Source: Patescibacteria group bacterium (GTDB lineage Bacteria > Patescibacteriota > Patescibacteriia > Magasanikbacterales > GWA2-37-8). Taken from it: a stretch of DNA of 26,422 nt. The notes below the pieces were generated by a model. That model did no database searches and was not told the DNA's origin. It was given only the letters and a program-made list of their open reading frames with translations. Both the position numbers and the translations under genes were made by a program. Below, one piece after another: positions 1 to 26,422 of the stretch (positions are counted from its first letter, which is position 1; the number at the start of each line of letters is the position of its first letter). The DNA is taken from the NCBI GenBank assembly GCA_004321885.1, contig SCQK01000016.1, positions 1 to 26,422 on the forward strand, in the 5' to 3' direction.

Positions 1-73
1 GTTGTCGGCACTTGCGAACGGCTAAATCTTTAATTGTAAGGAGCGCCTGCTTAATTCGTATGCGTAAAACCAT
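1..73 (-). CDS. possible 5' end of a gene running off the window (MVLRIRIKQALLTIKDLAVRKCRQ...)
   Basis: ATG at 71-73 on minus strand opens a frame that stays open to position 1; no SD; only 24 codons visible so coding status cannot be judged. Confidence 0.15.
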   Translation of the reverse strand, partial: MVLRIRIKQALLTIKDLAVRKCRQ

Positions 74-119
74 TGCCTGTAAACCAAAAGTTTTTCAACC
101 GAATTAATTTAATCATCCC

Positions 120-851
120 TCATATTACATTGGTAAAAAAATCATCCACGTCATCATTCTCTTCCAAGGCAGCAAATAATTTTTCCAACTTCTGCCCGGT
201 CGCTTCGTCTACTTGCGCTCCGTCTTTCGCCACCCACCGCAACCCTGATTCCGCCGGTTCAATCCCCAACTCTTTAAGCGCGCCCAAAACTTTTTGAAAA
301 TTTTCCACTTTGGTTCTGATTTCCAAAATTTCTTCAGCGTCAACGATATCCTCGGCGCCCGCTTCAATCATTTTTAATTCAAAATCTTCGCGACTACCCC
401 CTCCTATCTCCCTCTTATCAAGGGGGAGGGAAATCACGCCCATCTGCGAAAACATCCAAAGCACACTGCCGGCGCCGGCCATGTTGCCGCCGCCGGCCGA
501 CAAAATTCTTTTCAAATCCGAAACCGTGCGGTTTTTGTTGTCGGTCAACGTTTTAATCAAAATTGCCACACCACCGGGGCCATAACCCTCGTATAACACC
601 TCCTCTATCTGCGCGCCTTCCAGCTCGCCGGCGCCGCGCTTGATGGCGCGCTCAATGTTGTCTTTGGGCATGCCAGCTTCTTTGGCTTTTTCAATGGCCA
701 GGCGCAAAGAAAAATTAGACGACGCGTCTCCGCCGCCGGAACGCGCGGCCACGCTTATGGCCTTGCCTATTTTGGTAAACAAATTTCCGCGCAAAGCGTC
801 TTGCTTGCCCTTGCGCGCCTGTATATTGTGCCACTTGGAATGTCCGCTCAT
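120..851 (-). CDS. yebC: YebC/PmpR family (DUF28/TACO1) transcriptional regulatory protein
   Basis: 243-aa ORF; N-terminus MSGHSKWHNIQARKGKQDALRGNLFTKIGKAI is the family signature start; length typical; one copy of the 38-bp repeat sits in-frame (encodes ...DKREIGGGSRED...). Confidence 0.92.
   Translation of the reverse strand: MSGHSKWHNIQARKGKQDALRGNLFTKIGKAISVAARSGGGDASSNFSLRLAIEKAKEAGMPKDNIERAIKRGAGELEGAQIEEVLYEGYGPGGVAILIKTLTDNKNRTVSDLKRILSAGGGNMAGAGSVLWMFSQMGVISLPLDKREIGGGSREDFELKMIEAGAEDIVDAEEILEIRTKVENFQKVLGALKELGIEPAESGLRWVAKDGAQVDEATGQKLEKLFAALEENDDVDDFFTNVI
393..430 (-). repeat. copy A of 38-bp GGGGGAGG palindromic repeat (reverse orientation), inside yebC
   Basis: ctaccccctcctatctccctcttatcaagggggaggg = reverse complement of the consensus cctcccc-ttgataa-gagggag-atagg-agggggtag. 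Confidence 0.75.
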
Positions 852-888
852 AGTGTCAGTATTCTACTTCAAAAAAAATACAAAAACA

Positions 889-936
889 AGGATAAAAAAT
901 TTGACCCCGTCCGCGATACAATCTGCGAACGGGGTC
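889..936 (-). terminator. intrinsic terminator after the GC-rich two-gene unit
   Basis: hairpin gaccccgtccgc/gcgaacggggtc (903-936) followed on the minus strand by a U-run (plus-strand aaaaaatt 889-900). Confidence 0.5.
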
Positions 937-947
937 TCCCGGGCCTC

Positions 948-1628
948 CTAAATGTTCGGTTTGGGGACGCGCACGATGCGCGCGTCCATCTTTTCCAACT
1001 TTTTTTCTTTCTCGGCGCGCTGCGCCGGGTCAGTGCAGGCCAGTGCCTCCGACGCCAGCCGCGCCCGCTCCGAGGCCAGCGCCTCGGCCAGCACCGCCTG
1101 GGTGATGGCCTGGATGTGCTCGCCAGGCGTGCTGGCGCGCTTGGCCTTTTCGCGGAACGGAGCCGACGGCGACTCGTCGTCAACGCTGAACTCGGCCAGC
1201 GCCGCGTCCGACATCTCTGGCAGCTCAATGGTGCGCGCCGCTCGCGGAGTTGGCTCCGGCAACTCCGCCTTCACCGCCTGGTGCATGCCTGAGGCGCTGC
1301 GAACAGCCTGCATGCAGGCCTCGCCGATGGACGACGCGGTGTTCAGCCTCGGCTTGTTGACAGGCGGTGCCGCGACGCCGGGCGGGAACGGTATTTCCTC
1401 CAGCTTGGTCACCTTGACGGCGGCCAAACCGGCATCCCGCAGGGCCTGCTCCACCTCGCTCACAATGTGCCGTGAGCGACTGCCCAGGATGAGCCATGTC
1501 GGGCGGCGGAGCTTGATCCATTCCACCAAGCGCGGAACATCGACGTCCCGCACCACCACAACCCCGCTTTTGCACTCCTGGCACTCCATGTCGCCGACCT
1601 CACAGCCGACGACCATGAGCTTCTCCAT
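948..1628 (-). CDS. hypothetical protein (GC-rich; N-terminal Cys cluster C-x5-C-x2-C; Ala/Glu-rich low-complexity C-terminal half)
   Basis: 226-aa ORF, about 65% GC versus about 50% for flanks; start overlaps upstream gene stop by 1-2 nt (operon); shares a repeated segment with the upstream 106-aa protein (GVVVVRDVDVPRLVEWIKLRR vs RVVVVIELRTLEQMLERLRS). Confidence 0.55.
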   Translation of the reverse strand: MEKLMVVGCEVGDMECQECKSGVVVVRDVDVPRLVEWIKLRRPTWLILGSRSRHIVSEVEQALRDAGLAAVKVTKLEEIPFPPGVAAPPVNKPRLNTASSIGEACMQAVRSASGMHQAVKAELPEPTPRAARTIELPEMSDAALAEFSVDDESPSAPFREKAKRASTPGEHIQAITQAVLAEALASERARLASEALACTDPAQRAEKEKKLEKMDARIVRVPKPNI

Positions 1629-1629
1629 C

Positions 1630-1950
1630 TCAATTCCTCCCCGTGGCCTTGGCCACGTTGTTCGCGTTATTTGGAACCCTGTCGTCGAGACGCACCTTCA
1701 CGCTCCGGCGCTCCTCCAGCGTCAGGGCAGCGCGCACGTCGTCCACGCTGCAACCGGCGTCGCGTCCGACGATTATCTCGTTAAACGCGAGATACTTGAT
1801 GCTGCGCAACCGCTCCAGCATCTGCTCAAGCGTGCGCAACTCAATCACGACGACAACGCGATTTTCGCGCGAATCGCTGTGGTACTCCACTTCCCTGTCG
1901 TCGCCGACAAAACCGGCGACGAGCAGAATCCTTCTCACGCGGCGCGGCAT
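1630..1950 (-). CDS. hypothetical protein (GC-rich), first gene of a 2-gene unit
   Basis: 106-aa ORF with SD aaggagag 5 nt upstream of ATG and its own promoter; no family recognised. Confidence 0.55.
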   Translation of the reverse strand: MPRRVRRILLVAGFVGDDREVEYHSDSRENRVVVVIELRTLEQMLERLRSIKYLAFNEIIVGRDAGCSVDDVRAALTLEERRSVKVRLDDRVPNNANNVAKATGRN

Positions 1951-2032
1951 CTTCGCTCTCCTTTTTATCGTCAGCGGCCGCCAGAGCCGCTTGTGTATGT
2001 CAAACTTTTGGCTTTACTTTAAGCCAAAACAC

Positions 2033-2060
2033 CTCATATTACTATATATATTTTACAAAG
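2033..2060 (-). promoter_or_regulatory. sigma70-like promoter for the GC-rich unit
   Basis: minus strand reads TTGACT - 17 nt - TAATAT, then about 75-nt leader with hairpins and SD before ATG at 1950. Confidence 0.5.
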
Positions 2061-2061
2061 T

Positions 2062-2121
2062 CAAGAGGGGTGGAGTAACAAAAGTCCTCCCCCTTTTAGG
2101 GGGAGGACAAAGGAGGGGGTA
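2062..2121 (-). terminator. rpoC intrinsic terminator formed by repeat copy B
   Basis: immediately after rpoC stop the minus-strand RNA folds CCUCCCCC-UAAAA-GGGGGAGG followed by ACUUUUGUU. Confidence 0.55.
2085..2121 (+). repeat. copy B of 38-bp GGGGGAGG palindromic repeat
   Basis: tcctccccc-tttta-gggggagg-acaaa-ggagggggta. Confidence 0.85.
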
Positions 2122-2122
2122 T

Positions 2123-5100
2123 TTATGGCTTGTACCCTGTCCCGGCCGGAATCAACCGCCCGATAATCACATTCTCTTTCAATCCTTCCAAATAGTCAAT
2201 CTTGCCGGTAATTGAAGTGTTAATCAAAACCTTGGCGGTTTCCTGAAACGACGCGGCCGACAAAAAGCTCTGGGTGGACAGGGCCACGCGGGAAATACCC
2301 AAAAACATCTCCCGTCCGGCGGCCGGCTTGCTCCCGTCTTTTTTCGCCTGGCGGTTGGAAAAATCCAACTGGGCTTTCTCCACCACTTCGCCGGGCAACA
2401 AATCAGTGTCGCCGGCGTCTTCCACATACACGCGGGAAAACATCTGGCGGATAATCAGCTCCACGTGCTTGTCGTTCACTTTCTGCCCCTGGGAAGAATA
2501 AATATTTTGCACCTCTTCCAATATATACCTCTGCACCGCCTCGCGGCCTTTGAGCTCAAACAACTGATGCAAGTTGATACTGCCGTCGGTCAGGCGCGCG
2601 CCCTTGGCCGCTTTATCGCCGCTTTTCACCATCAACTTATACCCCAAAGGTATGATATAATCGCGCACGTGCGGACCCTCGTAGGTCAGGGTAATCGTGC
2701 TCCGCTCAATTTTTACCGTCCCCGGGTACTTGGCCGCGATTTCCTCGCCCGACGAACCGCGCACCACCAGCACCTCGTCTTTTTTCACGACGGCCCCGTC
2801 TTTCACCAGCACCTCGTCTTCGGCCTTGGACTTTATTTTCATCTCATCCATGCCGGAAAAATGCACGTGCACTATTTTTTGCCCGCGCCGGCCTTCAAAA
2901 ATTTTCTTGCCCGTGGCCGAGGTGATAATCTTGCCGTCGGCTTCCTCAACTTCAATTTCCCCGTCCACTTCGGCCAGCACGGCCTGGCGCTTGGGCGCCC
3001 GCGCTTCAAACAATTCGTCCACGCGCGGCAAACCCTGGGTGATGTCGCTTTCGCTGGCAATGCCGCCGGTGTGAAAGGTTCTCATGGTGAGCTGGGTGCC
3101 GGGCTCGCCGATACTCTGCGCCGCCACAATGCCCACGGCTGTGCCAAATTCCACCGGCTTGTTGTGGCCCAAATCAAATCCGTAGCACTTGCGGCACACG
3201 CCTTTTTGCAAACGGCACTGCAATACACTGCGCACATGCGCCTCTTCAATCTTGGCTTCCTCTATGGCGCGCGCGGCCTTGTCATCTATCATTTCCCCGG
3301 CCTTCACCAGGGTTTTCCGGCCGTCTTTCACATCGGCCAGCACATACCGGCCCCACACGCGGTCCGACAGCTTCTCGCCCATTTCCTTGGACTGGGCCTG
3401 GGTAAAAATTTCCCCGTTCTTGTCGCCGCAGTCTTCTTCCAAAACCAGCACGTCCTGCGACACATCCACCAGACGGCGGGTAAGGTAGCCGGCGTTAGCC
3501 GTGCGCAGAGCCGTATCCGACAAGCCCTTGCGCGTGCCGTGCGAAGAGATAAAAAATTCCAGCACGTCAAAGCCTTCTTTGAAATTTGATTTCACCGGCA
3601 GTTCAATGGTCTCGCCCGAGGGAGACGCCACCAGGCCCTTCATGCCGATGACCTGGCCCAGCTGGCCCCAGGTGCCGCGGGCGCCAGAATCAATCATGGC
3701 ATACACCGGCCCGCCCGCGTCCAGGGCCTCTTGATTCTTGGCCACCACTTTGTTTTTGGTGTCGGCCCAAATTTCCAAAATTTTCACCAGACGCTCGGAT
3801 TGCGTGAGCAGGCCTTCCTGGTACTGCTGTTCCACCCTCTGCACTGCAACATCGGCCTCGCCGATGAGCTGGGGTTTTTCGGAAATACTGGGAAAATCAT
3901 CCATGCCCAAAGAATAGCCCGACTTGGTCACATAGCGATAGCCCATGTTTTTCAGGTTGTCCAAAAAGGCGGCCACTTCTTCGGCCGAGGGCAAAAGCTC
4001 CATGCACAGGCGGATGATGTGGCCCAATTTTTTCACGCCAATGGTCTCATTGAAGAAAGGCAGTTTTTCGGGCACCACCTGGTTAAACAAAATGCGTCCG
4101 ACCGAGGTTTCCACAAGGGCATTTTCTTCGGCGAATTTGGCATTGCCCGCGAATCGCACTTTAATTTTTTCCTGCAAGCCGATGAGGCGCGCTCTGTAGC
4201 CCCAGATGGCCTCTTTTTCCGAGCCGAAAAATTTCTTGGCCTCGGCTTTTTCGTTTTGCAGTCTGGTCAAATAATAACAGCCCAGGGCAATGTCTTGCTT
4301 GGGGGTAATCACCGGCGACCCGGTAGCGGGCTTAAGCAAATTGCGTTCGGCCGCCATCAGATTGTCGGCTTCCCAGCGGGCCTCGGCCGTGAGGGGCAGG
4401 TGCACGGCCATTTGGTCACCGTCAAAGTCCGCGTTAAAAGCCGTGCAAACCAGGGGGTGAAGCTGAATGGCCTTGCCTTCTATCAGCCGCGGATGAAAAG
4501 CCTGGATGCCCAGGCGGTGCAAAGTGGGCGCGCGGTTAAGCAACACGCGCGTTTTTTTGGTAAGCTCTTCCAGAATGTCCCAAACCTCGTCGTTTTCCGC
4601 TTCAATAAAACGCGAGGCGCTGCGGACGTTGTGCGCCAGTTCGCGCTTTATCACCTCGCTCATGATAAACGGCTTGAAGAGTTCCAAAGCCATGCGCTTG
4701 GGCAAACCGCATTCGTCCATATCCAGCTTGGGGCCCACCACGATGACCGAGCGGCCGCTGTAGTCCACGCGCTTGCCGAGCAAATTTTGGCGAAAGCGCC
4801 CCTGCTTGCCTTTCAAAATATCGGCCAAAGAGCGCAGCTGTCTTTTCTGCCCGGTGGAAGCCGTAACGGTTTTGGCATGGCGCGCGTTGTTGTCTATCAG
4901 GGCATCCACCGCTTCCTGTAACATGCGCTTTTCATTGCGGCAAATCACTTCGGGCGCGTCCAATTCCAGCAAACGGCGCAAACGGTTATTCCGGTTTATC
5001 ACGCGGCGATACAAATCATTCAAATCCGAGGTGGCGAAGCGACCGCCGTCAAGCGCCACCATGGGCCGCAAATCCGGCGGCACCACCGGAATATTCTGCA

Positions 5101-5995
5101 TAATCATCCACTCGGGACGAATGGCGTTGGAAGCAAAACTCTTCAGCACTTTTCTGCGGCGGATAATGCGCTCCAATTTTGACCCCTTGGACTTTTGCTG
5201 TTCCTCGGAAAGCTGTTTGATGGTTTCGGCCACGTTGATTCTCTCCAACAAATTGCGCACGGCCTCGGCGCCGATGCTGGCCTCAAAAATATGGCCGTAG
5301 CGCAAAGACAATTCCTGATATTTATTTTCGGAAATAATCCGCATCACCTGCAATTCCTTCAAATCCTTGTCAGCCTGTTGAAAATCCGCGTCCAGGGCCT
5401 CTAATTTGCGTCCGGCCTCTTTTTGAATTTTTTCTAAAACCGAGGCAGCCTGTTTTTTGTCATTGGCCTCGGCCATGGCTTTTTCCGCTTCCTTCTCAAT
5501 CTGCTTTTTCTTGCTTTTGTATTCCTGGCGCAATAAATCCGAGGCCTCTTTTTTCAAACTCTCATCCACGCGCGTAATGATAAAAGAAGCGAAGTAAATT
5601 ACTTTTTCCAGGGCCTGAGCCGACAAATCCAAAACCAAACCGACCTTGGACGGCACCGAGCGCAAAAACCAAATATGCGCCACCGGAGCCGACAATTCAA
5701 TGTGGCCCATGCGCTCGCGGCGCACCGAAGAATGGGTTACTTCCACGCCGCACTTATCGCAGATGATACCCTTGTAGCGAATTTTTTTGTATTTGCCACA
5801 ATAGCATTCCCAGTCTTTGGTGGGGCCGAAAATTTCCTCGGCGAAGAGCCCGCCTTTTTCCGGTTTTTGCGTGCGGTAATTGATGGTCTCGGGCTTGTGC
5901 ACGTCGCCAAACGACCACGAACGGATAACCTCGGGCGAAGCCAGTTTCAAACGAATGGCGTCAAAGTCAGCCAGGTGCAGGTTGTCTCTTTGCAT
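2123..5995 (-). CDS. rpoC: DNA-directed RNA polymerase subunit beta'
   Basis: NADFDGDQMAVHLP catalytic motif and zinc-binding Cys in N-terminus. Conserved N-terminus ADFDAIRLKLASPEVIRSWSFG begins right after the ATG at 5995. The ORF track extends to a TTG at 6064, which would overlap rpoB. Confidence 0.96.
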   Translation of the reverse strand: MQRDNLHLADFDAIRLKLASPEVIRSWSFGDVHKPETINYRTQKPEKGGLFAEEIFGPTKDWECYCGKYKKIRYKGIICDKCGVEVTHSSVRRERMGHIELSAPVAHIWFLRSVPSKVGLVLDLSAQALEKVIYFASFIITRVDESLKKEASDLLRQEYKSKKKQIEKEAEKAMAEANDKKQAASVLEKIQKEAGRKLEALDADFQQADKDLKELQVMRIISENKYQELSLRYGHIFEASIGAEAVRNLLERINVAETIKQLSEEQQKSKGSKLERIIRRRKVLKSFASNAIRPEWMIMQNIPVVPPDLRPMVALDGGRFATSDLNDLYRRVINRNNRLRRLLELDAPEVICRNEKRMLQEAVDALIDNNARHAKTVTASTGQKRQLRSLADILKGKQGRFRQNLLGKRVDYSGRSVIVVGPKLDMDECGLPKRMALELFKPFIMSEVIKRELAHNVRSASRFIEAENDEVWDILEELTKKTRVLLNRAPTLHRLGIQAFHPRLIEGKAIQLHPLVCTAFNADFDGDQMAVHLPLTAEARWEADNLMAAERNLLKPATGSPVITPKQDIALGCYYLTRLQNEKAEAKKFFGSEKEAIWGYRARLIGLQEKIKVRFAGNAKFAEENALVETSVGRILFNQVVPEKLPFFNETIGVKKLGHIIRLCMELLPSAEEVAAFLDNLKNMGYRYVTKSGYSLGMDDFPSISEKPQLIGEADVAVQRVEQQYQEGLLTQSERLVKILEIWADTKNKVVAKNQEALDAGGPVYAMIDSGARGTWGQLGQVIGMKGLVASPSGETIELPVKSNFKEGFDVLEFFISSHGTRKGLSDTALRTANAGYLTRRLVDVSQDVLVLEEDCGDKNGEIFTQAQSKEMGEKLSDRVWGRYVLADVKDGRKTLVKAGEMIDDKAARAIEEAKIEEAHVRSVLQCRLQKGVCRKCYGFDLGHNKPVEFGTAVGIVAAQSIGEPGTQLTMRTFHTGGIASESDITQGLPRVDELFEARAPKRQAVLAEVDGEIEVEEADGKIITSATGKKIFEGRRGQKIVHVHFSGMDEMKIKSKAEDEVLVKDGAVVKKDEVLVVRGSSGEEIAAKYPGTVKIERSTITLTYEGPHVRDYIIPLGYKLMVKSGDKAAKGARLTDGSINLHQLFELKGREAVQRYILEEVQNIYSSQGQKVNDKHVELIIRQMFSRVYVEDAGDTDLLPGEVVEKAQLDFSNRQAKKDGSKPAAGREMFLGISRVALSTQSFLSAASFQETAKVLINTSITGKIDYLEGLKENVIIGRLIPAGTGYKP

Positions 5996-6008
5996 AAAAG
6001 TATTGTCA

Positions 6009-9000
6009 TTATTTATTTTTTTCTTGAGTACTTTCCGCGAGTTCCTGCCTTTGCTTTTCCTCAAACGCCCGCACCTCTTCCACGGGCCGGTAATCGCCAG
6101 ACTCGCTGCGCTTCAGAAGTTCCACATCCAAACCCAGGCCTTTCAGTTCGCGCACCAAAACATTAAACGACTCGGGCAGATTCACGCGGCTGATGGGCTC
6201 GCCCTTAATAATGGCCTCGTAGGCCTTGGAACGGCCGGGCACATCATCGGATTTGATGGTCAAAATTTCCTGCAGGGTATGGGCCGCGCCATAGGCTTCC
6301 AAGGCCCACACTTCCATTTCGCCAAAGCGCTGGCCGCCGAACTGGGCTTTGCCGCCCAGGGGCTGCTGGGTAATCAAACTGTACGGCCCGATGGAGCGCT
6401 GATGGATTTTATCCTCCACCATGTGATTGAGTTTCAGCATATAGCTGTAGCCCACGGTAACTTTGTGGTCAAAGGCCTCGCCGGTGCGGCCGTCATAAAG
6501 AGCAACCTGTCCGCTGGCCGGCAGTCCGGCTTTGGCCAGCTCTTCTTTTATCTGTTCCTCGGAGAGGCCGCTTAGAACCGGCGTCGCTATTTTGTAGCCC
6601 AGGGCATTGGCCGCCAATCCCAAATGATTTTCCAAAAGCTGGCCCAGGTTCATGCGCGAGATAACGCCGAGCGGGGAAAGAATCACGTCAACCGAGGTGC
6701 CGTCTTCCAAAAACGGCATGTCTTCCGCCGGCACCACGCGCGAGATAACGCCCTTGTTGCCGTGGCGTCCGGCCATCTTGTCGCCCACCTGCACCTTGCG
6801 CATGTCAGCCACTTTCACCTGCACCTGCTTTATCACGCCAGGCTGCAATTTATCGCCGTTTTCCGCCGAGAAAATTTTAATGCCGATAACCTTGCCGTGC
6901 TCGCCGTGTTCCAAATACAAAGATGAATCGCGCACATCGCGGGCTTTTTCCCCAAAAATAGCGCGTAAGAGCCGCTCTTCGGCCGAAAGCTCGGTCTCGC
7001 CCTTGGGCGTGATTTTGCCGACCAGTATGTCGCCGGATTTTACCTCGGCGCCCACGCGCACAATGCCCTCGCTGTCCAAATTTTTCAATTTTTCCTCGCT
7101 GACATTGGGAATGTCCGAGGTGACGATTTCCGGGCCCAGCTTGGTCTCGCGCACGTCTATCACATAGTCTTCTATATGAATGGAAGTAAATCTGTCTTCT
7201 TCCACCACGCGCTCGGAAACAATGATGGCGTCTTCGTAGTTGAAGCCGTCCCACACCATATACGCTACCAGCATGTTTTGCCCGAGCGAAAGTTCGCCCT
7301 GGTTGATGCCCGGGCCGTCGGTTATGGCCTGGCCCTTCTTTACCTTGTCTCCCAAATTTACAGTCGGCATCTGATTCACGCAGGTGGAGGCGTTGCTACG
7401 CACGAACTTATTTAAAAAGTGAGTGTGCTTATTGCCTTTTTTGTCGGTGAGCACCACGTGTTTGCCGTCCATTTCCGTAATCTCGCCGTCGGCTTCGGCA
7501 ATCCTCATGTGCCCGCTGTCGTAGGCCGCGCGCGCTTCCACGCCCGTGCCCACCAGGGGCTGTTCGGGTTTGATGCAGGGCACGGCCTGTCTTTGCATGT
7601 TCGTGCCCATCAGGGCGCGGGTGGCATCGTCGTGCTCCAAAAAAGGAATGCAGGCCGTGGCAATGGAAATAATCTGACTGGAAGAAACATCTACATAATC
7701 AACCTCGCTGGTATGGGCAATGCCCGGATTGCCGTGAATGCGGGCCGGGGTCATTTCTTCCGTAAAATATCCGTCCGCGTCCAATTTTACTTTGGCAGAG
7801 GCGGTAATGGCTTTTTCTTCCCGGAAAGCATTAAGATAAACCACTTCGCTGGTCACGCGCGCTTTAAGCGGAACCTTCTTTTCTTTGCTTTTGGCCAGTT
7901 TGCGCGCGATGTCCTCGGTAATTTTTGTGCCGGCTTTTACGCCGCCAAAATCAGCGCCTAAAATTTCCCCCTCGGTGAAGCGCGGGTCGTTTTCCACTTC
8001 GCGCAAAACCTTGCGGTAGGGTGTTTCAATAAAACCAAAGTCATTGACGCGCGCGAAGCTGGAAAGATGATTTACCAGACCGATGTTCGGTCCTTCGGGA
8101 GTGGCAATAGGGCAGATGCGGCCATAGTGGGTGGCGTGCACGTCGCGCACCTCAAAGCCGGCGCGGTCGCGCGAAAGTCCGCCCGGGCCCAGGGCCGACA
8201 CGCGGCGCTTGTGTTCCAATTCGGAGAGCGGATTGGTCTGGTCCATGAACTGCGAAAGCTGGGAACTCATGAAAAATTCGCGGATGGCCGATATCACGGG
8301 CCGCGCGTTGATAAGCTTGTTGGGTGTGAGCTGGTCAAGCTCTTGGGTGCTCATGCGGTCTTTGATAATGCGCTCCATGCGGGTAAGGCCCACGCGGAAA
8401 CGATTTTGCGCCAGCTCGCCCACGGCCCGGATGCGTCGGTTGCCCAGATGGTCAATATCATCAGGCTCTTCCTGGGTCACGTTCAGGCGCACCACTTCTT
8501 TCAAAACCAAGAGTAGCTTTTCCGGCGACAGCACGCGGTTTTCTTTTTTGTCAAAATCATCGGGCCCATAGCCCAAATCAAATTTGGTATTGAATTTGTA
8601 AACACCCACGCGCCCCAAATCATAACGGTCAAAATTGAAAAACATGGCGTAAATCAAACTCTTGGCATTATCGGCCGTGGCCAGGTCGCCCGGCCTGATT
8701 CTTTTATATACCTCAATCAAGCCTTCATCCGCGTTGGCGGCCAAATCCTTTTTTATGGTCGCGTCAACATAATCCACGCTCGGATGATTGTTCACATCTT
8801 TGAAAGCGCTGACCAGTTCCTCGCTCGCGCCCATGCCAAAAGCGCGCAGGAGCGAGGTGGCGGCCACTTTGCGCTTGCGGTCCACTTTTACCCAGACTGC
8901 GTTGTTCATATCGGTTTCAATTTCAATCCAGGCCCCGCGGTTTGGTATGATTTTAGCGCCATAATAGCGGCGGCCGCGGATGTTCTCGGCCGTGAAAAAA

Positions 9001-9434
9001 GCGCCGGCGCTTCTGATGAGTTGGGAAACCACCACGCGCTCAATGCCGTTGACTATAAAAGTGCCGCGCCGGGTCATAAGGGGTACATCGCCCAAATAGA
9101 TTTCCTGGGTTTTGCCGGCGCCGGTGCGCTTGTTGGCCAGGCGCGTGGTTACGCGCAGGGGCGCTTCAAAAGTAATATTGCGTTCGCGGCAGGTTACCTC
9201 ATCAAACTTGGGTTCATCCAGATAATAGTCGTCAAAATACAATTCCAAATCACGGCCCGTGAAGTCCGTAATCGGTGAGAGCTCATCAAACAATTCTTTA
9301 ATGCCGAATTTCAAAAACCAATCATAAGAATTTTTTTGCACCTCTATCAGGTCGGGCAGGGGCATGGCGTCGCGCGTGCGCGTAAAAAAACGGCGCTCCA
9401 ATGTTTTTAGCTGTTGTCGCTTGTAGAGGGACAT
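6009..9434 (-). CDS. rpoB: DNA-directed RNA polymerase subunit beta
   Basis: 1141 aa; conserved beta-subunit blocks (e.g. GGQRFGEMEVWALEAYGAAHTLQE, NMQRQAVP); immediately upstream of rpoC. Confidence 0.96.
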   Translation of the reverse strand: MSLYKRQQLKTLERRFFTRTRDAMPLPDLIEVQKNSYDWFLKFGIKELFDELSPITDFTGRDLELYFDDYYLDEPKFDEVTCRERNITFEAPLRVTTRLANKRTGAGKTQEIYLGDVPLMTRRGTFIVNGIERVVVSQLIRSAGAFFTAENIRGRRYYGAKIIPNRGAWIEIETDMNNAVWVKVDRKRKVAATSLLRAFGMGASEELVSAFKDVNNHPSVDYVDATIKKDLAANADEGLIEVYKRIRPGDLATADNAKSLIYAMFFNFDRYDLGRVGVYKFNTKFDLGYGPDDFDKKENRVLSPEKLLLVLKEVVRLNVTQEEPDDIDHLGNRRIRAVGELAQNRFRVGLTRMERIIKDRMSTQELDQLTPNKLINARPVISAIREFFMSSQLSQFMDQTNPLSELEHKRRVSALGPGGLSRDRAGFEVRDVHATHYGRICPIATPEGPNIGLVNHLSSFARVNDFGFIETPYRKVLREVENDPRFTEGEILGADFGGVKAGTKITEDIARKLAKSKEKKVPLKARVTSEVVYLNAFREEKAITASAKVKLDADGYFTEEMTPARIHGNPGIAHTSEVDYVDVSSSQIISIATACIPFLEHDDATRALMGTNMQRQAVPCIKPEQPLVGTGVEARAAYDSGHMRIAEADGEITEMDGKHVVLTDKKGNKHTHFLNKFVRSNASTCVNQMPTVNLGDKVKKGQAITDGPGINQGELSLGQNMLVAYMVWDGFNYEDAIIVSERVVEEDRFTSIHIEDYVIDVRETKLGPEIVTSDIPNVSEEKLKNLDSEGIVRVGAEVKSGDILVGKITPKGETELSAEERLLRAIFGEKARDVRDSSLYLEHGEHGKVIGIKIFSAENGDKLQPGVIKQVQVKVADMRKVQVGDKMAGRHGNKGVISRVVPAEDMPFLEDGTSVDVILSPLGVISRMNLGQLLENHLGLAANALGYKIATPVLSGLSEEQIKEELAKAGLPASGQVALYDGRTGEAFDHKVTVGYSYMLKLNHMVEDKIHQRSIGPYSLITQQPLGGKAQFGGQRFGEMEVWALEAYGAAHTLQEILTIKSDDVPGRSKAYEAIIKGEPISRVNLPESFNVLVRELKGLGLDVELLKRSESGDYRPVEEVRAFEEKQRQELAESTQEKNK

Positions 9435-9630
9435 ACAAAAACAATGCCTTTTTAGGGGCTGATAGTTAAAAAGATTATGCTACTCGCGCAGGGTCTGCAT
9501 GAAAATTGGCACCGCGTATAGCCCGCGTGGGGCGATACCGCAGTATTTTTGGCTTGTTACAGCCAAGAAACGACTTCCGCAACGCCCATTCGGCGAGCGG
9601 CAGTCAAACAGCGAAGATTGAAGTACCAAA

Positions 9631-9659
9631 ATGATACCTTATATTATAATATTTGTCAA
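9631..9659 (-). promoter_or_regulatory. candidate rpoB promoter with about 190-nt leader
   Basis: minus strand TTGACA - 17 nt - TATCAT; leader (9435-9625) contains several hairpins including TTGGCT-N6-AGCCAA motifs. Confidence 0.35.
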
Positions 9660-9783
9660 ATGTGAGAACGGTTTATTAAATTTGTCAAGGGGTGCGCGTT
9701 ACTCGGCTAATTTTAGCCAAAAAACTCCACTGAACCAAAACATTTCCAAAAAGTTATCCACAGGTTATCCGCACCTATATTTT

Positions 9784-10443
9784 TTAAATTTCCACTTCTG
9801 TTTCCGCACCTTCCCGGGCTTTCAATAAATCTTTGGGGGTAATGTGTTGAAAATTCCGCTCCGCGTCTTTGGCTGATTTTTTCAATTCTGTAGAGTATTC
9901 CTTGCTTCTGTCCGCGTGTTCTCCTTTACCAGCGGTCGGTTTTTTGCTCCCAACTGTCTTGCCTCCCTTTTTCCCACCTTCAATATCCATGTTTGGTATT
10001 TTATAAACAGGGAGGATTTCCACTGCCCCGTTGCTTCCATTAACAAATGCCACATCCATCCCTTGCTCAAGCAACAACTTTCTGATTCCTCTAATTTGAG
10101 CGGCGATTTGGTCTGGAGACAACTGCCTGCTCTCCGCGTCTTTTAACGTTTCACTCCAAGCTGTTCGCGTTTCCCTAATGCCTTTCTTAGCTCCCCTGTC
10201 ATAACCGGCATCATAAACCGCTTTCAGCTTCGCCTGTCCGGTTTTTTTCTCTAAATTCACTCCCACAAGTTCGCCGCCGGTAAAGGTAGTGGCGGCAAGA
10301 AGACCTGTCACAATGCCCTTTTTAACTTTACCGCTTTTTTTGTCCCCCCTTGATTCCGGATTAAATCCGCCGTTTTCTCGCCTCATAAAAAATAGATAAA
10401 AAATAATTGCTTGTATTGTATCAAATACGCTTGAAAAAAACAA
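9784..10443 (-). CDS. hypothetical protein, hydrophobic N-terminus then Lys/Gly-rich
   Basis: 219-aa ORF from TTG at 10443 (alternative ATG at 10386); no SD; N-terminal MFFSSVFDTIQAIIFYLFF looks like a membrane anchor; no recognisable domain. Confidence 0.45.
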   Translation of the reverse strand: MFFSSVFDTIQAIIFYLFFMRRENGGFNPESRGDKKSGKVKKGIVTGLLAATTFTGGELVGVNLEKKTGQAKLKAVYDAGYDRGAKKGIRETRTAWSETLKDAESRQLSPDQIAAQIRGIRKLLLEQGMDVAFVNGSNGAVEILPVYKIPNMDIEGGKKGGKTVGSKKPTAGKGEHADRSKEYSTELKKSAKDAERNFQHITPKDLLKAREGAETEVEI

Positions 10444-10639
10444 ACGGGTGCGATGGGTTGCTTAAACAACTATTCGGCTGTAAAATACTGACGTATTTTA
10501 AATAAAATTCTATGCCTCGAGAAACAGGCGGCTACGCACCGCCGGAAGCGCAAGCGATAACAAGCGGTAAAAAAATCAACAGTTTTTCCGCAAGCAAGCC
10601 AGAGACCGCGCCGAAGATTTTGTTGAAAGCGGCGGCTTA

Positions 10640-11122
10640 TTGGAAAAAATAAAAAGGGGAGACGCGGTTGCCTATATCGGCACTGGTTCCGGACACGTTC
10701 CGCAATTTATTGAGGAACAAACCGGAGCGAAGATATTTAAATTTGACCTGGCAAATTTGCGGACGCCTGATACAAAGGACAATAAATTCGCGCTGGCCAA
10801 TGCCCGCCATTTGCCGCTGGCCGATTCGTCGTTGGACGTGGTTTGCTTGTTTGATGTGTTGCACCACACGAAAAATCAAGAGCAAATTTTGAGTGAAGCG
10901 CGTCGGGTACTTCGGCCCGGTGGAAAATTATTACTGCTCGAAGATACTTTGCCCGAAGAAATCAACATCGCGAGCGGAGTTAAAAAAACTAAAGCGAAAG
11001 CTAAAAAATGGTTGGTAGGAAAAATGGATGATTTGTTTAATCTGCAATCAAAAAGCGTGAACCCGCATAATTTTATCATGCGATTTCTGACTGGGAAATT
11101 ATGCTTCACGAAGCTGGCTTGA
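10640..11122 (+). CDS. class I SAM-dependent methyltransferase (Methyltransf_11-like), apparently N-terminally short
   Basis: motif I VAYIGTGSGH at residues 9-18. The later block LPLADSSLDVVCLFDVLHH...RVLRPGGKLLLLE is typical of UbiE/type-11 MTases. Only a TTG start is available and nothing precedes motif I. Confidence 0.65.
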   Translation: MEKIKRGDAVAYIGTGSGHVPQFIEEQTGAKIFKFDLANLRTPDTKDNKFALANARHLPLADSSLDVVCLFDVLHHTKNQEQILSEARRVLRPGGKLLLLEDTLPEEINIASGVKKTKAKAKKWLVGKMDDLFNLQSKSVNPHNFIMRFLTGKLCFTKLA

Positions 11123-11269
11123 CTGTAAACGCGCGAGACACAAAAAGTTGGCAGTGGGGTATCAAAGATTTTATTTCCAAAGATAAAAAAGGGGCAAGGG
11201 CTAAACGGCCAAACAAACCGACAATGGGTTCGCCATTTCAAGCTACTCTTTTTGAAGGAATCAAACCTC

Positions 11270-11312
11270 TTGAAACAAAAAACATCCCGACTAAGTCGGG
11301 ATGTTTTATTAT
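11270..11312. terminator. bidirectional intrinsic terminator hairpin
   Basis: A-run, stem aacatcccg/cgggatgtt with loop actaagt, T-run. Confidence 0.4.
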
Positions 11313-11395
11313 TGAAGTTTCCTCGGCCTCCGCAGGCGTAAACAATTTTACGACTACGGAGGGTGGCCGAAGAACTACAGGCCGAGAAAGTGGCG

Positions 11396-11563
11396 CTACC
11401 AGACGCACCACCAGGGGCGCTTGAGCGGCAGGCTGGACGGCCGACCGCCAAGACAGATGTTCAGAACATACAACGCCCTGAACGCGAGGGGCAGGAAAAA
11501 CAACGCGAGGGCGGCCAGCGCTAGAAGCGCCAGCACGCCAAAAACCACAAAGAGCATTATCAT
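11396..11563 (-). CDS. possible small hydrophobic membrane peptide (55 aa)
   Basis: ATG at 11563; MIMLFVVFGVLALLALAALALFFLPLAFRALYVLNI...; preceded by TTGACA - 17 nt - TCTAAT on the minus strand; could be spurious. Confidence 0.2.
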   Translation of the reverse strand: MIMLFVVFGVLALLALAALALFFLPLAFRALYVLNICLGGRPSSLPLKRPWWCVW

Positions 11564-11607
11564 GCCTCAATTAGACCACAAAATCGCCCTTTTGTCAAGC
11601 CCTGTCC

Positions 11608-11636
11608 TTGACAAATTATTGTGTATAGTGTATAAT
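11608..11636 (+). promoter_or_regulatory. consensus sigma70 promoter of the wHTH-GHKL gene
   Basis: TTGACA(11608-13) - 17 nt - TATAAT(11631-36); ATG at 11657 gives a very short leader without SD. Confidence 0.7.
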
Positions 11637-11654
11637 ATATATACATTATACACT
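11627..11654 (+). promoter_or_regulatory. perfect 10-bp inverted repeat (operator-like) overlapping the -10 and the start of transcription
   Basis: AGTGTATAAT-atatatac-ATTATACACT, ending 2 nt before the ATG. Confidence 0.55.
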
Positions 11655-11656
11655 AT

Positions 11657-12424
11657 ATGAAAACGGCTACACAAAGCCAAATTCTAAATTACATACGCTC
11701 AAAAAAAGGTGCGGGGGCGCGTGAGATAATAAAACAAACCGGCAAGTACCCCACCGGTATTTTTCGCCATCTCAAAAATTTGCTGGCGGCAAACAAAATT
11801 TATAAGATTGGCAATATGCCCAGAGCGAGGTATTATGCCTTTGTTGAAAATACTAATATGACAAGCGAAAATCTTGCCAAGGCCATAAATTGGGCCGCGA
11901 CAGGTGATAGTAATTTAGTTACGCCCGATATTTTGTGCCAAACCCGCGATGTTTTCCAGGCGCGCGCGGATCATCTCGCCAAAGATTTAAAGCGAATAAT
12001 CAAAGACGATGACCTGATTTATCTTTTGATAGCCGCCGCTGATGAAATTGGAAACAATTCTTTTGATCATAATATTGGCCGCTGGCAGGATGTCCCCGGC
12101 GTGTTTTTTCAAATGAAAGAAGGTGAACGCGAAATGATTTTTGCCGACCGCGGACAAGGCGTGTTGGCCACCATCAGCGGAGTCAGACCTGATATTAAAG
12201 GTTCTGCCGACGCTTTGCGGGTAGCATTCACCGAGATTATTTCCGGCCGCGCGCCCGAGAAAAGAGGCAACGGACTTAAACTTGTGAAAAAAATAATCGT
12301 GGAAAATAATTTGTATCTAGAATTTTATAGCGGCAACGCCAAGGCAGTAATAGAAACGCCGGATTTAAGGATAGAAAAATCTGAAATAAACATAACAGGA
12401 ACTGTCGTGTATCTTAAATTTTAA
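11657..12424 (+). CDS. winged-helix DNA-binding domain fused to GHKL (HATPase_c) ATPase, RsbW/SpoIIAB-like
   Basis: N-terminal wHTH-like segment (QILNYIRSKKGAGAREIIKQTG...IFRHLKNLLAANKIYKIG); C-terminal N-box AADEIGNNSFDHN, G1 box ADRGQG, G2 box GNGLKLV. Confidence 0.75.
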   Translation: MKTATQSQILNYIRSKKGAGAREIIKQTGKYPTGIFRHLKNLLAANKIYKIGNMPRARYYAFVENTNMTSENLAKAINWAATGDSNLVTPDILCQTRDVFQARADHLAKDLKRIIKDDDLIYLLIAAADEIGNNSFDHNIGRWQDVPGVFFQMKEGEREMIFADRGQGVLATISGVRPDIKGSADALRVAFTEIISGRAPEKRGNGLKLVKKIIVENNLYLEFYSGNAKAVIETPDLRIEKSEINITGTVVYLKF

Positions 12425-12455
12425 CTGAATTCCCGGTCGCTTGAGGCGACTGTGA

Positions 12456-12743
12456 ATGACAACTTGTATGAAATTAGAGCTAAAAAAATTCGGCACAATG
12501 CTATCCTCGCGGCCAGCCGGTAAAGAAGCCTACCTTGGCGCTAAAGCATACACCCTGCCGAAAGAACCCAATGAAAAAATTGACGTGGATTTTTCTGGCG
12601 TGCAGGTACTCACCCCTTCCTGGGCCGATGAATTTATCACCCCGCTTTTGCGTGATTACCCCGGGCGGGTGATTTTGCTGCCCTCGGACAATGCCACGGT
12701 AAAAGCGGCGCTGGAGATTATCGGGGTGATAAAAGAAAAATAA
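12456..12743 (+). CDS. DUF4325 (STAS-like) domain protein
   Basis: 95 aa; KFGTMLSSRPAGKE...IDVDFSGVQVLTPSWADEFITPLL matches the DUF4325 STAS-like pattern (DFsGVe..ssSFaDElf); SD GAGG 10 nt upstream; 31 nt after the GHKL gene. Confidence 0.65.
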   Translation: MTTCMKLELKKFGTMLSSRPAGKEAYLGAKAYTLPKEPNEKIDVDFSGVQVLTPSWADEFITPLLRDYPGRVILLPSDNATVKAALEIIGVIKEK

Positions 12744-12753
12744 TTATCAACAC

Positions 12754-12781
12754 TTGACACTGTTTTGGTTTAAGCTACAAT
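12754..12781 (+). promoter_or_regulatory. near-consensus sigma70 promoter with no CDS downstream
   Basis: TTGACA - 16 nt - TACAAT. Confidence 0.55.
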
Positions 12782-12788
12782 AAAGTAT

Positions 12789-13010
12789 CGGATAATTTTT
12801 CTTCAATAACTTTCTCTGCACCGAGCTGCGCAAGAGTCGATGTCTTGACCGGATCGGATTTTTTGGAAACAATCTCTCTCCTCTCCTGAACTTACTTTTT
12901 AGTATGTTCGGAGAGCGTTTTCAAAATTCGGTTCGTAAGCTAAAACATGCGCCTCTTGCCGCAGCTCGGTGCAGAGAAAAAAAACAGCGCGCCGTTGGCG
13001 CGCCTTTTTT
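12789..13010 (+). ncRNA. candidate structured small RNA (unknown family; 6S-like closing stem)
   Basis: promoter at 12754-81, a 23/24-bp long-range stem (12814-12836 pairs with 12953-12976) enclosing about 115 nt with internal hairpins, then a rho-independent terminator; no ORF with SD in the interval. Confidence 0.3.
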
Positions 13011-13014
13011 GTTT
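12977..13014. terminator. bidirectional intrinsic terminator
   Basis: aaaaaaaaca - GCGCGCC gtt GGCGCGC - cttttttgttt. Confidence 0.65.
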
Positions 13015-13032
13015 ATGATATAATTATGAAAT

Positions 13033-15336
13033 ATGCCCCGACCTCGCATATACAGGCGAACGCACAAACCTCGCTTTAGTTTGAATCTCAATCCCGACAT
13101 CAGCCGCGGGCTGATTTCCATTTTCCTCTTTATCGTGGGCGGGGTATCGGCGCTGGCCTTTTTCCACCTGGCCGGCGTGGCCGGCGAATTCATAGATTCG
13201 CTTCTCGCCATTTCTTTCGGCCAGGTGCGCTATGTTTTTCCCATCATTCTCATCTTGGTCGGCATCCTCACCCTCAAAGATTTGCGTTACGAATACCGGC
13301 CCACGCACTGGCTGGGCTCCCTGCTTTTCTTTTTAAGCTTCAACGCCCTGGTGCATCTGCAAACACCTGTTTTGGAAATGAAAGACACTGCCCTGCAAGG
13401 CTATGGCGGCGGGCTGGTCGGGTTGGCGCTGGCCTGGCCCCTCGCGACCTATGTGGGCTATTGGGGCGGATTGGTTATTTTAATCGGTCTTGTGCTGGCC
13501 TCGGTAATTTTCCTGTTCAACACCTCGCTGGCGCGCATCGTGGGCCTGCATCGTCAATTTTTTTTCGTGCTGGGCTGGTTTGGCCGGCAGGTCATCGCTT
13601 TTTTCGCCCTTTTCAAAAGACCGGCCAGGGTAAAATTTAAAATCAACGGCGAATACGAAGAACAAAACGAGGAAGAAGCAGAAGACGAAACACAACCAGA
13701 CCCGGAAGATGAAAAAAGGATATTCAAACAGCGCGTCATTGCCAAGCAAGAAGAAAACGAGGTCATCTCGGCTGAAAAAGAAAAAACTGAAGAAAAAATG
13801 GAAGTGACTAGGCCCAAGCCGGTTATTCGCGATTTGCCGCCTCTGAACTTATTATATATTTCCAAAAGCAAACCCACTTCGGGCGACATAAAAAGCAACG
13901 CTGAGGTTATCCGCGACACTTTATTCAATTTCGGCATGGAAGTTGAGATGGGCGAGGTGCGCGTGGGTCCGACTGTTACGCAATATTCCCTTAAACCGGC
14001 CAAAGGCATCAAGCTGAATCGCATTACCGCCTTGAGTAATGACTTGGCTTTGGCTTTAGCCGCCCACCCCATTCGCATTGAGGCCCCTATCCCGGGCAAA
14101 TCACTGGTGGGCATTGAAGTGCCAAATCAAAAAGTGGCTATGGTTACTTTGCGCGAACTGCTGGAAAGCCAGGAATACAAAGCCAGCGATAACCCCATGA
14201 AAATCGCCTTAGGCAAAGACGTGGCCGGCAAGGTCTGGTTCGGCGACTTGCCCAAAATGCCCCACTTGCTCATTGCTGGCGCCACGGGCTCAGGCAAAAC
14301 TGTGTGCATCAACACCATTTTGCTTTCTTTACTTTACCAAAACACGGCCGAAACCCTGCGCCTTATAATGGTAGACCCGAAACGGGTGGAGCTCACCATG
14401 TACAACGGCATTCCGCACCTGCTCACGCCGGTAATCACCGACGCGGCTAAAACCGTAAACGCCTTAAAGTGGACCATCGGCGAAATGGACCGGCGCTTTA
14501 CGCTTTTATCCGAGAGCGGAAATCGCGATATCAATTCCTACAATCGCACGGCCGATGAGCCTTTGCCTCACATTATCTTTGCCATAGACGAGCTGGCCGA
14601 CCTGATGGCCATGGCCGCCAGCGACGTGGAAGCCGGCATCATCCGCATCGCCCAGATGGCGCGCGCCGTGGGCATCCACTTGCTGGTGGCCACCCAGCGC
14701 CCGAGCGTGGAAGTCATCACCGGCCTGATGAAAGCCAATATTCCGGCGCGCATAGCGTTTTCAGTGGCAAGCCTCATTGACTCGCGCACCATCCTTGACT
14801 GCCCGGGCGCGGAAAAATTGCTCGGCCGCGGCGACATGCTGTTTTTAACCGCCGAACTCACCAAGCCCAAACGTTTGCAGGGCGCCTTTGTGTCCGAAGA
14901 AGAAATGAAACGGGTGATAGACCACTTAAAAGGCGACGAGCCGCCGGTTTACGACGACTCCATTGTTTCCAAAAACGCCGAAGTTAAATTCGGAAGCACG
15001 GTAAACATGTTCGGCGGTCCGGGCGACGATGTTGACCCGCTTTTTGAAGACGCCAAAAAAATCGTGCTTGATTCGGGCAAAGCCAGCGCCTCGCTTTTGC
15101 AAAGATTTTTGAAACTGGGCTATGCCCGCGCCGCGCGCCTGCTTGACCAATTGGAAGAAGCTGGTATAGTAGGGCCGGCCGACGGCGCCAAACCGCGCGA
15201 GGTCTTTGGGGAATATTTTTCGGCCGAAAGCGAACTGCCTGAACCAATTGAGAAACCGGAACCGGACAAAGAACTGCCGGCCGAAGAACAAACCATGGAC
15301 GCGGGCGGGACCGTGTTTGACGAAGAAACAAAATAA
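13033..15336 (+). CDS. ftsK: DNA translocase FtsK/SpoIIIE
   Basis: 767 aa; N-terminal TM helices, Walker A GATGSGKT, VATQRPSVEVITG, C-terminal gamma wHTH (SASLLQRFLKLGYARAARLLDQLEEAGIVGP). Confidence 0.95.
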   Translation: MPRPRIYRRTHKPRFSLNLNPDISRGLISIFLFIVGGVSALAFFHLAGVAGEFIDSLLAISFGQVRYVFPIILILVGILTLKDLRYEYRPTHWLGSLLFFLSFNALVHLQTPVLEMKDTALQGYGGGLVGLALAWPLATYVGYWGGLVILIGLVLASVIFLFNTSLARIVGLHRQFFFVLGWFGRQVIAFFALFKRPARVKFKINGEYEEQNEEEAEDETQPDPEDEKRIFKQRVIAKQEENEVISAEKEKTEEKMEVTRPKPVIRDLPPLNLLYISKSKPTSGDIKSNAEVIRDTLFNFGMEVEMGEVRVGPTVTQYSLKPAKGIKLNRITALSNDLALALAAHPIRIEAPIPGKSLVGIEVPNQKVAMVTLRELLESQEYKASDNPMKIALGKDVAGKVWFGDLPKMPHLLIAGATGSGKTVCINTILLSLLYQNTAETLRLIMVDPKRVELTMYNGIPHLLTPVITDAAKTVNALKWTIGEMDRRFTLLSESGNRDINSYNRTADEPLPHIIFAIDELADLMAMAASDVEAGIIRIAQMARAVGIHLLVATQRPSVEVITGLMKANIPARIAFSVASLIDSRTILDCPGAEKLLGRGDMLFLTAELTKPKRLQGAFVSEEEMKRVIDHLKGDEPPVYDDSIVSKNAEVKFGSTVNMFGGPGDDVDPLFEDAKKIVLDSGKASASLLQRFLKLGYARAARLLDQLEEAGIVGPADGAKPREVFGEYFSAESELPEPIEKPEPDKELPAEEQTMDAGGTVFDEETK

Positions 15337-15349
15337 TACCCCTGCCCAG

Positions 15350-15388
15350 CCTTCCCCTTGTTTAAGGGGGAGGAACAGGAGGGGGTAA
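15350..15388 (+). repeat. copy C of 38-bp repeat; its 3' GGAGG serves as SD of the next gene
   Basis: ccttcccc-ttgttta-agggggagg-aacag-gagggggta followed by aactATG. Confidence 0.85.
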
Positions 15389-15391
15389 ACT

Positions 15392-16069
15392 ATGGCGATT
15401 TTTTGCCGCAAAAAAATGGAGCCCCCGCGCACCGCCAGCGCCGCCCTCAAAAAAGCGCGCGCCGACAGACAGCTTTCTTTGGAGGCCGTCGCCGCGCAAA
15501 CTCACATCGCCATTAAATACCTGGAAGCCATTGAAAACAACGACTGCGACGCCCTGCCCCAAACCAAAGCTCACTGTCTGGCCTATGTACGCTCGTTTGC
15601 CGCGGCCGTGGGCCTTAATCCCGACGCGCTGACGCGCAAATTTGACAAAGAAGCCAATTTGGAAAATTTATCTGCGGTCCATCCGGCCAAACATTTAAAA
15701 ATTAAAAGCGGCGCCATCAGCATGCTGGCCAAAGCCGCCGTAGCCGGCGCCATGGTCTTGGCCGTGCTGGGTTATTTGAGCTGGCAGATATACGGCATTC
15801 TCCAACCGCCCAAACTATCCGTGCATTCGCCGGCCGAAGGCATGATTACTGGCCAGCTTTCCATAATAGTCAAAGGCGAAACCCAAAAAGAAATCAAACT
15901 CACCGTAAACGGACAGGAAATAATGGTAAGCGAGCAGGGAATCTTTGAAGCGCCCGTGGACTTGTCAAACGGGCTTAACACCATTAATATAGTGGCTACC
16001 AAAAAGCACGGCAAAACGACCACGGTAACGCGACATGTGATAGTGAATTCTCTCGGTTTTAGAAATTAA
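15392..16069 (+). CDS. rodZ: RodZ-like cytoskeleton protein (XRE-type HTH, TM segment, DUF4115-like C-terminal domain)
   Basis: [33 protein letters not shown]; [21 protein letters not shown]; beta-rich C-terminus; AGGAGG 9 nt upstream of ATG. Confidence 0.65.
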
Positions 16070-16082
16070 AAAATTAAAAATT

Positions 16083-17135
16083 ATGGCAAAGGTATCCGAG
16101 GAGGTAAAGGAGAAACTGAAAGCGGCCGAAAGCGCCATTGAACAAATCAAGACCAAGTTCGGCGACGGCGCTATCATGAAATTCGGCGAGGCTCATACCA
16201 TGCAGGTGGACGCTGTGCCGACCGGTTGTCTGTCTCTTGATATCGCGCTGGGGGTCAAGGGGGTGCCGCGCGGCCGGGTGATAGAAATCTACGGCCCCGA
16301 GGCCTCGGGTAAAACCACTCTGGCCCAGCATATTGTGGCCGAGGTGCAAAAACTGGGCGGCATTGCCGCGTTCGTGGACGCCGAACACGCCCTGGACCCT
16401 GATTACGCGCGCAAAATCGGGGTGAAAGTGGATGAACTTTTAATTTCCCAGCCCGATACCGGCGAACAGGCGCTGGATATTGTGGAAACTCTGGTGCGCA
16501 GTAACGCCGTGGACATCATCGTGATTGACTCGGTGGCCGCGCTGGTGCCCAAGGCCGAAATAGAAGGCGAGATGGGTGATTCACACATGGGTCTGCAAGC
16601 GCGCCTGATGAGCCAAGCCCTGCGCAAACTCACCGGCATTATCAGCAAATCCAAAACCGTGGTAATTTTTATCAACCAGACGCGCATGAAAATCGGCGTG
16701 TACTTTGGCAATCCGGAAACCACCACCGGCGGCATGGCCTTAAAATTTTATTCGTCCGTTCGCATTGAAGTGCGCCGCGCCGCGCAAATCAAACAGGCCG
16801 AGAGAATCATCGGCAACCGCGTCAAAGTGAAAGTGGTGAAAAACAAGGTGGCCCCGCCCTTCCGCACCTGCGAATTTGATATCATGTACAACGAGGGCAT
16901 CTCGCTCTCGGGCGATTTGCTGGACAACGGCGTGCTCTACAAGGTGGTAAATAAATCCGGCAATACCTACGAATTCGGCGAGGAAAAGCTGGGCGTGGGA
17001 CGCGAAGCCGCCAAAAAATACCTGAAAGACACCCCAAAACTAACGGAAAAAATCCGCCAGGCAATCTGGGAAGCGGTGGAAAAAGGCGAAGCCCCCGAAG
17101 AGGAAGAGGCTGTCCCGCCTCCGGCCGAAGAATAA
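16083..17135 (+). CDS. recA: recombinase RecA
   Basis: 350 aa; [11 protein letters not shown] Walker [20 protein letters not shown], acidic C-terminal tail. Confidence 0.97.
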
Positions 17136-17146
17136 TATTTTTAGGT

Positions 17147-17557
17147 TTAATTTGTTTCGGTTTCTTTCACTATCCTTCTATCATCAAACATCAACACCAA
17201 AAATATCAGCACGCTGGACGCGATAGATAGAATATAGAAGCCCACGCCCACGGCCATGCCGATGGCGGCCGTCATCCACAAGCCGGCGGCCGTGGTCAGG
17301 CCTTCCACGCGCGTTTCTTTGTGCAAAATCGTGCCCGCGCCCAAAAAGCCGATGCCGGTAACAATCTGCGCGGCCACGCGCGCGATGTCGGCGCCGAAAG
17401 AGTTTACCGACAAGATGGTAAAAAGCGCCGAACCGGCCGTTACCAGCGCGTAGGTGCGCAGACCGGCCCACTTGCCCGAATGGCCTCTTTGCCAGCCCAG
17501 AGCCGCGCCCAAAACCAGCGCCAACACCACTTGCCCGACCAAATATATTTGTTGCAT
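17147..17557 (-). CDS. MgtC/SapB family membrane protein
   Basis: 136 aa, 4 TM; WQRGHSGKWAGLRTYALVTAGSALF signature; SD GGAGG 9 nt upstream. Confidence 0.85.
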   Translation of the reverse strand: MQQIYLVGQVVLALVLGAALGWQRGHSGKWAGLRTYALVTAGSALFTILSVNSFGADIARVAAQIVTGIGFLGAGTILHKETRVEGLTTAAGLWMTAAIGMAVGVGFYILSIASSVLIFLVLMFDDRRIVKETETN

Positions 17558-17656
17558 ACTTTTATTTTCCTCCCCCTTTCAAAATTGTCATTCCAGCGAA
17601 AGCTGGAAGGGAACCCTTCGGGTTCGTAATCCAGGATATTATACCACTTCATCACG

Positions 17657-17692
17657 AACAAAAACAACCCCGACTAAGTCAGGGTTGTTTTT
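17657..17692. terminator. bidirectional terminator downstream of the tRNA cluster
   Basis: aaaaacaaccc-cgactaagtca-gggttgttttt. Confidence 0.5.
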
Positions 17693-17693
17693 G

Positions 17694-17767
17694 TCGGGCT
17701 GGTGGGACTCGGACCCACGACCTTCTGCTCCCAAAGCAGACGCGCTAGCCAACTGCGCTACAGCCCG
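17694..17767 (-). tRNA. tRNA-Pro (anticodon TGG)
   Basis: hand-folded cloverleaf: acceptor CGGGCTG/CAGCCCG, D-stem GCGC, anticodon stem TCTGC/GCAGA with loop TTTGGGA, T-arm GTGGG-TCCGAGT-CCCAC; no encoded CCA. Confidence 0.85.
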
Positions 17768-17802
17768 TTTTTGAACGCCCGCTGTTTAAAGCGGGCGTTA
17801 AG

Positions 17803-17874
17803 TGCCGAGGGCGAGGATCGAACTCGCGACGCATAGATTTTCAGTCTATCGCTCTACCACTGAGCTACCTCGGC
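17803..17874 (-). tRNA. tRNA-Phe (anticodon GAA)
   Basis: GCCGAGG-TA-GCTC-AGTGGTA-GAGC-G-ATAGA-CTGAAAA-TCTAT-GCGTC-GCGAG-TTCGATC-CTCGC-CCTCGGC-A. Confidence 0.85.
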
Positions 17875-17891
17875 TATTTTGTTTGGACCCG

Positions 17892-17965
17892 TGGACCCGG
17901 GCGGAGTCGAACCGCCGACCTCCACATTGCAAATGTGGCATTCTATCCAGCTGAACTACGGGCCC
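17892..17965 (-). tRNA. tRNA-Cys (anticodon GCA)
   Basis: GGGCCCG-TA-GTTC-AGCTGGATA-GAAT-G-CCACA-TTTGCAA-TGTGG-AGGTC-GGCGG-TTCGACT-CCGCC-CGGGTCC-A. Confidence 0.85.
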
Positions 17966-18039
17966 TTTTTATGGACCCTTCCCTACAGGCCCATTTTGTC
18001 TATTTCAATAAAAAACAGCCGCTACTATAACAAAAAACG

Positions 18040-18075
18040 CCATAAAAGTCAAAAGACCCCCGAGTCGGGGGTCTT
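18040..18075 (-). terminator. intrinsic terminator of the 556-aa gene
   Basis: minus strand: agaccccc-gact-cgggggtct followed by tttgacttttat. Confidence 0.5.
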
Positions 18076-18090
18076 GCGCGCGTTAAATTT

Positions 18091-19761
18091 TTAATACATT
18101 GGCCCGCTATTCATTGGTCCGCTGTCCTGCGGCCCGCCATTCATCGGCCCCTGCCCGGGACCGCCCTCGGGACCGCCTTCCATTTCCCGGCTCTGCTTTC
18201 TAGGCAGATACTTGCTTACGACCGAAGGCGCTTTCATTTCCTGGAATTGCTTGGGTCCTTTTTCCCACGGCATATCTTCCCCGCCGCCGGTCAGCTCGTC
18301 AAATTTCTGTTCAAATTCCTGGCCATAGGTTTCCATTTCTTCCATGATGGAAATTATCATGTCCTCGTCAACGTCTCCACCCTTTATCATGTCCAAAATT
18401 TCTTGTCCTTTGGCTTTGGCGTTGCCCAAGATATCCTGCAATTCGCTGACATCAATTTTCTTGCGCTGCAGGGTTTTAATCATCCTCTGTCCCTCGGCGA
18501 TATCGCGCTTGAATTCGGAAGCGAAACGCCCCAAATTGCTCATCATGTCAATAATTTTCATGTTCTGCCAAGCATCGTCGGTCTGGCCAAAGAAATCGTT
18601 CTCCAGCAGGTCAAAACCTTCACGGCCCTGGCCGGCCTCTATTTTTCCGGCGGCCTCGTCGCGCACCGCTTTCAGTTTATTAACCGCTTCTTCAAATTGG
18701 GCAAGATTGGCCGAGACATCAACGCCTTTTTTAGCCAGGCGCGCCGCCATGGTTTTGGCCCTCTTTACGCCGCGTTCCATTTCGGCAATCTGGCGGTTGA
18801 TGTCGCGCTTGGTCTGGGGCCAGCGGGAAAGCGTCTCCAACTGTTCGCGGTACTGGTCCAAAGACTGAAACATATCGCCCATGTCTTCCACGCCCGCGCC
18901 CTCCACTTCTTCCCAGGTCTTGGCGTTTTTCACCAGCGCAATCAGGGCCTTGAGTTTGGCCAAATTATCGCTGACTTCAGCCGGCACCGCAATTTTTTGC
19001 TTGGCCAGCTTGGATAATTGCTTTTCAAACATTTTAATGCCCTGCTCCGCGCCTTTCATGCCGCGCTTCATGCCGTCCATTCTTTGCGCCGCTTCAAAAA
19101 CATCGCGGCGTGTTTCTTCCAGGGCCTGCGAAAGATTTTGCATCTCACTCCAATCTATGTCGCCCATCTCTTCCGGGGTCTTGGCTTGTTTGGCGCTATC
19201 AATCACTGCCTGTAATTTGATTACATTGTCTTTGGCTTCCTGGGGCGCGGCGCTGCCTTTTTTCTCGGCGTCAACCATCATTTTTTTAAATCTGCTCAAA
19301 TTACTTTCCATCTGCTTAATGCTTCTTTGCATTTGTTTCATGTCTCCTTCTCTCATCCCGCCCTGTTGTCCGCCTTGCTGGTCGCCCGGCTGGCCCTGGC
19401 CGCCGGCATTGGGATAATTAGAACAAGGCCCGGACATTCTCACTCCGTTTACCATACACCAAGCTGTACTGTCAGAATTCATCGGCTGTTGGTTGGTTTG
19501 CGTTTGCTGGGGATAGGGAGAAACCGGCTCGTTCAATTTAATCGGCTGTGGTTCATAAGTCTGCACCGGCTTGGGCTGGGTAGTTTGCGTGGTTTGCGGC
19601 GCCGGCGCGACAGTGGTTGTTTCCTGCGCCGTTACCCGCGAAATAAACGACTTTAAGTACTCCGGAATGTTTAAATAAAACGCCTTGGCCGGCATAACCA
19701 GCGCCAAGGAAAAAATAAAAACCCCTAACAGGGTTCCCGCTGCGATGACAAGCTTTCGCAT
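18091..19761 (-). CDS. secreted/anchored coiled-coil protein with four tandem repeats of about 90 aa
   Basis: signal/anchor MRKLVIAAGTLLGVFIFSLALVMPAKA; Q/P/T-rich linker; four repeats each opening with a K-K-x-(V/A)...DNLAKLKA-like helix; Gly/Pro-rich tail GGPEGGPGQGPMNGGPQDSGPMNSGPMY. Confidence 0.75.
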   Translation of the reverse strand: MRKLVIAAGTLLGVFIFSLALVMPAKAFYLNIPEYLKSFISRVTAQETTTVAPAPQTTQTTQPKPVQTYEPQPIKLNEPVSPYPQQTQTNQQPMNSDSTAWCMVNGVRMSGPCSNYPNAGGQGQPGDQQGGQQGGMREGDMKQMQRSIKQMESNLSRFKKMMVDAEKKGSAAPQEAKDNVIKLQAVIDSAKQAKTPEEMGDIDWSEMQNLSQALEETRRDVFEAAQRMDGMKRGMKGAEQGIKMFEKQLSKLAKQKIAVPAEVSDNLAKLKALIALVKNAKTWEEVEGAGVEDMGDMFQSLDQYREQLETLSRWPQTKRDINRQIAEMERGVKRAKTMAARLAKKGVDVSANLAQFEEAVNKLKAVRDEAAGKIEAGQGREGFDLLENDFFGQTDDAWQNMKIIDMMSNLGRFASEFKRDIAEGQRMIKTLQRKKIDVSELQDILGNAKAKGQEILDMIKGGDVDEDMIISIMEEMETYGQEFEQKFDELTGGGEDMPWEKGPKQFQEMKAPSVVSKYLPRKQSREMEGGPEGGPGQGPMNGGPQDSGPMNSGPMY

Positions 19762-19803
19762 AAATTTTATTAAAATGAATTAAATTTTGATTTAACGCTA
19801 ACT

Positions 19804-19832
19804 ATTATACCACAAAAAACCGGTTTTGTCAA
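19804..19832 (-). promoter_or_regulatory. perfect consensus sigma70 promoter embedded in the 3' end of the DUF167 gene
   Basis: minus strand TTGACA - 17 nt - TATAAT; the DUF167 stop TGA overlaps the -35. Confidence 0.65.
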
Positions 19833-20056
19833 CCCACCAGCAAAACTTTTTGCCGGCTGGTAAAGCCGGAGACGATTCTGACGGTTGCAATTGGAACCTG
19901 AAAATAGTCGGCCGCGGCTTTTATCACCGCCCGGTTGGCCAAGCCGCGCTCGGGCGGCTCTTTTACCCAAATCACAAAATGCGTCCCGTCAATTTTTTCC
20001 ACTTGCTCCCGCCCGGACAATGGTTTCGCTTTCACGAACACGCGCATACGCGACAA
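19829..20056 (-). CDS. DUF167 (YggU/UPF0235) family protein
   Basis: 75 aa; VFVKAKPLSGREQV...VIWVKEPPERGLANRAVIKAAADYFQVPIATVRIVSGFTSRQKVLLV matches the DUF167 pattern; start may be the Met at 20047. Confidence 0.65.
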   Translation of the reverse strand: MSRMRVFVKAKPLSGREQVEKIDGTHFVIWVKEPPERGLANRAVIKAAADYFQVPIATVRIVSGFTSRQKVLLVG

Positions 20057-21287
20057 AACTTAAAATTATCCAAAACATCATGGCTAAATCGTTTTTGAAG
20101 TAGGGCGCGTCCACCAGCCCGTGCACAAACACGGCGGCCAGAGCCGCGAGCGCGCCGGTGGCCATTATTCCGCCATTCTTCTTTAATATATATGCTGCCG
20201 ACCCCAGCAAGGCAAAAAACGACAGCATGCCGGCCAACCCGGTTTCGGTCCAAAAATTGAGCGCGATGTTGTGCGGATAAATCAAACGCTCCATTTCTTT
20301 GGAATTGTAATGCGGCTTTTGAATTTTTCTGAAAAACTGCCGTATGCCCGCGCCCAAAATAAAATTCCTGGGCGAAGCGGATAAAAACTGCCAAGAATAA
20401 CTCCACAACACCAGCCGATTTTGCCCGGATTTATCCTGCAAAAGCAGTGCGCTTTTCATCCCCGGCGCAAACAGGCAGGCAATAACCGCGACAATTAAAA
20501 CCGCGGCCGCGATTTTTCTATAACCGATTAAAAATATATAAACTATGGAAGCGGCCAGCAGCGCCAGCCAGGCCCCGCGCGAAAAAGAAAAAAACAAGGC
20601 CGCGATAGCGAGCAGAAAAAACAAAAGAGGGAAAAATCGCTTCAAGTTTCCTCCCCTTAATAAGGGGGGGATTAAGGAGGGGTAGACAAAAGACAAGCCA
20701 AGCACCAGTGTCGGAACCAAATATAACCCAAGGGCGTTGGGCGAAGTAAAAAAAGAAGTAACTCGGCCGCGCAAATCATCATCCCACAGGCTGGGCGGAT
20801 AATAGGCAGGGTCAAACTTCTGCCAAAGCGCCAGAATGCTTACGGCCGCGGTGGAATAAAGCAGATACTTCGCCAGATTTTCTGCGCCGATTTCTTTGCG
20901 CCGGCCCACCAGAATAAAAAACACCAGCATCGGCTCCAAAAAATACGCCCGCCACTGGCCCAGCGAGGCCACCGCCATATCGCTGACAAAAATGGAGATA
21001 ACCGACGAGATAAAAAAAACACCGATGGCGCCGGCCAAAATTTTATGCTCAAAAATAAAATTTTTAATTTCCGCGCAGTCGCGGCGCGCGTGTTTTGTCA
21101 GCCAAACCAAAAACAGGGCGCCAAAAGTGATTTCCAAAAGAGTGGTGGGCAAACCGAATAATTTGAAACGTATTAAATACGCCGGCAAAAGCAAAATCAA
21201 AAACATCAAACCCAGCCGGAAGTTTTTCCAGGCAAGCAAACAAAAGACAAAAAAATATAAAATGACAAGCGCAAACATAGCTACCAC
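19989..21287 (-). CDS. O-antigen ligase (Wzy_C/WaaL) family membrane protein
   Basis: 432 aa, about 10-12 TM; FSFSRGAWLALLAASIVYIF and PHNIALNFWTETGLAGML motifs; carries repeat copy D in-frame (YPSLIPPLLRGGNLKRFF); 3' end overlaps the DUF167 ORF by about 60 nt. Confidence 0.8.
   Translation of the reverse strand: MVAMFALVILYFFVFCLLAWKNFRLGLMFLILLLPAYLIRFKLFGLPTTLLEITFGALFLVWLTKHARRDCAEIKNFIFEHKILAGAIGVFFISSVISIFVSDMAVASLGQWRAYFLEPMLVFFILVGRRKEIGAENLAKYLLYSTAAVSILALWQKFDPAYYPPSLWDDDLRGRVTSFFTSPNALGLYLVPTLVLGLSFVYPSLIPPLLRGGNLKRFFPLLFFLLAIAALFFSFSRGAWLALLAASIVYIFLIGYRKIAAAVLIVAVIACLFAPGMKSALLLQDKSGQNRLVLWSYSWQFLSASPRNFILGAGIRQFFRKIQKPHYNSKEMERLIYPHNIALNFWTETGLAGMLSFFALLGSAAYILKKNGGIMATGALAALAAVFVHGLVDAPYFKNDLAMMFWIILSFVAYARVRESETIVRAGASGKN
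20648..20684 (+). repeat. copy D of 38-bp repeat inside the O-antigen ligase gene
   Basis: ttcctcccc-ttaataa-ggggggg-attaa-ggaggggtag. Confidence 0.8.
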
Positions 21288-21826
21288 TTAAACTGCCCGC
21301 GCCTTAACATGTAAGCAAAACGGATAATATTGTACGCAATAAACTCATTTTCAATCGTACCGTCCGTCGCCATCTTCACCGCTTTGGGCAACGACACGAA
21401 CTCTACTTTTATCGGAAATTCCTCGTCGCCCGCCAGCGGCGCCGGCCGCAAATCCTTGGCCGCGAAAATATCTATGTGCCAAAGCAGGCTATTGCTGGGC
21501 GATTTTCTATAAAGCCGCTTGAAAGTCCCGGCCTTGTAGCCGGCCTCCTCGCGCAATTCCCTTTGTGCCGCGGCTGTCGGACTCTCGCCTTTATCCACCC
21601 GTCCGGCCGGCAAAAACCAGGTATTTTTCCTAAACCCGTGGCGGTATTCGTTTATCAAAAGCAAACGCCCGCGCCGGTCAAAAGCCAAAATTGTCACCGA
21701 GTTGGGCCGGCGGCAATATTCAAAAATTTTCTTCTCGCCATTTGGAAATAACACATCTCTCTGGTGCACGTCAAAAATTACGCCCTGGTAAACCTGTCTC
21801 AATTTTCCGTACCTAACTTTTTTCAT
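21281..21826 (-). CDS. NUDIX hydrolase (ADP-ribose pyrophosphatase-like)
   Basis: Nudix box GRVDKGESPTAAAQRELREEAGY; SD GGAGGAG; ATG overlaps the upstream gene stop (ATGA). Confidence 0.88.
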   Translation of the reverse strand: MKKVRYGKLRQVYQGVIFDVHQRDVLFPNGEKKIFEYCRRPNSVTILAFDRRGRLLLINEYRHGFRKNTWFLPAGRVDKGESPTAAAQRELREEAGYKAGTFKRLYRKSPSNSLLWHIDIFAAKDLRPAPLAGDEEFPIKVEFVSLPKAVKMATDGTIENEFIAYNIIRFAYMLRRGQFKW

Positions 21827-22407
21827 ATTTTCTCCTCCCCTGAAAATTCATGCCTAAAAATGTGAATGATAAAACTGGTGCCCAAGAGCGACAACAGCCC
21901 GACAATCACGAACAGCAAGCGGAAGGAATAAAAGTCCGCCAAATAAGCGCCCAAAAAAGCGGCTGTAGCCGTGCCCAGACTGACCGTGGTGTTATAAATG
22001 CCCCACTCATAGCCCGCCTTTTCGTCGCGCAAATAGCGGGTGAAAATCACCACCCAGCCAGGAAACGCCAGGGCGCCGCCCAGGCCGTAAATAAATTGCA
22101 GGATATAGACATGATTTAATGTTTGCGCGAAAACAAATCCAAACGGCACCGCGCTCATCAGAATTGAACCAACAAACAAAGTAATCAGCTCTCTTTTGTT
22201 GCCGCGCTCTTCGTCTGTCCACTTGGCCACCAGCATTTGAAAAAGCGATTTGGTAAGAAGTTGAATCGTCGTGGCCACGCCAATGGCTATTAGCGAAGCG
22301 CCGGAGATATTTTTCAGCATGAAAACCGCGAATATCGGCTGAATCAAACCAAAACTGCCCAAAATAAATAAATCAGACAAAATTAACGCGCGAATGATTT
22401 TGTGCAT
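21823..22407 (-). CDS. MFS-type transporter, 6-TM N-terminal half only
   Basis: 195 aa from ATG at 22407; MFS motif A-like LVAKWTDEERGNKRELITL between TM2 and TM3; six predicted TM then stop; the 375-aa ORF-track version extends through the GC-rich segment without support. Confidence 0.55.
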   Translation of the reverse strand: MHKIIRALILSDLFILGSFGLIQPIFAVFMLKNISGASLIAIGVATTIQLLTKSLFQMLVAKWTDEERGNKRELITLFVGSILMSAVPFGFVFAQTLNHVYILQFIYGLGGALAFPGWVVIFTRYLRDEKAGYEWGIYNTTVSLGTATAAFLGAYLADFYSFRLLFVIVGLLSLLGTSFIIHIFRHEFSGEEKI

Positions 22408-22452
22408 AAGTGGGGTATTTTCGCCACTATAAAATACCACTTTAACGCAATC

Positions 22453-22481
22453 TTGACAATTATATTTTCTCGGACTATAAT
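22453..22481 (+). promoter_or_regulatory. perfect consensus sigma70 promoter
   Basis: TTGACA - 17 nt - TATAAT, then about 45-nt leader with SD ggagagagaag before ATG at 22531. Confidence 0.65.
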
Positions 22482-22530
22482 TTCGCCCAACTGTCCAGCG
22501 GTCCAACCTTTTCCCGGAGAGAGAAGACTG

Positions 22531-22752
22531 ATGACCAGGCACATCTGTTGTAGGGACGGCGATTGTGGTTGTCCGGCGAGCTGCCGCGGCATGCTCAAAC
22601 GGCGGGGCAAGAAGCCCCGAGCCAACAAGCACGACAAGCGCGACGAGCAGCGCGACAACGTCGGCCTCTCCCGCAAGCGGAGAATGCCGCCGCCCATCAC
22701 CAACGAGCGCACCGACTACGTGGACGGCGACGACGGCGTCATCTTCCCGTAG
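22531..22752 (+). CDS. small Cys-rich, highly basic protein (73 aa)
   Basis: MTRHICCRDGDCGCPASCRGMLKRRGKKPRANKHDKRDEQRDNV...; good SD; about 63% GC segment; consensus promoter upstream, terminator downstream. Confidence 0.4.
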   Translation: MTRHICCRDGDCGCPASCRGMLKRRGKKPRANKHDKRDEQRDNVGLSRKRRMPPPITNERTDYVDGDDGVIFP

Positions 22753-22768
22753 AGTGGGAGACGACGTC

Positions 22769-22954
22769 ATGAAAAAAAACAAACACCCAAAAAAAGGTTT
22801 GCCCGCGAAAGTTCGCCTCGGCGAACCATTCCAGGGCATGCCTCCTTGTTCGGGGAAAAAGCCGACACTCGTCGGTTTCGCTAACCCCGACATCTTCGCG
22901 CACCTTAACATGCTCGGTGTCTTTGGCTCCGGGGTCAAACCCGTGGCCAACTAG
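22769..22954 (+). CDS. small hypothetical protein (61 aa)
   Basis: MKKNKHPKKGLPAKVRLGEPFQGMPPCSGKKPTLVGFANPDIFAHLNMLGVFGSGVKPVAN; SD gggaga 7 nt upstream; 16 nt after the previous ORF. Confidence 0.35.
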   Translation: MKKNKHPKKGLPAKVRLGEPFQGMPPCSGKKPTLVGFANPDIFAHLNMLGVFGSGVKPVAN

Positions 22955-23020
22955 ACCCGCCCCAGAAGGGCCGTGACCCGCGGCCCGAACGCGCTCTATG
23001 CCGGAGCGCGCGTCTCCTCC

Positions 23021-23067
23021 CTCCTGCTCCGCTTTCATCCCTTTTCTCGGAGCAGGAGGGTTTTTTT
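23021..23067 (+). terminator. intrinsic terminator
   Basis: ctcctgctccg - 16-nt loop - cggagcaggag then gggttttttta. Confidence 0.65.
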
Positions 23068-25615
23068 ATCCTTTTTTTCTAAAAATCCACACTGCCAAAG
23101 CGCCGATTTTTTTTAACCCGCCTTTCAGCGCCGCTCCCCGCGCCTTGGCCAAAAACCCCAACAGCAGTGTCGTCACCCCGCCGGCCGTGGCTGTCAGATA
23201 TTTTTCAGTCGTGTCCTTTTCTTTGTTTTGCCCCGCGCTTATCTGCTCCTGCTTTTTCAACAAATCCGGCGACGGTCCGAACGAAACAACATCTTCGTCG
23301 GAGCGCGGCCACACCTGGAGCCCGTTTTTGCCCTGTTCCAAAACGCCGACCACCTCCACATTCTCCCCTTCCTTAAATTTTTTCTTGTCTATTTTGGCGT
23401 ACTTTTTGAAATAAATAACCGTTTCCTCGGCCCCGTCATCCAGATACATTAAATTGCTTTTGATTTCCGTAATTTCGCCGGCCACCTTCACCAGCGCTCC
23501 GCCCGCCTCATCGTCAATTTCGTCTGGCGCCACGGCCGCGGGTTTTAACTGGCGCTCGGTGGCCAAAATATCAATATCCTTTTTTGTTTTTATTTTCACC
23601 CGCTTGACCCCGCCCGCTTCAGACCGCTCGCCGCGCACTTCAATATAATCACCGGGTTTCAAATCCGGAAAATCTTTTTTGTAGGAATAAATTTGCATGC
23701 CCAAAGCAACTTTTGGGTCGGAAATATAAAAAAACTGCACCCCGAAATTGCCGGCCACGGCGCTGACAATGCCGCGAATCTTGACGCGCGTTCCCTTGGC
23801 CGCCTGCCGCGCCTGTTCAATAGTCATGGCCACAAGCGGCTTGTAATTTTTAGAAGCGGTTTTTTTCTTGGCCGTTTTTTTAGCCGCTTTCGCTTCTCTC
23901 CCCTTTATAAGGGGAGAGTTAGAGAGGGGTATTTGCGACAAAGAAGCTACCGCCACCCGCCCCGGGCTCGGCGTTTGCCACTTCCACTCGCCCCCCACCA
24001 GCGCATAGCTTTTACTGTCTTCGCTTTTCCCGAATTTCACCAAATCAACCACCTGGCTGTCGGGCGACAGCAGTTCAACTTTATCGCCGGTATTTTCCAA
24101 ATTGATTTTCGTGGCCAGCCGGTAAAAAACCAAAAATCCGCCTCCATTGATAAAAGTTTTATCCGGTAAAATAAATTTTTTACCACTGACGTCGCGCAAA
24201 ATCCAGCCCGACAAATTCGCCGTGCTGGAAGCGCTGTTGTAAAGCTCTATGTACTCGCTTGTGTCCAAACCCAGCGGGTCGGAAAAAATTTCGCTGATGA
24301 CAACAGCCGAATTTCTGATGGATAACCCCGGGCCGATGGCAATGGAAATTTTTTTGCTCCCGGCCGTGCCGCTCGTGCTGGTGGCGCTGACGATCACAGA
24401 AAATTTTCCCGACGTAGCGAACGCGCGCGAGACCTCTTCGCCCAAAGCAAAAACGCCGTCGCCAAAATTCCAGGCGAAACTTAAAACCCCGCCGCGCGGG
24501 TCAGCCGAATCAGCCGCGTCAAAGTTTATCATCTCGCCCAATTCCGCGCTGGCCACGGCATTGATTTTCCAAACGATTTCCGTGTCATCGGTTTCGGTAA
24601 TAACATTTTCCGCGCCCGGCGTGGGCTCGTCGCTCCATTGCCATTTTCCGCCGGCAACGCGCGAATAGCTTTGCCCCTCGGGCGCTTTATCATACTTTAT
24701 CATGTCAACTACACTCTCTCCATAACTCAACTTCACTTCTTCTTTGGTGGAATTATTCAGTGCAATGCCGGTCGTTGTTCTTTTCCAAATAACAATCTGC
24801 CCGGGCCCGATACTGCCGCTCAAAGAAAAGCTCTTCACCAAATCAGATAATTTCCAACCAACCAAATCAACCGCGGCCGTTGAAGTATTTTTGATTTCAA
24901 TAAACTCTTCTTCAATATCCGAACCCGGCGGATTGGGGTAAATTTCGTTCAGGATAAGGGCTCCCTCCCCTTGATAAGGGGAAGGTTGGGATGGGGTAGT
25001 AAGGGGTGGGGTAACTGGTGAAGTTCCCTCCCCTTGATACTTGCCCGCCTCTGGCGGGAGGGAGGACGAGGGAGGGGTAGTCGTGGCCGGCGCTCCGACG
25101 CTGTTCACCGCTCCCACCGTATTCCCATTCGTATGCTCGCGCCAATTCGCGCTGGTATAATCGGCCAAAAACGGGTCAATCCTTTGCAAAGAAAAATTTG
25201 GCGCGTTAATATAGGTAAATTTTTCCACAAAATTTCCGCTCACGTCTTTGAGCCCTATCTCCTCGCCGCTTTCATTCAAACTGCTCCACGATGAATCAAA
25301 TACCGAACCGGCAAACGAGGGATAATCAAGCATAAAAGTGGTGCTGACTTGCGCGATGACAACGTATTCGCCGGGCGAAACTATCGGGTCGCTCGCCTTA
25401 AGACCGTGGTTGGTGTTATCTTCCCAAAATTTCCATTCGCTCAAATCAACCGGTTCATTACCTTTATTCCAAATTTCAATCCACTCGTGTGTGCTGGCGG
25501 CATAAGCGCCGACTTCGTTTATTACAATATCCGTATTCGCCGCCCGAACCGCGGTAAAAACAAAAAAACTGCCCGCGGCGAGGAGTGATAAGAAGAAAAA
25601 TAGCTTGCGCCGCAT
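23066..25615 (-). CDS. lamin-tail-domain (LTD x3) surface protein with C-terminal OB-fold-like domain and TM anchor
   Basis: signal peptide MRRKLFFFLSLLAAGSFFVFTAVRA; LTD signatures IVINEVGAYAASTHEWIEIWNKGNEPVDLSEWKF, ALILNEIYPNPPGSDIEEEFIEIKNTSTAAVDLVGWKL, AVVISEIFSDPLGLDTSEYIELYNSASSTANLSGWIL; OB-like GTRVKIRGIVSAVAGNFGVQFFYISD; C-terminal hydrophobic anchor; three repeat copies in-frame. Confidence 0.8.
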   Translation of the reverse strand: MRRKLFFFLSLLAAGSFFVFTAVRAANTDIVINEVGAYAASTHEWIEIWNKGNEPVDLSEWKFWEDNTNHGLKASDPIVSPGEYVVIAQVSTTFMLDYPSFAGSVFDSSWSSLNESGEEIGLKDVSGNFVEKFTYINAPNFSLQRIDPFLADYTSANWREHTNGNTVGAVNSVGAPATTTPPSSSLPPEAGKYQGEGTSPVTPPLTTPSQPSPYQGEGALILNEIYPNPPGSDIEEEFIEIKNTSTAAVDLVGWKLSDLVKSFSLSGSIGPGQIVIWKRTTTGIALNNSTKEEVKLSYGESVVDMIKYDKAPEGQSYSRVAGGKWQWSDEPTPGAENVITETDDTEIVWKINAVASAELGEMINFDAADSADPRGGVLSFAWNFGDGVFALGEEVSRAFATSGKFSVIVSATSTSGTAGSKKISIAIGPGLSIRNSAVVISEIFSDPLGLDTSEYIELYNSASSTANLSGWILRDVSGKKFILPDKTFINGGGFLVFYRLATKINLENTGDKVELLSPDSQVVDLVKFGKSEDSKSYALVGGEWKWQTPSPGRVAVASLSQIPLSNSPLIKGREAKAAKKTAKKKTASKNYKPLVAMTIEQARQAAKGTRVKIRGIVSAVAGNFGVQFFYISDPKVALGMQIYSYKKDFPDLKPGDYIEVRGERSEAGGVKRVKIKTKKDIDILATERQLKPAAVAPDEIDDEAGGALVKVAGEITEIKSNLMYLDDGAEETVIYFKKYAKIDKKKFKEGENVEVVGVLEQGKNGLQVWPRSDEDVVSFGPSPDLLKKQEQISAGQNKEKDTTEKYLTATAGGVTTLLLGFLAKARGAALKGGLKKIGALAVWIFRKKG
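23895..23932 (+). repeat. copy E of 38-bp repeat (tctccc/gggaga variant) inside LTD gene
   Basis: ttctctcccc-tttataa-ggggagag-ttag-agaggggtat. Confidence 0.75.
24961..25013 (+). repeat. copy F of repeat with extra GGGGT(G)GGGGTA tail, inside LTD gene
   Basis: ctccctcccc-ttgataa-ggggaagg-ttgg-gatggggtag-taaggggtggggtaa. Confidence 0.75.
25024..25080 (+). repeat. copy G of repeat with 17-nt insertion in the loop, inside LTD gene
   Basis: ttccctcccc-ttgatac[ttgcccgcctctggcgg]gagggagg-acg-agggaggggtag. Confidence 0.7.
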
Positions 25616-25634
25616 ATTAAAAAATTATGCTTAC

Positions 25635-25685
25635 ATTATATTACCCCTTGCTATTCTTGACAACACCGTTATTCTCATATTAAAT
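25635..25685. promoter_or_regulatory. divergent promoter pair sharing a TTGTCAAGAA/TTCTTGACAA -35 region
   Basis: plus: TTGACA(25657-62) - 17 nt - TTAAAT; minus: TTGTCA - 17 nt - TATAAT (25635-40) driving the LTD gene. Confidence 0.5.
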
Positions 25686-25750
25686 AGCTCTCACATTTTC
25701 GTTTTCGCCGCTCTTTCCTACGATACCCCTTCACACAGGAGACTCACCCG

Positions 25751-26140
25751 ATGAAGAAACCAGAAAAGTGGTTGGTGGATTTTGAATTTGAGACGCACCC
25801 GGCCACCGGCGTGCCCGTGGCCTACCTGATGTTCAGTAACCTGGAAGGTACGGCCGTGGTGGAGATACATACGGTGTTTTCCCTCCACCAGTTCCTGTCT
25901 GTCCTGGAAGAAAACAGGCCGGGACTGGACGAAGAGACCTCGGCTTTGGCAGTTGAAAAGATAGACAACAATCACTTACCTATCCACACCACGGCCCCCA
26001 GGCCCGCGGTCATCAAAGGAATGCGAGCCCACGAACTGGCCTGCGAAATCGTGGACCGAATCGAAGGCGGGAGAGAAACCAACCGCCTGTTGAACCTCGG
26101 CATCTTCTTCATCCGGCCGCCCCAGAGAGGCATGGCCTGA
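25751..26140 (+). CDS. hypothetical protein (about 58% GC)
   Basis: 129-aa ORF with SD aggag 7 nt upstream of ATG; no family recognised. Confidence 0.5.
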   Translation: MKKPEKWLVDFEFETHPATGVPVAYLMFSNLEGTAVVEIHTVFSLHQFLSVLEENRPGLDEETSALAVEKIDNNHLPIHTTAPRPAVIKGMRAHELACEIVDRIEGGRETNRLLNLGIFFIRPPQRGMA

Positions 26141-26325
26141 CCCTCTTGGACCTCATCGCCCAAAGTAGTTGCCGCTGGCGCCCAACCGCGCCGACGCACC
26201 CCTCTGGCGATTGAGGTCTTTTTGTTTTCCACAACTTGCGTTTGCATACACAAGTGTATACAAAGTTTTTGACTTTGGCTTATTTTAGCCAAATCCGTCC
26301 CTCTGTATAGTTAACAGTCAAGGGT

Positions 26326-26422
26326 TACACTTTTGTAAATAAAATTGTTGCGGTGTGAGTCCGTTTAAGGACATGTGTATTCGTTCAAAATTGTAATAGC
26401 TCATCCATTCGTAAGGTGATTT
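26326..26422 (-). mobile_element. IS3-family transposase (integrase-core OrfB) C-terminal end, partial, continues beyond window
   Basis: minus-strand translation ...YEWMSYYNFERIHMSLNGLTPQQFYLQKCN* is the characteristic C-terminal tail of rve-domain IS3/IS481 transposases (YNxxRxHxxLxxxTPxxF). Confidence 0.6.

Follow-up and report, generated by a model that had tools for sequence, protein, structure and literature searches.

Repeats of probable intrastrand triplex design, most of them in frame within genes, in a Patescibacteria group bacterium

The window, that is, the whole stretch of 26,422 nt analysed here from a Patescibacteria group bacterium (GCA_004321885.1 SCQK01000016.1:1-26422), carries seven related repeat copies (c1 to c7), approximately one per 4 kb. 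Five of them lie within three genes of the minus strand, namely yebC (120-851; c1), a gene of the Wzy_C/O-antigen-ligase family (19989-21287; c4) and a gene for a surface protein with three LTD domains, a PKD domain and an OB fold (23066-25615; c5 to c7), and the remaining two, c2 and c3, are intergenic. A sequence-only reading had listed all seven copies, exactly or within 2-3 nt of the boundaries given here, and had assigned them in the same way to intergenic DNA and to open reading frames. Its view that they form an interspersed family was also borne out. The exact pattern CCCCTT N3-6 GGGGRRR N2-6 RRRNGGGGTA gave five matches in the window, as compared with 0.00 in 100 dinucleotide-preserving shuffles, and a structural scanner, which looks for a C/T arm, a complementary arm and a mirror tail, gave seven matches, whereas 100 Markov simulations yielded 0.07 on average and never more than 2. 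In the latter scan c3 was matched on both strands, while c7 escaped the scanners because of its long loop. The motif thus occurs far above chance in the window, and its density is approximately 45-fold higher than in 674 kb of unselected yebC loci of other bacteria, where the structural scanner found four matches. The 10-mer GGAGGGGGTA by itself was not significant in the window (four matches, 1.0 expected).

The repeat unit is 36 nt long and parses as 10+3+10+3+10. A C/T arm and the G/A arm complementary to it enclose a loop, and beyond a spacer of 3 nt follows a third arm, rich in G, which is the mirror image of the G/A arm. In c1 to c6, the pyrimidine-rich arm, the short loop and the complementary purine-rich arm are readily recognised (arms of 9-11 nt, at most one mismatch), and the third arm shows 8-10 mirror matches over 9-11 positions; c1 and c7 are degenerate copies. 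The second loop is TTA, TTG, CAA, AACA or TA, and the DNA hairpins have predicted energies of -7 to -14 kcal/mol. The sequence-only reading had called the repeat a palindromic element and thereby missed its key feature, a 3' GGAGGGGGTA block that mirrors the G-rich hairpin arm, in a Y-R-R' intrastrand-triplex design. Inverted termini, TACCCC...GGGGTA, are found in c3 only. Judged from its sequence, the unit spells out the base triads of an intrastrand DNA triplex of class II (purine motif). The three arms covary between copies, as in CTCTCCCC/GGGGAGAG/GAGAGGGG, CCTCCCC/GGGGAGG/GGAGGGG and TTCCCCC/GGGGGAA/AAGGGGG, and further triads account for the conserved terminal TT/AA/TA. In the tail, T is frequently opposite A, as a purine motif on the G-rich strand would allow and a pyrimidine-motif triplex formed by the C-rich strand would not. 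Among 142 copies from several phyla, the tail was better described as a mirror in 103 and as a direct repeat in 5; the conservation of CCCCTT, GGGG and GGGGTA across this collection is partly by construction, since the collection pattern imposed them.

The same G-rich arms would also suit a G-quadruplex repeat, in which the four G tracts would come from arms 2 and 3 together (e.g., GGGGAGGGTTAGGGTGGGG), with the C-rich arm competing. Copy c6 and copies of the type found in Nostoc do contain four such tracts, each of at least 2-3 guanines. However, in c5 (GGGGAGAGTTAGAGAGGGG) and in GGGGGAG/GAGGGGG variants only two G tracts are usable although the mirror rule is kept, and neither the covarying C/T arm nor the mirrored A/T positions are needed for a quadruplex, so that we regard this explanation as improbable.

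The intragenic copies are situated in variable loops or linkers, and orthologues either do not have them or have a different form. Copy c1 (395-433, minus strand) is a degenerate triplex motif at approximately codons 140-153 of yebC and is read in the sense orientation as SLPLDKREIGGGS. The closest YebC orthologue (P0002), which is 83% identical overall and 87% identical outside the loop, does not contain it, the comparison having also been made at the DNA level; the net gain is +4 aa relative to this protein and +5 aa relative to Aquifex YebC. In a second yebC lineage (P0012), another variant of the motif occupies the same loop, and its nearest relatives are without it. Copy c4 (20649-20684, plus strand) is the 36-nt motif TCCTCCCCTT-AAT-AAGGGGGGGA-TTA-AGGAGGGGTA, read antisense as YPSLIPPLLRGG in a variable inter-helix loop that is approximately 11 aa longer than that of the shortest Wzy orthologues. 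The LTD gene contains the perfect 36-nt motif c5 (23896-23931, plus strand; CTCTCCCCTT-TAT-AAGGGGAGAG-TTA-GAGAGGGGTA; hairpin z = -3.6), which gives the antisense peptide IPLSNSPLIKGRE in the linker that joins the third LTD domain to the OB fold. In the linker between LTD1 and LTD2 lies c6 (24963-25013, plus strand), composed of the 36-nt motif CCCTCCCCTT-GAT-AAGGGGAAGG-TTG-GGATGGGGTA (24963-24998) followed by a partial extra tail, GTAAGGGGTGGGGTA; its antisense reading includes TPSQPSPYQGEGA, and its TTG spacer, in place of TTA, avoids a TAA stop in this frame. Copy c7 (25026-25079, plus strand) is a degenerate 54-nt copy with both loops expanded, the first containing a small hairpin (GCCCGCC-TCT-GGCGGGA), and gives the antisense peptide TTPPSSSLPPEAGKYQGEG.

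The host ORFs are real genes, as Pfam domains flank the copies on both sides in YebC and the LTD/PKD/OB protein, and the Wzy protein has a Wzy_C domain after c4 and conserved N-terminal sequence before it. The peptides quoted earlier for the inserts (DKREIGGGSRED, PLLRGGNLK, PLIKGRE, PYQGEGAL and KYQGEGTS) were exact, as was the statement that they are read in different frames and orientations: c1 is sense, whereas c4 to c7 are antisense in three frames. None of the orthologues carries these peptides. The expectation of 10-14-aa insertions was not supported. With net gains of +4 aa in yebC and approximately +11 aa in Wzy, the insertions are not clean, and instead of only interrupting the native loop the copies take its place. 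Net length changes were +4, +8, +9 and approximately +11 aa and never +12, so that a simple insertion of a 36-nt unit was not observed; for Wzy and LTD, insertion is weakly resolved because the orthologues are at most 59% identical. One could suppose that the likeness at the DNA level simply reflects selection for similar Pro/Gly-rich peptides or a low-complexity composition, since the peptides are indeed Pro/Gly-rich, linker-like and located in linkers. This reading by protein-level selection or chance is effectively refuted by the diversity of frames and orientations, the same DNA giving unrelated peptides in four frame/orientation combinations. The two intergenic copies, the absence of the peptides from orthologues and the chance expectations given above (0.00 and 0.07 matches) count against it as well, leaving it a negligible probability.

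Copy c2 (2085-2121, plus strand) is the triplex motif TCCTCCCCCT-TTT-AGGGGGAGGA-CAA-AGGAGGGGGT(A), and lies directly on the 3' side of the stop codon of rpoC, a minus-strand gene (2123-2125). Read on that strand, the hairpin of c2 together with TTTTGTT resembles an intrinsic terminator and is the top terminator-like site (DNA hairpin -13.2 kcal/mol, z = -3.6); in relatives, rpoC is followed here by ordinary terminators. Copy c3 (15337-15388, plus strand) fills the gap between the ftsK stop codon (15334-15336) and the ATG of an HTH gene (15392). It is a double-tailed motif, TACCCCTGC-CCAGC-CTTCCCCTT-GTTT-AAGGGGGAGG-AACA-GGAGGGGGTA, with the main unit at 15350-15387 and a second, complementary tail at 15337-15349, such that each strand reads as a triplex motif. 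Its tail places GGAGG 9 nt upstream of the HTH-gene ATG, and similar SD-like tails precede an ATG at loci L003 and L128. Both c2 and c3 may have been put to use: c2 resembles a terminator hairpin for rpoC, and c3 provides the HTH gene with a GGAGG ribosome-binding site.

These placements would also be in accordance with an RNA regulatory element, in which the C-rich arm pairs with either the first G-rich arm or the SD-like GGAGG tail and thereby controls translation or termination. Against this, five of the seven copies are in coding regions, four of them antisense to the mRNA, and the tail mirrors rather than repeats arm 2, which makes canonical pairing with arm 1 impossible without A-C mismatches. 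The motif matched no Rfam family: at the gathering score, the Rfam covariance models gave only tRNAs in the window and nothing overlying the motif in 17 loci from other phyla. Moreover, RNA reportedly does not form purine-motif triplexes, and neither promoter nor terminator activity was found for PIT/TMECO in E. coli. We therefore consider a role as an RNA element unlikely.

In-frame repeats within unrelated genes are best known from the Rickettsia palindromic elements (RPEs), which are the textbook example, and the sequence-only reading had drawn this parallel. Seen in this way, the repeats would be a mobile, MITE-type selfish hairpin that inserts in frame, with the third G-rich block having no structural role. 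The parallel stands insofar as yebC and the Wzy and LTD genes contain copies that keep the frame, are read in several frames and both orientations, add peptide segments at tolerated positions and are missing from orthologues; in addition, the Wzy loop of relatives holds a different palindromic-repeat peptide (VIPAKAGIQ/PAFAGMT), indicating that such loops accept repeats. It fails in other respects. RPEs are approximately 150 bp long and form ten families in Rickettsia, within each of which the frame is fixed and the encoded peptide conserved, whereas the unit here is 36 nt, has no fixed frame or conserved peptide and follows a triplex design not described for RPEs. Membership among the RPEs, judged on their descriptions, was rejected on the basis of this unit length, the four frame/orientation combinations and the different peptides. 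As for a selfish hairpin of this general kind, hairpin symmetry fails to explain why the third arm has a mirror, non-complementary symmetry and covaries with both hairpin arms, the inverted termini are confined to c3, and the length of the element differs from the net insert sizes. This explanation is thus doubtful, though the least improbable of the rivals. The repeats also resemble REP/REPIN sequences, which are imperfect G/C-rich palindromes of only 20-40 nt that often occur as inverted doublets and show lineage-specific expansion. REPs, however, are extragenic and have no mirror third arm, and their definition requires a conserved 5' GT[AG]G as well as a RAYT gene associated with them, whereas the copies here are mostly intragenic and have GTAG in four of the seven, solely at the 3' end. 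Neither a RAYT gene nor a Y1-transposase domain, and no transposase or other mobilising gene, was present in the window, the 26 kb of this genome that the analysis covered.

Contrary to the suggestion that the family is undescribed, its architecture has been published as BoxC, PIT elements and TMECO/TM motifs (Holder et al. 2015, PMC4666352), and its sequence type is present in many phyla. A BoxC/PIT/TMECO example with identical architecture is CCCTCTCCCTTGAGGGAGAGGGTTAGGGTGAGGGT. The likeness includes a C-rich arm, a loop of 3-6 nt, a complementary G-rich arm, a second loop of 3 nt and a third G-rich arm, within approximately 34-36 nt; occurrence in both orientations and as inverted pairs, as reported for TMECO, or double forms; a TTA second loop (type A TMECO, and c4 and c5 here); and dispersal as very similar copies whose number differs sharply among close relatives. 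The arm sequence is different: the TMECO consensus, CCCTCNCCC N3-6 GGGNGAGGG N3 GGGNGAGGG, had no match in the window, in which the arms are 10 nt with terminal T-A triads, as compared with 9 nt in TMECO. The host, a CPR bacterium, is also different, and so are the density (approximately 1 per 4 kb in the 26-kb window vs 23 per 4.6 Mb in E. coli K-12) and the location, with five of seven copies in frame inside Pfam-supported genes, whereas TMECO is "always intergenic". We found no report in the literature of such motifs in a CPR host, at comparable density or in frame inside genes.

[quoted passage not shown] 2015, PMC4666352), and we found the CCCCTT...GGGGTA type, with three-way covariation, in cyanobacteria, Bradyrhizobium, Nitrospirae and other CPR bacteria. 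A Nostoc copy, CCCTCCCCTT-TAT-AAGGGGAGGG-TTA-GGGTGGGGTA, is of nearly the same sequence type as c6. The copies in Nostoc, Bradyrhizobium and Nitrospirales share the 36-nt unit, and some motifs in other phyla are in frame within genes, including those for UvrA (+9 aa vs 3pih), DnaE, oxoprolinase and kinases. They differ from those in the window in being mostly intergenic (35% in long open frames vs 81% of random positions) and in often forming tail-out inverted pairs of two subtypes. The likeness between these copies and those of the CPR bacterium is compatible with either common descent or convergence under the same structural constraint.

[quoted passage not shown] In such a motif, the G-rich strand, once present as single-stranded DNA, would fold into a hairpin with the third arm placed in its major groove, the proposed triads being G*G-C, A*A-T and T*A-T. 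What is presented here is the sequence code; the fold is demonstrated in the literature solely for the E. coli motif, a TMECO single strand forming a triplex by CD and NMR, with the triplex undetected by in vivo DMS footprinting. Across three relatives, 60 kb of syntenic DNA contained no motif, and since close relatives do not have them, the copies look like recent, lineage-specific gains. We infer a recent expansion of the units in this lineage as short, dispersed repeats that are non-autonomous and possibly copied by a step acting on the folded single strand or by templated repair where the fold stalls replication. As the genome has little intergenic DNA, copies would persist within genes where they are tolerated, that is, in surface loops and linkers, in stop-free reading frames and with lengths trimmed to multiples of three.

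To our knowledge, intrastrand triplex motifs have been known for approximately 30 years with no function or copying mechanism assigned, and have been treated as intergenic. The unusual point here is that five of seven repeats of this known type are in frame inside protein-coding genes. A more speculative hypothesis, to which we give about one chance in five, is that the CCCCTT...GGGGTA motifs constitute one cross-phylum family of tiny mobile DNA, copied as a folded single strand, that repeatedly rewrites surface loops of conserved proteins and leaves a PL(x)KGG / PYQGEG signature. YebC would be the example in this genome, and UvrA, DnaE, oxoprolinase and STAND kinases those elsewhere. If true, an RPE-like route of protein evolution would extend far beyond Rickettsia, and the fact that loops are replaced, not just inserted into, would indicate copying by a repair-templated mechanism, so far undescribed. 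With dense, mostly translated copies in a small CPR genome, relatives without them and a second yebC lineage struck at the same loop, the window is a compact natural test case for the spread of the motif, the in vivo relevance of the triplex fold and its contribution to loop and linker variation. The window matters for annotation as well: where peptides like PLLRGG, PLIKGRE and PYQGEG occur in proteins of CPR bacteria and cyanobacteria, they derive from the repeat and are not conserved protein motifs.

All seven repeat copies described by the sequence-only reading were found in the window, which is one 26.4-kb contig from the metagenome-assembled genome of a Patescibacteria (CPR) member: c1 (395-433, minus strand), c2 (2085-2121), c3 (15337-15388), c4 (20649-20684), c5 (23896-23931), c6 (24963-25013) and c7 (25026-25079). 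Copy c1 lies in yebC (120-851, minus strand) and is read in sense, while c4, in the Wzy_C/O-antigen-ligase gene (19989-21287, minus strand), and c5 and c6/c7, in a gene encoding three LTD domains, a PKD and an OB-fold (23066-25615, minus strand), are read in antisense, in a total of three frames; c2 and c3 lie between genes. The peptides quoted earlier matched exactly, and those encoded by the motif include SLPLDKREIGGGS, YPSLIPPLLRGG and PYQGEGA. The host ORFs proved to be genuine genes, as YebC aligned end-to-end with solved YebC structures and full-length homologues of the Wzy and LTD proteins number in the hundreds. The window also carries rpoC and rpoB (2123-9434, minus strand), ftsK (13033-15336, plus strand), an HTH gene (15392-16069), recA, three tRNAs, NUDIX and MFS genes; searches of its unannotated ORFs against Pfam and NCBIfam gave no transposase or nuclease candidates. 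The motif is strongly enriched: the pattern CCCCTT N3-6 GGGGRRR N2-6 RRRNGGGGTA, derived from the window's own copies, gave 5 matches as compared with 0.00 in dinucleotide-preserving shuffles. Taken by itself, the 10-mer GGAGGGGGTA did not reach significance (4 matches vs 1.0 expected), and the full pattern was needed. In a repeat search, the family ranked as the largest among the direct-repeat families of the window.

The copies follow a common sequence code, consisting of a 10-nt C/T arm, a 3-nt loop, a complementary 10-nt G/A arm, a 3-nt spacer and a 10-nt G-rich tail, as in c5, CTCTCCCCTT-TAT-AAGGGGAGAG-TTA-GAGAGGGGTA. The tail mirrors the second arm, with A or T facing A, and does not repeat it in direct or inverted form; this mirror rule also holds for the conserved terminal TT of arm 1, AA of arm 2 and TA of the tail. 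The earlier term "palindromic element" leaves out this mirror third arm, by which the element is more than a plain palindrome. A scanner for the arm/arm/mirror-tail design gave 7 matches in the window vs 0.07 in simulations; c3 scored on both strands, because it has a complementary tail on its left side. Copies c4, c5 and c6 are each exactly 36 nt, c6 with an extra partial tail, and c7 is a degenerate copy, which its two enlarged loops bring to 54 nt. Loop 1 of c7 holds a small G/C hairpin of its own (GCCCGCC-TCT-GGCGGGA, 25040-25062), which could be a nested insertion or a local duplication. The hairpins were stable when folded as DNA in a thermodynamic model, in which the third strand cannot be represented. 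We considered four other readings of these copies, namely a hairpin MITE resembling the Rickettsia palindromic elements, an RNA switch, a G-quadruplex and selection at the protein level. Each of them fails on the mirror third arm, on the diversity of orientation and frame, or on the c5-type variants; the G-quadruplex was rejected as c5-type variants lack four G tracts. Taken together, the observation made in the window was confirmed and its first interpretation was partly supported.

A pyrimidine arm, a purine arm and a mirror purine arm on one strand constitute the design of a class II purine-motif intrastrand triplex. Exactly the same architecture has been described in E. coli under the name BoxC, and further as the potential intrastrand triplex (PIT) elements of Hoyne et al. 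(2000) and the TMECO/TM motifs (Holder et al. 2015, PMC4666352); the suggestion that the family looks undescribed thus does not hold for the architecture. TMECO has the form CCCTCNCCC N3-6 GGGNGAGGG N3 GGGNGAGGG, with TTA or CCG as the second loop, and occurs in inverted A+B pairs, with copy numbers that differ widely among strains (PMC4666352). CD and NMR showed its single strand to fold as a stable triplex, in vivo DMS footprinting showed no triplex, and the motif acts neither as a promoter nor as a terminator; Holder et al. tied such motifs to local genome instability (PMC4666352). Purine-motif triplexes are stated not to form in RNA (PMC4666352), which points to a DNA-level property. The strict TMECO consensus had zero matches in the window, indicating a family alike in kind but distinct in sequence. 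Moreover, TMECO is always intergenic in E. coli K-12 (PMC4666352), whereas c1 and c4-c7 lie in frame within genes. Literature searches found no report of palindromic or in-frame repeats in CPR, nor of TMECO in coding regions after its original description, and a full-text search for the motif sequences and derived peptides gave nothing relevant.

The in-frame copies are located in loops or linkers of their proteins. Copy c1 sits in a short, variable inter-domain loop of YebC that is 5 residues longer than in Aquifex YebC. The closest yebC orthologue, P0002 (83% identity overall, 87% outside the loop), has unrelated DNA there, with 10 codons as compared to 14 in the window. Another homologue, P0012, has a different perfect variant at this loop, TCCCCCTCTT-ACC-AAGAGGGGGA-GT(A)-AGGGGGAGTT, encoding IPLLPRGGVGGV; it belongs to a different clade, whose members nearest to it (83-85% identical) lack the motif. 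From these alignments, the simplest reading would be two independent motif gains at one tolerant yebC site. The native loop was replaced and not merely interrupted, with a net gain of 4 aa in the window and 8 aa in P0012, so that the clean insertions of 10-14 aa expected earlier were not seen in yebC. Such replacement argues against simple cut-and-paste. In Wzy, c4 occupies a variable inter-helix loop that exceeds the corresponding loop of the shortest orthologues by about 11 aa. Wzy orthologues P0125 and P0127 encode VIPAKAGIQ/PAFAGMT-type peptides in this loop, and P0128 in another (alignment A3, columns ~147-156 and ~228-260). We take these peptides to be products of a different palindromic repeat, and they look like in-frame copies of it in related CPR genomes. 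The LTD copies may be insertions; they lie in hypervariable linkers, and the orthologues are distant (at most 48% identical). The presence of the motif is lineage-specific: three relatives with conserved rpoB-rpoC-yebC-ruvC synteny had none in 60 kb, and unselected metagenome loci of YebC relatives (at best 67% identity) had 4 in 674 kb, as compared with 7 in the 26-kb window.

A motif pattern scan over 185,579 species genomes detected at least 140 copies at no fewer than 119 loci. Hosts among the matches listed include Nostoc, Scytonema, Microcoleus, Pseudanabaena, Bradyrhizobium and other Hyphomicrobiales, Nitrospirales, Deltaproteobacteria, Planctomycetia and Poribacteria, and, within CPR, Saccharibacteria, Gracilibacteria and Peribacteria. 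In these listed matches, collected by a pattern that fixed the G and C blocks and left A and T positions free, the three arms covary jointly over 58 arm variants, and the mirror register scored above the direct one in 103 of 142 copies and below it in 5. The Nostoc units form tail-out inverted pairs of two subtypes. On a Nitrospirales chromosome (OY820905.2), fifteen motifs of several subtypes lie within 8 kb (locus L033, 2168-7880), and the spacing of some of them by ~275 nt (5211, 5486, 5760, 6248) points to a longer, motif-bearing unit repeated in tandem. No Rfam family covered the motif at the gathering threshold in the window or in 17 loci of other phyla. The motif is rare in viral contigs, where the 24 matches, all single, give no indication that phages carry it.

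Across phyla, the motif is under-represented in long open frames (35% of the matches listed vs 81% of random positions), and clear in-frame copies still exist outside CPR. These copies (L022, 2099-2129; L008, 4269-4300; L016, 1587-1617; L039, L102 and L109) were found in UvrA of Nitrospirae, DnaE of Bradyrhizobium, oxoprolinase of Planktothrix and cyanobacterial Ser/Thr-kinase-AAA proteins, the last at a common site just before the P-loop. In UvrA, the motif-encoded LPPSHPPLARGGWGG forms a 9-residue insertion relative to Thermotoga UvrA (PDB 3pih). PL(x)KGG recurs as a peptide signature of in-frame motifs. A literature search found no paper describing in-frame motifs in such genes.

For E. coli TMECO, this design is known to fold as a triplex in single-stranded DNA (PMC4666352). 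We infer that the units may be non-autonomous dispersed repeats, whose copying would depend on, or be triggered by, the folded single strand, and that copies within genes would be kept only if compatible with the frame, the stop content and the structure of the protein. The spacer of c6 is TTG and not TTA, which would give a TAA stop in its reading frame. GC skew is negative over the whole window, yet in six of the seven copies the G-rich strand of the motif is the plus strand, opposite to what the skew would favour; with seven copies, this hints at a strand bias relative to replication.

The intergenic copies may have acquired uses. Copy c2 lies exactly after rpoC, where relatives have ordinary terminators, and ranks first among the terminator-like sites of the first 20 kb; it may have been exapted as a terminator. 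An orphan G-rich block, AGAGGGGTGGAGTA, just upstream of c2 (2066-2078), looks like a third arm on its own and may be what is left of a second copy. The yebC-rpoC interval (852-2122) has a G+C content of 65% vs ~50% elsewhere, and its ORFs overlap on both strands, with no Pfam or NCBIfam match. In relatives, the content of this interval varies, with 110 nt (L124), two genes including RhuM (L122) or three genes (L123); the segment may be foreign DNA, with c2 at its rpoC border. The longest rpoC ORF begins with TTG at 6064 and shares 56 nt with the end of rpoB (6009-6064); the true rpoC start is probably further downstream. Copy c3 takes up the space between the ftsK stop and the start of the HTH gene, and its GGAGG lies 9 nt ahead of the ATG (15378-15394). 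In two other intergenic CPR copies (L003, ~5300-5330; L128, 3939-3990), an ATG likewise follows the GGAGG-like third arm at a distance of 7-9 nt, suggesting that an intergenic repeat may supply a ribosome-binding site. In-frame residence within the genes of a CPR bacterium is apparently an unusual and unreported habit for this kind of motif, and the repeats of the window offer a useful natural test case.

What the first reader, a model, noticed from the sequence alone, without database searches (positions are those of the whole stretch)
889..2060. GC-rich two-gene islet wedged between yebC and rpoC, with its own promoter and terminator, encoding two paralogous-looking proteins
Positions about 948-1950 are about 65% GC against about 50% for the flanks, which suggests horizontal acquisition.

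The unit has a TTGACT-17-TAATAT promoter, a structured leader, an SD, a 1-nt gap between the two ORFs and an intrinsic terminator before yebC.

The 106-aa and 226-aa products share a repeated block (ENRVVVVIELRTLEQMLERLRSIKY vs KSGVVVVRDVDVPRLVEWIKLRRPT). The larger protein adds an N-terminal Cys cluster (C-x5-C-x2-C) and an Ala/Glu-rich tail. No known family was recognised.
Basis: partly seen in the sequence, partly recalled or inferred. Interest (0 to 1): 0.55.

Follow-up and report, generated by a model that had tools for sequence, protein, structure and literature searches.

The report
Foreign GC-rich two-gene orphan islet
A 1.1-kb stretch of foreign, GC-rich DNA carrying two real-looking genes with no detectable relatives sits between two core genes (rpoC and yebC) of an uncultivated ultra-small bacterium, at a spot that relatives leave empty or fill with other cargo; its function is unknown.

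Summary
Window 903-1999 is 64% GC against 48-55% in the flanks and is the only such segment in 26 kb. It holds two minus-strand ORFs: orf106 (1630-1950) and orf226 (948-1628), 1 nt apart. Both have strong Shine-Dalgarno sites. A promoter-like site and a terminator hairpin flank them. Codon periodicity (GC3>GC1>GC2 in every 25-codon block) shows that both frames are coding and that the longer plus-strand ORF is a shadow. An independent assembly reproduces both junctions.

In relatives, rpoC and yebC are adjacent. About 14 loci have gaps of 15-270 nt and 12 carry unrelated cargo, some of it also GC-rich. This is therefore an insertion at a recurrently variable site.

Neither protein has a homologue. 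orf226 was searched exhaustively against 1.84 billion representatives; orf106 was searched less thoroughly. Pfam, NCBIfam, PADLOC, PHROGs, PDB, phage and plasmid searches found nothing. Low-confidence models give only generic alpha/beta folds.

The claimed paralogy is not statistically supported (SW z=1.3; only VVVV is shared). The Cys motif is C-x6-C-x2-C, not x5.

Verdict: a horizontally imported orphan operon of unknown function, which is an ordinary kind of feature. A toxin-antitoxin-like or defence-like role is only a guess. Interest is modest.

The parts
2084..2108 (-). Host rpoC intrinsic terminator (11-bp GC stem, then TTTTGTT). It marks the upstream edge of the spacer that received the insert.
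   Evidence: I10; z -3.7. Relatives have a hairpin plus T-run at the same place.
2036..2064 (-). Promoter-like site TTGACT-17-TAATAT, AT-rich with host-like composition. It is presumed to drive the islet operon.
   Evidence: 9 of 12 matches. It is a motif only and has not been tested.
2006..2029 (-). Perfect 9-bp inverted repeat TTTTGGCTT-AAAGTA-AAGCCAAAA at the expected transcription start. It could be a 5' RNA hairpin or an operator.
   Evidence: (fold) and sequence.
1973..1991 (-). GC-rich leader hairpin (AGCGGCU/GGCCGCU). The GC-rich foreign segment starts about here.
1958..1963 (-). Shine-Dalgarno AAGGAG, 7 nt upstream of the orf106 ATG.
1630..1950 (-). orf106: a basic (pI 9.5, 16% Arg) small alpha/beta protein with no detected homologue. 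GenBank TAN32156.1 is annotated as 102 aa, apparently starting at the GTG at codon 5.
1636..1640 (-). Shine-Dalgarno GGAGG for orf226, lying inside the 3' end of orf106. The layout TGA-g-ATG suggests translational coupling.
948..1628 (-). orf226 (TAN32155.1). It has an N-terminal alpha/beta domain (about residues 1-78) with C9-x6-C16-x2-C19. A Pro/Ala-rich, low-confidence linker follows (about 80-150). The C-terminus is an Ala/Glu-rich helical hairpin (about 156-218). It is an orphan.
892..936 (-). Terminator-like hairpin (12-bp arms at 903-914 and 925-936) followed by AAATTTTTTAT. This is the end of the GC-rich segment.
   Evidence: I7; z -3.3.
861..889 (-). Host yebC-proximal promoter-like site TTGTTT-17-TAGAAT, 9 nt before the yebC ATG. 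It is positionally equivalent to the yebC promoter of empty-site relatives and marks the downstream edge of the spacer.
   Evidence: Read by eye. The -35 is weak (3 of 6), so the scanner did not list it. Compare L004: TTGATT-17-TAAGAT, 8 nt before the ATG.

Best explanation
About 1.1 kb of foreign, high-GC DNA (window about 903-1999) was inserted by horizontal transfer into the short spacer between the rpoC terminator and the yebC promoter. The host is a Magasanikbacteria-like Patescibacteria (CPR) genome. This spacer is repeatedly empty or filled with unrelated cargo in relatives.

The insert is a compact operon on the minus strand. Its order is promoter-like site, palindromic leader, SD-orf106, a 1-nt gap with an embedded SD, orf226, and a terminator hairpin.

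Both ORFs are genuine protein-coding sequence inherited from an unsampled high-GC donor (a cell or a mobile element). They are singletons without detectable relatives.

Inferred, not shown: the two products are made together and probably act as a complex. One partner is a small basic alpha/beta protein. The other has an alpha/beta domain with a three-Cys (metal or redox) loop, joined by a flexible linker to a helical hairpin.

The biochemical function is unknown. My best guess is a self-contained accessory module of the addiction (toxin-antitoxin-like) or defence kind, possibly autoregulated at the palindrome on the transcription start. I give that functional guess only about 15-20%. The confidence below refers to the 'imported orphan operon at a variable site' part.
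For: Composition:
- The segment is the single composition outlier in the window.

Coding:
- GC1/2/3 is 0.68/0.47/0.84 for orf226 and 0.65/0.39/0.79 for orf106. Host genes have a mean GC3 of 0.59.
- GC3>GC1>GC2 holds in every 25-codon block of both ORFs.
- The periodicity phase of the 356-aa plus-strand ORF flips exactly at the orf106/orf226 boundary. That ORF is therefore an antisense shadow.
- Both genes have strong Shine-Dalgarno sites, whereas only 5 of 14 host genes do.

Real junctions:
- Logan contig L001 from run SRR8426592 equals window 600-2123 at 100% and spans both junctions. L002, from a second run, carries the islet.

Insertion:
- rpoC to yebC adjacency is conserved in relatives with 45-72% YebC identity.
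- Gaps are 15-270 nt in about 14 loci.
- Twelve loci carry 0.8-4.7 kb of unrelated cargo: a weak, sub-threshold HigB/RelE-like match with an adjacent small ORF read by eye as an antitoxin, PurN-like plus GNAT, HlyIII, pyrophosphatase-like ORFs (read by eye), and unknowns.
- Three of these inserts are also GC-elevated: L007 0.55 vs 0.40, L016 0.57-0.64 vs 0.41, L017 0.61 vs 0.38.
- The empty-site layout is terminator, then promoter, then yebC.

Orphan status.

Context from the literature:
- Most E. coli ORFans are imported and of unknown function (PMC13012023).
Against: - No mobility gene, tRNA, flanking direct repeat or target-site duplication marks the insertion.
- No donor or homologue was found, so the transfer is inferred from composition and synteny only.
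- The closest relative found has only 72% YebC identity, so the time and the exact boundaries of the insertion are not resolved.
- There are no expression data.
- The promoter match is weak evidence: 9 of 12 matches, with 0.6 expected by chance.
- The structure models are low-confidence (pLDDT 64-65). The domain description and the idea of a complex are therefore tentative.
- orf106 was not searched exhaustively; it went only through the word-indexed search, which passed 11 candidates.
Confidence: 0.72

Rival explanations
1. Inert passenger DNA. The genes were functional in the donor and are still intact because the transfer is recent, but they do nothing for this host and will decay.
For: - The composition is not ameliorated: 64% GC against 51%.
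- The genes are singletons found only in this population.
- The three copies are identical, so no test of selection is possible.
- Imported ORFans are mostly of unknown function (PMC13012023).
Against: - The unit sits behind an AT-rich, host-like promoter and has intact starts, Shine-Dalgarno sites, stops and a terminator.
- Streamlined CPR genomes are expected to lose useless DNA quickly. This is general knowledge and was not tested here.
Confidence: 0.25
2. A new toxin-antitoxin or small defence pair. The two co-translated proteins neutralise each other, and the operon represses itself at the palindrome over the transcription start.
For: - The two genes are small and translationally coupled.
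- A perfect 9-bp inverted repeat lies at the predicted transcription start.
- One partner is basic (pI 9.5). The other is mildly acidic and has a long low-confidence, probably disordered region.
- The unit is foreign DNA in a variable site.
- At the same site, relative L009 has an ORF with a weak, sub-threshold HigB/RelE-like match (E 0.0014, 19.5 bits against a cut-off of 27) next to a small ORF that looks like an antitoxin by eye.
Against: - Nothing matched in PADLOC, Pfam, NCBIfam or PHROGs.
- No DNA-binding domain was recognised.
- The fold matches are generic Rossmann/flavodoxin-like, not toxin folds.
- Cargo at this site in relatives is mostly metabolic or membrane genes, not defence genes.
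Confidence: 0.17
3. The two proteins are tandem-duplicated paralogues sharing one alpha/beta domain.
For: - The best local alignment is collinear over orf106 residues 5-93 and orf226 residues 1-80.
- In that alignment, 5 of 6 predicted secondary-structure elements line up.
- Both begin with a hydrophobic strand followed by VGD.
- A 26-nt DNA match at 77% identity covers that motif in frame (D2).
Against: - BLASTP finds nothing.
- The Smith-Waterman score has z=1.3, and 227 of 2000 shuffles reach it.
- Other 26-nt matches at 72-77% occur in this GC-rich kilobase in other registers.
- A beta-alpha-beta layout is the commonest fold class.
- The models are low-confidence.
Confidence: 0.25
4. These are not genes. 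The open frames are a by-product of high GC in a non-coding element, or the real gene is the 356-aa plus-strand ORF (952-2022).
For: - GC-rich DNA has few stop codons.
- The plus-strand ORF is longer than either minus-strand ORF.
- No homologues exist for any frame.
Against: - There is a strong and uniform three-base periodicity in the two minus-strand frames.
- The plus-strand ORF has GC1/2/3 of 0.48/0.68/0.84 over the orf226 part and 0.79/0.39/0.65 over the orf106 part. This phase flip is what antisense shadows of two separate genes would give.
- Shine-Dalgarno sites sit at the correct distance before both minus-strand starts.
- There is no Rfam match.
Confidence: 0.04
5. An assembly or binning chimera joined high-GC DNA of another organism into this contig.
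For: MAG contigs can be chimeric, and the GC change is abrupt.
Against: - A separate assembler (Logan) produced a contig identical over window 600-2123, crossing both junctions.
- The insert is flanked on both sides, within one contig, by syntenic core genes.
- The junctions fall in a terminator and a promoter, not inside genes.
- Caveat: L001 may derive from the same reads as the MAG.
Confidence: 0.03

Closest known systems
Small horizontally acquired genomic islets carrying ORFan genes (as catalogued for Patescibacteria in PMC12455944 and for E. coli ORFans in PMC13012023)
   Same: The composition is atypical, the segment is absent from the syntenic site of relatives, the genes have no homologues and no known function, and the location is a variable spot between conserved operons.
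   Different: The islet is very small (1.1 kb, two genes). It has no integrase, tRNA, repeats or phage context, and its donor is unknown.
Phage 'morons' (independent promoter-gene-terminator units of deviant GC inserted between conserved genes)
   Same: It is an autonomous transcription unit with its own promoter-like site and terminator, and a GC content clearly different from its neighbours. It is wedged between two co-oriented conserved genes.
   Different: The neighbours are chromosomal core genes (rpoC, yebC), not prophage genes. No phage or viral relative was found.
Type II toxin-antitoxin operons
   Same: There are two small translationally coupled genes and a palindrome at the promoter or transcription start. 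One partner is basic and the other is partly disordered. The unit is mobile and patchily distributed.
   Different: There is no similarity to any toxin, antitoxin or defence family, no recognisable DNA-binding domain, and generic alpha/beta folds rather than toxin folds.
Flavodoxin-like / Rossmann-like three-layer alpha/beta domains (for example cobalamin-binding domains 4jgi_B, 2i2x_B and 1y80_A; periplasmic-binding-protein lobes; small GTPases)

Membership tests
Horizontally acquired genomic islet | Base and oligonucleotide composition deviates from the host genome | tested here: met
   GC is 0.644 against 0.513. Tetranucleotide distance is 0.608 against 0.307 +/- 0.031. GC3 is 0.79-0.84 against a host mean of 0.59. 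Only 26 kb of the host genome is available.
Horizontally acquired genomic islet | Absent from the syntenic position in related genomes | tested here: met
   rpoC and yebC are 15-270 nt apart in about 14 relatives. No relative carries orf106 or orf226.
Horizontally acquired genomic islet | Mobility signatures (integrase or transposase, tRNA target, flanking direct repeats) | tested here: not met
   There are no flanking repeats. The nearest tRNAs are at 17.7 kb. Neither ORF matches a recombinase family.
Horizontally acquired genomic islet | An identifiable donor lineage or homologues elsewhere | tested here: not met
   There are no homologues in 5.8 billion clustered proteins or 1.84 billion representatives (orf226 only). 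Metagenome, viral, phage and plasmid DNA also gave nothing.
Type II toxin-antitoxin system | Two adjacent, co-transcribed small genes | tested here: met
   There is a 1-nt gap, the Shine-Dalgarno site of gene 2 lies inside gene 1, and there is a single promoter-like site and a single terminator. Co-transcription is inferred.
Type II toxin-antitoxin system | Toxin or antitoxin belongs to a recognised family or fold, and the antitoxin has a DNA-binding domain | tested here: not met
Type II toxin-antitoxin system | Autoregulatory operator palindrome at the promoter | tested here: inconclusive
   A perfect 9-bp inverted repeat is present at 2006-2029. It could equally be an RNA 5' hairpin, and binding is untested.
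Type II toxin-antitoxin system | Toxicity of one partner neutralised by the other | not testable with these tools
   This needs expression experiments.
Phage moron | Autonomous promoter-gene-terminator unit with deviant GC | tested here: met
   (motif level only).
Phage moron | Located within a prophage or phage genome | tested here: not met
   The flanks are rpoC (the NADFDGDQMAVH motif is visible) and yebC (Pfam). The window contains FtsK, RecA and MgtC and no phage genes.
Cobalamin-binding domain (Pfam PF02310) | DxHxxG motif after strand 1, and a profile match | tested here: not met
Radical SAM (three-Cys loop after strand 1) | CxxxCxxC, or an accepted variant, within a (beta/alpha)6 core of about 200 aa or more, and a profile match | tested here: not met
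   The motif is C-x6-C-x2-C in an 80-residue domain, and there is no Pfam match.
IS200/IS605-type element (subterminal hairpins, no target duplication) | TnpA (HUH/Y1) or TnpB gene | tested here: not met
   Hairpins lie near both ends, but there is no transposase family match. orf106 has a single His and no HUH motif. There is no HEARO or omega-RNA Rfam hit.

The most novel reading that the evidence does not exclude
orf106 and orf226 are founding members of an undescribed two-protein system. It could be a new addiction or defence module, or a host-interaction factor of an episymbiotic CPR bacterium. It would be built on a new three-Cys alpha/beta domain and would have been captured from the bacterial host or one of its mobile elements. 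The rpoC-yebC spacer would be a lineage-wide landing pad for such imports.
Probability: 0.12. Interest if true: 0.55.

Novelty: new member of a known kind. Interest (0 to 1): 0.3.

Why it matters
This is a clean, well-delimited example of recent gene import into a streamlined CPR genome. The insert sits between two of the most conserved genes, and the two genes are absent from about 15 billion known proteins.

If the pair turns out to be functional, it would define a new protein family pair. It might also point to the still unknown donor, possibly the symbiont's host.

The recurrent occupancy of the rpoC-yebC spacer, several times by GC-richer DNA, gives a convenient marker site for studying how these bacteria acquire foreign DNA.

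As it stands, this is an ordinary orphan-gene islet with no assignable function.

Tried and rejected
Protein family and homology searches, all empty:
- Pfam, NCBIfam, PADLOC and PHROGs on both proteins. The only hits were sub-threshold: NapD at E 0.009 and phrog_2223 at E 0.015.
- Pfam on the five alternative ORFs of the islet found nothing.
- The word-indexed search of 5.8 billion proteins returned only the query itself for both proteins.
- The exhaustive HMMER search of 1.84 billion representatives with orf226 returned the query itself plus one repeat-rich protein. That hit (P0003, E 7e-4) matches only the low-confidence linker and I judged it spurious.
- tblastn-confirmed scans of metagenome and viral contigs and tblastn against phages and plasmids found nothing.
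- phmmer against PDB sequences gave E>=0.26 or nothing.

Structure:
- Single-sequence AlphaFold2 models are of low confidence: pLDDT 65 with pTM 0.58, and pLDDT 64 with pTM 0.35.
- Foldseek against viral structures gave nothing below E 0.01.
- The afdb50 library was unavailable.

RNA and repeats:
- Rfam at gathering and E-value thresholds found no RNA family in the islet.
- A search for flanking direct repeats or a target-site duplication found none.
- DNA-level comparison of the islet with all 162 fetched loci matched only the two Logan copies.

Ideas rejected:
- Cobalamin-binding domain, radical SAM, zinc-binding anti-sigma factor (no HxxxCxxC), and IS200/IS605. See the membership tests.
- An integron cassette, because there is no attC-like consensus and no integrase.

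Other:
- The third word-indexed protein search was deliberately not spent. A two-sequence profile or the shadow ORF could not plausibly have changed the verdict.
- A literature search for the run accession found nothing.
Full report
**What is there.**
The window is a 26.4-kb contig of a Patescibacteria (CPR) metagenome-assembled genome (MAG). GenBank names the two proteins EPN28_04750 (TAN32155.1) and EPN28_04755 (TAN32156.1).

On the minus strand the gene order is as follows:
- rpoC at 2123-6064. The beta-prime catalytic motif NADFDGDQMAVH is visible in the translation.
- orf106 at 1630-1950.
- orf226 at 948-1628.
- yebC at 120-851, matching Pfam TACO1/YebC at E 3e-47.

The segment 903-1999 is 64.4% GC, against 48% to its left, 55% in rpoC and 51.3% for the rest of the window. 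All 300-nt windows from about 901 to 1750 are at or above 62% GC. Elsewhere only two isolated windows touch 62%. The tetranucleotide distance of the islet from the rest of the window is 0.608. The background is 0.307 +/- 0.031. The contig is therefore not GC-mosaic, and this is a single sharp outlier.

**Are the ORFs real?**
High-GC DNA is poor in stop codons. A 356-aa ORF on the opposite strand (952-2022) is even longer than either minus-strand ORF.

Codon-position composition settles which frames are coding:
- orf226 has GC1/GC2/GC3 of 0.68/0.47/0.84, and orf106 has 0.65/0.39/0.79. This is the normal pattern of high-GC genes.
- The pattern holds in every 25-codon block of both ORFs, including the poorly modelled middle of orf226.
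- The plus-strand ORF shows 0.48/0.68/0.84 over the orf226 part and 0.79/0.39/0.65 over the orf106 part. That phase flip at the gene boundary is what the antisense shadow of two separate minus-strand genes would give.

Each gene is preceded by a strong Shine-Dalgarno sequence 7 nt from its ATG: AAGGAG for orf106 and GGAGG for orf226. Only 5 of 14 host genes in the window have one, and many look leaderless. The stop of orf106 and the start of orf226 read TGA-g-ATG. I conclude that both ORFs are, or very recently were, genuine coding sequences. No alternative ORF in the islet matches Pfam, and no Rfam family matches it.

**The transcription unit.**
- A TTGACT-17-TAATAT site lies at 2064..2036. 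It has 9 of 12 matches, and about 0.6 such sites are expected by chance in this 1.6-kb stretch. It sits about 20 nt downstream of the rpoC terminator hairpin at 2084-2108.
- At the expected transcription start there is a perfect 9-bp inverted repeat (2006-2029), followed by a GC hairpin (1973-1991). The leader as a whole folds only modestly better than shuffles (z -1.9).
- After orf226 there is a 12-bp-stem hairpin (903-936), followed on the coding strand by AAATTTTTTAT (z -3.3).
- Immediately downstream is a yebC-proximal TTGTTT-17-TAGAAT site, 9 nt before the yebC ATG. I read this by eye and its -35 is weak.

These are motif matches, and none has been tested.

**Is the junction real?**
A Logan contig from run SRR8426592 (L001, 1524 nt) is 100% identical to window 600-2123 and crosses both junctions. 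A contig from a second run (L002) carries the islet. A chimera is therefore unlikely. L001 may, however, come from the same reads as the MAG.

**Synteny.**
I fetched 160 loci encoding YebC relatives from genome and metagenome collections. I then located the end of rpoC in each with tblastn.

In the Magasanikbacteria-like relatives (YebC identity 45-72%), rpoC is followed by yebC on the same strand:
- In about 14 loci the gap is only 15-270 nt. It consists of a terminator hairpin, a TTGATT-17-TAAAAT-type promoter and the yebC start.
- In 12 loci the gap is 0.8-4.7 kb and holds unrelated genes. L009 has an ORF with a weak, sub-threshold HigB/RelE-like match (E 0.0014) next to a small ORF that looks like an antitoxin by eye. 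L017 has a PurN-like formyltransferase plus a GNAT. L014 has a haemolysin-III protein. L020 and L065 have ORFs that I read by eye as pyrophosphatase-like. There are also several unknowns.
- Three of these inserts are also GC-elevated: L007 at 0.55 vs 0.40, L016 at 0.57-0.64 vs 0.41, and L017 at 0.61 vs 0.38.
- None of the relatives resembles the islet in protein or DNA sequence.

The islet is therefore an insertion into a spacer that is recurrently variable in this lineage. No integrase, tRNA or flanking repeat accompanies it. The mechanism of insertion is unknown.

**Homology.**
- Both proteins returned only themselves in the 5.8-billion-cluster search.
- orf226 was also scored by HMMER against all 1.84 billion representatives. 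Besides itself, only one repeat-rich protein matched, at E 7e-4 and within the linker. I regard that hit as spurious.
- Degenerate-pattern scans of metagenome and viral contigs found nothing. Neither did tblastn against phages and plasmids, phmmer against PDB sequences, or four HMM libraries.
- orf106 did not get an exhaustive search, which is a gap in this analysis.

**Structure.**
Without homologues, only single-sequence AlphaFold2 models were possible, and their confidence is low.
- orf106 has pLDDT 65 and pTM 0.58. Its predicted order of elements is beta-beta-beta-alpha-beta-alpha-alpha-beta-alpha.
- orf226 has pLDDT 64 and pTM 0.35. It has a beta-alpha-beta-alpha-beta N-terminal domain (about residues 22-78), a poorly predicted Pro/Ala-rich stretch (about 80-150), and a better-predicted helical hairpin (156-218, pLDDT 77-89).
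- The cobalamin motif DxHxxG is absent.
- The Cys cluster is C9-x6-C16-x2-C19, in the loop after the first strand. A metal or redox site is plausible but untested.

**Paralogy.**
- BLASTP finds no similarity.
- The best Smith-Waterman alignment is collinear over about 85 residues and aligns 5 of 6 predicted secondary-structure elements. Its score of 33 is reached by 227 of 2000 shuffles (z 1.3).
- A 26-nt DNA match at 77% identity over the shared VGD motif has equally good out-of-register companions.

Common descent is possible but not shown.

**Interpretation.**
The supported part is this: a recently imported, compositionally unameliorated orphan operon sits in a variable spacer of a CPR genome. 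That fits published pictures:
- Most ORFans in E. coli are imported and of unknown function (PMC13012023).

How the module works is inference only. The coupling of the two genes suggests that the products are made together and act together. Several features make a toxin-antitoxin-like or other self-contained accessory module my preferred functional guess, at about 15-20%:
- a basic small protein paired with a partly disordered larger one;
- a perfect palindrome at the transcription start;
- a mobile context.

It fails every family-membership test that could be run. Inert passenger DNA is about as likely (about 25%).

**Verdict.**
The paralogy claim and the Cys spacing are not. The feature is an ordinary kind of thing, an orphan-gene islet. 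It is made somewhat more notable by three points: the total absence of relatives in very large databases, the size of the GC jump, and the recurrent use of the same spacer in relatives.

Noticed in passing
Loci L003-L020, L065 and L083-L097 (the rpoC-yebC spacer); window 852-2122: The spacer between the rpoC terminator and the yebC promoter is a recurrently variable site in Magasanikbacteria-like genomes. It is empty (15-270 nt) in about 14 loci. In 12 loci it holds unrelated cargo. Three of those inserts are clearly GC-richer than their genome (L007, L016, L017).
   Followed up: partly
Window, upstream of the genes at 851, 11657, 13033, 16083, 19761 and 25615: Most host genes lack a Shine-Dalgarno sequence. 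Several have a TATAAT-like box only a few nucleotides before the start codon (for example TAGAAT-9 nt-ATG at yebC), which suggests leaderless mRNAs. Both islet genes, by contrast, have strong Shine-Dalgarno sites.
   Followed up: no
L007:5172-5900 (+) and L016:1470-2162 (+): Two relatives carry homologous multi-pass membrane proteins (41% identity, no Pfam match for L007) in GC-elevated DNA at the same rpoC-yebC site. Their identity to each other is lower than that of their YebC proteins (60%).
   Followed up: partly
L017:4527-5264 (-): A PurN-like formyltransferase gene at about 0.61 GC lies in a genome of about 0.38 GC. It sits at the same spacer, next to a GNAT acetyltransferase with host-like low GC. 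It looks like another foreign import.
   Followed up: no
Window 965-987 (+): A terminator-like hairpin (GGACGCGC...GCGCGTCC, then a T-rich run) lies on the plus strand inside the 3' end of orf226. It could stop antisense transcription, or it could be a chance match.
   Followed up: no
Window 398-436 (inside yebC): An inverted repeat CCCTCC...GGGGGAGGG lies within the yebC coding sequence (peptide ...ISLPLDKREIGGGS...). It resembles the G/C-run stem of the rpoC terminator. I did not examine whether it is an insertion relative to other YebC proteins.
   Followed up: no
Window 1630-1950 (-): GenBank annotates orf106 as 102 aa, apparently starting at the GTG at codon 5. The upstream ATG, which has AAGGAG 7 nt before it, is the better start and gives 106 aa. 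The Logan gene call agrees with 106 aa.
   Followed up: yes
Window 17694-17965 (-); 13033-17135 (+); 23066-25615 (-): Context genes in the window: a cluster of three tRNAs; FtsK, an HTH_25-domain protein (RodZ-like by my reading) and RecA in a row; MgtC; a Wzy_C O-antigen-ligase-like protein; and an 849-aa protein with lamin-tail and PKD domains.
   Followed up: partly

Follow-up and report, generated by a model that had tools for sequence, protein, structure and literature searches.

A Dispersed Repeat of the BoxC/PIT/TM Type in a Patescibacteria Genome, with Two Intergenic Copies That May Serve Neighboring Genes

A repeat of approximately 36 nucleotides occurs seven times in the window, the 26,422-nucleotide stretch of Patescibacteria DNA that was analyzed here, and is very probably a class II purine-motif intrastrand triplex motif of the TM (BoxC/PIT) family. 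The best overall explanation, which we consider likely, is that of a dispersed TM-family repeat from which two intergenic copies, one downstream of rpoC and one between ftsK and a rodZ-like gene, have been co-opted. The repeat appears to have spread through this genome with most copies landing in frame in tolerant gene loops and linkers, and the reuse of the two intergenic copies was probably secondary and opportunistic rather than the purpose of the repeat. An earlier note on this DNA had described the unit as an anti-SD/SD hairpin that acts as a portable source of regulatory parts. Replacing the label of an SD/anti-SD switch with the correct repeat family avoids misannotation of the element as a regulatory RNA.

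Results

Arm order and triads of the repeat

Each unit consists of a Y arm, a 3- to 4-nt loop, a complementary R arm, a second loop of 3 to 4 nt, and a G/A/T arm that mirrors the R arm (Table 1). The arms in the window read TCCTCCCCCT, CCTTCCCCTT, CTCTCCCCTT, and similar. A Y arm, loop, R arm, loop, and reverse-Hoogsteen arm in this order on one strand is the definition of a TM (PMC4666352), and the order was found on a single strand in all six canonical copies and in an interrupted seventh copy. The repeated unit that the earlier note had placed behind rpoC and behind ftsK is present at both sites (copy 2 and the core unit of copy 3). As single-stranded DNA, the repeat could fold twice to bring its arms into G.GC, A.AT, and T.AT triads.

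The window was searched with a triad finder whose rule combines Watson-Crick pairs between the Y and R arms with G.G, A.A, or T.A third-strand contacts. Membership was set at eight or more consecutive legal triads (C-G.G, T-A.A, or T-A.T), no more than one mismatch, and loops of 1 to 6 nt. The finder recovered exactly the six canonical copies, each with 9 to 10 triads, 0 to 1 mismatch, and 3- to 4-nt loops, and nothing in the window besides them, compared to a mean of 0.03 matches in 30 dinucleotide shuffles of the window. Copies 2 and 5 are perfect. Copy 7 satisfies the triad rule with eight perfect triads, but its first loop has grown to 23 nt, which exceeds the 1 to 6 nt of the threshold, and contains a nested hairpin. 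The pattern CCCCTT N2-5 AGGGG N10-14 GGGGTA matched six times in the window versus zero times in 100 shuffles, and copy 3 matched it on both strands.

The BoxC/PIT/TM family goes back to Hoyne 2000, as cited by Holder 2015 (NAR 43:10126, PMC4666352). Triplexes of TMECO oligonucleotides were seen in vitro, while in vivo DMS footprinting in E. coli did not detect a stable triplex (PMC4666352). The window copies are predicted triplex formers on the basis of their arm symmetry. Rfam at gathering thresholds, applied to the window and to seven repeat-bearing loci, returned only tRNAs and the L10 leader, with no match at the repeat, and full-text literature searches for the literal repeat sequences gave no relevant match.

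Table 1. Positions of the repeat copies and associated features in the window
Feature	Position	Strand	Description	Basis
Repeat copy 1	395-428	-	In frame within yebC, ~residues 141-153 (SLPLDKREIGGGS); variable-length loop	Triad finder
Repeat copy 2	2085-2120	+	Class II intrastrand triplex motif (predicted); 10/10 legal triads	Triad finder
Copy 2, Y arm	2085-2094	+	TCCTCCCCCT; followed by loop TTT	
Copy 2, R arm	2098-2107	+	AGGGGGAGGA; followed by loop CAA	
Copy 2, reverse-Hoogsteen arm	2111-2120	+	AGGAGGGGGT	
Repeat copy 3	15337-15387 (core unit 15350-15387)	+	Palindromic form; occupies the ftsK-rodZ gap	
Copy 3, extra C-rich arm	15337-15346	+	TACCCCTGCC	
Copy 3, Y arm	15350-15359	+	Followed by loop GTTT	
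Copy 3, R arm	15364-15373	+	Followed by loop AACA	
Copy 3, reverse-Hoogsteen arm	15378-15387	+	GGAGGGGGTA	
Repeat copy 4	20649-20684	+	Antisense, in frame within Wzy_C O-antigen-ligase-like gene (YPSLIPPLLRGGN); poorly conserved loop	
Repeat copy 5	23896-23931	+	Antisense, in frame within LTD/PKD protein gene; interdomain linker; 10/10 triads; without GGAGG	
Repeat copy 6	24963-24998	+	Antisense, in frame within LTD/PKD gene; Pro/Ser/Thr-rich linker	
Repeat copy 7, interrupted	25025-25076	+	LTD linker shared with copy 6	
Promoter-like site	2036-2064	-	TTGACT-17-TAATAT; downstream of the likely rpoC terminator	
U-tract	2077-2083	-	UUUUGUU; directly 3' of the rpoC hairpin, in flanking sequence outside the repeat	
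rpoC terminator hairpin (likely)	2084-2108	-	GUCCUCCCCC-UAAAA-GGGGGAGGAC; built from the Y-R stem of copy 2	Terminator scan, fold
rpoC stop codon	2123-2125	-	TAA; one or two nt from the end of the repeat	
SD-like sequence	15377-15382	+	AGGAGG; belongs to the third arm of copy 3; 9-nt spacer to the rodZ-like ATG at 15392	
rodZ-like gene	15392-16069	+	HTH_25 and Glucodextran_B domains; start backed by conserved N terminus	

The element could instead have been selected as a G-quadruplex former, with the R arm and the tail together providing four G-tracts in competition with the hairpin. A G-quadruplex was called conceivable for TMECO by Holder et al. (PMC4666352), and the consensus in other phyla, among the matches listed, is AAGGGGAGGGTTAGGGTGGGG, with four G3+ tracts. 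In the window, however, the canonical pattern (four G3+ tracts, loops of 1 to 7 nt) occurs only at 24978-25006 and 25056-25077, around copies 6 and 7. Copies 1 to 5 fail it, copy 5 (GGGGAGAG TTA GAGAGGGG) having two G-tracts only, and the arm classes GGGGGAGA/AGAGGGGG and GGGGAGAGA/AGAGAGGGG are incapable of an intramolecular G-quadruplex while their triad symmetry is perfect. Since most copies fail the canonical pattern but keep triad symmetry, we rejected the G-quadruplex as the shared property of the repeat, and selection for it is highly improbable.

SD-like motifs are the arms of the repeat

Copy 2 carries the blocks CCTCC (2086-2090), GGAGG (2102-2106), and GGAGG (2112-2116), which the earlier note had called the anti-SD, the paired SD, and the free SD and had attributed to every unit. 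These are the Y, R, and reverse-Hoogsteen arms, and they resemble SD and anti-SD sequences because the arms of a purine motif are G/A rich. All three blocks are found in copy 2 alone: copy 3 has CCUUCC, copies 1, 4, and 6 miss one or two of the motifs, and there is no GGAGG in copy 5. GGAGG is not enriched in the window (41 observed versus 44.7 expected).

The cassette proposed earlier would donate terminators and ribosome-binding sites and would tune them by sequestration of the SD with CCUCC. It fits the motif set and the terminator-like appearance of copy 2, the position of the SD-like sequence 9 nt before a start codon in copy 3, and the presence of GGAGG-type SDs ahead of four other window genes. 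The remaining evidence argues against it. The motif set is complete in one of seven copies, five of the seven copies are embedded in frame in intact open reading frames with Pfam domains on either side, and the T-tract behind rpoC is outside the repeat. In addition, the CCUCC arm pairs with the GGAGG of the stem, not with the 3' GGAGG, and the conserved mirror symmetry is unexplained by an SD function. Of the 123 copies listed from other genomes, only 4 were at SD distance before a start codon, as many as in the control, and only 5 carried a terminator-type tract; SD-like or terminator-like placement of these copies is no commoner than in the control. A regulatory cassette is therefore very unlikely to be what the repeat is. 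The claim that it supplies parts to neighboring genes is supported by comparison for two local roles (see below) and is not supported for a general portable module.

Third-arm covariation in other genomes

A genome-collection scan found the element, among the matches listed, in cyanobacteria, Gallionellaceae/Nitrosomonadales, Nitrospirae, Dehalococcoidia, Alphaproteobacteria, Saccharibacteria, and further groups, with taxon counts that are a sample, not a census. Covariation was assessed at the four triad positions outside the constraints of the search pattern. In the matches listed, 3.19 of 4 triads were legal, compared to 2.07 with permuted third arms (maximum of 2.38 in 2,000 permutations), a kind of statistic that is inflated by kinship among sequences. 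At least seven distinct compensated arm classes were observed, e.g., CCCT/AGGG/GGGT, CTTC/GAAG/GATG, and TCTC/GAGA/AGAG. Judged from sequence, what is conserved across copies and phyla is the arrangement of Y arm, R arm, and mirror third arm rather than SD or anti-SD sequences. Inverted doublets with units approximately 20 to 55 nt apart were found at loci L007, L034, L045, L062, L065, L067, L113, and L120.

It is quite unlikely that the repeat is an ordinary REP/REPIN palindrome mobilized by a RAYT (Y1) transposase, with only an incidental likeness to a triplex motif. Such an origin would agree with copies that are short, dispersed, palindromic, and often near stop codons, with the REPIN-like inverted doublets in other genomes, and with the many copies that end in ...GGGGTAG, and intragenic REPs have been documented (PMC3733652). 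However, covariation of a mirror third arm with the R arm is foreign to REPs, and the 13-nt tail carries the GTA(G) at its distal end, with no tag adjoining the stem. There is no transposase-like gene in the window, and clustering of open reading frames of at least 110 amino acids from 119 listed loci revealed no recurrent neighboring gene family. TMECO, according to Holder et al., are not associated with mobile elements (PMC4666352).

The rpoC copy as a likely intrinsic terminator

The earlier note had seen, on the rpoC strand, a hairpin followed by a U-tract with the look of an intrinsic terminator, and this observation was borne out. The minus-strand hairpin GUCCUCCCCCUAAAAGGGGGAGGAC precedes UUUUGUUAC and has a folding energy of -21.8 kcal/mol. 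It begins 15 nt past the rpoC stop codon, has an 11-bp stem (8 G-C) and a 3-nt loop, and ranked first in the terminator scan, ahead of every other terminator-like site in 20 kb. Read on the minus strand, the Y-R hairpin of copy 2 would combine with a U-tract from outside the repeat; no A-tract was found 5' of the Y arm at any other window copy. We consider it likely that this hairpin, together with the flanking U-tract, acts as the intrinsic terminator of rpoC. A C-rich arm on the 5' side of the hairpin might also contribute a pyrimidine-motif third strand.

Comparison with relatives is consistent with such a role. Seven of them have a hairpin and U-tract that start 10 to 22 nt past the rpoC stop codon and are unrelated to the repeat, and relatives likewise show a terminator and then a promoter after rpoC. 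In the window, the promoter-like site downstream of the hairpin would drive two ORFan genes (1950-1630 and 1628-948). In relatives L121 and L125, rpoC and yebC are separated by 25 and 8 nt, respectively, without a terminator. The PIT elements of E. coli lack a U-tract, unlike the rpoC copy.

The ftsK-rodZ copy as a candidate ribosome-binding site

Among the relatives that were compared, ftsK and rodZ are separated by a short junction (4 to 27 nt where measurable) that contains neither the repeat (absent from L201 to L205) nor GGAGG, which argues that copy 3 is an insertion. At 51 nt, this insertion brings the gap to 55 nt. The palindromic copy would have entered a short junction in such a way that its third arm sets AGGAGG 9 nt before the start codon. 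The earlier note had described this copy as free of a U-tract, and no T-tract was seen. It had also assigned the 3' GGAGG (15378-15382) to the rodZ-like gene as a free and only SD. The spacing and the uniqueness were upheld, and the annotated ATG is right, the N terminus MAIFCRKK being conserved among homologues and the NCBI protein also having 225 amino acids. Copy 3 thus appears to supply the sole SD-like sequence for a conserved start codon. The same rodZ-like protein is encoded on one other contig (Logan, 1.4 kb).

The motif is not predicted to be free. The GGAGG of copy 3 is predicted to pair with UACCCCUGCC, which begins directly past the ftsK stop codon, and the probability of being unpaired is 0.00 to 0.15 for the four SD guanines in the predicted fold of the free mRNA. 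The full palindrome folds at -31.2 kcal/mol. SD sequestration, which had been proposed for the repeat, is therefore predicted in this copy, but the partner is the extra upstream C-rich arm and not the CCUCC stem arm. With 10 to 13 nt past the ftsK UAA held single-stranded, the unpaired probability of the SD rises to 0.55 to 0.97. In free mRNA, then, the SD would be masked by the arm directly past the ftsK stop codon, and a ribosome terminating on ftsK would open the hairpin, which would preserve translational coupling. We advance this unmasking by the terminating ribosome tentatively, as a possibility that the modeled folds suggest. That AGGAGG serves as the SD of the rodZ-like gene is, in our estimate, evenly balanced. 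Many window genes, including yebC, rpoB, ftsK, recA, and LTD, have no SD, so rodZ may not need one, and the anti-SD sequence is assumed because the 16S rRNA is outside the window.

Both intergenic copies might be passive, with rpoC transcription ending or reading through whatever the repeat does, and with rodZ translation relying on coupling or reinitiation and not on the GGAGG. In E. coli, PIT elements have neither promoter nor terminator activity (PMC4666352), and passivity would also agree with the terminator-free gaps of L121 and L125, with the window genes that have no SD, and with the predicted burial of the SD in copy 3. However, a hairpin followed by UUUUGUU is a textbook intrinsic terminator, and it occupies the same slot as the terminators of the seven relatives, with a promoter after it. 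A 55-nt gap created by the insertion should weaken SD-independent coupling, and the AGGAGG is strong and at a workable spacing. Passive copies at both sites are for these reasons rather unlikely, and co-option remains our preferred reading.

Intragenic copies and spread

The intragenic copies appear to sit in variable loops or linkers, as these segments of the host proteins vary in length among homologues. The closest homologues are distant (identity of up to 67% for YebC, up to 66% for the rodZ-like protein, 47% for Wzy, and up to 48% for LTD), and with loops and linkers of variable length, a net insertion at the yebC, wzy, and LTD sites is not demonstrable. Given the same distance of the closest relatives, the order of insertion followed by co-option is one that we infer. 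Another CPR genome (L206) has an independent copy with different arms in the linker of an LTD protein.

A TA target-site duplication, as in an IS630/mariner-type MITE, was considered because of the TAA...TAA flanks of the long form and was rejected; the short copies have no left TA.

A bolder proposal is that triplex repeats are actively spreading in Patescibacteria, routinely in frame in coding sequences, and that the single-stranded DNA triplex is the selected intermediate of a transposase-independent copying process. We regard this as speculative and improbable. If it were true, intragenic copies would provide a stock from which new peptide loops, terminators, and ribosome-binding sites could arise, and the three-way arm covariation over at least six phyla would mark the single-stranded DNA triplex as a selected intermediate.

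Discussion

The assignment extends BoxC/PIT/TM-type triplex motifs to a CPR genome, at a density approximately fifty-fold that of E. coli and with mostly intragenic copies. The rpoC and ftsK-rodZ copies are testable cases in which a structure-prone selfish repeat may have been recruited for termination and for ribosome binding, respectively. Covariation of the third arm across phyla speaks, on evolutionary grounds and independently of biophysics, for selection on triad geometry, and it bears on whether intrastrand triplexes matter in vivo.

Comparison with known repeat families

The resemblance to Rickettsia palindromic elements (RPEs) is that palindromic repeats are tolerated in frame in genes, where RPEs add peptide segments in permissive regions. 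RPEs are approximately 100 to 150 bp long and Rickettsia specific. The window unit, in contrast, is of the triplex type and has approximately 36 nt, i.e., 12 codons. RPEs are mentioned in a paper that also provides background on MITE-type repeats (PMC3733652; for the latter, see also PMC4666352). The MITEs (Correia/NEMIS, ERIC, and RUP) are functional analogs in that small repeats incidentally supply terminators, promoters, and RNA structures. They are 70 to 300 bp long, carry terminal inverted repeats, and are linked to known transposase families, whereas the element described here is far shorter and its regulatory reuse looks sporadic.

REP, BIME, and REPIN sequences are also short dispersed palindromes that are often found past stop codons, in some cases as inverted doublets and occasionally within genes, and REP-type palindromes can act on mRNA 3' ends (PMC3733652, PMC3116915). 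The window element differs from them in a third mirror arm that covaries with the stem, in having no GTAG/CGTC tag by the hairpin, and in that the window contains no RAYT gene. The rpoC copy alone resembles an intrinsic terminator, with its G+C-rich stem 15 nt past the stop codon and UUUUGUU directly 3' of it; unlike in ordinary intrinsic terminators, the stem is provided by a dispersed repeat.

Within the BoxC/PIT/TM family, several features set the window copies apart. The strict TMECO consensus is CCCTCNCCC N3-6 GGGNGAGGG N3 GGGNGAGGG (PMC4666352), while the window arms are of the CCTCCCC type and not CCCTCNCCC, which indicates a different sequence subfamily. TMECO are always intergenic in E. 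coli, whereas most window copies are inside open reading frames, and there are 7 copies in 26 kb of a Patescibacteria (CPR) metagenome-assembled genome versus 23 in the 4.6 Mb of strain MG1655. Unlike PIT elements, one window copy comes with a U-tract and resembles a functional terminator.

The similarities concern the design of the element. Like BoxC, PIT, and TM sequences, it has three consecutive arms on the same strand (Y, its R complement, and a mirror G/A/T arm), arms of 9 to 10 nt, two loops of 3 to 4 nt, and a total length of approximately 36 nt. It likewise occurs in many dispersed copies, far above scrambled sequence, and in palindromic or inverted-pair forms. The family is abundant in cyanobacteria, where our scan also found the window-type element. 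Copies 4 and 5 share the second loop TTA with TMECO type A, and published TMECO, e.g., CCCTCGCCCCTTTGGGGAGAGGGTTAGGGTGAGGGG, agree with the element in architecture, in the length of the arms, in the TTA of the second loop, and in the inverted-pair arrangement (PMC4666352).

A mirror-symmetric repeat family

The window, an entire 26,422-nt contig from a Patescibacteria MAG, holds six canonical copies of the repeat and a seventh whose first loop is expanded (see the table). A family-wide pattern matches the window six times and matched none of 100 shuffles. Constant in all copies is a 3' tail that mirrors the hairpin's purine arm (GGGGGAGG with GGAGGGGG, GGGGAGAG with GAGAGGGG, and GGGGAAGG with GGATGGGG). 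Mirror symmetry is irrelevant to Watson-Crick pairing and is the exact requirement of a purine-motif triple helix, in which a third strand of G, A, and T runs antiparallel to the duplex's purine strand to form G.GC, A.AT, and T.AT triads. A triad finder written for this analysis, which looks for a pyrimidine arm, loop, purine arm, loop, and third arm in that order, recovered exactly the six canonical copies, with 9 to 10 triads and no more than one mismatch in each. Copies 2 and 5 were perfect (10/10), no further match was found anywhere in the window, and 30 dinucleotide-preserving shuffles gave a mean of 0.03 matches.

An earlier note had described each unit as CCUCC, a paired GGAGG, and a second GGAGG, that is, a portable anti-SD/SD hairpin. 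Its local descriptions of the rpoC hairpin with its U-tract and of the ftsK-rodZ unit are accurate in sequence, and the observation is largely right and well beyond chance. The full trio occurs in copy 2 only: copy 3 has CCUUCC, copies 1, 4, and 6 are one or two motifs short, and the arms of copy 5 (CTCTCCCCTT, AAGGGGAGAG, and GAGAGGGGTA) contain no GGAGG at all. The window shows no enrichment of GGAGG (41 occurrences versus 44.7 expected). A G-quadruplex also fails as the shared property, the canonical pattern being present only around copies 6 and 7. Solitary G-rich pieces resembling third arms adjoin full copies and may be what is left of copies that were partial or have decayed.

Repeat copies and other features of the window
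Feature	Position	Strand	Remarks
Copy 1	395-428	-	canonical; YebC residues 141-153 (SLPLDKREIGGGS), a loop 9-16 residues long among relatives
Copy 2	2085-2120	+	canonical; after rpoC; TCCTCCCCCT-TTT-AGGGGGAGGA-CAA-AGGAGGGGGT
Copy 3	15350-15387	+	canonical; ftsK-rodZ gap
Copy 4	20649-20684	+	canonical; poorly conserved loop of Wzy_C protein
Copy 5	23896-23931	+	canonical; interdomain linker of LTD/PKD protein
Copy 6	24963-24998	+	canonical; interdomain linker of LTD/PKD protein
Copy 7	25025-25076	+	first loop expanded; interdomain linker of LTD/PKD protein
Solitary G-rich piece	2064-2077	+	AGAGGGGTGGAGTA
Solitary G-rich piece	24930-24942	+	GGATTGGGGTA
Solitary G-rich piece	25001-25015	+	AAGGGGTGGGGTAA
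rpoC	2123-6064	-	
U-tract after rpoC	2083-2077	-	
Two ORFan genes	948-1950	-	106 and 226 aa
Additional C-rich arm	15337-15346		pairs with copy 3 SD
rodZ-like start	15392		
TATAAT-like box, ftsK	13003-13035		
TATAAT-like box, LTD gene	25616-25645	-	
TATAAT-like box, orf255	11627-11659		
Similar hairpins	11274-11307 and 17657-17690		AACAAAAAACATCCCGACTAAGTCGGGATGTTTT and AACAAAAACAACCCCGACTAAGTCAGGGTTGTTT
Inverted repeat upstream of ftsK	12811-12830 and 12960-12979		TTTCTCTGCACCGAGCTGCG / CGCAGCTCGGTGCAGAGAAA; perfect, 20 nt, 129 nt apart
Three successive tRNA genes	17694-17965	-	between mgtC and a 556-aa coiled-coil-like ORF

Two other hairpins in the window form a second pair, similar to each other and unrelated to the repeat; they look like bidirectional terminators and may be part of another small repeat family.

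Distribution and covariation in other genomes

A loose pattern matched at least 119 loci in a species-representative genome collection, which at 596 Gb is large enough that the pattern is expected to match by chance alone. Hosts among the matches listed include Nostoc, Microcoleus, Pseudanabaena, and Chamaesiphon; Gallionella, Sideroxydans, and other Nitrosomonadales; and Nitrospirae, Dehalococcoidia, Devosia, Saccharibacteria, Elusimicrobia, and others. Positions left free by the pattern are conserved and covary in threes among these matches. The compensated three-way classes include CCCT/AGGG/GGGT, CTTC/GAAG/GATG, CCTC/GAGG/GGAG or GGTG, CTCT/AGAG/GAGA, TCTC/GAGA/AGAG, CTCC/GGAG/GTGG, and TCCC/GGGA/AGGG. 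Across four free positions, the matches listed carry 3.19 legal triads of 4 versus 2.07 when third arms are permuted among sequences (maximum of 2.38 in 2000 permutations), a statistic inflated by relatedness among the sequences. At least seven distinct compensated classes would be difficult to account for without triad geometry.

Among the matches listed, copies are mostly intergenic (30% lie under an open frame of ≥150 aa versus 80% of random positions), and inverted doublets are present in several genomes. In Nostoc and Gallionellaceae, inverted copies are often found in twos, 20 to 55 nt apart (L007, L034, L045, L062, L065, L067, L113, and L120 of the pattern scan), with partners that differ in arm variant, e.g., GGGGAGGG/GGGTGGGG with GGGGGG/GGGGGGG. 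The 5' flank GAAACAAGAAAATCYAGTT is conserved too in Nostoc, giving a longer unit there. Related contigs totaling 191 kb hold only four G/C-rich triplex motifs, none at an orthologous site, which argues that the repeat family expanded in the window's lineage.

Intragenic copies

Genes contain five of the seven window copies, which differ in frame and occur in either orientation. All of the host ORFs keep their frame and show homology or Pfam domains on either side of the copy, and the encoded peptides include PSQPSPYQGEG. An independent class II triplex motif lies in a linker of an LTD homologue from another Patescibacteria genome (L206:11140-11174; GCA_028688375.1, JAQTYG010000003.1). Its arms (CCTCTCCTT, AAGGAGAGG, and GGTGAGGTA) differ from those in the window and form 9 perfect triads, it encodes ...PQPSPYKGEE..., and no other class II motif occurs within 23 kb.

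The suggestion that the element supplies regulatory parts to neighboring genes does not extend to the family. SD-type placement, defined as a G-run followed 4 to 12 nt later by the start codon of a ≥80-aa ORF, was found for 4 of the 123 copies listed from other genomes, and a control offset likewise gave 4; an A-rich tract precedes the pyrimidine arm in 5 of the 123; and most window copies are intragenic.

The copy downstream of rpoC

From its stop codon, the rpoC transcript reads UAA-AUACCCCCUCCUUU-GUCCUCCCCCUAAAAGGGGGAGGAC-UUUUGUUAC. With its 11 pairs, 8 being G-C, the hairpin ranks first among the terminator-like sites of a 20-kb scan, and in silico folding, a check proposed in the earlier note, gives -21.8 kcal/mol. 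The U-tract lies in the flank, outside the repeat, and an A-tract before the pyrimidine arm is absent from every window copy except copy 2; the terminator would therefore be a composite of repeat hairpin and host U-tract.

Orthologous loci were retrieved via YebC (identity of ≤67%), and rpoC is directly upstream of yebC in ten. Seven of these carry an unrelated hairpin and U-tract from 10 to 22 nt past the rpoC stop (-10.6 to -18.2 kcal/mol), followed by promoter-like sequence. In one locus the hairpin comes with a weaker U-tract, and in the other two the genes almost abut. The window hairpin starts at +15 and is followed by TTGACT-17-TAATAT. Terminators at the same spot in relatives thus indicate that a terminator belongs there in this lineage, so its stem appears to be supplied by the repeat in the window. 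We consider it probable that the rpoC copy acts as a terminator. By symmetry, the third arm's C-rich complement, 5' of the hairpin in rpoC mRNA, could form a pyrimidine-motif (class IV) triple, which would require cytosine protonation. RNA cannot form purine-motif triplexes (PMC4666352).

In five relatives (L121, L123, L125, L127, and L128), yebC directly follows rpoC with gaps of 8 to 140 nt. The window gap is ~1.2 kb and contains two ORFan genes adjoining copy 2, neither with a Pfam or NCBIfam match and both with GGAGG-type SDs.

The copy between ftsK and rodZ

Copy 3 occupies the ftsK-rodZ gap (TAA-TACCCCTGCCCAGCCTTCCCCTTGTTTAAGGGGGAGGAACAGGAGGGGGTAAACT-ATG). The order ftsK, rodZ-like gene, recA is conserved among relatives, whose junctions measure 4 nt (L203), 23 nt (L204 and L205), and 27 nt (L202). 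The closest relative, L201 (66% protein identity), keeps 16 nt before the ATG (AAAACAAATCTTAACT) that resemble the window flanks minus the repeat. L201 is a Logan contig whose positions 1-21 are Illumina adapter (AGACGTGTGCTCTTCCGATCT) rather than genomic sequence, and it is truncated there at the ftsK end. None of the five junctions (L201 to L205) contains the repeat or GGAGG; L203 has AAGGAG 13 nt upstream of the start, within ftsK. The rodZ-like N terminus, MA(I/V/F)FC(R/L)K, is conserved, and the start in the window is therefore upheld over a different one. Because stop and start are closely spaced in relatives that do not have the repeat, a 51-nt palindromic repeat appears to have been inserted between them.

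This insertion places AGGAGG 9 nt before the ATG, the spacing given in the earlier note, which had also taken this motif to be free. In the predicted fold it pairs with an additional C-rich arm, and the SD guanines have P(unpaired) of 0.00 to 0.15. The whole palindrome folds at -31.2 kcal/mol, and the 86-nt context has a z-score of -4.0. Holding the 10 to 13 nt past the ftsK UAA open in the model, as a terminating ribosome would, raises P(unpaired) of the SD to 0.55 to 0.97. We propose that the insertion would have broken a tight ftsK-rodZ coupling junction and been tolerated because it brought its own SD, which ftsK translation would unmask. The chances that this AGGAGG acts as the rodZ SD seem evenly balanced, and its unmasking by ftsK translation is a more tentative suggestion from the folding model.

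Genes in the window differ in their use of an SD: of 18 inspected, about 5 carry one of GGAGG type, with examples at mgtC, nudix, and the two ORFans, and none precedes yebC, rpoB, ftsK, recA, or the LTD gene. A TATAAT-like box lies ~10 to 25 nt from the ATG of ftsK, the LTD gene, and orf255, which have no SD; this suggests leaderless or very-short-leader mRNAs for these three genes.

Relation to known triplex motifs

Rfam has no family for the repeat. Intrastrand triplex motifs were described by Holder et al. (2015, NAR 43:10126; PMC4666352); those of E. coli were noticed first as BoxC, and Hoyne, Maher, and colleagues rediscovered them in 2000 under the name PIT elements (PMC4666352). The E. 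coli consensus, TMECO, is CCCTCNCCC N3-6 GGGNGAGGG N3 GGGNGAGGG (e.g., CCCTCGCCCCTTTGGGGAGAGGGTTAGGGTGAGGGG), with a length of about 36 nt and a second loop that is often TTA; its 23 copies in MG1655 are always intergenic and form inverted pairs at five sites (PMC4666352). TMECO has no promoter or terminator activity (PMC4666352), a result not directly applicable to the rpoC copy because the E. coli elements are without a U-tract. Local increases in genome rearrangement are associated with it (PMC4666352), a link that the ORFan cassette beside copy 2 fits as a single case. Triplex motifs of the G/C-rich type are particularly numerous in Enterobacteria and cyanobacteria (PMC4666352).

The window copies have exactly the domain order of class II motifs and resemble TMECO in architecture, in arm and loop lengths, and in the TTA loop of copies 4 and 5. 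However, they do not match the TMECO consensus and are mostly intragenic, whereas TMECO is reported to be strictly intergenic. The inverted doublets of Nostoc and Gallionellaceae recall the E. coli type A and type B pairs and also REPIN doublets. The two local roles proposed in the earlier note were partly right, and the nature of the element, a triplex-motif repeat, had been mistaken. Because the architecture is shared and the consensus is not matched, we assign the repeat not to TMECO proper but to a new sequence subfamily of the BoxC/PIT/TM intrastrand triplex motifs, a known class that is found here in a new host. New here are the CPR host, the density of 7 copies in 26 kb, the placement of most copies inside genes, and two plausible cases of co-option.

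Follow-up and report, generated by a model that had tools for sequence, protein, structure and literature searches.

A predicted rod-shaped small RNA with an invariant CU-repeat bulge, encoded near rpoB in Candidatus Magasanikbacteria

In an uncultured groundwater-type Candidatus Magasanikbacteria bacterium (Patescibacteria/CPR), a promoter and a terminator enclose a long inverted repeat in the region that separates rpoB, a gene of RNA polymerase, from the cell-division gene ftsK. The locus raises three questions: whether this unit is the gene of a non-coding RNA, to which kind of RNA the product belongs, and what it might do. Throughout, the window is the whole stretch of DNA that was analysed (26,422 nt). 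With a probability of about 0.9, we regard the element as a genuine non-coding RNA gene which is predicted to be transcribed independently and whose family is not contained in Rfam 15. The original prediction of a structured sRNA candidate that lacks an ORF and has a promoter and a terminator of its own is strongly supported by conservation, by covariation, by the conserved promoter and by terminators whose sequences are unrelated between species. The unit consists of the following parts, P1 to P7 being the helices of the fold:

12754-12781, plus strand: sigma-70 promoter; -35 box TTGACA (12754-12759), 16-nt spacer, -10 box TACAAT (12776-12781); 11 of 12 matches to the consensus.
12787-12810, plus strand: unstructured 5' tail from the predicted start to the rod; length and sequence differ among homologues.
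12811-12836, plus strand: 5' strand of the closing stem (P1-P3); pairs with 12953-12979 and holds the family-invariant CUGCG (12826-12830).
12838-12849, plus strand: conserved module CGAUGUCUUGAC (family consensus UGAUGUCUCAAC), comprising the 5' strand of P4, a loop of 3 nt in which C/A mismatches occur, and a helix of 3 bp.
12850-12869, plus strand: 5' strand of P5 (CGGAUCGGAUUU), then a 3x3 internal loop and P6, a weak helix of 4 bp; compensatory changes in 7 of 9 P5 pairs and in 3 of 4 P6 pairs.
12870-12880, plus strand: one-sided, single-stranded 5' bulge AAUCUCUCUCC with the family-invariant UCUCUC tract.
12881-12916, plus strand: apical hairpin P7 with a pyrimidine-rich 5' strand and a purine-rich 3' strand; compensatory changes in 12 of 12 pairs.
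12917-12952, plus strand: 3' strands of P6, P5 and P4; they contain the conserved UAAAACAUGC (12941-12950), in which a G is bulged.
12953-12979, plus strand: 3' strand of the closing stem (P3-P1); holds the invariant CGCAG (12960-12964).
12987-13014, plus strand: intrinsic terminator GCGCGCC-GUU-GGCGCGC plus U run; hairpin at 12987-13003, T run to 13010.

The TTGACA-16-TACAAT promoter named in the original prediction is present, and transcription is predicted to start at about 12785-12788, some 7 nt past it. Likewise, the strong bidirectional terminator described there was found at 12987-13010; it scores on both strands, an upstream A run making it bidirectional. In all 80 distinct loci, the stem is preceded on the plus strand by a promoter of the form TTGACA-16/17-TA(A/C)AAT with a score of 10/12 or more, whereas the best promoter-like site on the opposite flank and strand reached 6-9/12 in 78 of these loci and 10/12 in the other two. 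The distance from the end of the -10 box to the stem ranges from 10 to 47 nt among the 29 genome-derived loci, most of which possess a terminator-like hairpin directly after the rod, with a sequence unrelated between species. A cruder terminator scan scored a hairpin in 45 of the 80 distinct loci. The predicted transcript is a plus-strand RNA of about 190-225 nt with a rod core of 155-170 nt.

The fold itself says little about the direction of transcription. Mean folding energies are -60.4 kcal/mol for the plus and -62.0 kcal/mol for the minus strand, the latter being marginally better. G-U pairs and A/C mismatches occur 347 and 142 times, respectively, in the annotated pairs, an asymmetry that nearly vanishes once the two invariant C/A mismatches of the middle loop are counted. 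As the folding energies fail to separate the strands, the strand call rests on promoter and terminator. No conserved ORF was detected: reading frames that begin at the two conserved AUGs span 2-40 and 9-36 codons, and those of the minus strand are inconsistent. Because ORF length varies from both conserved AUGs, the element is not coding; a small-protein gene or type I toxin was rejected, ORF lengths not being conserved across homologues. In summary, the features of an independently transcribed, trans-encoded sRNA can be read from the sequence: an own promoter, an own terminator, conservation across species and no coding capacity.

The 227-nt unit folds with -103.6 kcal/mol, which corresponds to z = -11.4 relative to dinucleotide shuffles; none of 200 shuffles folded as well. 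Residues 12811-12979 (169 nt) form one continuous, imperfect and unbranched hairpin of about 58 bp, which we call the rod. Its base is a perfect 20-bp inverted repeat that pairs 12811-12830 with 12960-12979 and continues inward with CAAGAG/CUCUUG, where a single C is bulged. The closing stem had been described as 12814-12836 paired with 12953-12976, giving 23 bp with one bulge, and this is correct. P4 (12838-12843 with 12945-12951) includes the bulged G and is followed by a 3x3 loop, where C/A mismatches occur, and by a helix of 3 bp. The element ccggatcgg, formerly taken for a hairpin, is the 5' strand of helix P5 (12850-12861 with 12924-12935). The pairing of ctctcc with ggagag is real and constitutes the base of the apical hairpin P7. 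The notion that the stem encloses an internal bubble with separate hairpins had to be abandoned: the enclosed region is the interior part of one continuous hairpin, and the one-sided 5' bulge (12870-12880) is its sole large unpaired element, with 0-1 unpaired nucleotides opposite on the 3' side.

The element is known at 97 loci (83 distinct sequences) in Magasanikbacteria-type Patescibacteria, with one copy per contig. The relatives of FtsK found in species-representative genomes all stem from Candidatus Magasanikbacteria or Patescibacteria MAGs; some of these MAGs bear obviously wrong bin labels. A blastn comparison of the element with 80 FtsK-relative loci detected copies in most of them (68-76% identity); all of these share the strand of ftsK, which they precede in most cases by 100-350 nt, and every copy found in this way folds into the same rod. 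A covariance model, R1, was built from 26 sequences and gave exactly one strong plus-strand match (113-198 bits) in 29 of 81 sources. The minus-strand "echoes" of R1 scored far lower, as expected of a hairpin. A degenerate DNA pattern derived from the conserved blocks, which required UGCG, GAUG, UAA..CA..CA and CGCAG, retrieved 69 metagenome contigs; R1 confirmed all 69, each with one copy. Several of the contigs stem from the Hainich sites H43/H51. Note that the metagenome set was preselected for these blocks; therefore, their invariance is unbiased only in the 29 genome-derived sequences. In RNA-negative relatives, neither R1 with filters off nor a scan for the CU motif found divergent homologues. 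A blastn search of phage and plasmid collections gave no matches, and the retrieval pattern had 0 matches in viral contigs.

Do these homologues preserve the fold? Among the 29 genome-derived sequences, 90.2% of the alignment cells are paired and 38 of the 58 pairs show a compensatory change; for the 83 distinct sequences, the corresponding values are 91.0% and 42 of 58. Not one of 500 column shuffles of the 29 sequences reached any of these measures, and slid controls were 41-46% paired. The outcome was the same for the 83 sequences (0 of 500 shuffles; slid controls 40-47% paired, about 44%). Within the block of closing-stem helices, 19 of 30 pairs carry compensatory changes, and covariation is free in P1, P3, P5 and P7. 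P7 retains its pairing while its stem sequence and loop vary in sequence and length, and the apex is the most variable part of the rod.

Three blocks are invariant or nearly so: CUGCG/CGCAG in the lower stem, UGAUGUCUC.../...UAAAACAUGCA in the middle, and the single-stranded UCUCUC of the bulge. The middle helical module has the form UGAUGUCUC(AAC)/(U)AAAACAUGCA and contains a bulged G as well as C/A mismatches; its 5' part, CGAUGUCUUGAC, hardly varies among the 29 genome-derived sequences, a set obtained independently of the search pattern. The UCUCUC tract is at least 95% conserved although it lies outside the pattern used for metagenome retrieval, and its mean predicted unpaired probability is 0.96 over 82 distinct sequences. 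Judged from these alignments, selection preserves the pairing of the rod and the three sequence modules.

To which known family might such an RNA belong? No family of Rfam 15 matched, neither at gathering thresholds in the whole window nor at permissive thresholds in 12650-13100, nor in 17 further loci; the output of these scans consisted of terminator-driven noise and tRNAs only. The 6S family gave no match, and the remark that an SRP signature is missing was borne out, as no SRP family matched. Bacterial SRP RNA (4.5S; RF00169) is an abundant, protein-bound housekeeping RNA and, like the rod, a single long hairpin. It possesses a universally conserved apical domain IV with a GNRA-type tetraloop and symmetric and asymmetric loops. 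This domain is missing here, where conservation resides in the middle and lower rod and the apex varies most; together with the absence of a match in the window and in the 17 loci, SRP RNA was rejected. By-eye inspection of the conserved middle module for hammerhead-like CUGAUGA, K-turn and loop-E motifs revealed none that fits.

The situation resembles that of orphan structured ncRNA motifs such as raiA and the motif classes of intergenic surveys, with which the RNA shares discovery by comparison, strong covariation, a narrow lineage and a characteristic gene neighbourhood. HEARO and ROOL are further orphan motifs of comparable evidential status. In contrast to these motifs, which differ in sequence and fold, the present RNA is restricted to one CPR lineage and is an unusually simple, unbranched rod with a CU-repeat bulge. 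A search of the literature on 6S RNA, ncRNAs or regulatory RNAs in CPR, Patescibacteria or Magasanikbacteria returned nothing relevant. The RNA is a new family of a familiar kind, a bacterial structured sRNA that is possibly 6S-analogous, undescribed in Rfam 15 or in the literature searched.

The gene neighbourhood is the other source of information on function. In the window, rpoC and rpoB (minus strand), a methyltransferase, and an HTH protein with a DUF4325 protein are accompanied by ftsK, an HTH_25 (RodZ-like) protein, recA, mgtC and three tRNAs. The ftsK gene starts at 13033 and encodes a product of 767 residues with all four FtsK Pfam domains, and about 3.3 kb of extra genes separate rpoB from the sRNA gene. 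That the RNA gene sits directly upstream of ftsK, as originally noted, is true for the window; the conserved linkage, however, is to rpoB. Context was counted over 84 distinct RNA sequences or loci. A downstream ftsK on the same strand is found in 60 of them (median distance 125 nt), and in 7 of these 60 loci genes amounting to 0.7-3.6 kb are inserted between RNA and ftsK; in 53 of the 84, ftsK starts at most 700 nt downstream on the same strand. A divergent rpoB lies upstream in 51 of the 84 loci (median 737 nt). Eight further loci have no ftsK nearby; here, rpoB is co-directional and located 0.6-3.1 kb downstream of the RNA. The gene order in these eight loci is nrdJ, PduO-type adenosyltransferase, RNA, variable genes or tRNA, a 289-aa protein and rpoB, all of them co-directional.

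For close relatives in which rpoB has moved away from ftsK, the covariance model run with filters off found no RNA at ftsK. As the RNA is absent at an ftsK that lacks rpoB and present near an rpoB that lacks ftsK, it tracks rpoB and not ftsK: rpoB is the sole persistent genomic partner of the RNA gene. The ancestral site of the gene is the divergent rpoB/ftsK spacer, which is also an insertion hot spot; the adjacency to rpoB could reflect inherited synteny plus one rearrangement. Folding of the rpoB/ftsK spacers of more distant lineages that keep this arrangement disclosed no comparable rod, and the RNA family is therefore confined to a subclade of Magasanikbacteria.

What might the RNA do? 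Our proposal, which rests on sequence comparison and to which we assign slightly less than even odds, combines a stable, abundant and protein-bound RNA acting in trans with a CU tract as its working end and a link to RNA polymerase or its expression. The helical modules of invariant sequence, which are flanked by bulges, would be recognition sites of a protein; they look like such sites because the neighbouring helices covary freely. The rigid rod would present the invariant CU tract, which may pair with purine-rich (GA) nucleic acid or be held by a pyrimidine-specific partner. Since rpoB is the sole persistent genomic partner, a role tied to RNA polymerase or to the expression of rpoBC would be the favoured direction. 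CPR bacteria have tiny genomes and are almost entirely uncultured, and the RNA belongs to a lineage whose RNA biology is almost unexplored. It offers a concrete handle on gene regulation in these organisms, adjoining the RNA polymerase genes, and its simple architecture of a rigid rod with an invariant CU tract makes it directly testable. If it were associated with the polymerase, it would show that a 6S-like regulator can be built in a new way; otherwise, it would define a new RNP. In addition, the family can join RNA family databases and thereby improve the annotation of CPR genomes.

The main rival to the proposed trans-acting, protein-bound RNA is a function of the 6S type, in which the rod would bind sigma-70 RNA polymerase as a mimic of an open promoter. 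The CU tract, with P6 melted, would then be the 5' strand of the central bubble and the template for short product RNAs (GAGAGAGAU...), and the closing stem would be the downstream duplex. 6S RNAs keep their structure much more than their sequence. Given this poor sequence conservation, the lack of an Rfam 6S match (RF00013 and 6S-Flavo, RF01685; E <= 10 for 12650-13100, E <= 5 for the 17 additional loci) speaks against the idea without being decisive. Similarities to 6S RNA are the size and the rod of about 160-170 nt with closing stem, unpaired region and apical hairpin, the conserved single strand on the 5' side, and the strong stand-alone expression signals, among them a conserved promoter whose great strength would suit an abundant housekeeping RNA. 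The depth of conservation is typical of housekeeping RNAs as well. A connection to RNA polymerase is plausible, here through gene neighbourhood only, the gene remaining by rpoB in two different gene orders.

The details of the architecture agree less well. In 6S RNA, a rod of some 200 nt, two helical arms that are interrupted by small loops flank a central bubble; the 3' strand of the bubble carries a -10-like region and the apical arm a -35-like region (PMC8876501). In the present RNA, 10-13 unpaired nt about two-thirds up the rod form a one-sided bulge and not a two-sided central bubble; even if P6 and the 3x3 loop opened, at most about 7 nt would face it, so that the 3' bubble strand, the carrier of the -10-like element in 6S RNA (PMC8876501), is missing. 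The apical arm has only about 12 bp and is variable, hence it contains no -35-like region. The shortness of the arm is not disqualifying, because 6S-1 RNA of B. subtilis remains functional in vitro when truncated to short arms (PMC8876501). Synthesis of product RNAs on the 5' bubble strand of 6S RNA triggers the formation of a 3'-bubble hairpin or a "collapse helix" (PMC8876501). A candidate 9-bp hairpin in the released 3' strand of the major clade (GUUUUCUAA/UUAG..AAAAC) shows no covariation, with 75.1% of cells paired as against 75.7% in shuffles, and inspection of the sequence revealed no 3'-strand segment that is complementary to the CU tract and could form a collapse helix. Moreover, helices with strongly invariant sequence blocks are untypical of 6S RNA.

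From the original claim of a 6S-RNA style of architecture, the rod with a single-stranded region remains as a loose resemblance, whereas the one-sided bulge, the missing Rfam match and the candidate rearrangement hairpin without covariation speak against it. The architecture does not fit the canonical 6S open-promoter mimic, and we consider it rather unlikely that the rod binds the polymerase in this manner. The RNA is consequently not filed as a 6S RNA; owing to the tolerance of 6S-1 for short arms and to the linkage with rpoB, a 6S-analogous function, although doubtful, is retained as the main rival. A bolder version, again unlikely, sees the RNA as the RNA polymerase-associated regulator of this CPR lineage, a functional analogue of 6S RNA or Ms1 whose design has not been seen before, with a one-sided CU-repeat "half bubble" on a 50-bp rod. 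That its gene, kept by rpoB, may feed back on rpoBC, in the major clade possibly via a GA motif of the rpoB leader, is an equally speculative addition. A precedent for a polymerase-associated, rod-like RNA that standard 6S models miss (PMC9130861) is Ms1 of actinobacteria, a 6S-related RNA that binds the RNA polymerase core. Ms1 is larger and belongs to another lineage and another structure; it is likened to the present RNA as a precedent, and no homology is implied. If the reading as a polymerase regulator were true, Patescibacteria would have their first described regulator of this kind, and promoter-mimic RNAs would have to be defined more broadly.

The GA motif just mentioned is also an argument for a base-pairing sRNA that operates without a dedicated protein: the CU tract would be a seed for GA-rich mRNA sites, e.g. 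in the rpoBC leader, and the remainder a stabilising scaffold. The tract is the most conserved single-stranded segment and is predicted to be fully accessible. In the largest clade, the rpoB leader contains GAGAGAG(A) about 25 nt after the predicted start of a strong promoter, perfectly complementary to the tract, and the predicted duplex energies of -14 to -17 kcal/mol correspond to z values of about -3 to -4.5 relative to shuffled leaders. This motif is restricted to a single clade and thereby represents one evolutionary event; neither the window's own rpoB leader nor most other clades possess it (z about 0), and it is probably the 3' strand of a leader hairpin with a conserved ACUUCU. Flanks comprising 743 kb contain no other recurrent GAGAGAG site, and a pure scaffold would not retain invariant sequence in P2 and P4. 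As far as can be told from the leaders, the GA motif is a clade-specific lead and not a family-wide target. Nor were Shine-Dalgarno sequences found upstream of the orthologous rpoB, ftsK and recA starts; accordingly, there is nothing SD-like to mask at these genes, and an anti-SD-like role of the CU tract, which would act as an anti-SD mimic, is unlikely. On balance, we judge base pairing without a dedicated protein to be quite improbable.

If the RNA did not act in trans at all, the hairpin and the terminator might be a cis-acting leader or attenuator that controls read-through into ftsK, or might insulate the divergent rpoB and ftsK promoters. The short same-strand distance to ftsK in 53 of the 84 loci would suit such an arrangement, as would the overlap of the terminator with the -35 box of a promoter-like site of ftsK (12995-13024) in the window. 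Against it stand the eight loci without a nearby ftsK and the seven in which 0.7-3.6 kb of genes intervene; furthermore, a separate TATAAT precedes the ATG of ftsK by 6-9 nt in many loci. Rod and terminator do not overlap, the rod being very stable, no alternative antiterminator is evident, and the rod is conserved while the terminator sequences are unrelated between species. A regulatory leader of ftsK was excluded on the basis of the ftsK-less loci and the independent terminator, and we rate any cis-acting role as very improbable.

Practically negligible is the case for an element acting at the level of DNA, i.e. a MITE- or REP-like inverted repeat, a cruciform or a protein-binding palindrome instead of a functional RNA: the perfect 20-bp inverted repeat of the window, the roughly equal folding of both strands and the insertion hot spot would be in line with it, but the element occurs once per contig at a syntenic site, the repeat arm is unique in the window (0 chance matches expected), the inspected flanks show no apparent target-site duplication, phage, plasmid and viral matches are lacking, a DNA palindrome would have no use for a conserved one-sided bulge, and the conserved promoter points into the element in 80 of 80 loci. 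A MITE or other mobile repeat was excluded by copy number per contig, synteny and covariation, and the cis-acting and DNA-level explanations taken together still have only a small chance of being correct. The original prediction had named, as the competing outcome, a MITE-like repeat without compensatory changes; instead, the element is single-copy and syntenic, and at 70-76% identity across species compensatory changes are abundant and include many G-U pairs.

The invariant UCUCUC tract in the single-stranded bulge of the sRNA (bulge at 12870-12880) is the exact complement of a GAGAGAG(A) motif in the rpoB leader of the largest clade (L002, L010, L016, L003, L005, L077, L099, L116, L133 and others; these handles denote homologous loci in contigs of relatives). 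There the motif is located on the rpoB strand, about 230-390 nt 5' of the rpoB ATG, and for its duplex with the bulge an energy of -14 to -17 kcal/mol was predicted. The motif was found neither in the window nor in most of the other clades.

The distance from the rpoB promoter to the ATG, about 180-390 nt in the window and the homologous loci, points to a long rpoB leader. Tandem near-consensus promoters were identified 5' of rpoB in L002, L010, L016, L099 and others, as well as in the window:

9435-9730, minus strand: tandem near-consensus promoters of rpoB, CCTTGACAAA...TTTGACAAAT-17-TATCAT

Among the conserved blocks of the leader is TACTT..ACTTC, which directly follows the predicted rpoB transcription start. 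In addition, the palindrome TTTTGGCTAAnnTTAGCC(AAAA) is repeated, occurring both 5' of the rpoB promoters and within the leader; it has no match in Rfam and may represent an operator or a leader hairpin.

At the other end of the locus, a TATAAT-like -10 element lies just 6-9 nt 5' of the ftsK ATG in many loci. The ftsK mRNA is therefore probably translated as a leaderless or nearly leaderless message. In the window, the -35 element of this promoter falls within the sRNA terminator (site region 12995-13035), and the -10 element is positioned as follows:

13019-13024: -10 element of ftsK, TG-extended TATAAT, with the ATG at 13033

The starts of rpoB, ftsK, the rodZ-like gene and recA were compared between the window and about 20 loci per gene. 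For most of them no recognisable Shine-Dalgarno sequence was detected; A/U-rich stretches were found in its place. An exception is the rodZ-like gene of the window (15392), which is preceded by GGGGGAGGAACAGGAGGGGG.

In the window, rpoB and the sRNA are separated by about 3 kb of additional genes:

9784-12743: region containing a gene for a 219-aa protein without Pfam match, a gene for a 160-aa SAM methyltransferase, a 107-aa ORF, and a gene pair whose products are a wHTH protein (255 aa) and a STAS-like DUF4325 protein (95 aa)

These genes are missing at the equivalent site in most relatives, the HTH/DUF4325 pair occurs at other places in L127 and L140, and in L004 DUF4325 adjoins ftsK. Taken together, these findings suggest that the pair is a mobile two-gene cassette and that the rpoB-ftsK spacer is a hot spot for insertions.

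In the second gene order, which lacks ftsK, a conserved gene pair precedes the sRNA by about 70 nt (L143, L149, L136, L086, L092, L091, L144, L087). Judged by N-terminal sequences only, the pair is read as encoding a ribonucleotide reductase of class II type together with a cobalamin adenosyltransferase of PduO type. Several of these loci contain a tRNA of about 82 nt close to the sRNA; in L102 and L147 it is located downstream of the sRNA on the same strand. The window itself possesses a tRNA cluster:

17694-17965, minus strand: three tRNA genes, downstream of mgtC

Many MAGs with a clearly Magasanikbacteria-type locus (L002, L005, L006 and others) are listed in public records as "uncultured Gammaproteobacteria", "Candidatus Udaeobacter" or "Methylomirabilis"; these labels are probably due to mislabelled bins or placeholder taxonomy.

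Follow-up and report, generated by a model that had tools for sequence, protein, structure and literature searches.

The segment at 22453–23067 of the window, the whole 26,422-nt stretch of DNA analysed here (contig SCQK01000016.1 of a Patescibacteria group bacterium), is best read, with a probability of about 0.6, as a lineage-restricted, chromosomally inherited transcription unit with a single gene, ORF1, at its 5′ end and a structured 3′ untranslated region. A strong sigma-70 promoter would drive an mRNA of ~580 nt, the 5′ part of which would encode a conserved, lysine/arginine-rich and intrinsically disordered protein of 65–73 aa with an acidic C-terminal motif, DYVDGDxGxI, and the 3′ part of which would stay untranslated, as a long structured region that has two or more conserved hairpins and ends in an intrinsic terminator. 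The basic stretch of ORF1 may serve to bind a polyanion such as RNA, the ribosome or DNA, and the 3′ hairpins may control mRNA stability or translation; alternatively, they could be the target of a protein, which might be ORF1, or be set free as a 3′-UTR-derived sRNA.

The unit is complete between these coordinates, and comprises a promoter matching the consensus at 12/12 positions, a leader of 42 nt, ORF1 (73 aa), ORF2 (61 aa) and a terminator with a 13-bp stem. The original prediction had described a self-contained transcription unit with a perfect consensus promoter, two short ORFs 16 nt apart and a clean intrinsic terminator, divergent from an MFS-half/NUDIX operon, and this layout is borne out in full: the ORF2 ATG lies 16 nt past the ORF1 stop, the divergent arrangement is seen in the window, and the whole module, from −35 hexamer to terminator, is kept in a diverged relative. 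In that relative, a related Patescibacteria contig (L009), the equivalent module consists of promoter, conserved leader, ORF, conserved hairpins and terminator, and is followed, as in the window, by a convergent LTD/OB gene (60% protein identity between the two). The neighbours of the unit in the window are MFS-half, NUDIX, Wzy_C and LTD/PKD/OB genes, and those of the L009 module are EamA-flavokinase and LTD/OB genes.

Promoter, leader and the ORF1 gene

The sigma-70 promoter (22453–22481, + strand) is formed by TTGACA at 22453–22458, a 17-nt spacer and TATAAT at 22476–22481, and transcription is expected to start near 22488. Its counterpart in L009 reads TTGACG-17-TACAAT, with the spacer string ATATTTT likewise kept. 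The window holds six matches to this promoter with at most one mismatch, where 0.02 are expected, so that the promoter of the unit is beyond chance; three of the six are perfect, and at least five are intergenic, just 5′ of a gene start. It is nevertheless of the normal promoter type in this host, and nothing peculiar to the unit. A candidate promoter for the divergent MFS-half/NUDIX/Wzy_C operon (TTGTCA-17-TATTTT, 22431–22459, − strand), a pattern match at 9/12 positions, overlaps that of the unit back to back at the −35 hexamers. It is not kept in L009, which has another gene to the left of the module.

The leader (22488–22530, + strand) carries a conserved block, GTCCAACCTyTTyCC (GTCCAACCTYTTYCC), at 22501–22515, which is identical in the window and L009 save for two pyrimidine transitions, and then a purine-rich SD region. 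The predicted leader with a strong SD is only partly upheld: leader and SD (GGAG, 22516–22519) are present, but the SD lies 11 nt 5′ of the ATG, a spacing rather long for the word “strong”.

ORF1 (22531–22752, + strand; ATG 22531, TAG 22750–22752) encodes a basic, apparently disordered small protein of 73 aa, and is almost certainly a real gene, as comparison with L009 suggests. An exhaustive HMMER search of 1.84 billion representative proteins identified a sole homologue, P0125 (65 aa, E 3.6e-5), which is encoded within the L009 module and is 47% identical to ORF1 over 62 aa by BLASTP. The two share the motifs CRGM(L/I)KRR, RDE, SR(K/R)R, PP and DYVDGD(D/N)G.I. Half of the aligned codons (32/64) encode identical residues and 14 of those 32 differ synonymously, giving a dN of 0.44, a dS of 1.13 and a dN/dS of about 0.4 (0.39). 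The sense frame has a BLOSUM sum of 164 against at most 113 for every other frame, all indels within ORF1 in the nucleotide alignment are multiples of three, and the positions of the start (ATG ACN) and stop are kept. In addition, the codon-usage LLR of ORF1 (0.138) exceeds that of all 1,015 out-of-frame control fragments. In silico, purifying selection at the protein level is shown, and together with the conservation of SD and ATG it forms a consistent set of signs, drawn from sequence comparison, that ORF1 is translated. The family has two members, so that homology is carried by one sequence and by synteny; within that compass the first ORF stands, as predicted, as a genuine gene for a basic small protein. 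The GenBank entry, EPN28_04850, which runs for 116 aa from a GTG at 22402, is over-extended at its start.

Several frames are open across the GC-rich stretch, and one antisense frame shares the wobble position; minus-strand antisense ORFs (109-aa, 375-aa and 99-aa) were therefore also considered. These were rejected on account of their lower BLOSUM sums, their want of a promoter, SD and conserved ends, and their L/R/S-rich “shadow” composition.

Word-indexed homology searches for ORF1 and ORF2 returned self-matches only, exact-sequence look-ups of ORF1, ORF2 and the NUDIX protein found none of them on record, and nothing was obtained from back-translated pattern scans of viral contigs, or from blastn and tblastn searches of phage and plasmid collections. 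Profile and similarity searches against Pfam, NCBIfam and PDB, ribosomal and nucleoid families included, gave nothing significant, and PHROGs and PADLOC profiles gave no match at E <= 1 for ORF1, P0125 or ORF2. The earlier statement that neither ORF belongs to a recognised family thus holds, and a literature search found no paper on the ORF1 family.

Several candidates were rejected during these searches. A match of ORF1 to 6f0k_E over “CRGM” (E 0.65) was discarded, since ORF1 lacks both a signal peptide and the context of a lipobox. The HMMER query included concatenated ORF1/ORF2, and matches P0123, P0124, P0126 and P0127 proved to be multi-repeat proteins aligned on low-complexity stretches or on the artificial query junction. 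A single metagenome pattern match (L007), antisense/intergenic between leuS and its neighbour in a proteobacterium, and a single genome pattern match (L008), which falls within a pheA-like gene in a MAG of the Synergistaceae, were dismissed because they are chance matches selected by the pattern; the 57 matches of the 15-mer TCTATGCCGGAGCGC in viral contigs, none with flanking similarity, are also due to chance.

The ORF1 and P0125 proteins are K/R-rich, with a pI of 9.6–10.5 and a GRAVY of −1.3 to −1.4, which agrees with the highly basic first protein originally described. The structure prediction proposed at that time has now been run, and the AF2 model of ORF1 has a pLDDT of 56 and no secondary structure; the C-terminal DYVDGDxGxI motif is short, acidic and beta-hairpin-like. 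Our best guess is that ORF1 is a small nucleic-acid-binding protein, as its amino-acid composition would suggest, whose mRNA has a functional structured 3′ region. Neither frame has the character of the small toxin of a type I toxin-antitoxin system, a hydrophobic peptide that spans the membrane: ORF1 (GRAVY −1.31) has no hydrophobic segment, and the GRAVY of ORF2 is −0.29.

It had also been proposed that the N-terminal HICCRDGDCGCPASC cluster makes this protein a Cys-rich metal-binding peptide or a RiPP precursor. Window ORF1 does have five Cys and one His within 15 residues, but alignment with P0125 revealed that only Cys18 (in CRGM) is shared; the sole homologue lacks the other four Cys (C6, C7, C12 and C14) as well as H4, which fall mostly in or around a 7-residue insertion specific to the window. 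No Cys/His ligand pattern, whether metallothionein-like or of the zinc-knuckle type, is conserved between the two proteins, neither locus offers a RiPP maturase (radical SAM, YcaO, LanM or similar), protease or transporter context, and Pfam, NCBIfam and PDB hold no match. The cluster does not hold up as a family feature, and a metal-binding or precursor role is very improbable.

ORF2 and the structured 3′ region

ORF2 (22769–22954, + strand; ATG 22769, TAG 22952–22954), annotated by NCBI as EPN28_04855, would encode 61 aa. If both frames were translated, the unit would be a two-gene operon, and ORF2 a real, lineage-specific or N-terminally extended protein with the hydrophobic C-terminal F(A/V)HLxxLGVFG as its conserved part. 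Besides the annotation, this is favoured by a GGGAG (22756–22760) 8 nt 5′ of the ATG, an A-rich MKKNK start, host-like GC1/2/3 values (0.57/0.41/0.64), and the last ~19–20 codons, which align to L009 as far as a shared TAG stop, with four changes at third positions and a 3-nt indel. As the four third-position changes leave the 11 codons of F(A/V)HLxxLGVFG conserved, a translated C-terminal ORF2 peptide is conceivable.

The remaining evidence makes such an operon unlikely. At the position of ORF2, L009 has no start codon, no SD and none of the first ~40 codons, and a 7-nt frame-breaking indel lies just upstream of the conserved block; the best candidate there in the ORF2 frame is a 17-codon GTG ORF without an SD. 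Protein searches of 5.8 billion and 1.84 billion proteins returned no ORF2 homologue, only the self-match. The codon LLR of ORF2 (−0.041) is ambiguous, being within the top 1.4% of out-of-frame controls, yet below 99.5% of true in-frame fragments. In the conserved part, where dN/dS is about 0.7, dS is depressed to 0.59; ORF1 and the LTD/OB gene have dS values of 1.13 and 1.77. The region is also strongly structured as RNA (folding z = −3.8), and a “synonymous” GGC->GGT change is the 5′ half of a compensatory pair, the 3′ half of which changes Ala to Thr. Of the two frames, that of ORF1 is kept in the relative and that of ORF2 is not; in silico, ORF2 is shown not to be conserved as a reading frame, and it is probably not a conserved protein. 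The second 61-aa protein of the original prediction is therefore not sustained, conservation of the nucleotide sequence and hairpins rather than of the frame being the very result that had been named as counting against it, and the proposed search of relatives for the ORF pair yielded an ORF1 homologue in one, where the ORF2 frame is missing.

A 127-nt segment specific to the window (22753–22879, + strand) and absent from L009 contains the ORF2 SD and ATG, an A-rich stretch and two GC-rich hairpins (folding z = −3.5), and has no further copy in the window or the fetched loci. This insertion may have supplied an SD and ATG ahead of a frame that was by chance open across GC-rich hairpins, and the ORF2 reading frame is probably either fortuitous or very young. 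In both genomes the next codon of the other frame is synonymous, which raised the idea of bypassing or frameshifting that fuses ORF1 to the conserved ORF2 tail; it was rejected as unsupported, as the frame offsets differ between the genomes, there is no slippery site, and the coincidence has a chance probability of roughly 0.1.

From the last ~20 codons of ORF2 through the 3′ UTR, what is conserved is nucleotide sequence and hairpins. Hairpin A (22919–22956, + strand), with a GUCU/AGAC base and a core stem at 22925–22930/22943–22948, has the invariant strings CUCGGUGUCUU and CCAACUAGA on its flanks; across the two genomes 11/12 cells form pairs, one change being compensatory (C-G to U-A) and another a wobble change, and the folding z is −3.7 in the window and −5.5 in L009. 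Hairpin B (22990–23010, + strand) has a stem of 8 bp, which closes the invariant loop region UCUAUGCCGGAG, and a 15-nt block here is identical in both genomes; 16/16 cells form pairs, and the changes comprise a compensatory one (C-G to A-U) and a wobble. Between them, a middle hairpin (22968–22986, + strand; GGGCCG/CGGCCC) corresponds to a weaker 4-bp hairpin at the equivalent place in L009, and is the weakest element because the alignment is not in register there. Hairpins A and B together have 27/28 cells paired, with two compensatory and two wobble changes, a level equalled in 141/500 shuffles; with only two family members known, covariation has no statistical power.

The terminator (23019–23067, + strand) is a perfect 13-bp stem (23019–23031/23048–23060) with a 16-nt loop and a T7/U7 tract at 23061–23067, has a folding z of −5.9, and is unidirectional, since the minus strand lacks a U-tract. 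That of L009 lies at the same place with unrelated sequence. Without the terminator, the 3′ region has a folding z of −3.6 in the window and −4.9 in L009, against −0.5 and −1.5 for ORF1 segments and +0.7 to −1.0 for control genes, and G-U pairs and z-scores both favour the + strand. In silico, the 3′ region is thus shown to be constrained at the nucleotide and structure level on that strand. The suggestion that the segment is instead a structured RNA was half right, for the 3′ half of the unit. The proposed covariance scan assigned no known RNA family to the unit: at gathering thresholds, Rfam 15 models detected three tRNAs only in the whole window, and E-value scans of the unit and the L009 module gave sub-threshold, terminator-like noise (best 18.7 bits against a cut-off of 50).

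A further reading holds that the transcript is primarily a dual-function regulatory RNA, the 3′ hairpin module of which base-pairs in trans, for example with SD regions, through invariant single strands (CCAACUAGA, the loop AUGCC, and the C/U-rich CCCUCC before the terminator), with ORF1 as a secondary passenger. The module is conserved in nucleotides and structure and strongly structured in both genomes, the promoter is strong, a strong terminator stands at the end, as in sRNAs, and both genomes have the anti-SD-like CCCUCC, either immediately 5′ of the terminator stem or within it. However, no Rfam family matches, a CM of the 3′ module run against 124 kb of Patescibacteria loci recovered only its two training sequences, the loop of hairpin A is not conserved, and ORF1 is clearly under protein-level selection and therefore not a passenger, all of which leaves this reading distinctly unlikely. 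Similarly doubtful is a more speculative version, in which the unit would be an undescribed bifunctional RNA module of one Patescibacteria lineage, pairing a disordered basic mini-protein with a 3′ module (hairpins A and B, and CCCUCC) that serves either as the protein's own binding site, for autoregulation, or as a trans-acting 3′-UTR sRNA; here the 127-nt insertion in the window lineage would have made the ORF2 frame translatable, so that a structured UTR would be seen giving rise to an ORF de novo.

Base composition and inheritance

The GC content of the unit is 59.2% over 22453–23067 and 62% over 22531–23020, against 47.6% and 51.5% in the 1-kb flanks, which confirms the enrichment reported earlier, albeit not quite at its figure of about 63%. 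Within the contig, 4.4% of 615-nt windows are as GC-rich as the unit, and a region around 1000–1600 is richer (68.5%). From this enrichment it had been concluded that the unit was acquired, and recently acquired foreign DNA, such as a small mobile or phage-derived cassette, would account for a GC content about 10 points above the flanks, an ORF1 GC3 of 0.88 compared with 0.57–0.68 in host genes, and the difference in left neighbour between the window and L009. It would also account for the distribution: in 9 other Patescibacteria lineages (L001-L006, L067-L073), traced by synteny from the MFS-half gene, the unit was never found beside this gene, the upstream neighbour of which is variable among them.

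Against acquisition, the L009 module has the same GC excess (0.59–0.60 versus 0.526) and adjoins the LTD/OB gene there too, although dS exceeds 1; the unit is inherited together with this gene. The unit has no flanking or terminal repeats beyond short chance matches, no target duplication, and no integrase, transposase or other mobility gene; searches of phage, plasmid and viral collections gave no copies of it and no similarity. The contig is core chromosome, carrying rpoB, rpoC, recA and ftsK, and ORF1 is acceptable to a codon model trained on the host. An Arg/Gly/Asp/Pro-rich coding sequence, together with GC-rich hairpins, explains the GC excess. Judged from these sequence features, GC-richness is not evidence of acquisition, and there is little to commend a recent foreign origin, which we consider highly unlikely.

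Significance and relation to known systems

The finding is a modest one, since ORF1 is conserved in one relative and ORF2 lies over a folded RNA tail without frame conservation. In practice it chiefly improves annotation: an orphan small protein from the CPR/Patescibacteria, a poorly understood group, is supported as a real, selected gene, its start is corrected (73 aa, not 116 aa), and the “hypothetical protein” EPN28_04855 is more likely a conserved structured RNA region. Should the 3′ module prove to be a regulatory RNA or an ORF1 binding site, it would join the handful of RNA-based regulatory elements that have been defined in CPR bacteria; for a family of two members, a regulatory role is a lead, not a discovery.

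Dual-function or 3′-UTR-bearing small-protein transcripts include S. aureus RNAIII/hld, E. coli SgrS/SgrT and B. subtilis SR1/SR1P. Like these, the unit would give one short RNA, with a promoter of its own and an intrinsic terminator, in which a small ORF is joined to a separately conserved structured RNA with hairpins and C-rich single strands. It differs from them in that its ORF lies 5′ and is larger (65–73 aa), and in having no sequence or Rfam relationship to them; by analogy, and purely so, its RNA part might act in trans.

The protein invites comparison with small basic disordered proteins associated with nucleic acids or the ribosome, such as bS21, bS22/SRA, those with bL32-like basic tails, and protamine-like nucleoid proteins. 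ORF1 resembles these in its length of 65–73 aa, pI of about 10, K/R-richness, absence of a predicted fold of its own and strong promoter, whereas it has no profile match to ribosomal or nucleoid families in Pfam, NCBIfam or PDB, bears an acidic DYVDGDxG C-terminal motif, and has a very narrow distribution of two known genomes. In being annotated as a “hypothetical protein”, belonging to no family and being lineage-restricted, it is like the ordinary orphan genes of Patescibacteria/CPR MAGs. Unlike these, however, its coding status is backed by a syntenic homologue, and the annotated ORF2 that adjoins it is more likely a structured RNA than a conserved gene.

ORF1 and its homologue

ORF1 (22531–22752, + strand, 73 aa) is almost certainly a real, conserved gene under protein-level selection. 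In word-indexed searches of 5.8 billion proteins it matched nothing but itself, and an exhaustive phmmer search of 1.84 billion cluster representatives, queried with the ORF1+ORF2 concatenate, yielded one credible relative: P0125, a 65-aa protein (E 3.6e-5, 47% identity over 62 residues). It is encoded on L009, a 2.66-kb contig that also carries the gene for an EamA-flavokinase fusion characteristic of related Patescibacteria, and the homologous module sits between this gene and a homologue (L009 1722–2651, − strand, convergent to P0125) of the LTD/OB gene neighbouring the unit, 60% identical over 303 aa and nearly invariant in its C-terminal anchor-like tail (...TATAGGVTTLLLGFLAK). The L009 module comprises a promoter (TTGACG-17-TACAAT) sharing an ATATTTT spacer block with the window, a leader in which the GTCCAACCTyTTyCC block and the GGAGA-type SD recur, an ORF beginning ATG ACN and stopping at the equivalent position, and the conserved hairpins, followed by an intrinsic terminator unrelated in sequence to the window's.

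The amino acid is identical at 32 of 64 aligned ORF1/P0125 codons, 14 of which differ synonymously, and DYVDGD is encoded with four third-position differences. For ORF1, dN is 0.44 and dS 1.13 (ratio ~0.4); the LTD/OB gene next to it has a dN of 0.32 and a dS of 1.77. The BLOSUM62 sum is 164 in the sense frame versus at most 113 in the five other frames, all indels within the nucleotide alignment are multiples of three, and under a codon model trained on 13 contig genes ORF1 outscored all 1,015 out-of-frame control fragments. GenBank annotates this gene (EPN28_04850) as 116 aa from a GTG at 22402, upstream of the promoter and overlapping the MFS start; the Met-Thr start common to ORF1 and P0125 indicates that the call is over-extended, with the true start at ATG 22531.

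The positions kept in both proteins are CRGM(L/I)KRR, K.P.A.K, RDE, SR(K/R)R, PP and DYVDGD(D/N)G.I. The original prediction of a Cys-rich basic protein holds as to charge (pI 9.6 and 10.5, with 18 K+R each), but Cys-richness is no family feature: H4, C6, C7, C12 and C14 are missing from P0125 and only C18 is common to both, so the N-terminal cluster is a lineage-specific decoration rather than the functional core of the family, and the suggested metal-binding module finds no support. Both proteins are hydrophilic, with GRAVY values of about −1.3 to −1.4, and the C-terminal block of each carries a net negative charge; AlphaFold2, given the two-sequence alignment, predicted no secondary structure (pLDDT 56), and ORF1 had no match in Pfam, NCBIfam, PHROGs, PADLOC or PDB sequences. 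Composition suggests that it may bind RNA, ribosomes or DNA.

ORF2 and the structured 3′ region

ORF2 (22769–22954, + strand, 61 aa) follows ORF1 after 16 nt, an arrangement of reading frames that is present as originally described. In L009, conserved sequence resumes directly after the ORF1 stop codon, and the frame corresponding to ORF2 has neither ATG nor SD, because these lie in a 127-nt insert that the window has in addition (22753–22879), together with an A-rich stretch and two hairpins. L009 also has a 7-nt indel that disrupts the frame immediately ahead of the conserved block. In the conserved ORF2 tail dS is only 0.59, the value being about twice as high in ORF1 and three times as high in the LTD/OB gene; together with a dN/dS of ~0.7, this marks constraint on the nucleotide sequence and not on the protein. 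Translation of ORF2, probably as a young frame created by the insertion, keeps a small share of the probability because several features favour it: its SD and ATG are good, its GC1/2/3 profile resembles that of the host, its codon score is intermediate, and F(A/V)HLxxLGVFG is conserved in a locally codon-like manner. The second protein first proposed is thus not borne out, the frame being unconserved in L009 while the nucleotide sequence and hairpins are kept.

What is kept is a 3′ region of ~100 nt, whose conserved elements are listed as CUUCGyGCAyCU, CUCGGUGUCUUyGG, hairpin A (22919–22956), CCAACUAGA, and hairpin B (22990–23010) with its invariant 15-mer UCUAUGCCGGAGCGC. Without the terminator, this module gave folding z-scores of −3.6 in the window and −4.9 in L009; the leader and ORF1 gave −0.5 and −1.5, and five control gene segments of the window +0.7 to −1.0. 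The insert, absent in L009, scored −3.5, and these values account for the overall z of −5.2. Pairing holds at 27 of 28 cells in hairpins A and B. Each hairpin shows a single compensatory double change (C-G to U-A in A, C-G to A-U in B) plus a wobble change, although in an alignment of two sequences this covariation lacks statistical significance, 141 of 500 shuffles performing equally well. G-U pairs and weaker minus-strand z-scores place the structure on the + strand, within the ORF1 transcript rather than the 3′ UTR of the convergent gene. Rfam 15 gave nothing at gathering thresholds in either genome, and only terminator-like noise at E ≤ 10; the structured-RNA alternative raised at the outset therefore corresponds to no known family, and a conserved structured RNA in the 3′ region is supported, not proven.

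Promoter, terminator and genomic setting

The predicted consensus promoter, TTGACA-17-TATAAT (22453–58/22476–81, + strand), matches at 12 of 12 positions. With at most one mismatch, the 29-nt pattern occurs six times in the window, three of them perfect, against 0.02 expected, and for at least five of the six the site is intergenic and directly precedes a gene start; the promoter is therefore taken as real. The five further consensus or near-consensus copies (9631–9659, 11570–11636, 19804–19832, 25635–25663) make it the house style of the organism, and no peculiarity of the unit. At genes 11657, 13033 and 25615 the −10 box lies ~7–20 nt from the ATG with no SD, which suggests leaderless or very-short-leader mRNAs; other genes of the window use GGAGG SDs. 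The intrinsic terminator (23019–23067, + strand) is as clean as was claimed, with a perfect 13-bp stem and U7, and is unidirectional.

Two repeats are also present. The pentamer CCAAC occurs four times in the unit (22503, 22622, 22700, 22947) and about five times in that of L009, where a rough composition-based expectation is about 1; two positions, one within the leader and one directly following hairpin A, are conserved, and the repeats could be a protein-binding motif or chance. A 15-nt inverted repeat (22498–22512/22792–22806, 87% complementary) could allow base-pairing between the ORF2 start and the conserved leader block, a pairing that is not conserved because its 3′ arm lies in the insert.

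The contig (26,422 nt, complete; locus tags EPN28_), from a Patescibacteria (CPR) MAG, is core chromosome, and carries yebC, rpoC, rpoB, a methyltransferase gene, ftsK, recA, mgtC and three tRNAs, in addition to genes for a Wzy_C/O-antigen-ligase-like protein, a NUDIX protein, a 6-TM ‘half’ MFS protein and an 849-aa LTD/PKD/OB-fold protein. The unit does diverge from the MFS-half/NUDIX operon, which also includes Wzy_C. The −35 hexamers overlap back to back (TTGACA 22453–58, +; candidate TTGTCA 22459–54, −), so RNA polymerase bound at one promoter could exclude binding at the other (22431–22481); L009 does not share the overlap. The ‘half’ MFS protein (21823–22407, − strand, 194 aa, 6 TM) is no truncation but a member of a conserved family of ~190–205 aa, with at least 155 homologues by protein search, the named matches being from Patescibacteria. 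The NUDIX and Wzy_C/O-antigen-ligase-like genes usually follow it (window, L001–L006, L067–L073), while its upstream neighbour varies strongly between loci. Downstream of the EamA-flavokinase gene of another Patescibacteria lineage (L067 2083–3166 and the same region of L068), one and the same stretch of DNA, unrelated to the unit, is called as a 152-aa gene in one assembly and an opposite-strand 112-aa gene in another, neither with a Pfam match.

On the other side lies the LTD/PKD/OB gene (23066–25615, − strand), whose product combines three lamin-tail domains with a PKD domain and an OB-fold/DUF5689 region. The gene stops directly at the unit's terminator and lacks a U-tract terminator itself, so its transcription could continue into the unit in antisense. 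The 3′ end of this gene is the unit's only conserved linkage, in two related genomes, too few to call functional.

Composition, distribution and proposed function

The GC-richness put at ~63% against ~50% measures 59% over 22453–23067 and 62% over the core, with flanks at 48–52%; only 4.4% of equal-sized contig windows are as GC-rich. The L009 unit has the same excess (0.59–0.60 versus 0.526; ORF1 GC3 0.71 versus about 0.6–0.66) despite synonymous sites near saturation between the genomes, which argues that GC-richness is an inherited property and no mark of recent acquisition. It reflects Arg/Gly/Asp/Pro-rich coding with C/G-ending codons, and GC-rich hairpins. The unit has no mobility genes nearby and resembles no phage, plasmid or IMG/VR sequence in either DNA or protein comparisons, and no terminal repeats or target duplications surround it save a 9-nt imperfect repeat, ATCTTCsCG, regarded as chance; acquisition, the original explanation, is accordingly unsupported. 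The most GC-rich stretch of the contig lies between yebC and rpoC (~950–2020, up to 68.5% GC), with long ORFs that overlap on opposite strands (356 aa, +; 226 aa, −; neither with a Pfam match) and RNA folding z-scores of −2 to −3, and is probably the other GC-rich segment alluded to in the original prediction. The distribution of the unit is very narrow: none of the nine other Patescibacteria lineages sampled has it next to the MFS-half gene, and protein databases gave no further relatives beyond P0125.

Computationally, the unit has a strong constitutive-type promoter and an mRNA of ~580 nt, with ORF1 under protein-level selection. ORF1 would be translated from its SD, to which access could be modulated by the conserved pyrimidine-rich block preceding it, and its product may be a polycation, disordered by itself, that folds upon a polyanionic partner. 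The conserved hairpins may serve in 3′-end protection, as a protein-binding site (possibly for ORF1), or as a 3′-UTR sRNA, and a C/U-rich stretch, CCCUCC, which precedes the terminator in window and L009 alike, could pair with the GGAGG-type SDs of this genome. In a more novel but improbable reading, the unit would be a bifunctional module of protein and RNA in which an ORF has arisen de novo across the UTR. The initial observation is confirmed and its interpretation partly supported, though not the second protein, metal binding or acquisition, and the outcome is one validated orphan small-protein gene with a conserved structured 3′ region. The novelty is modest, this being a new, uncharacterised family of an ordinary kind.
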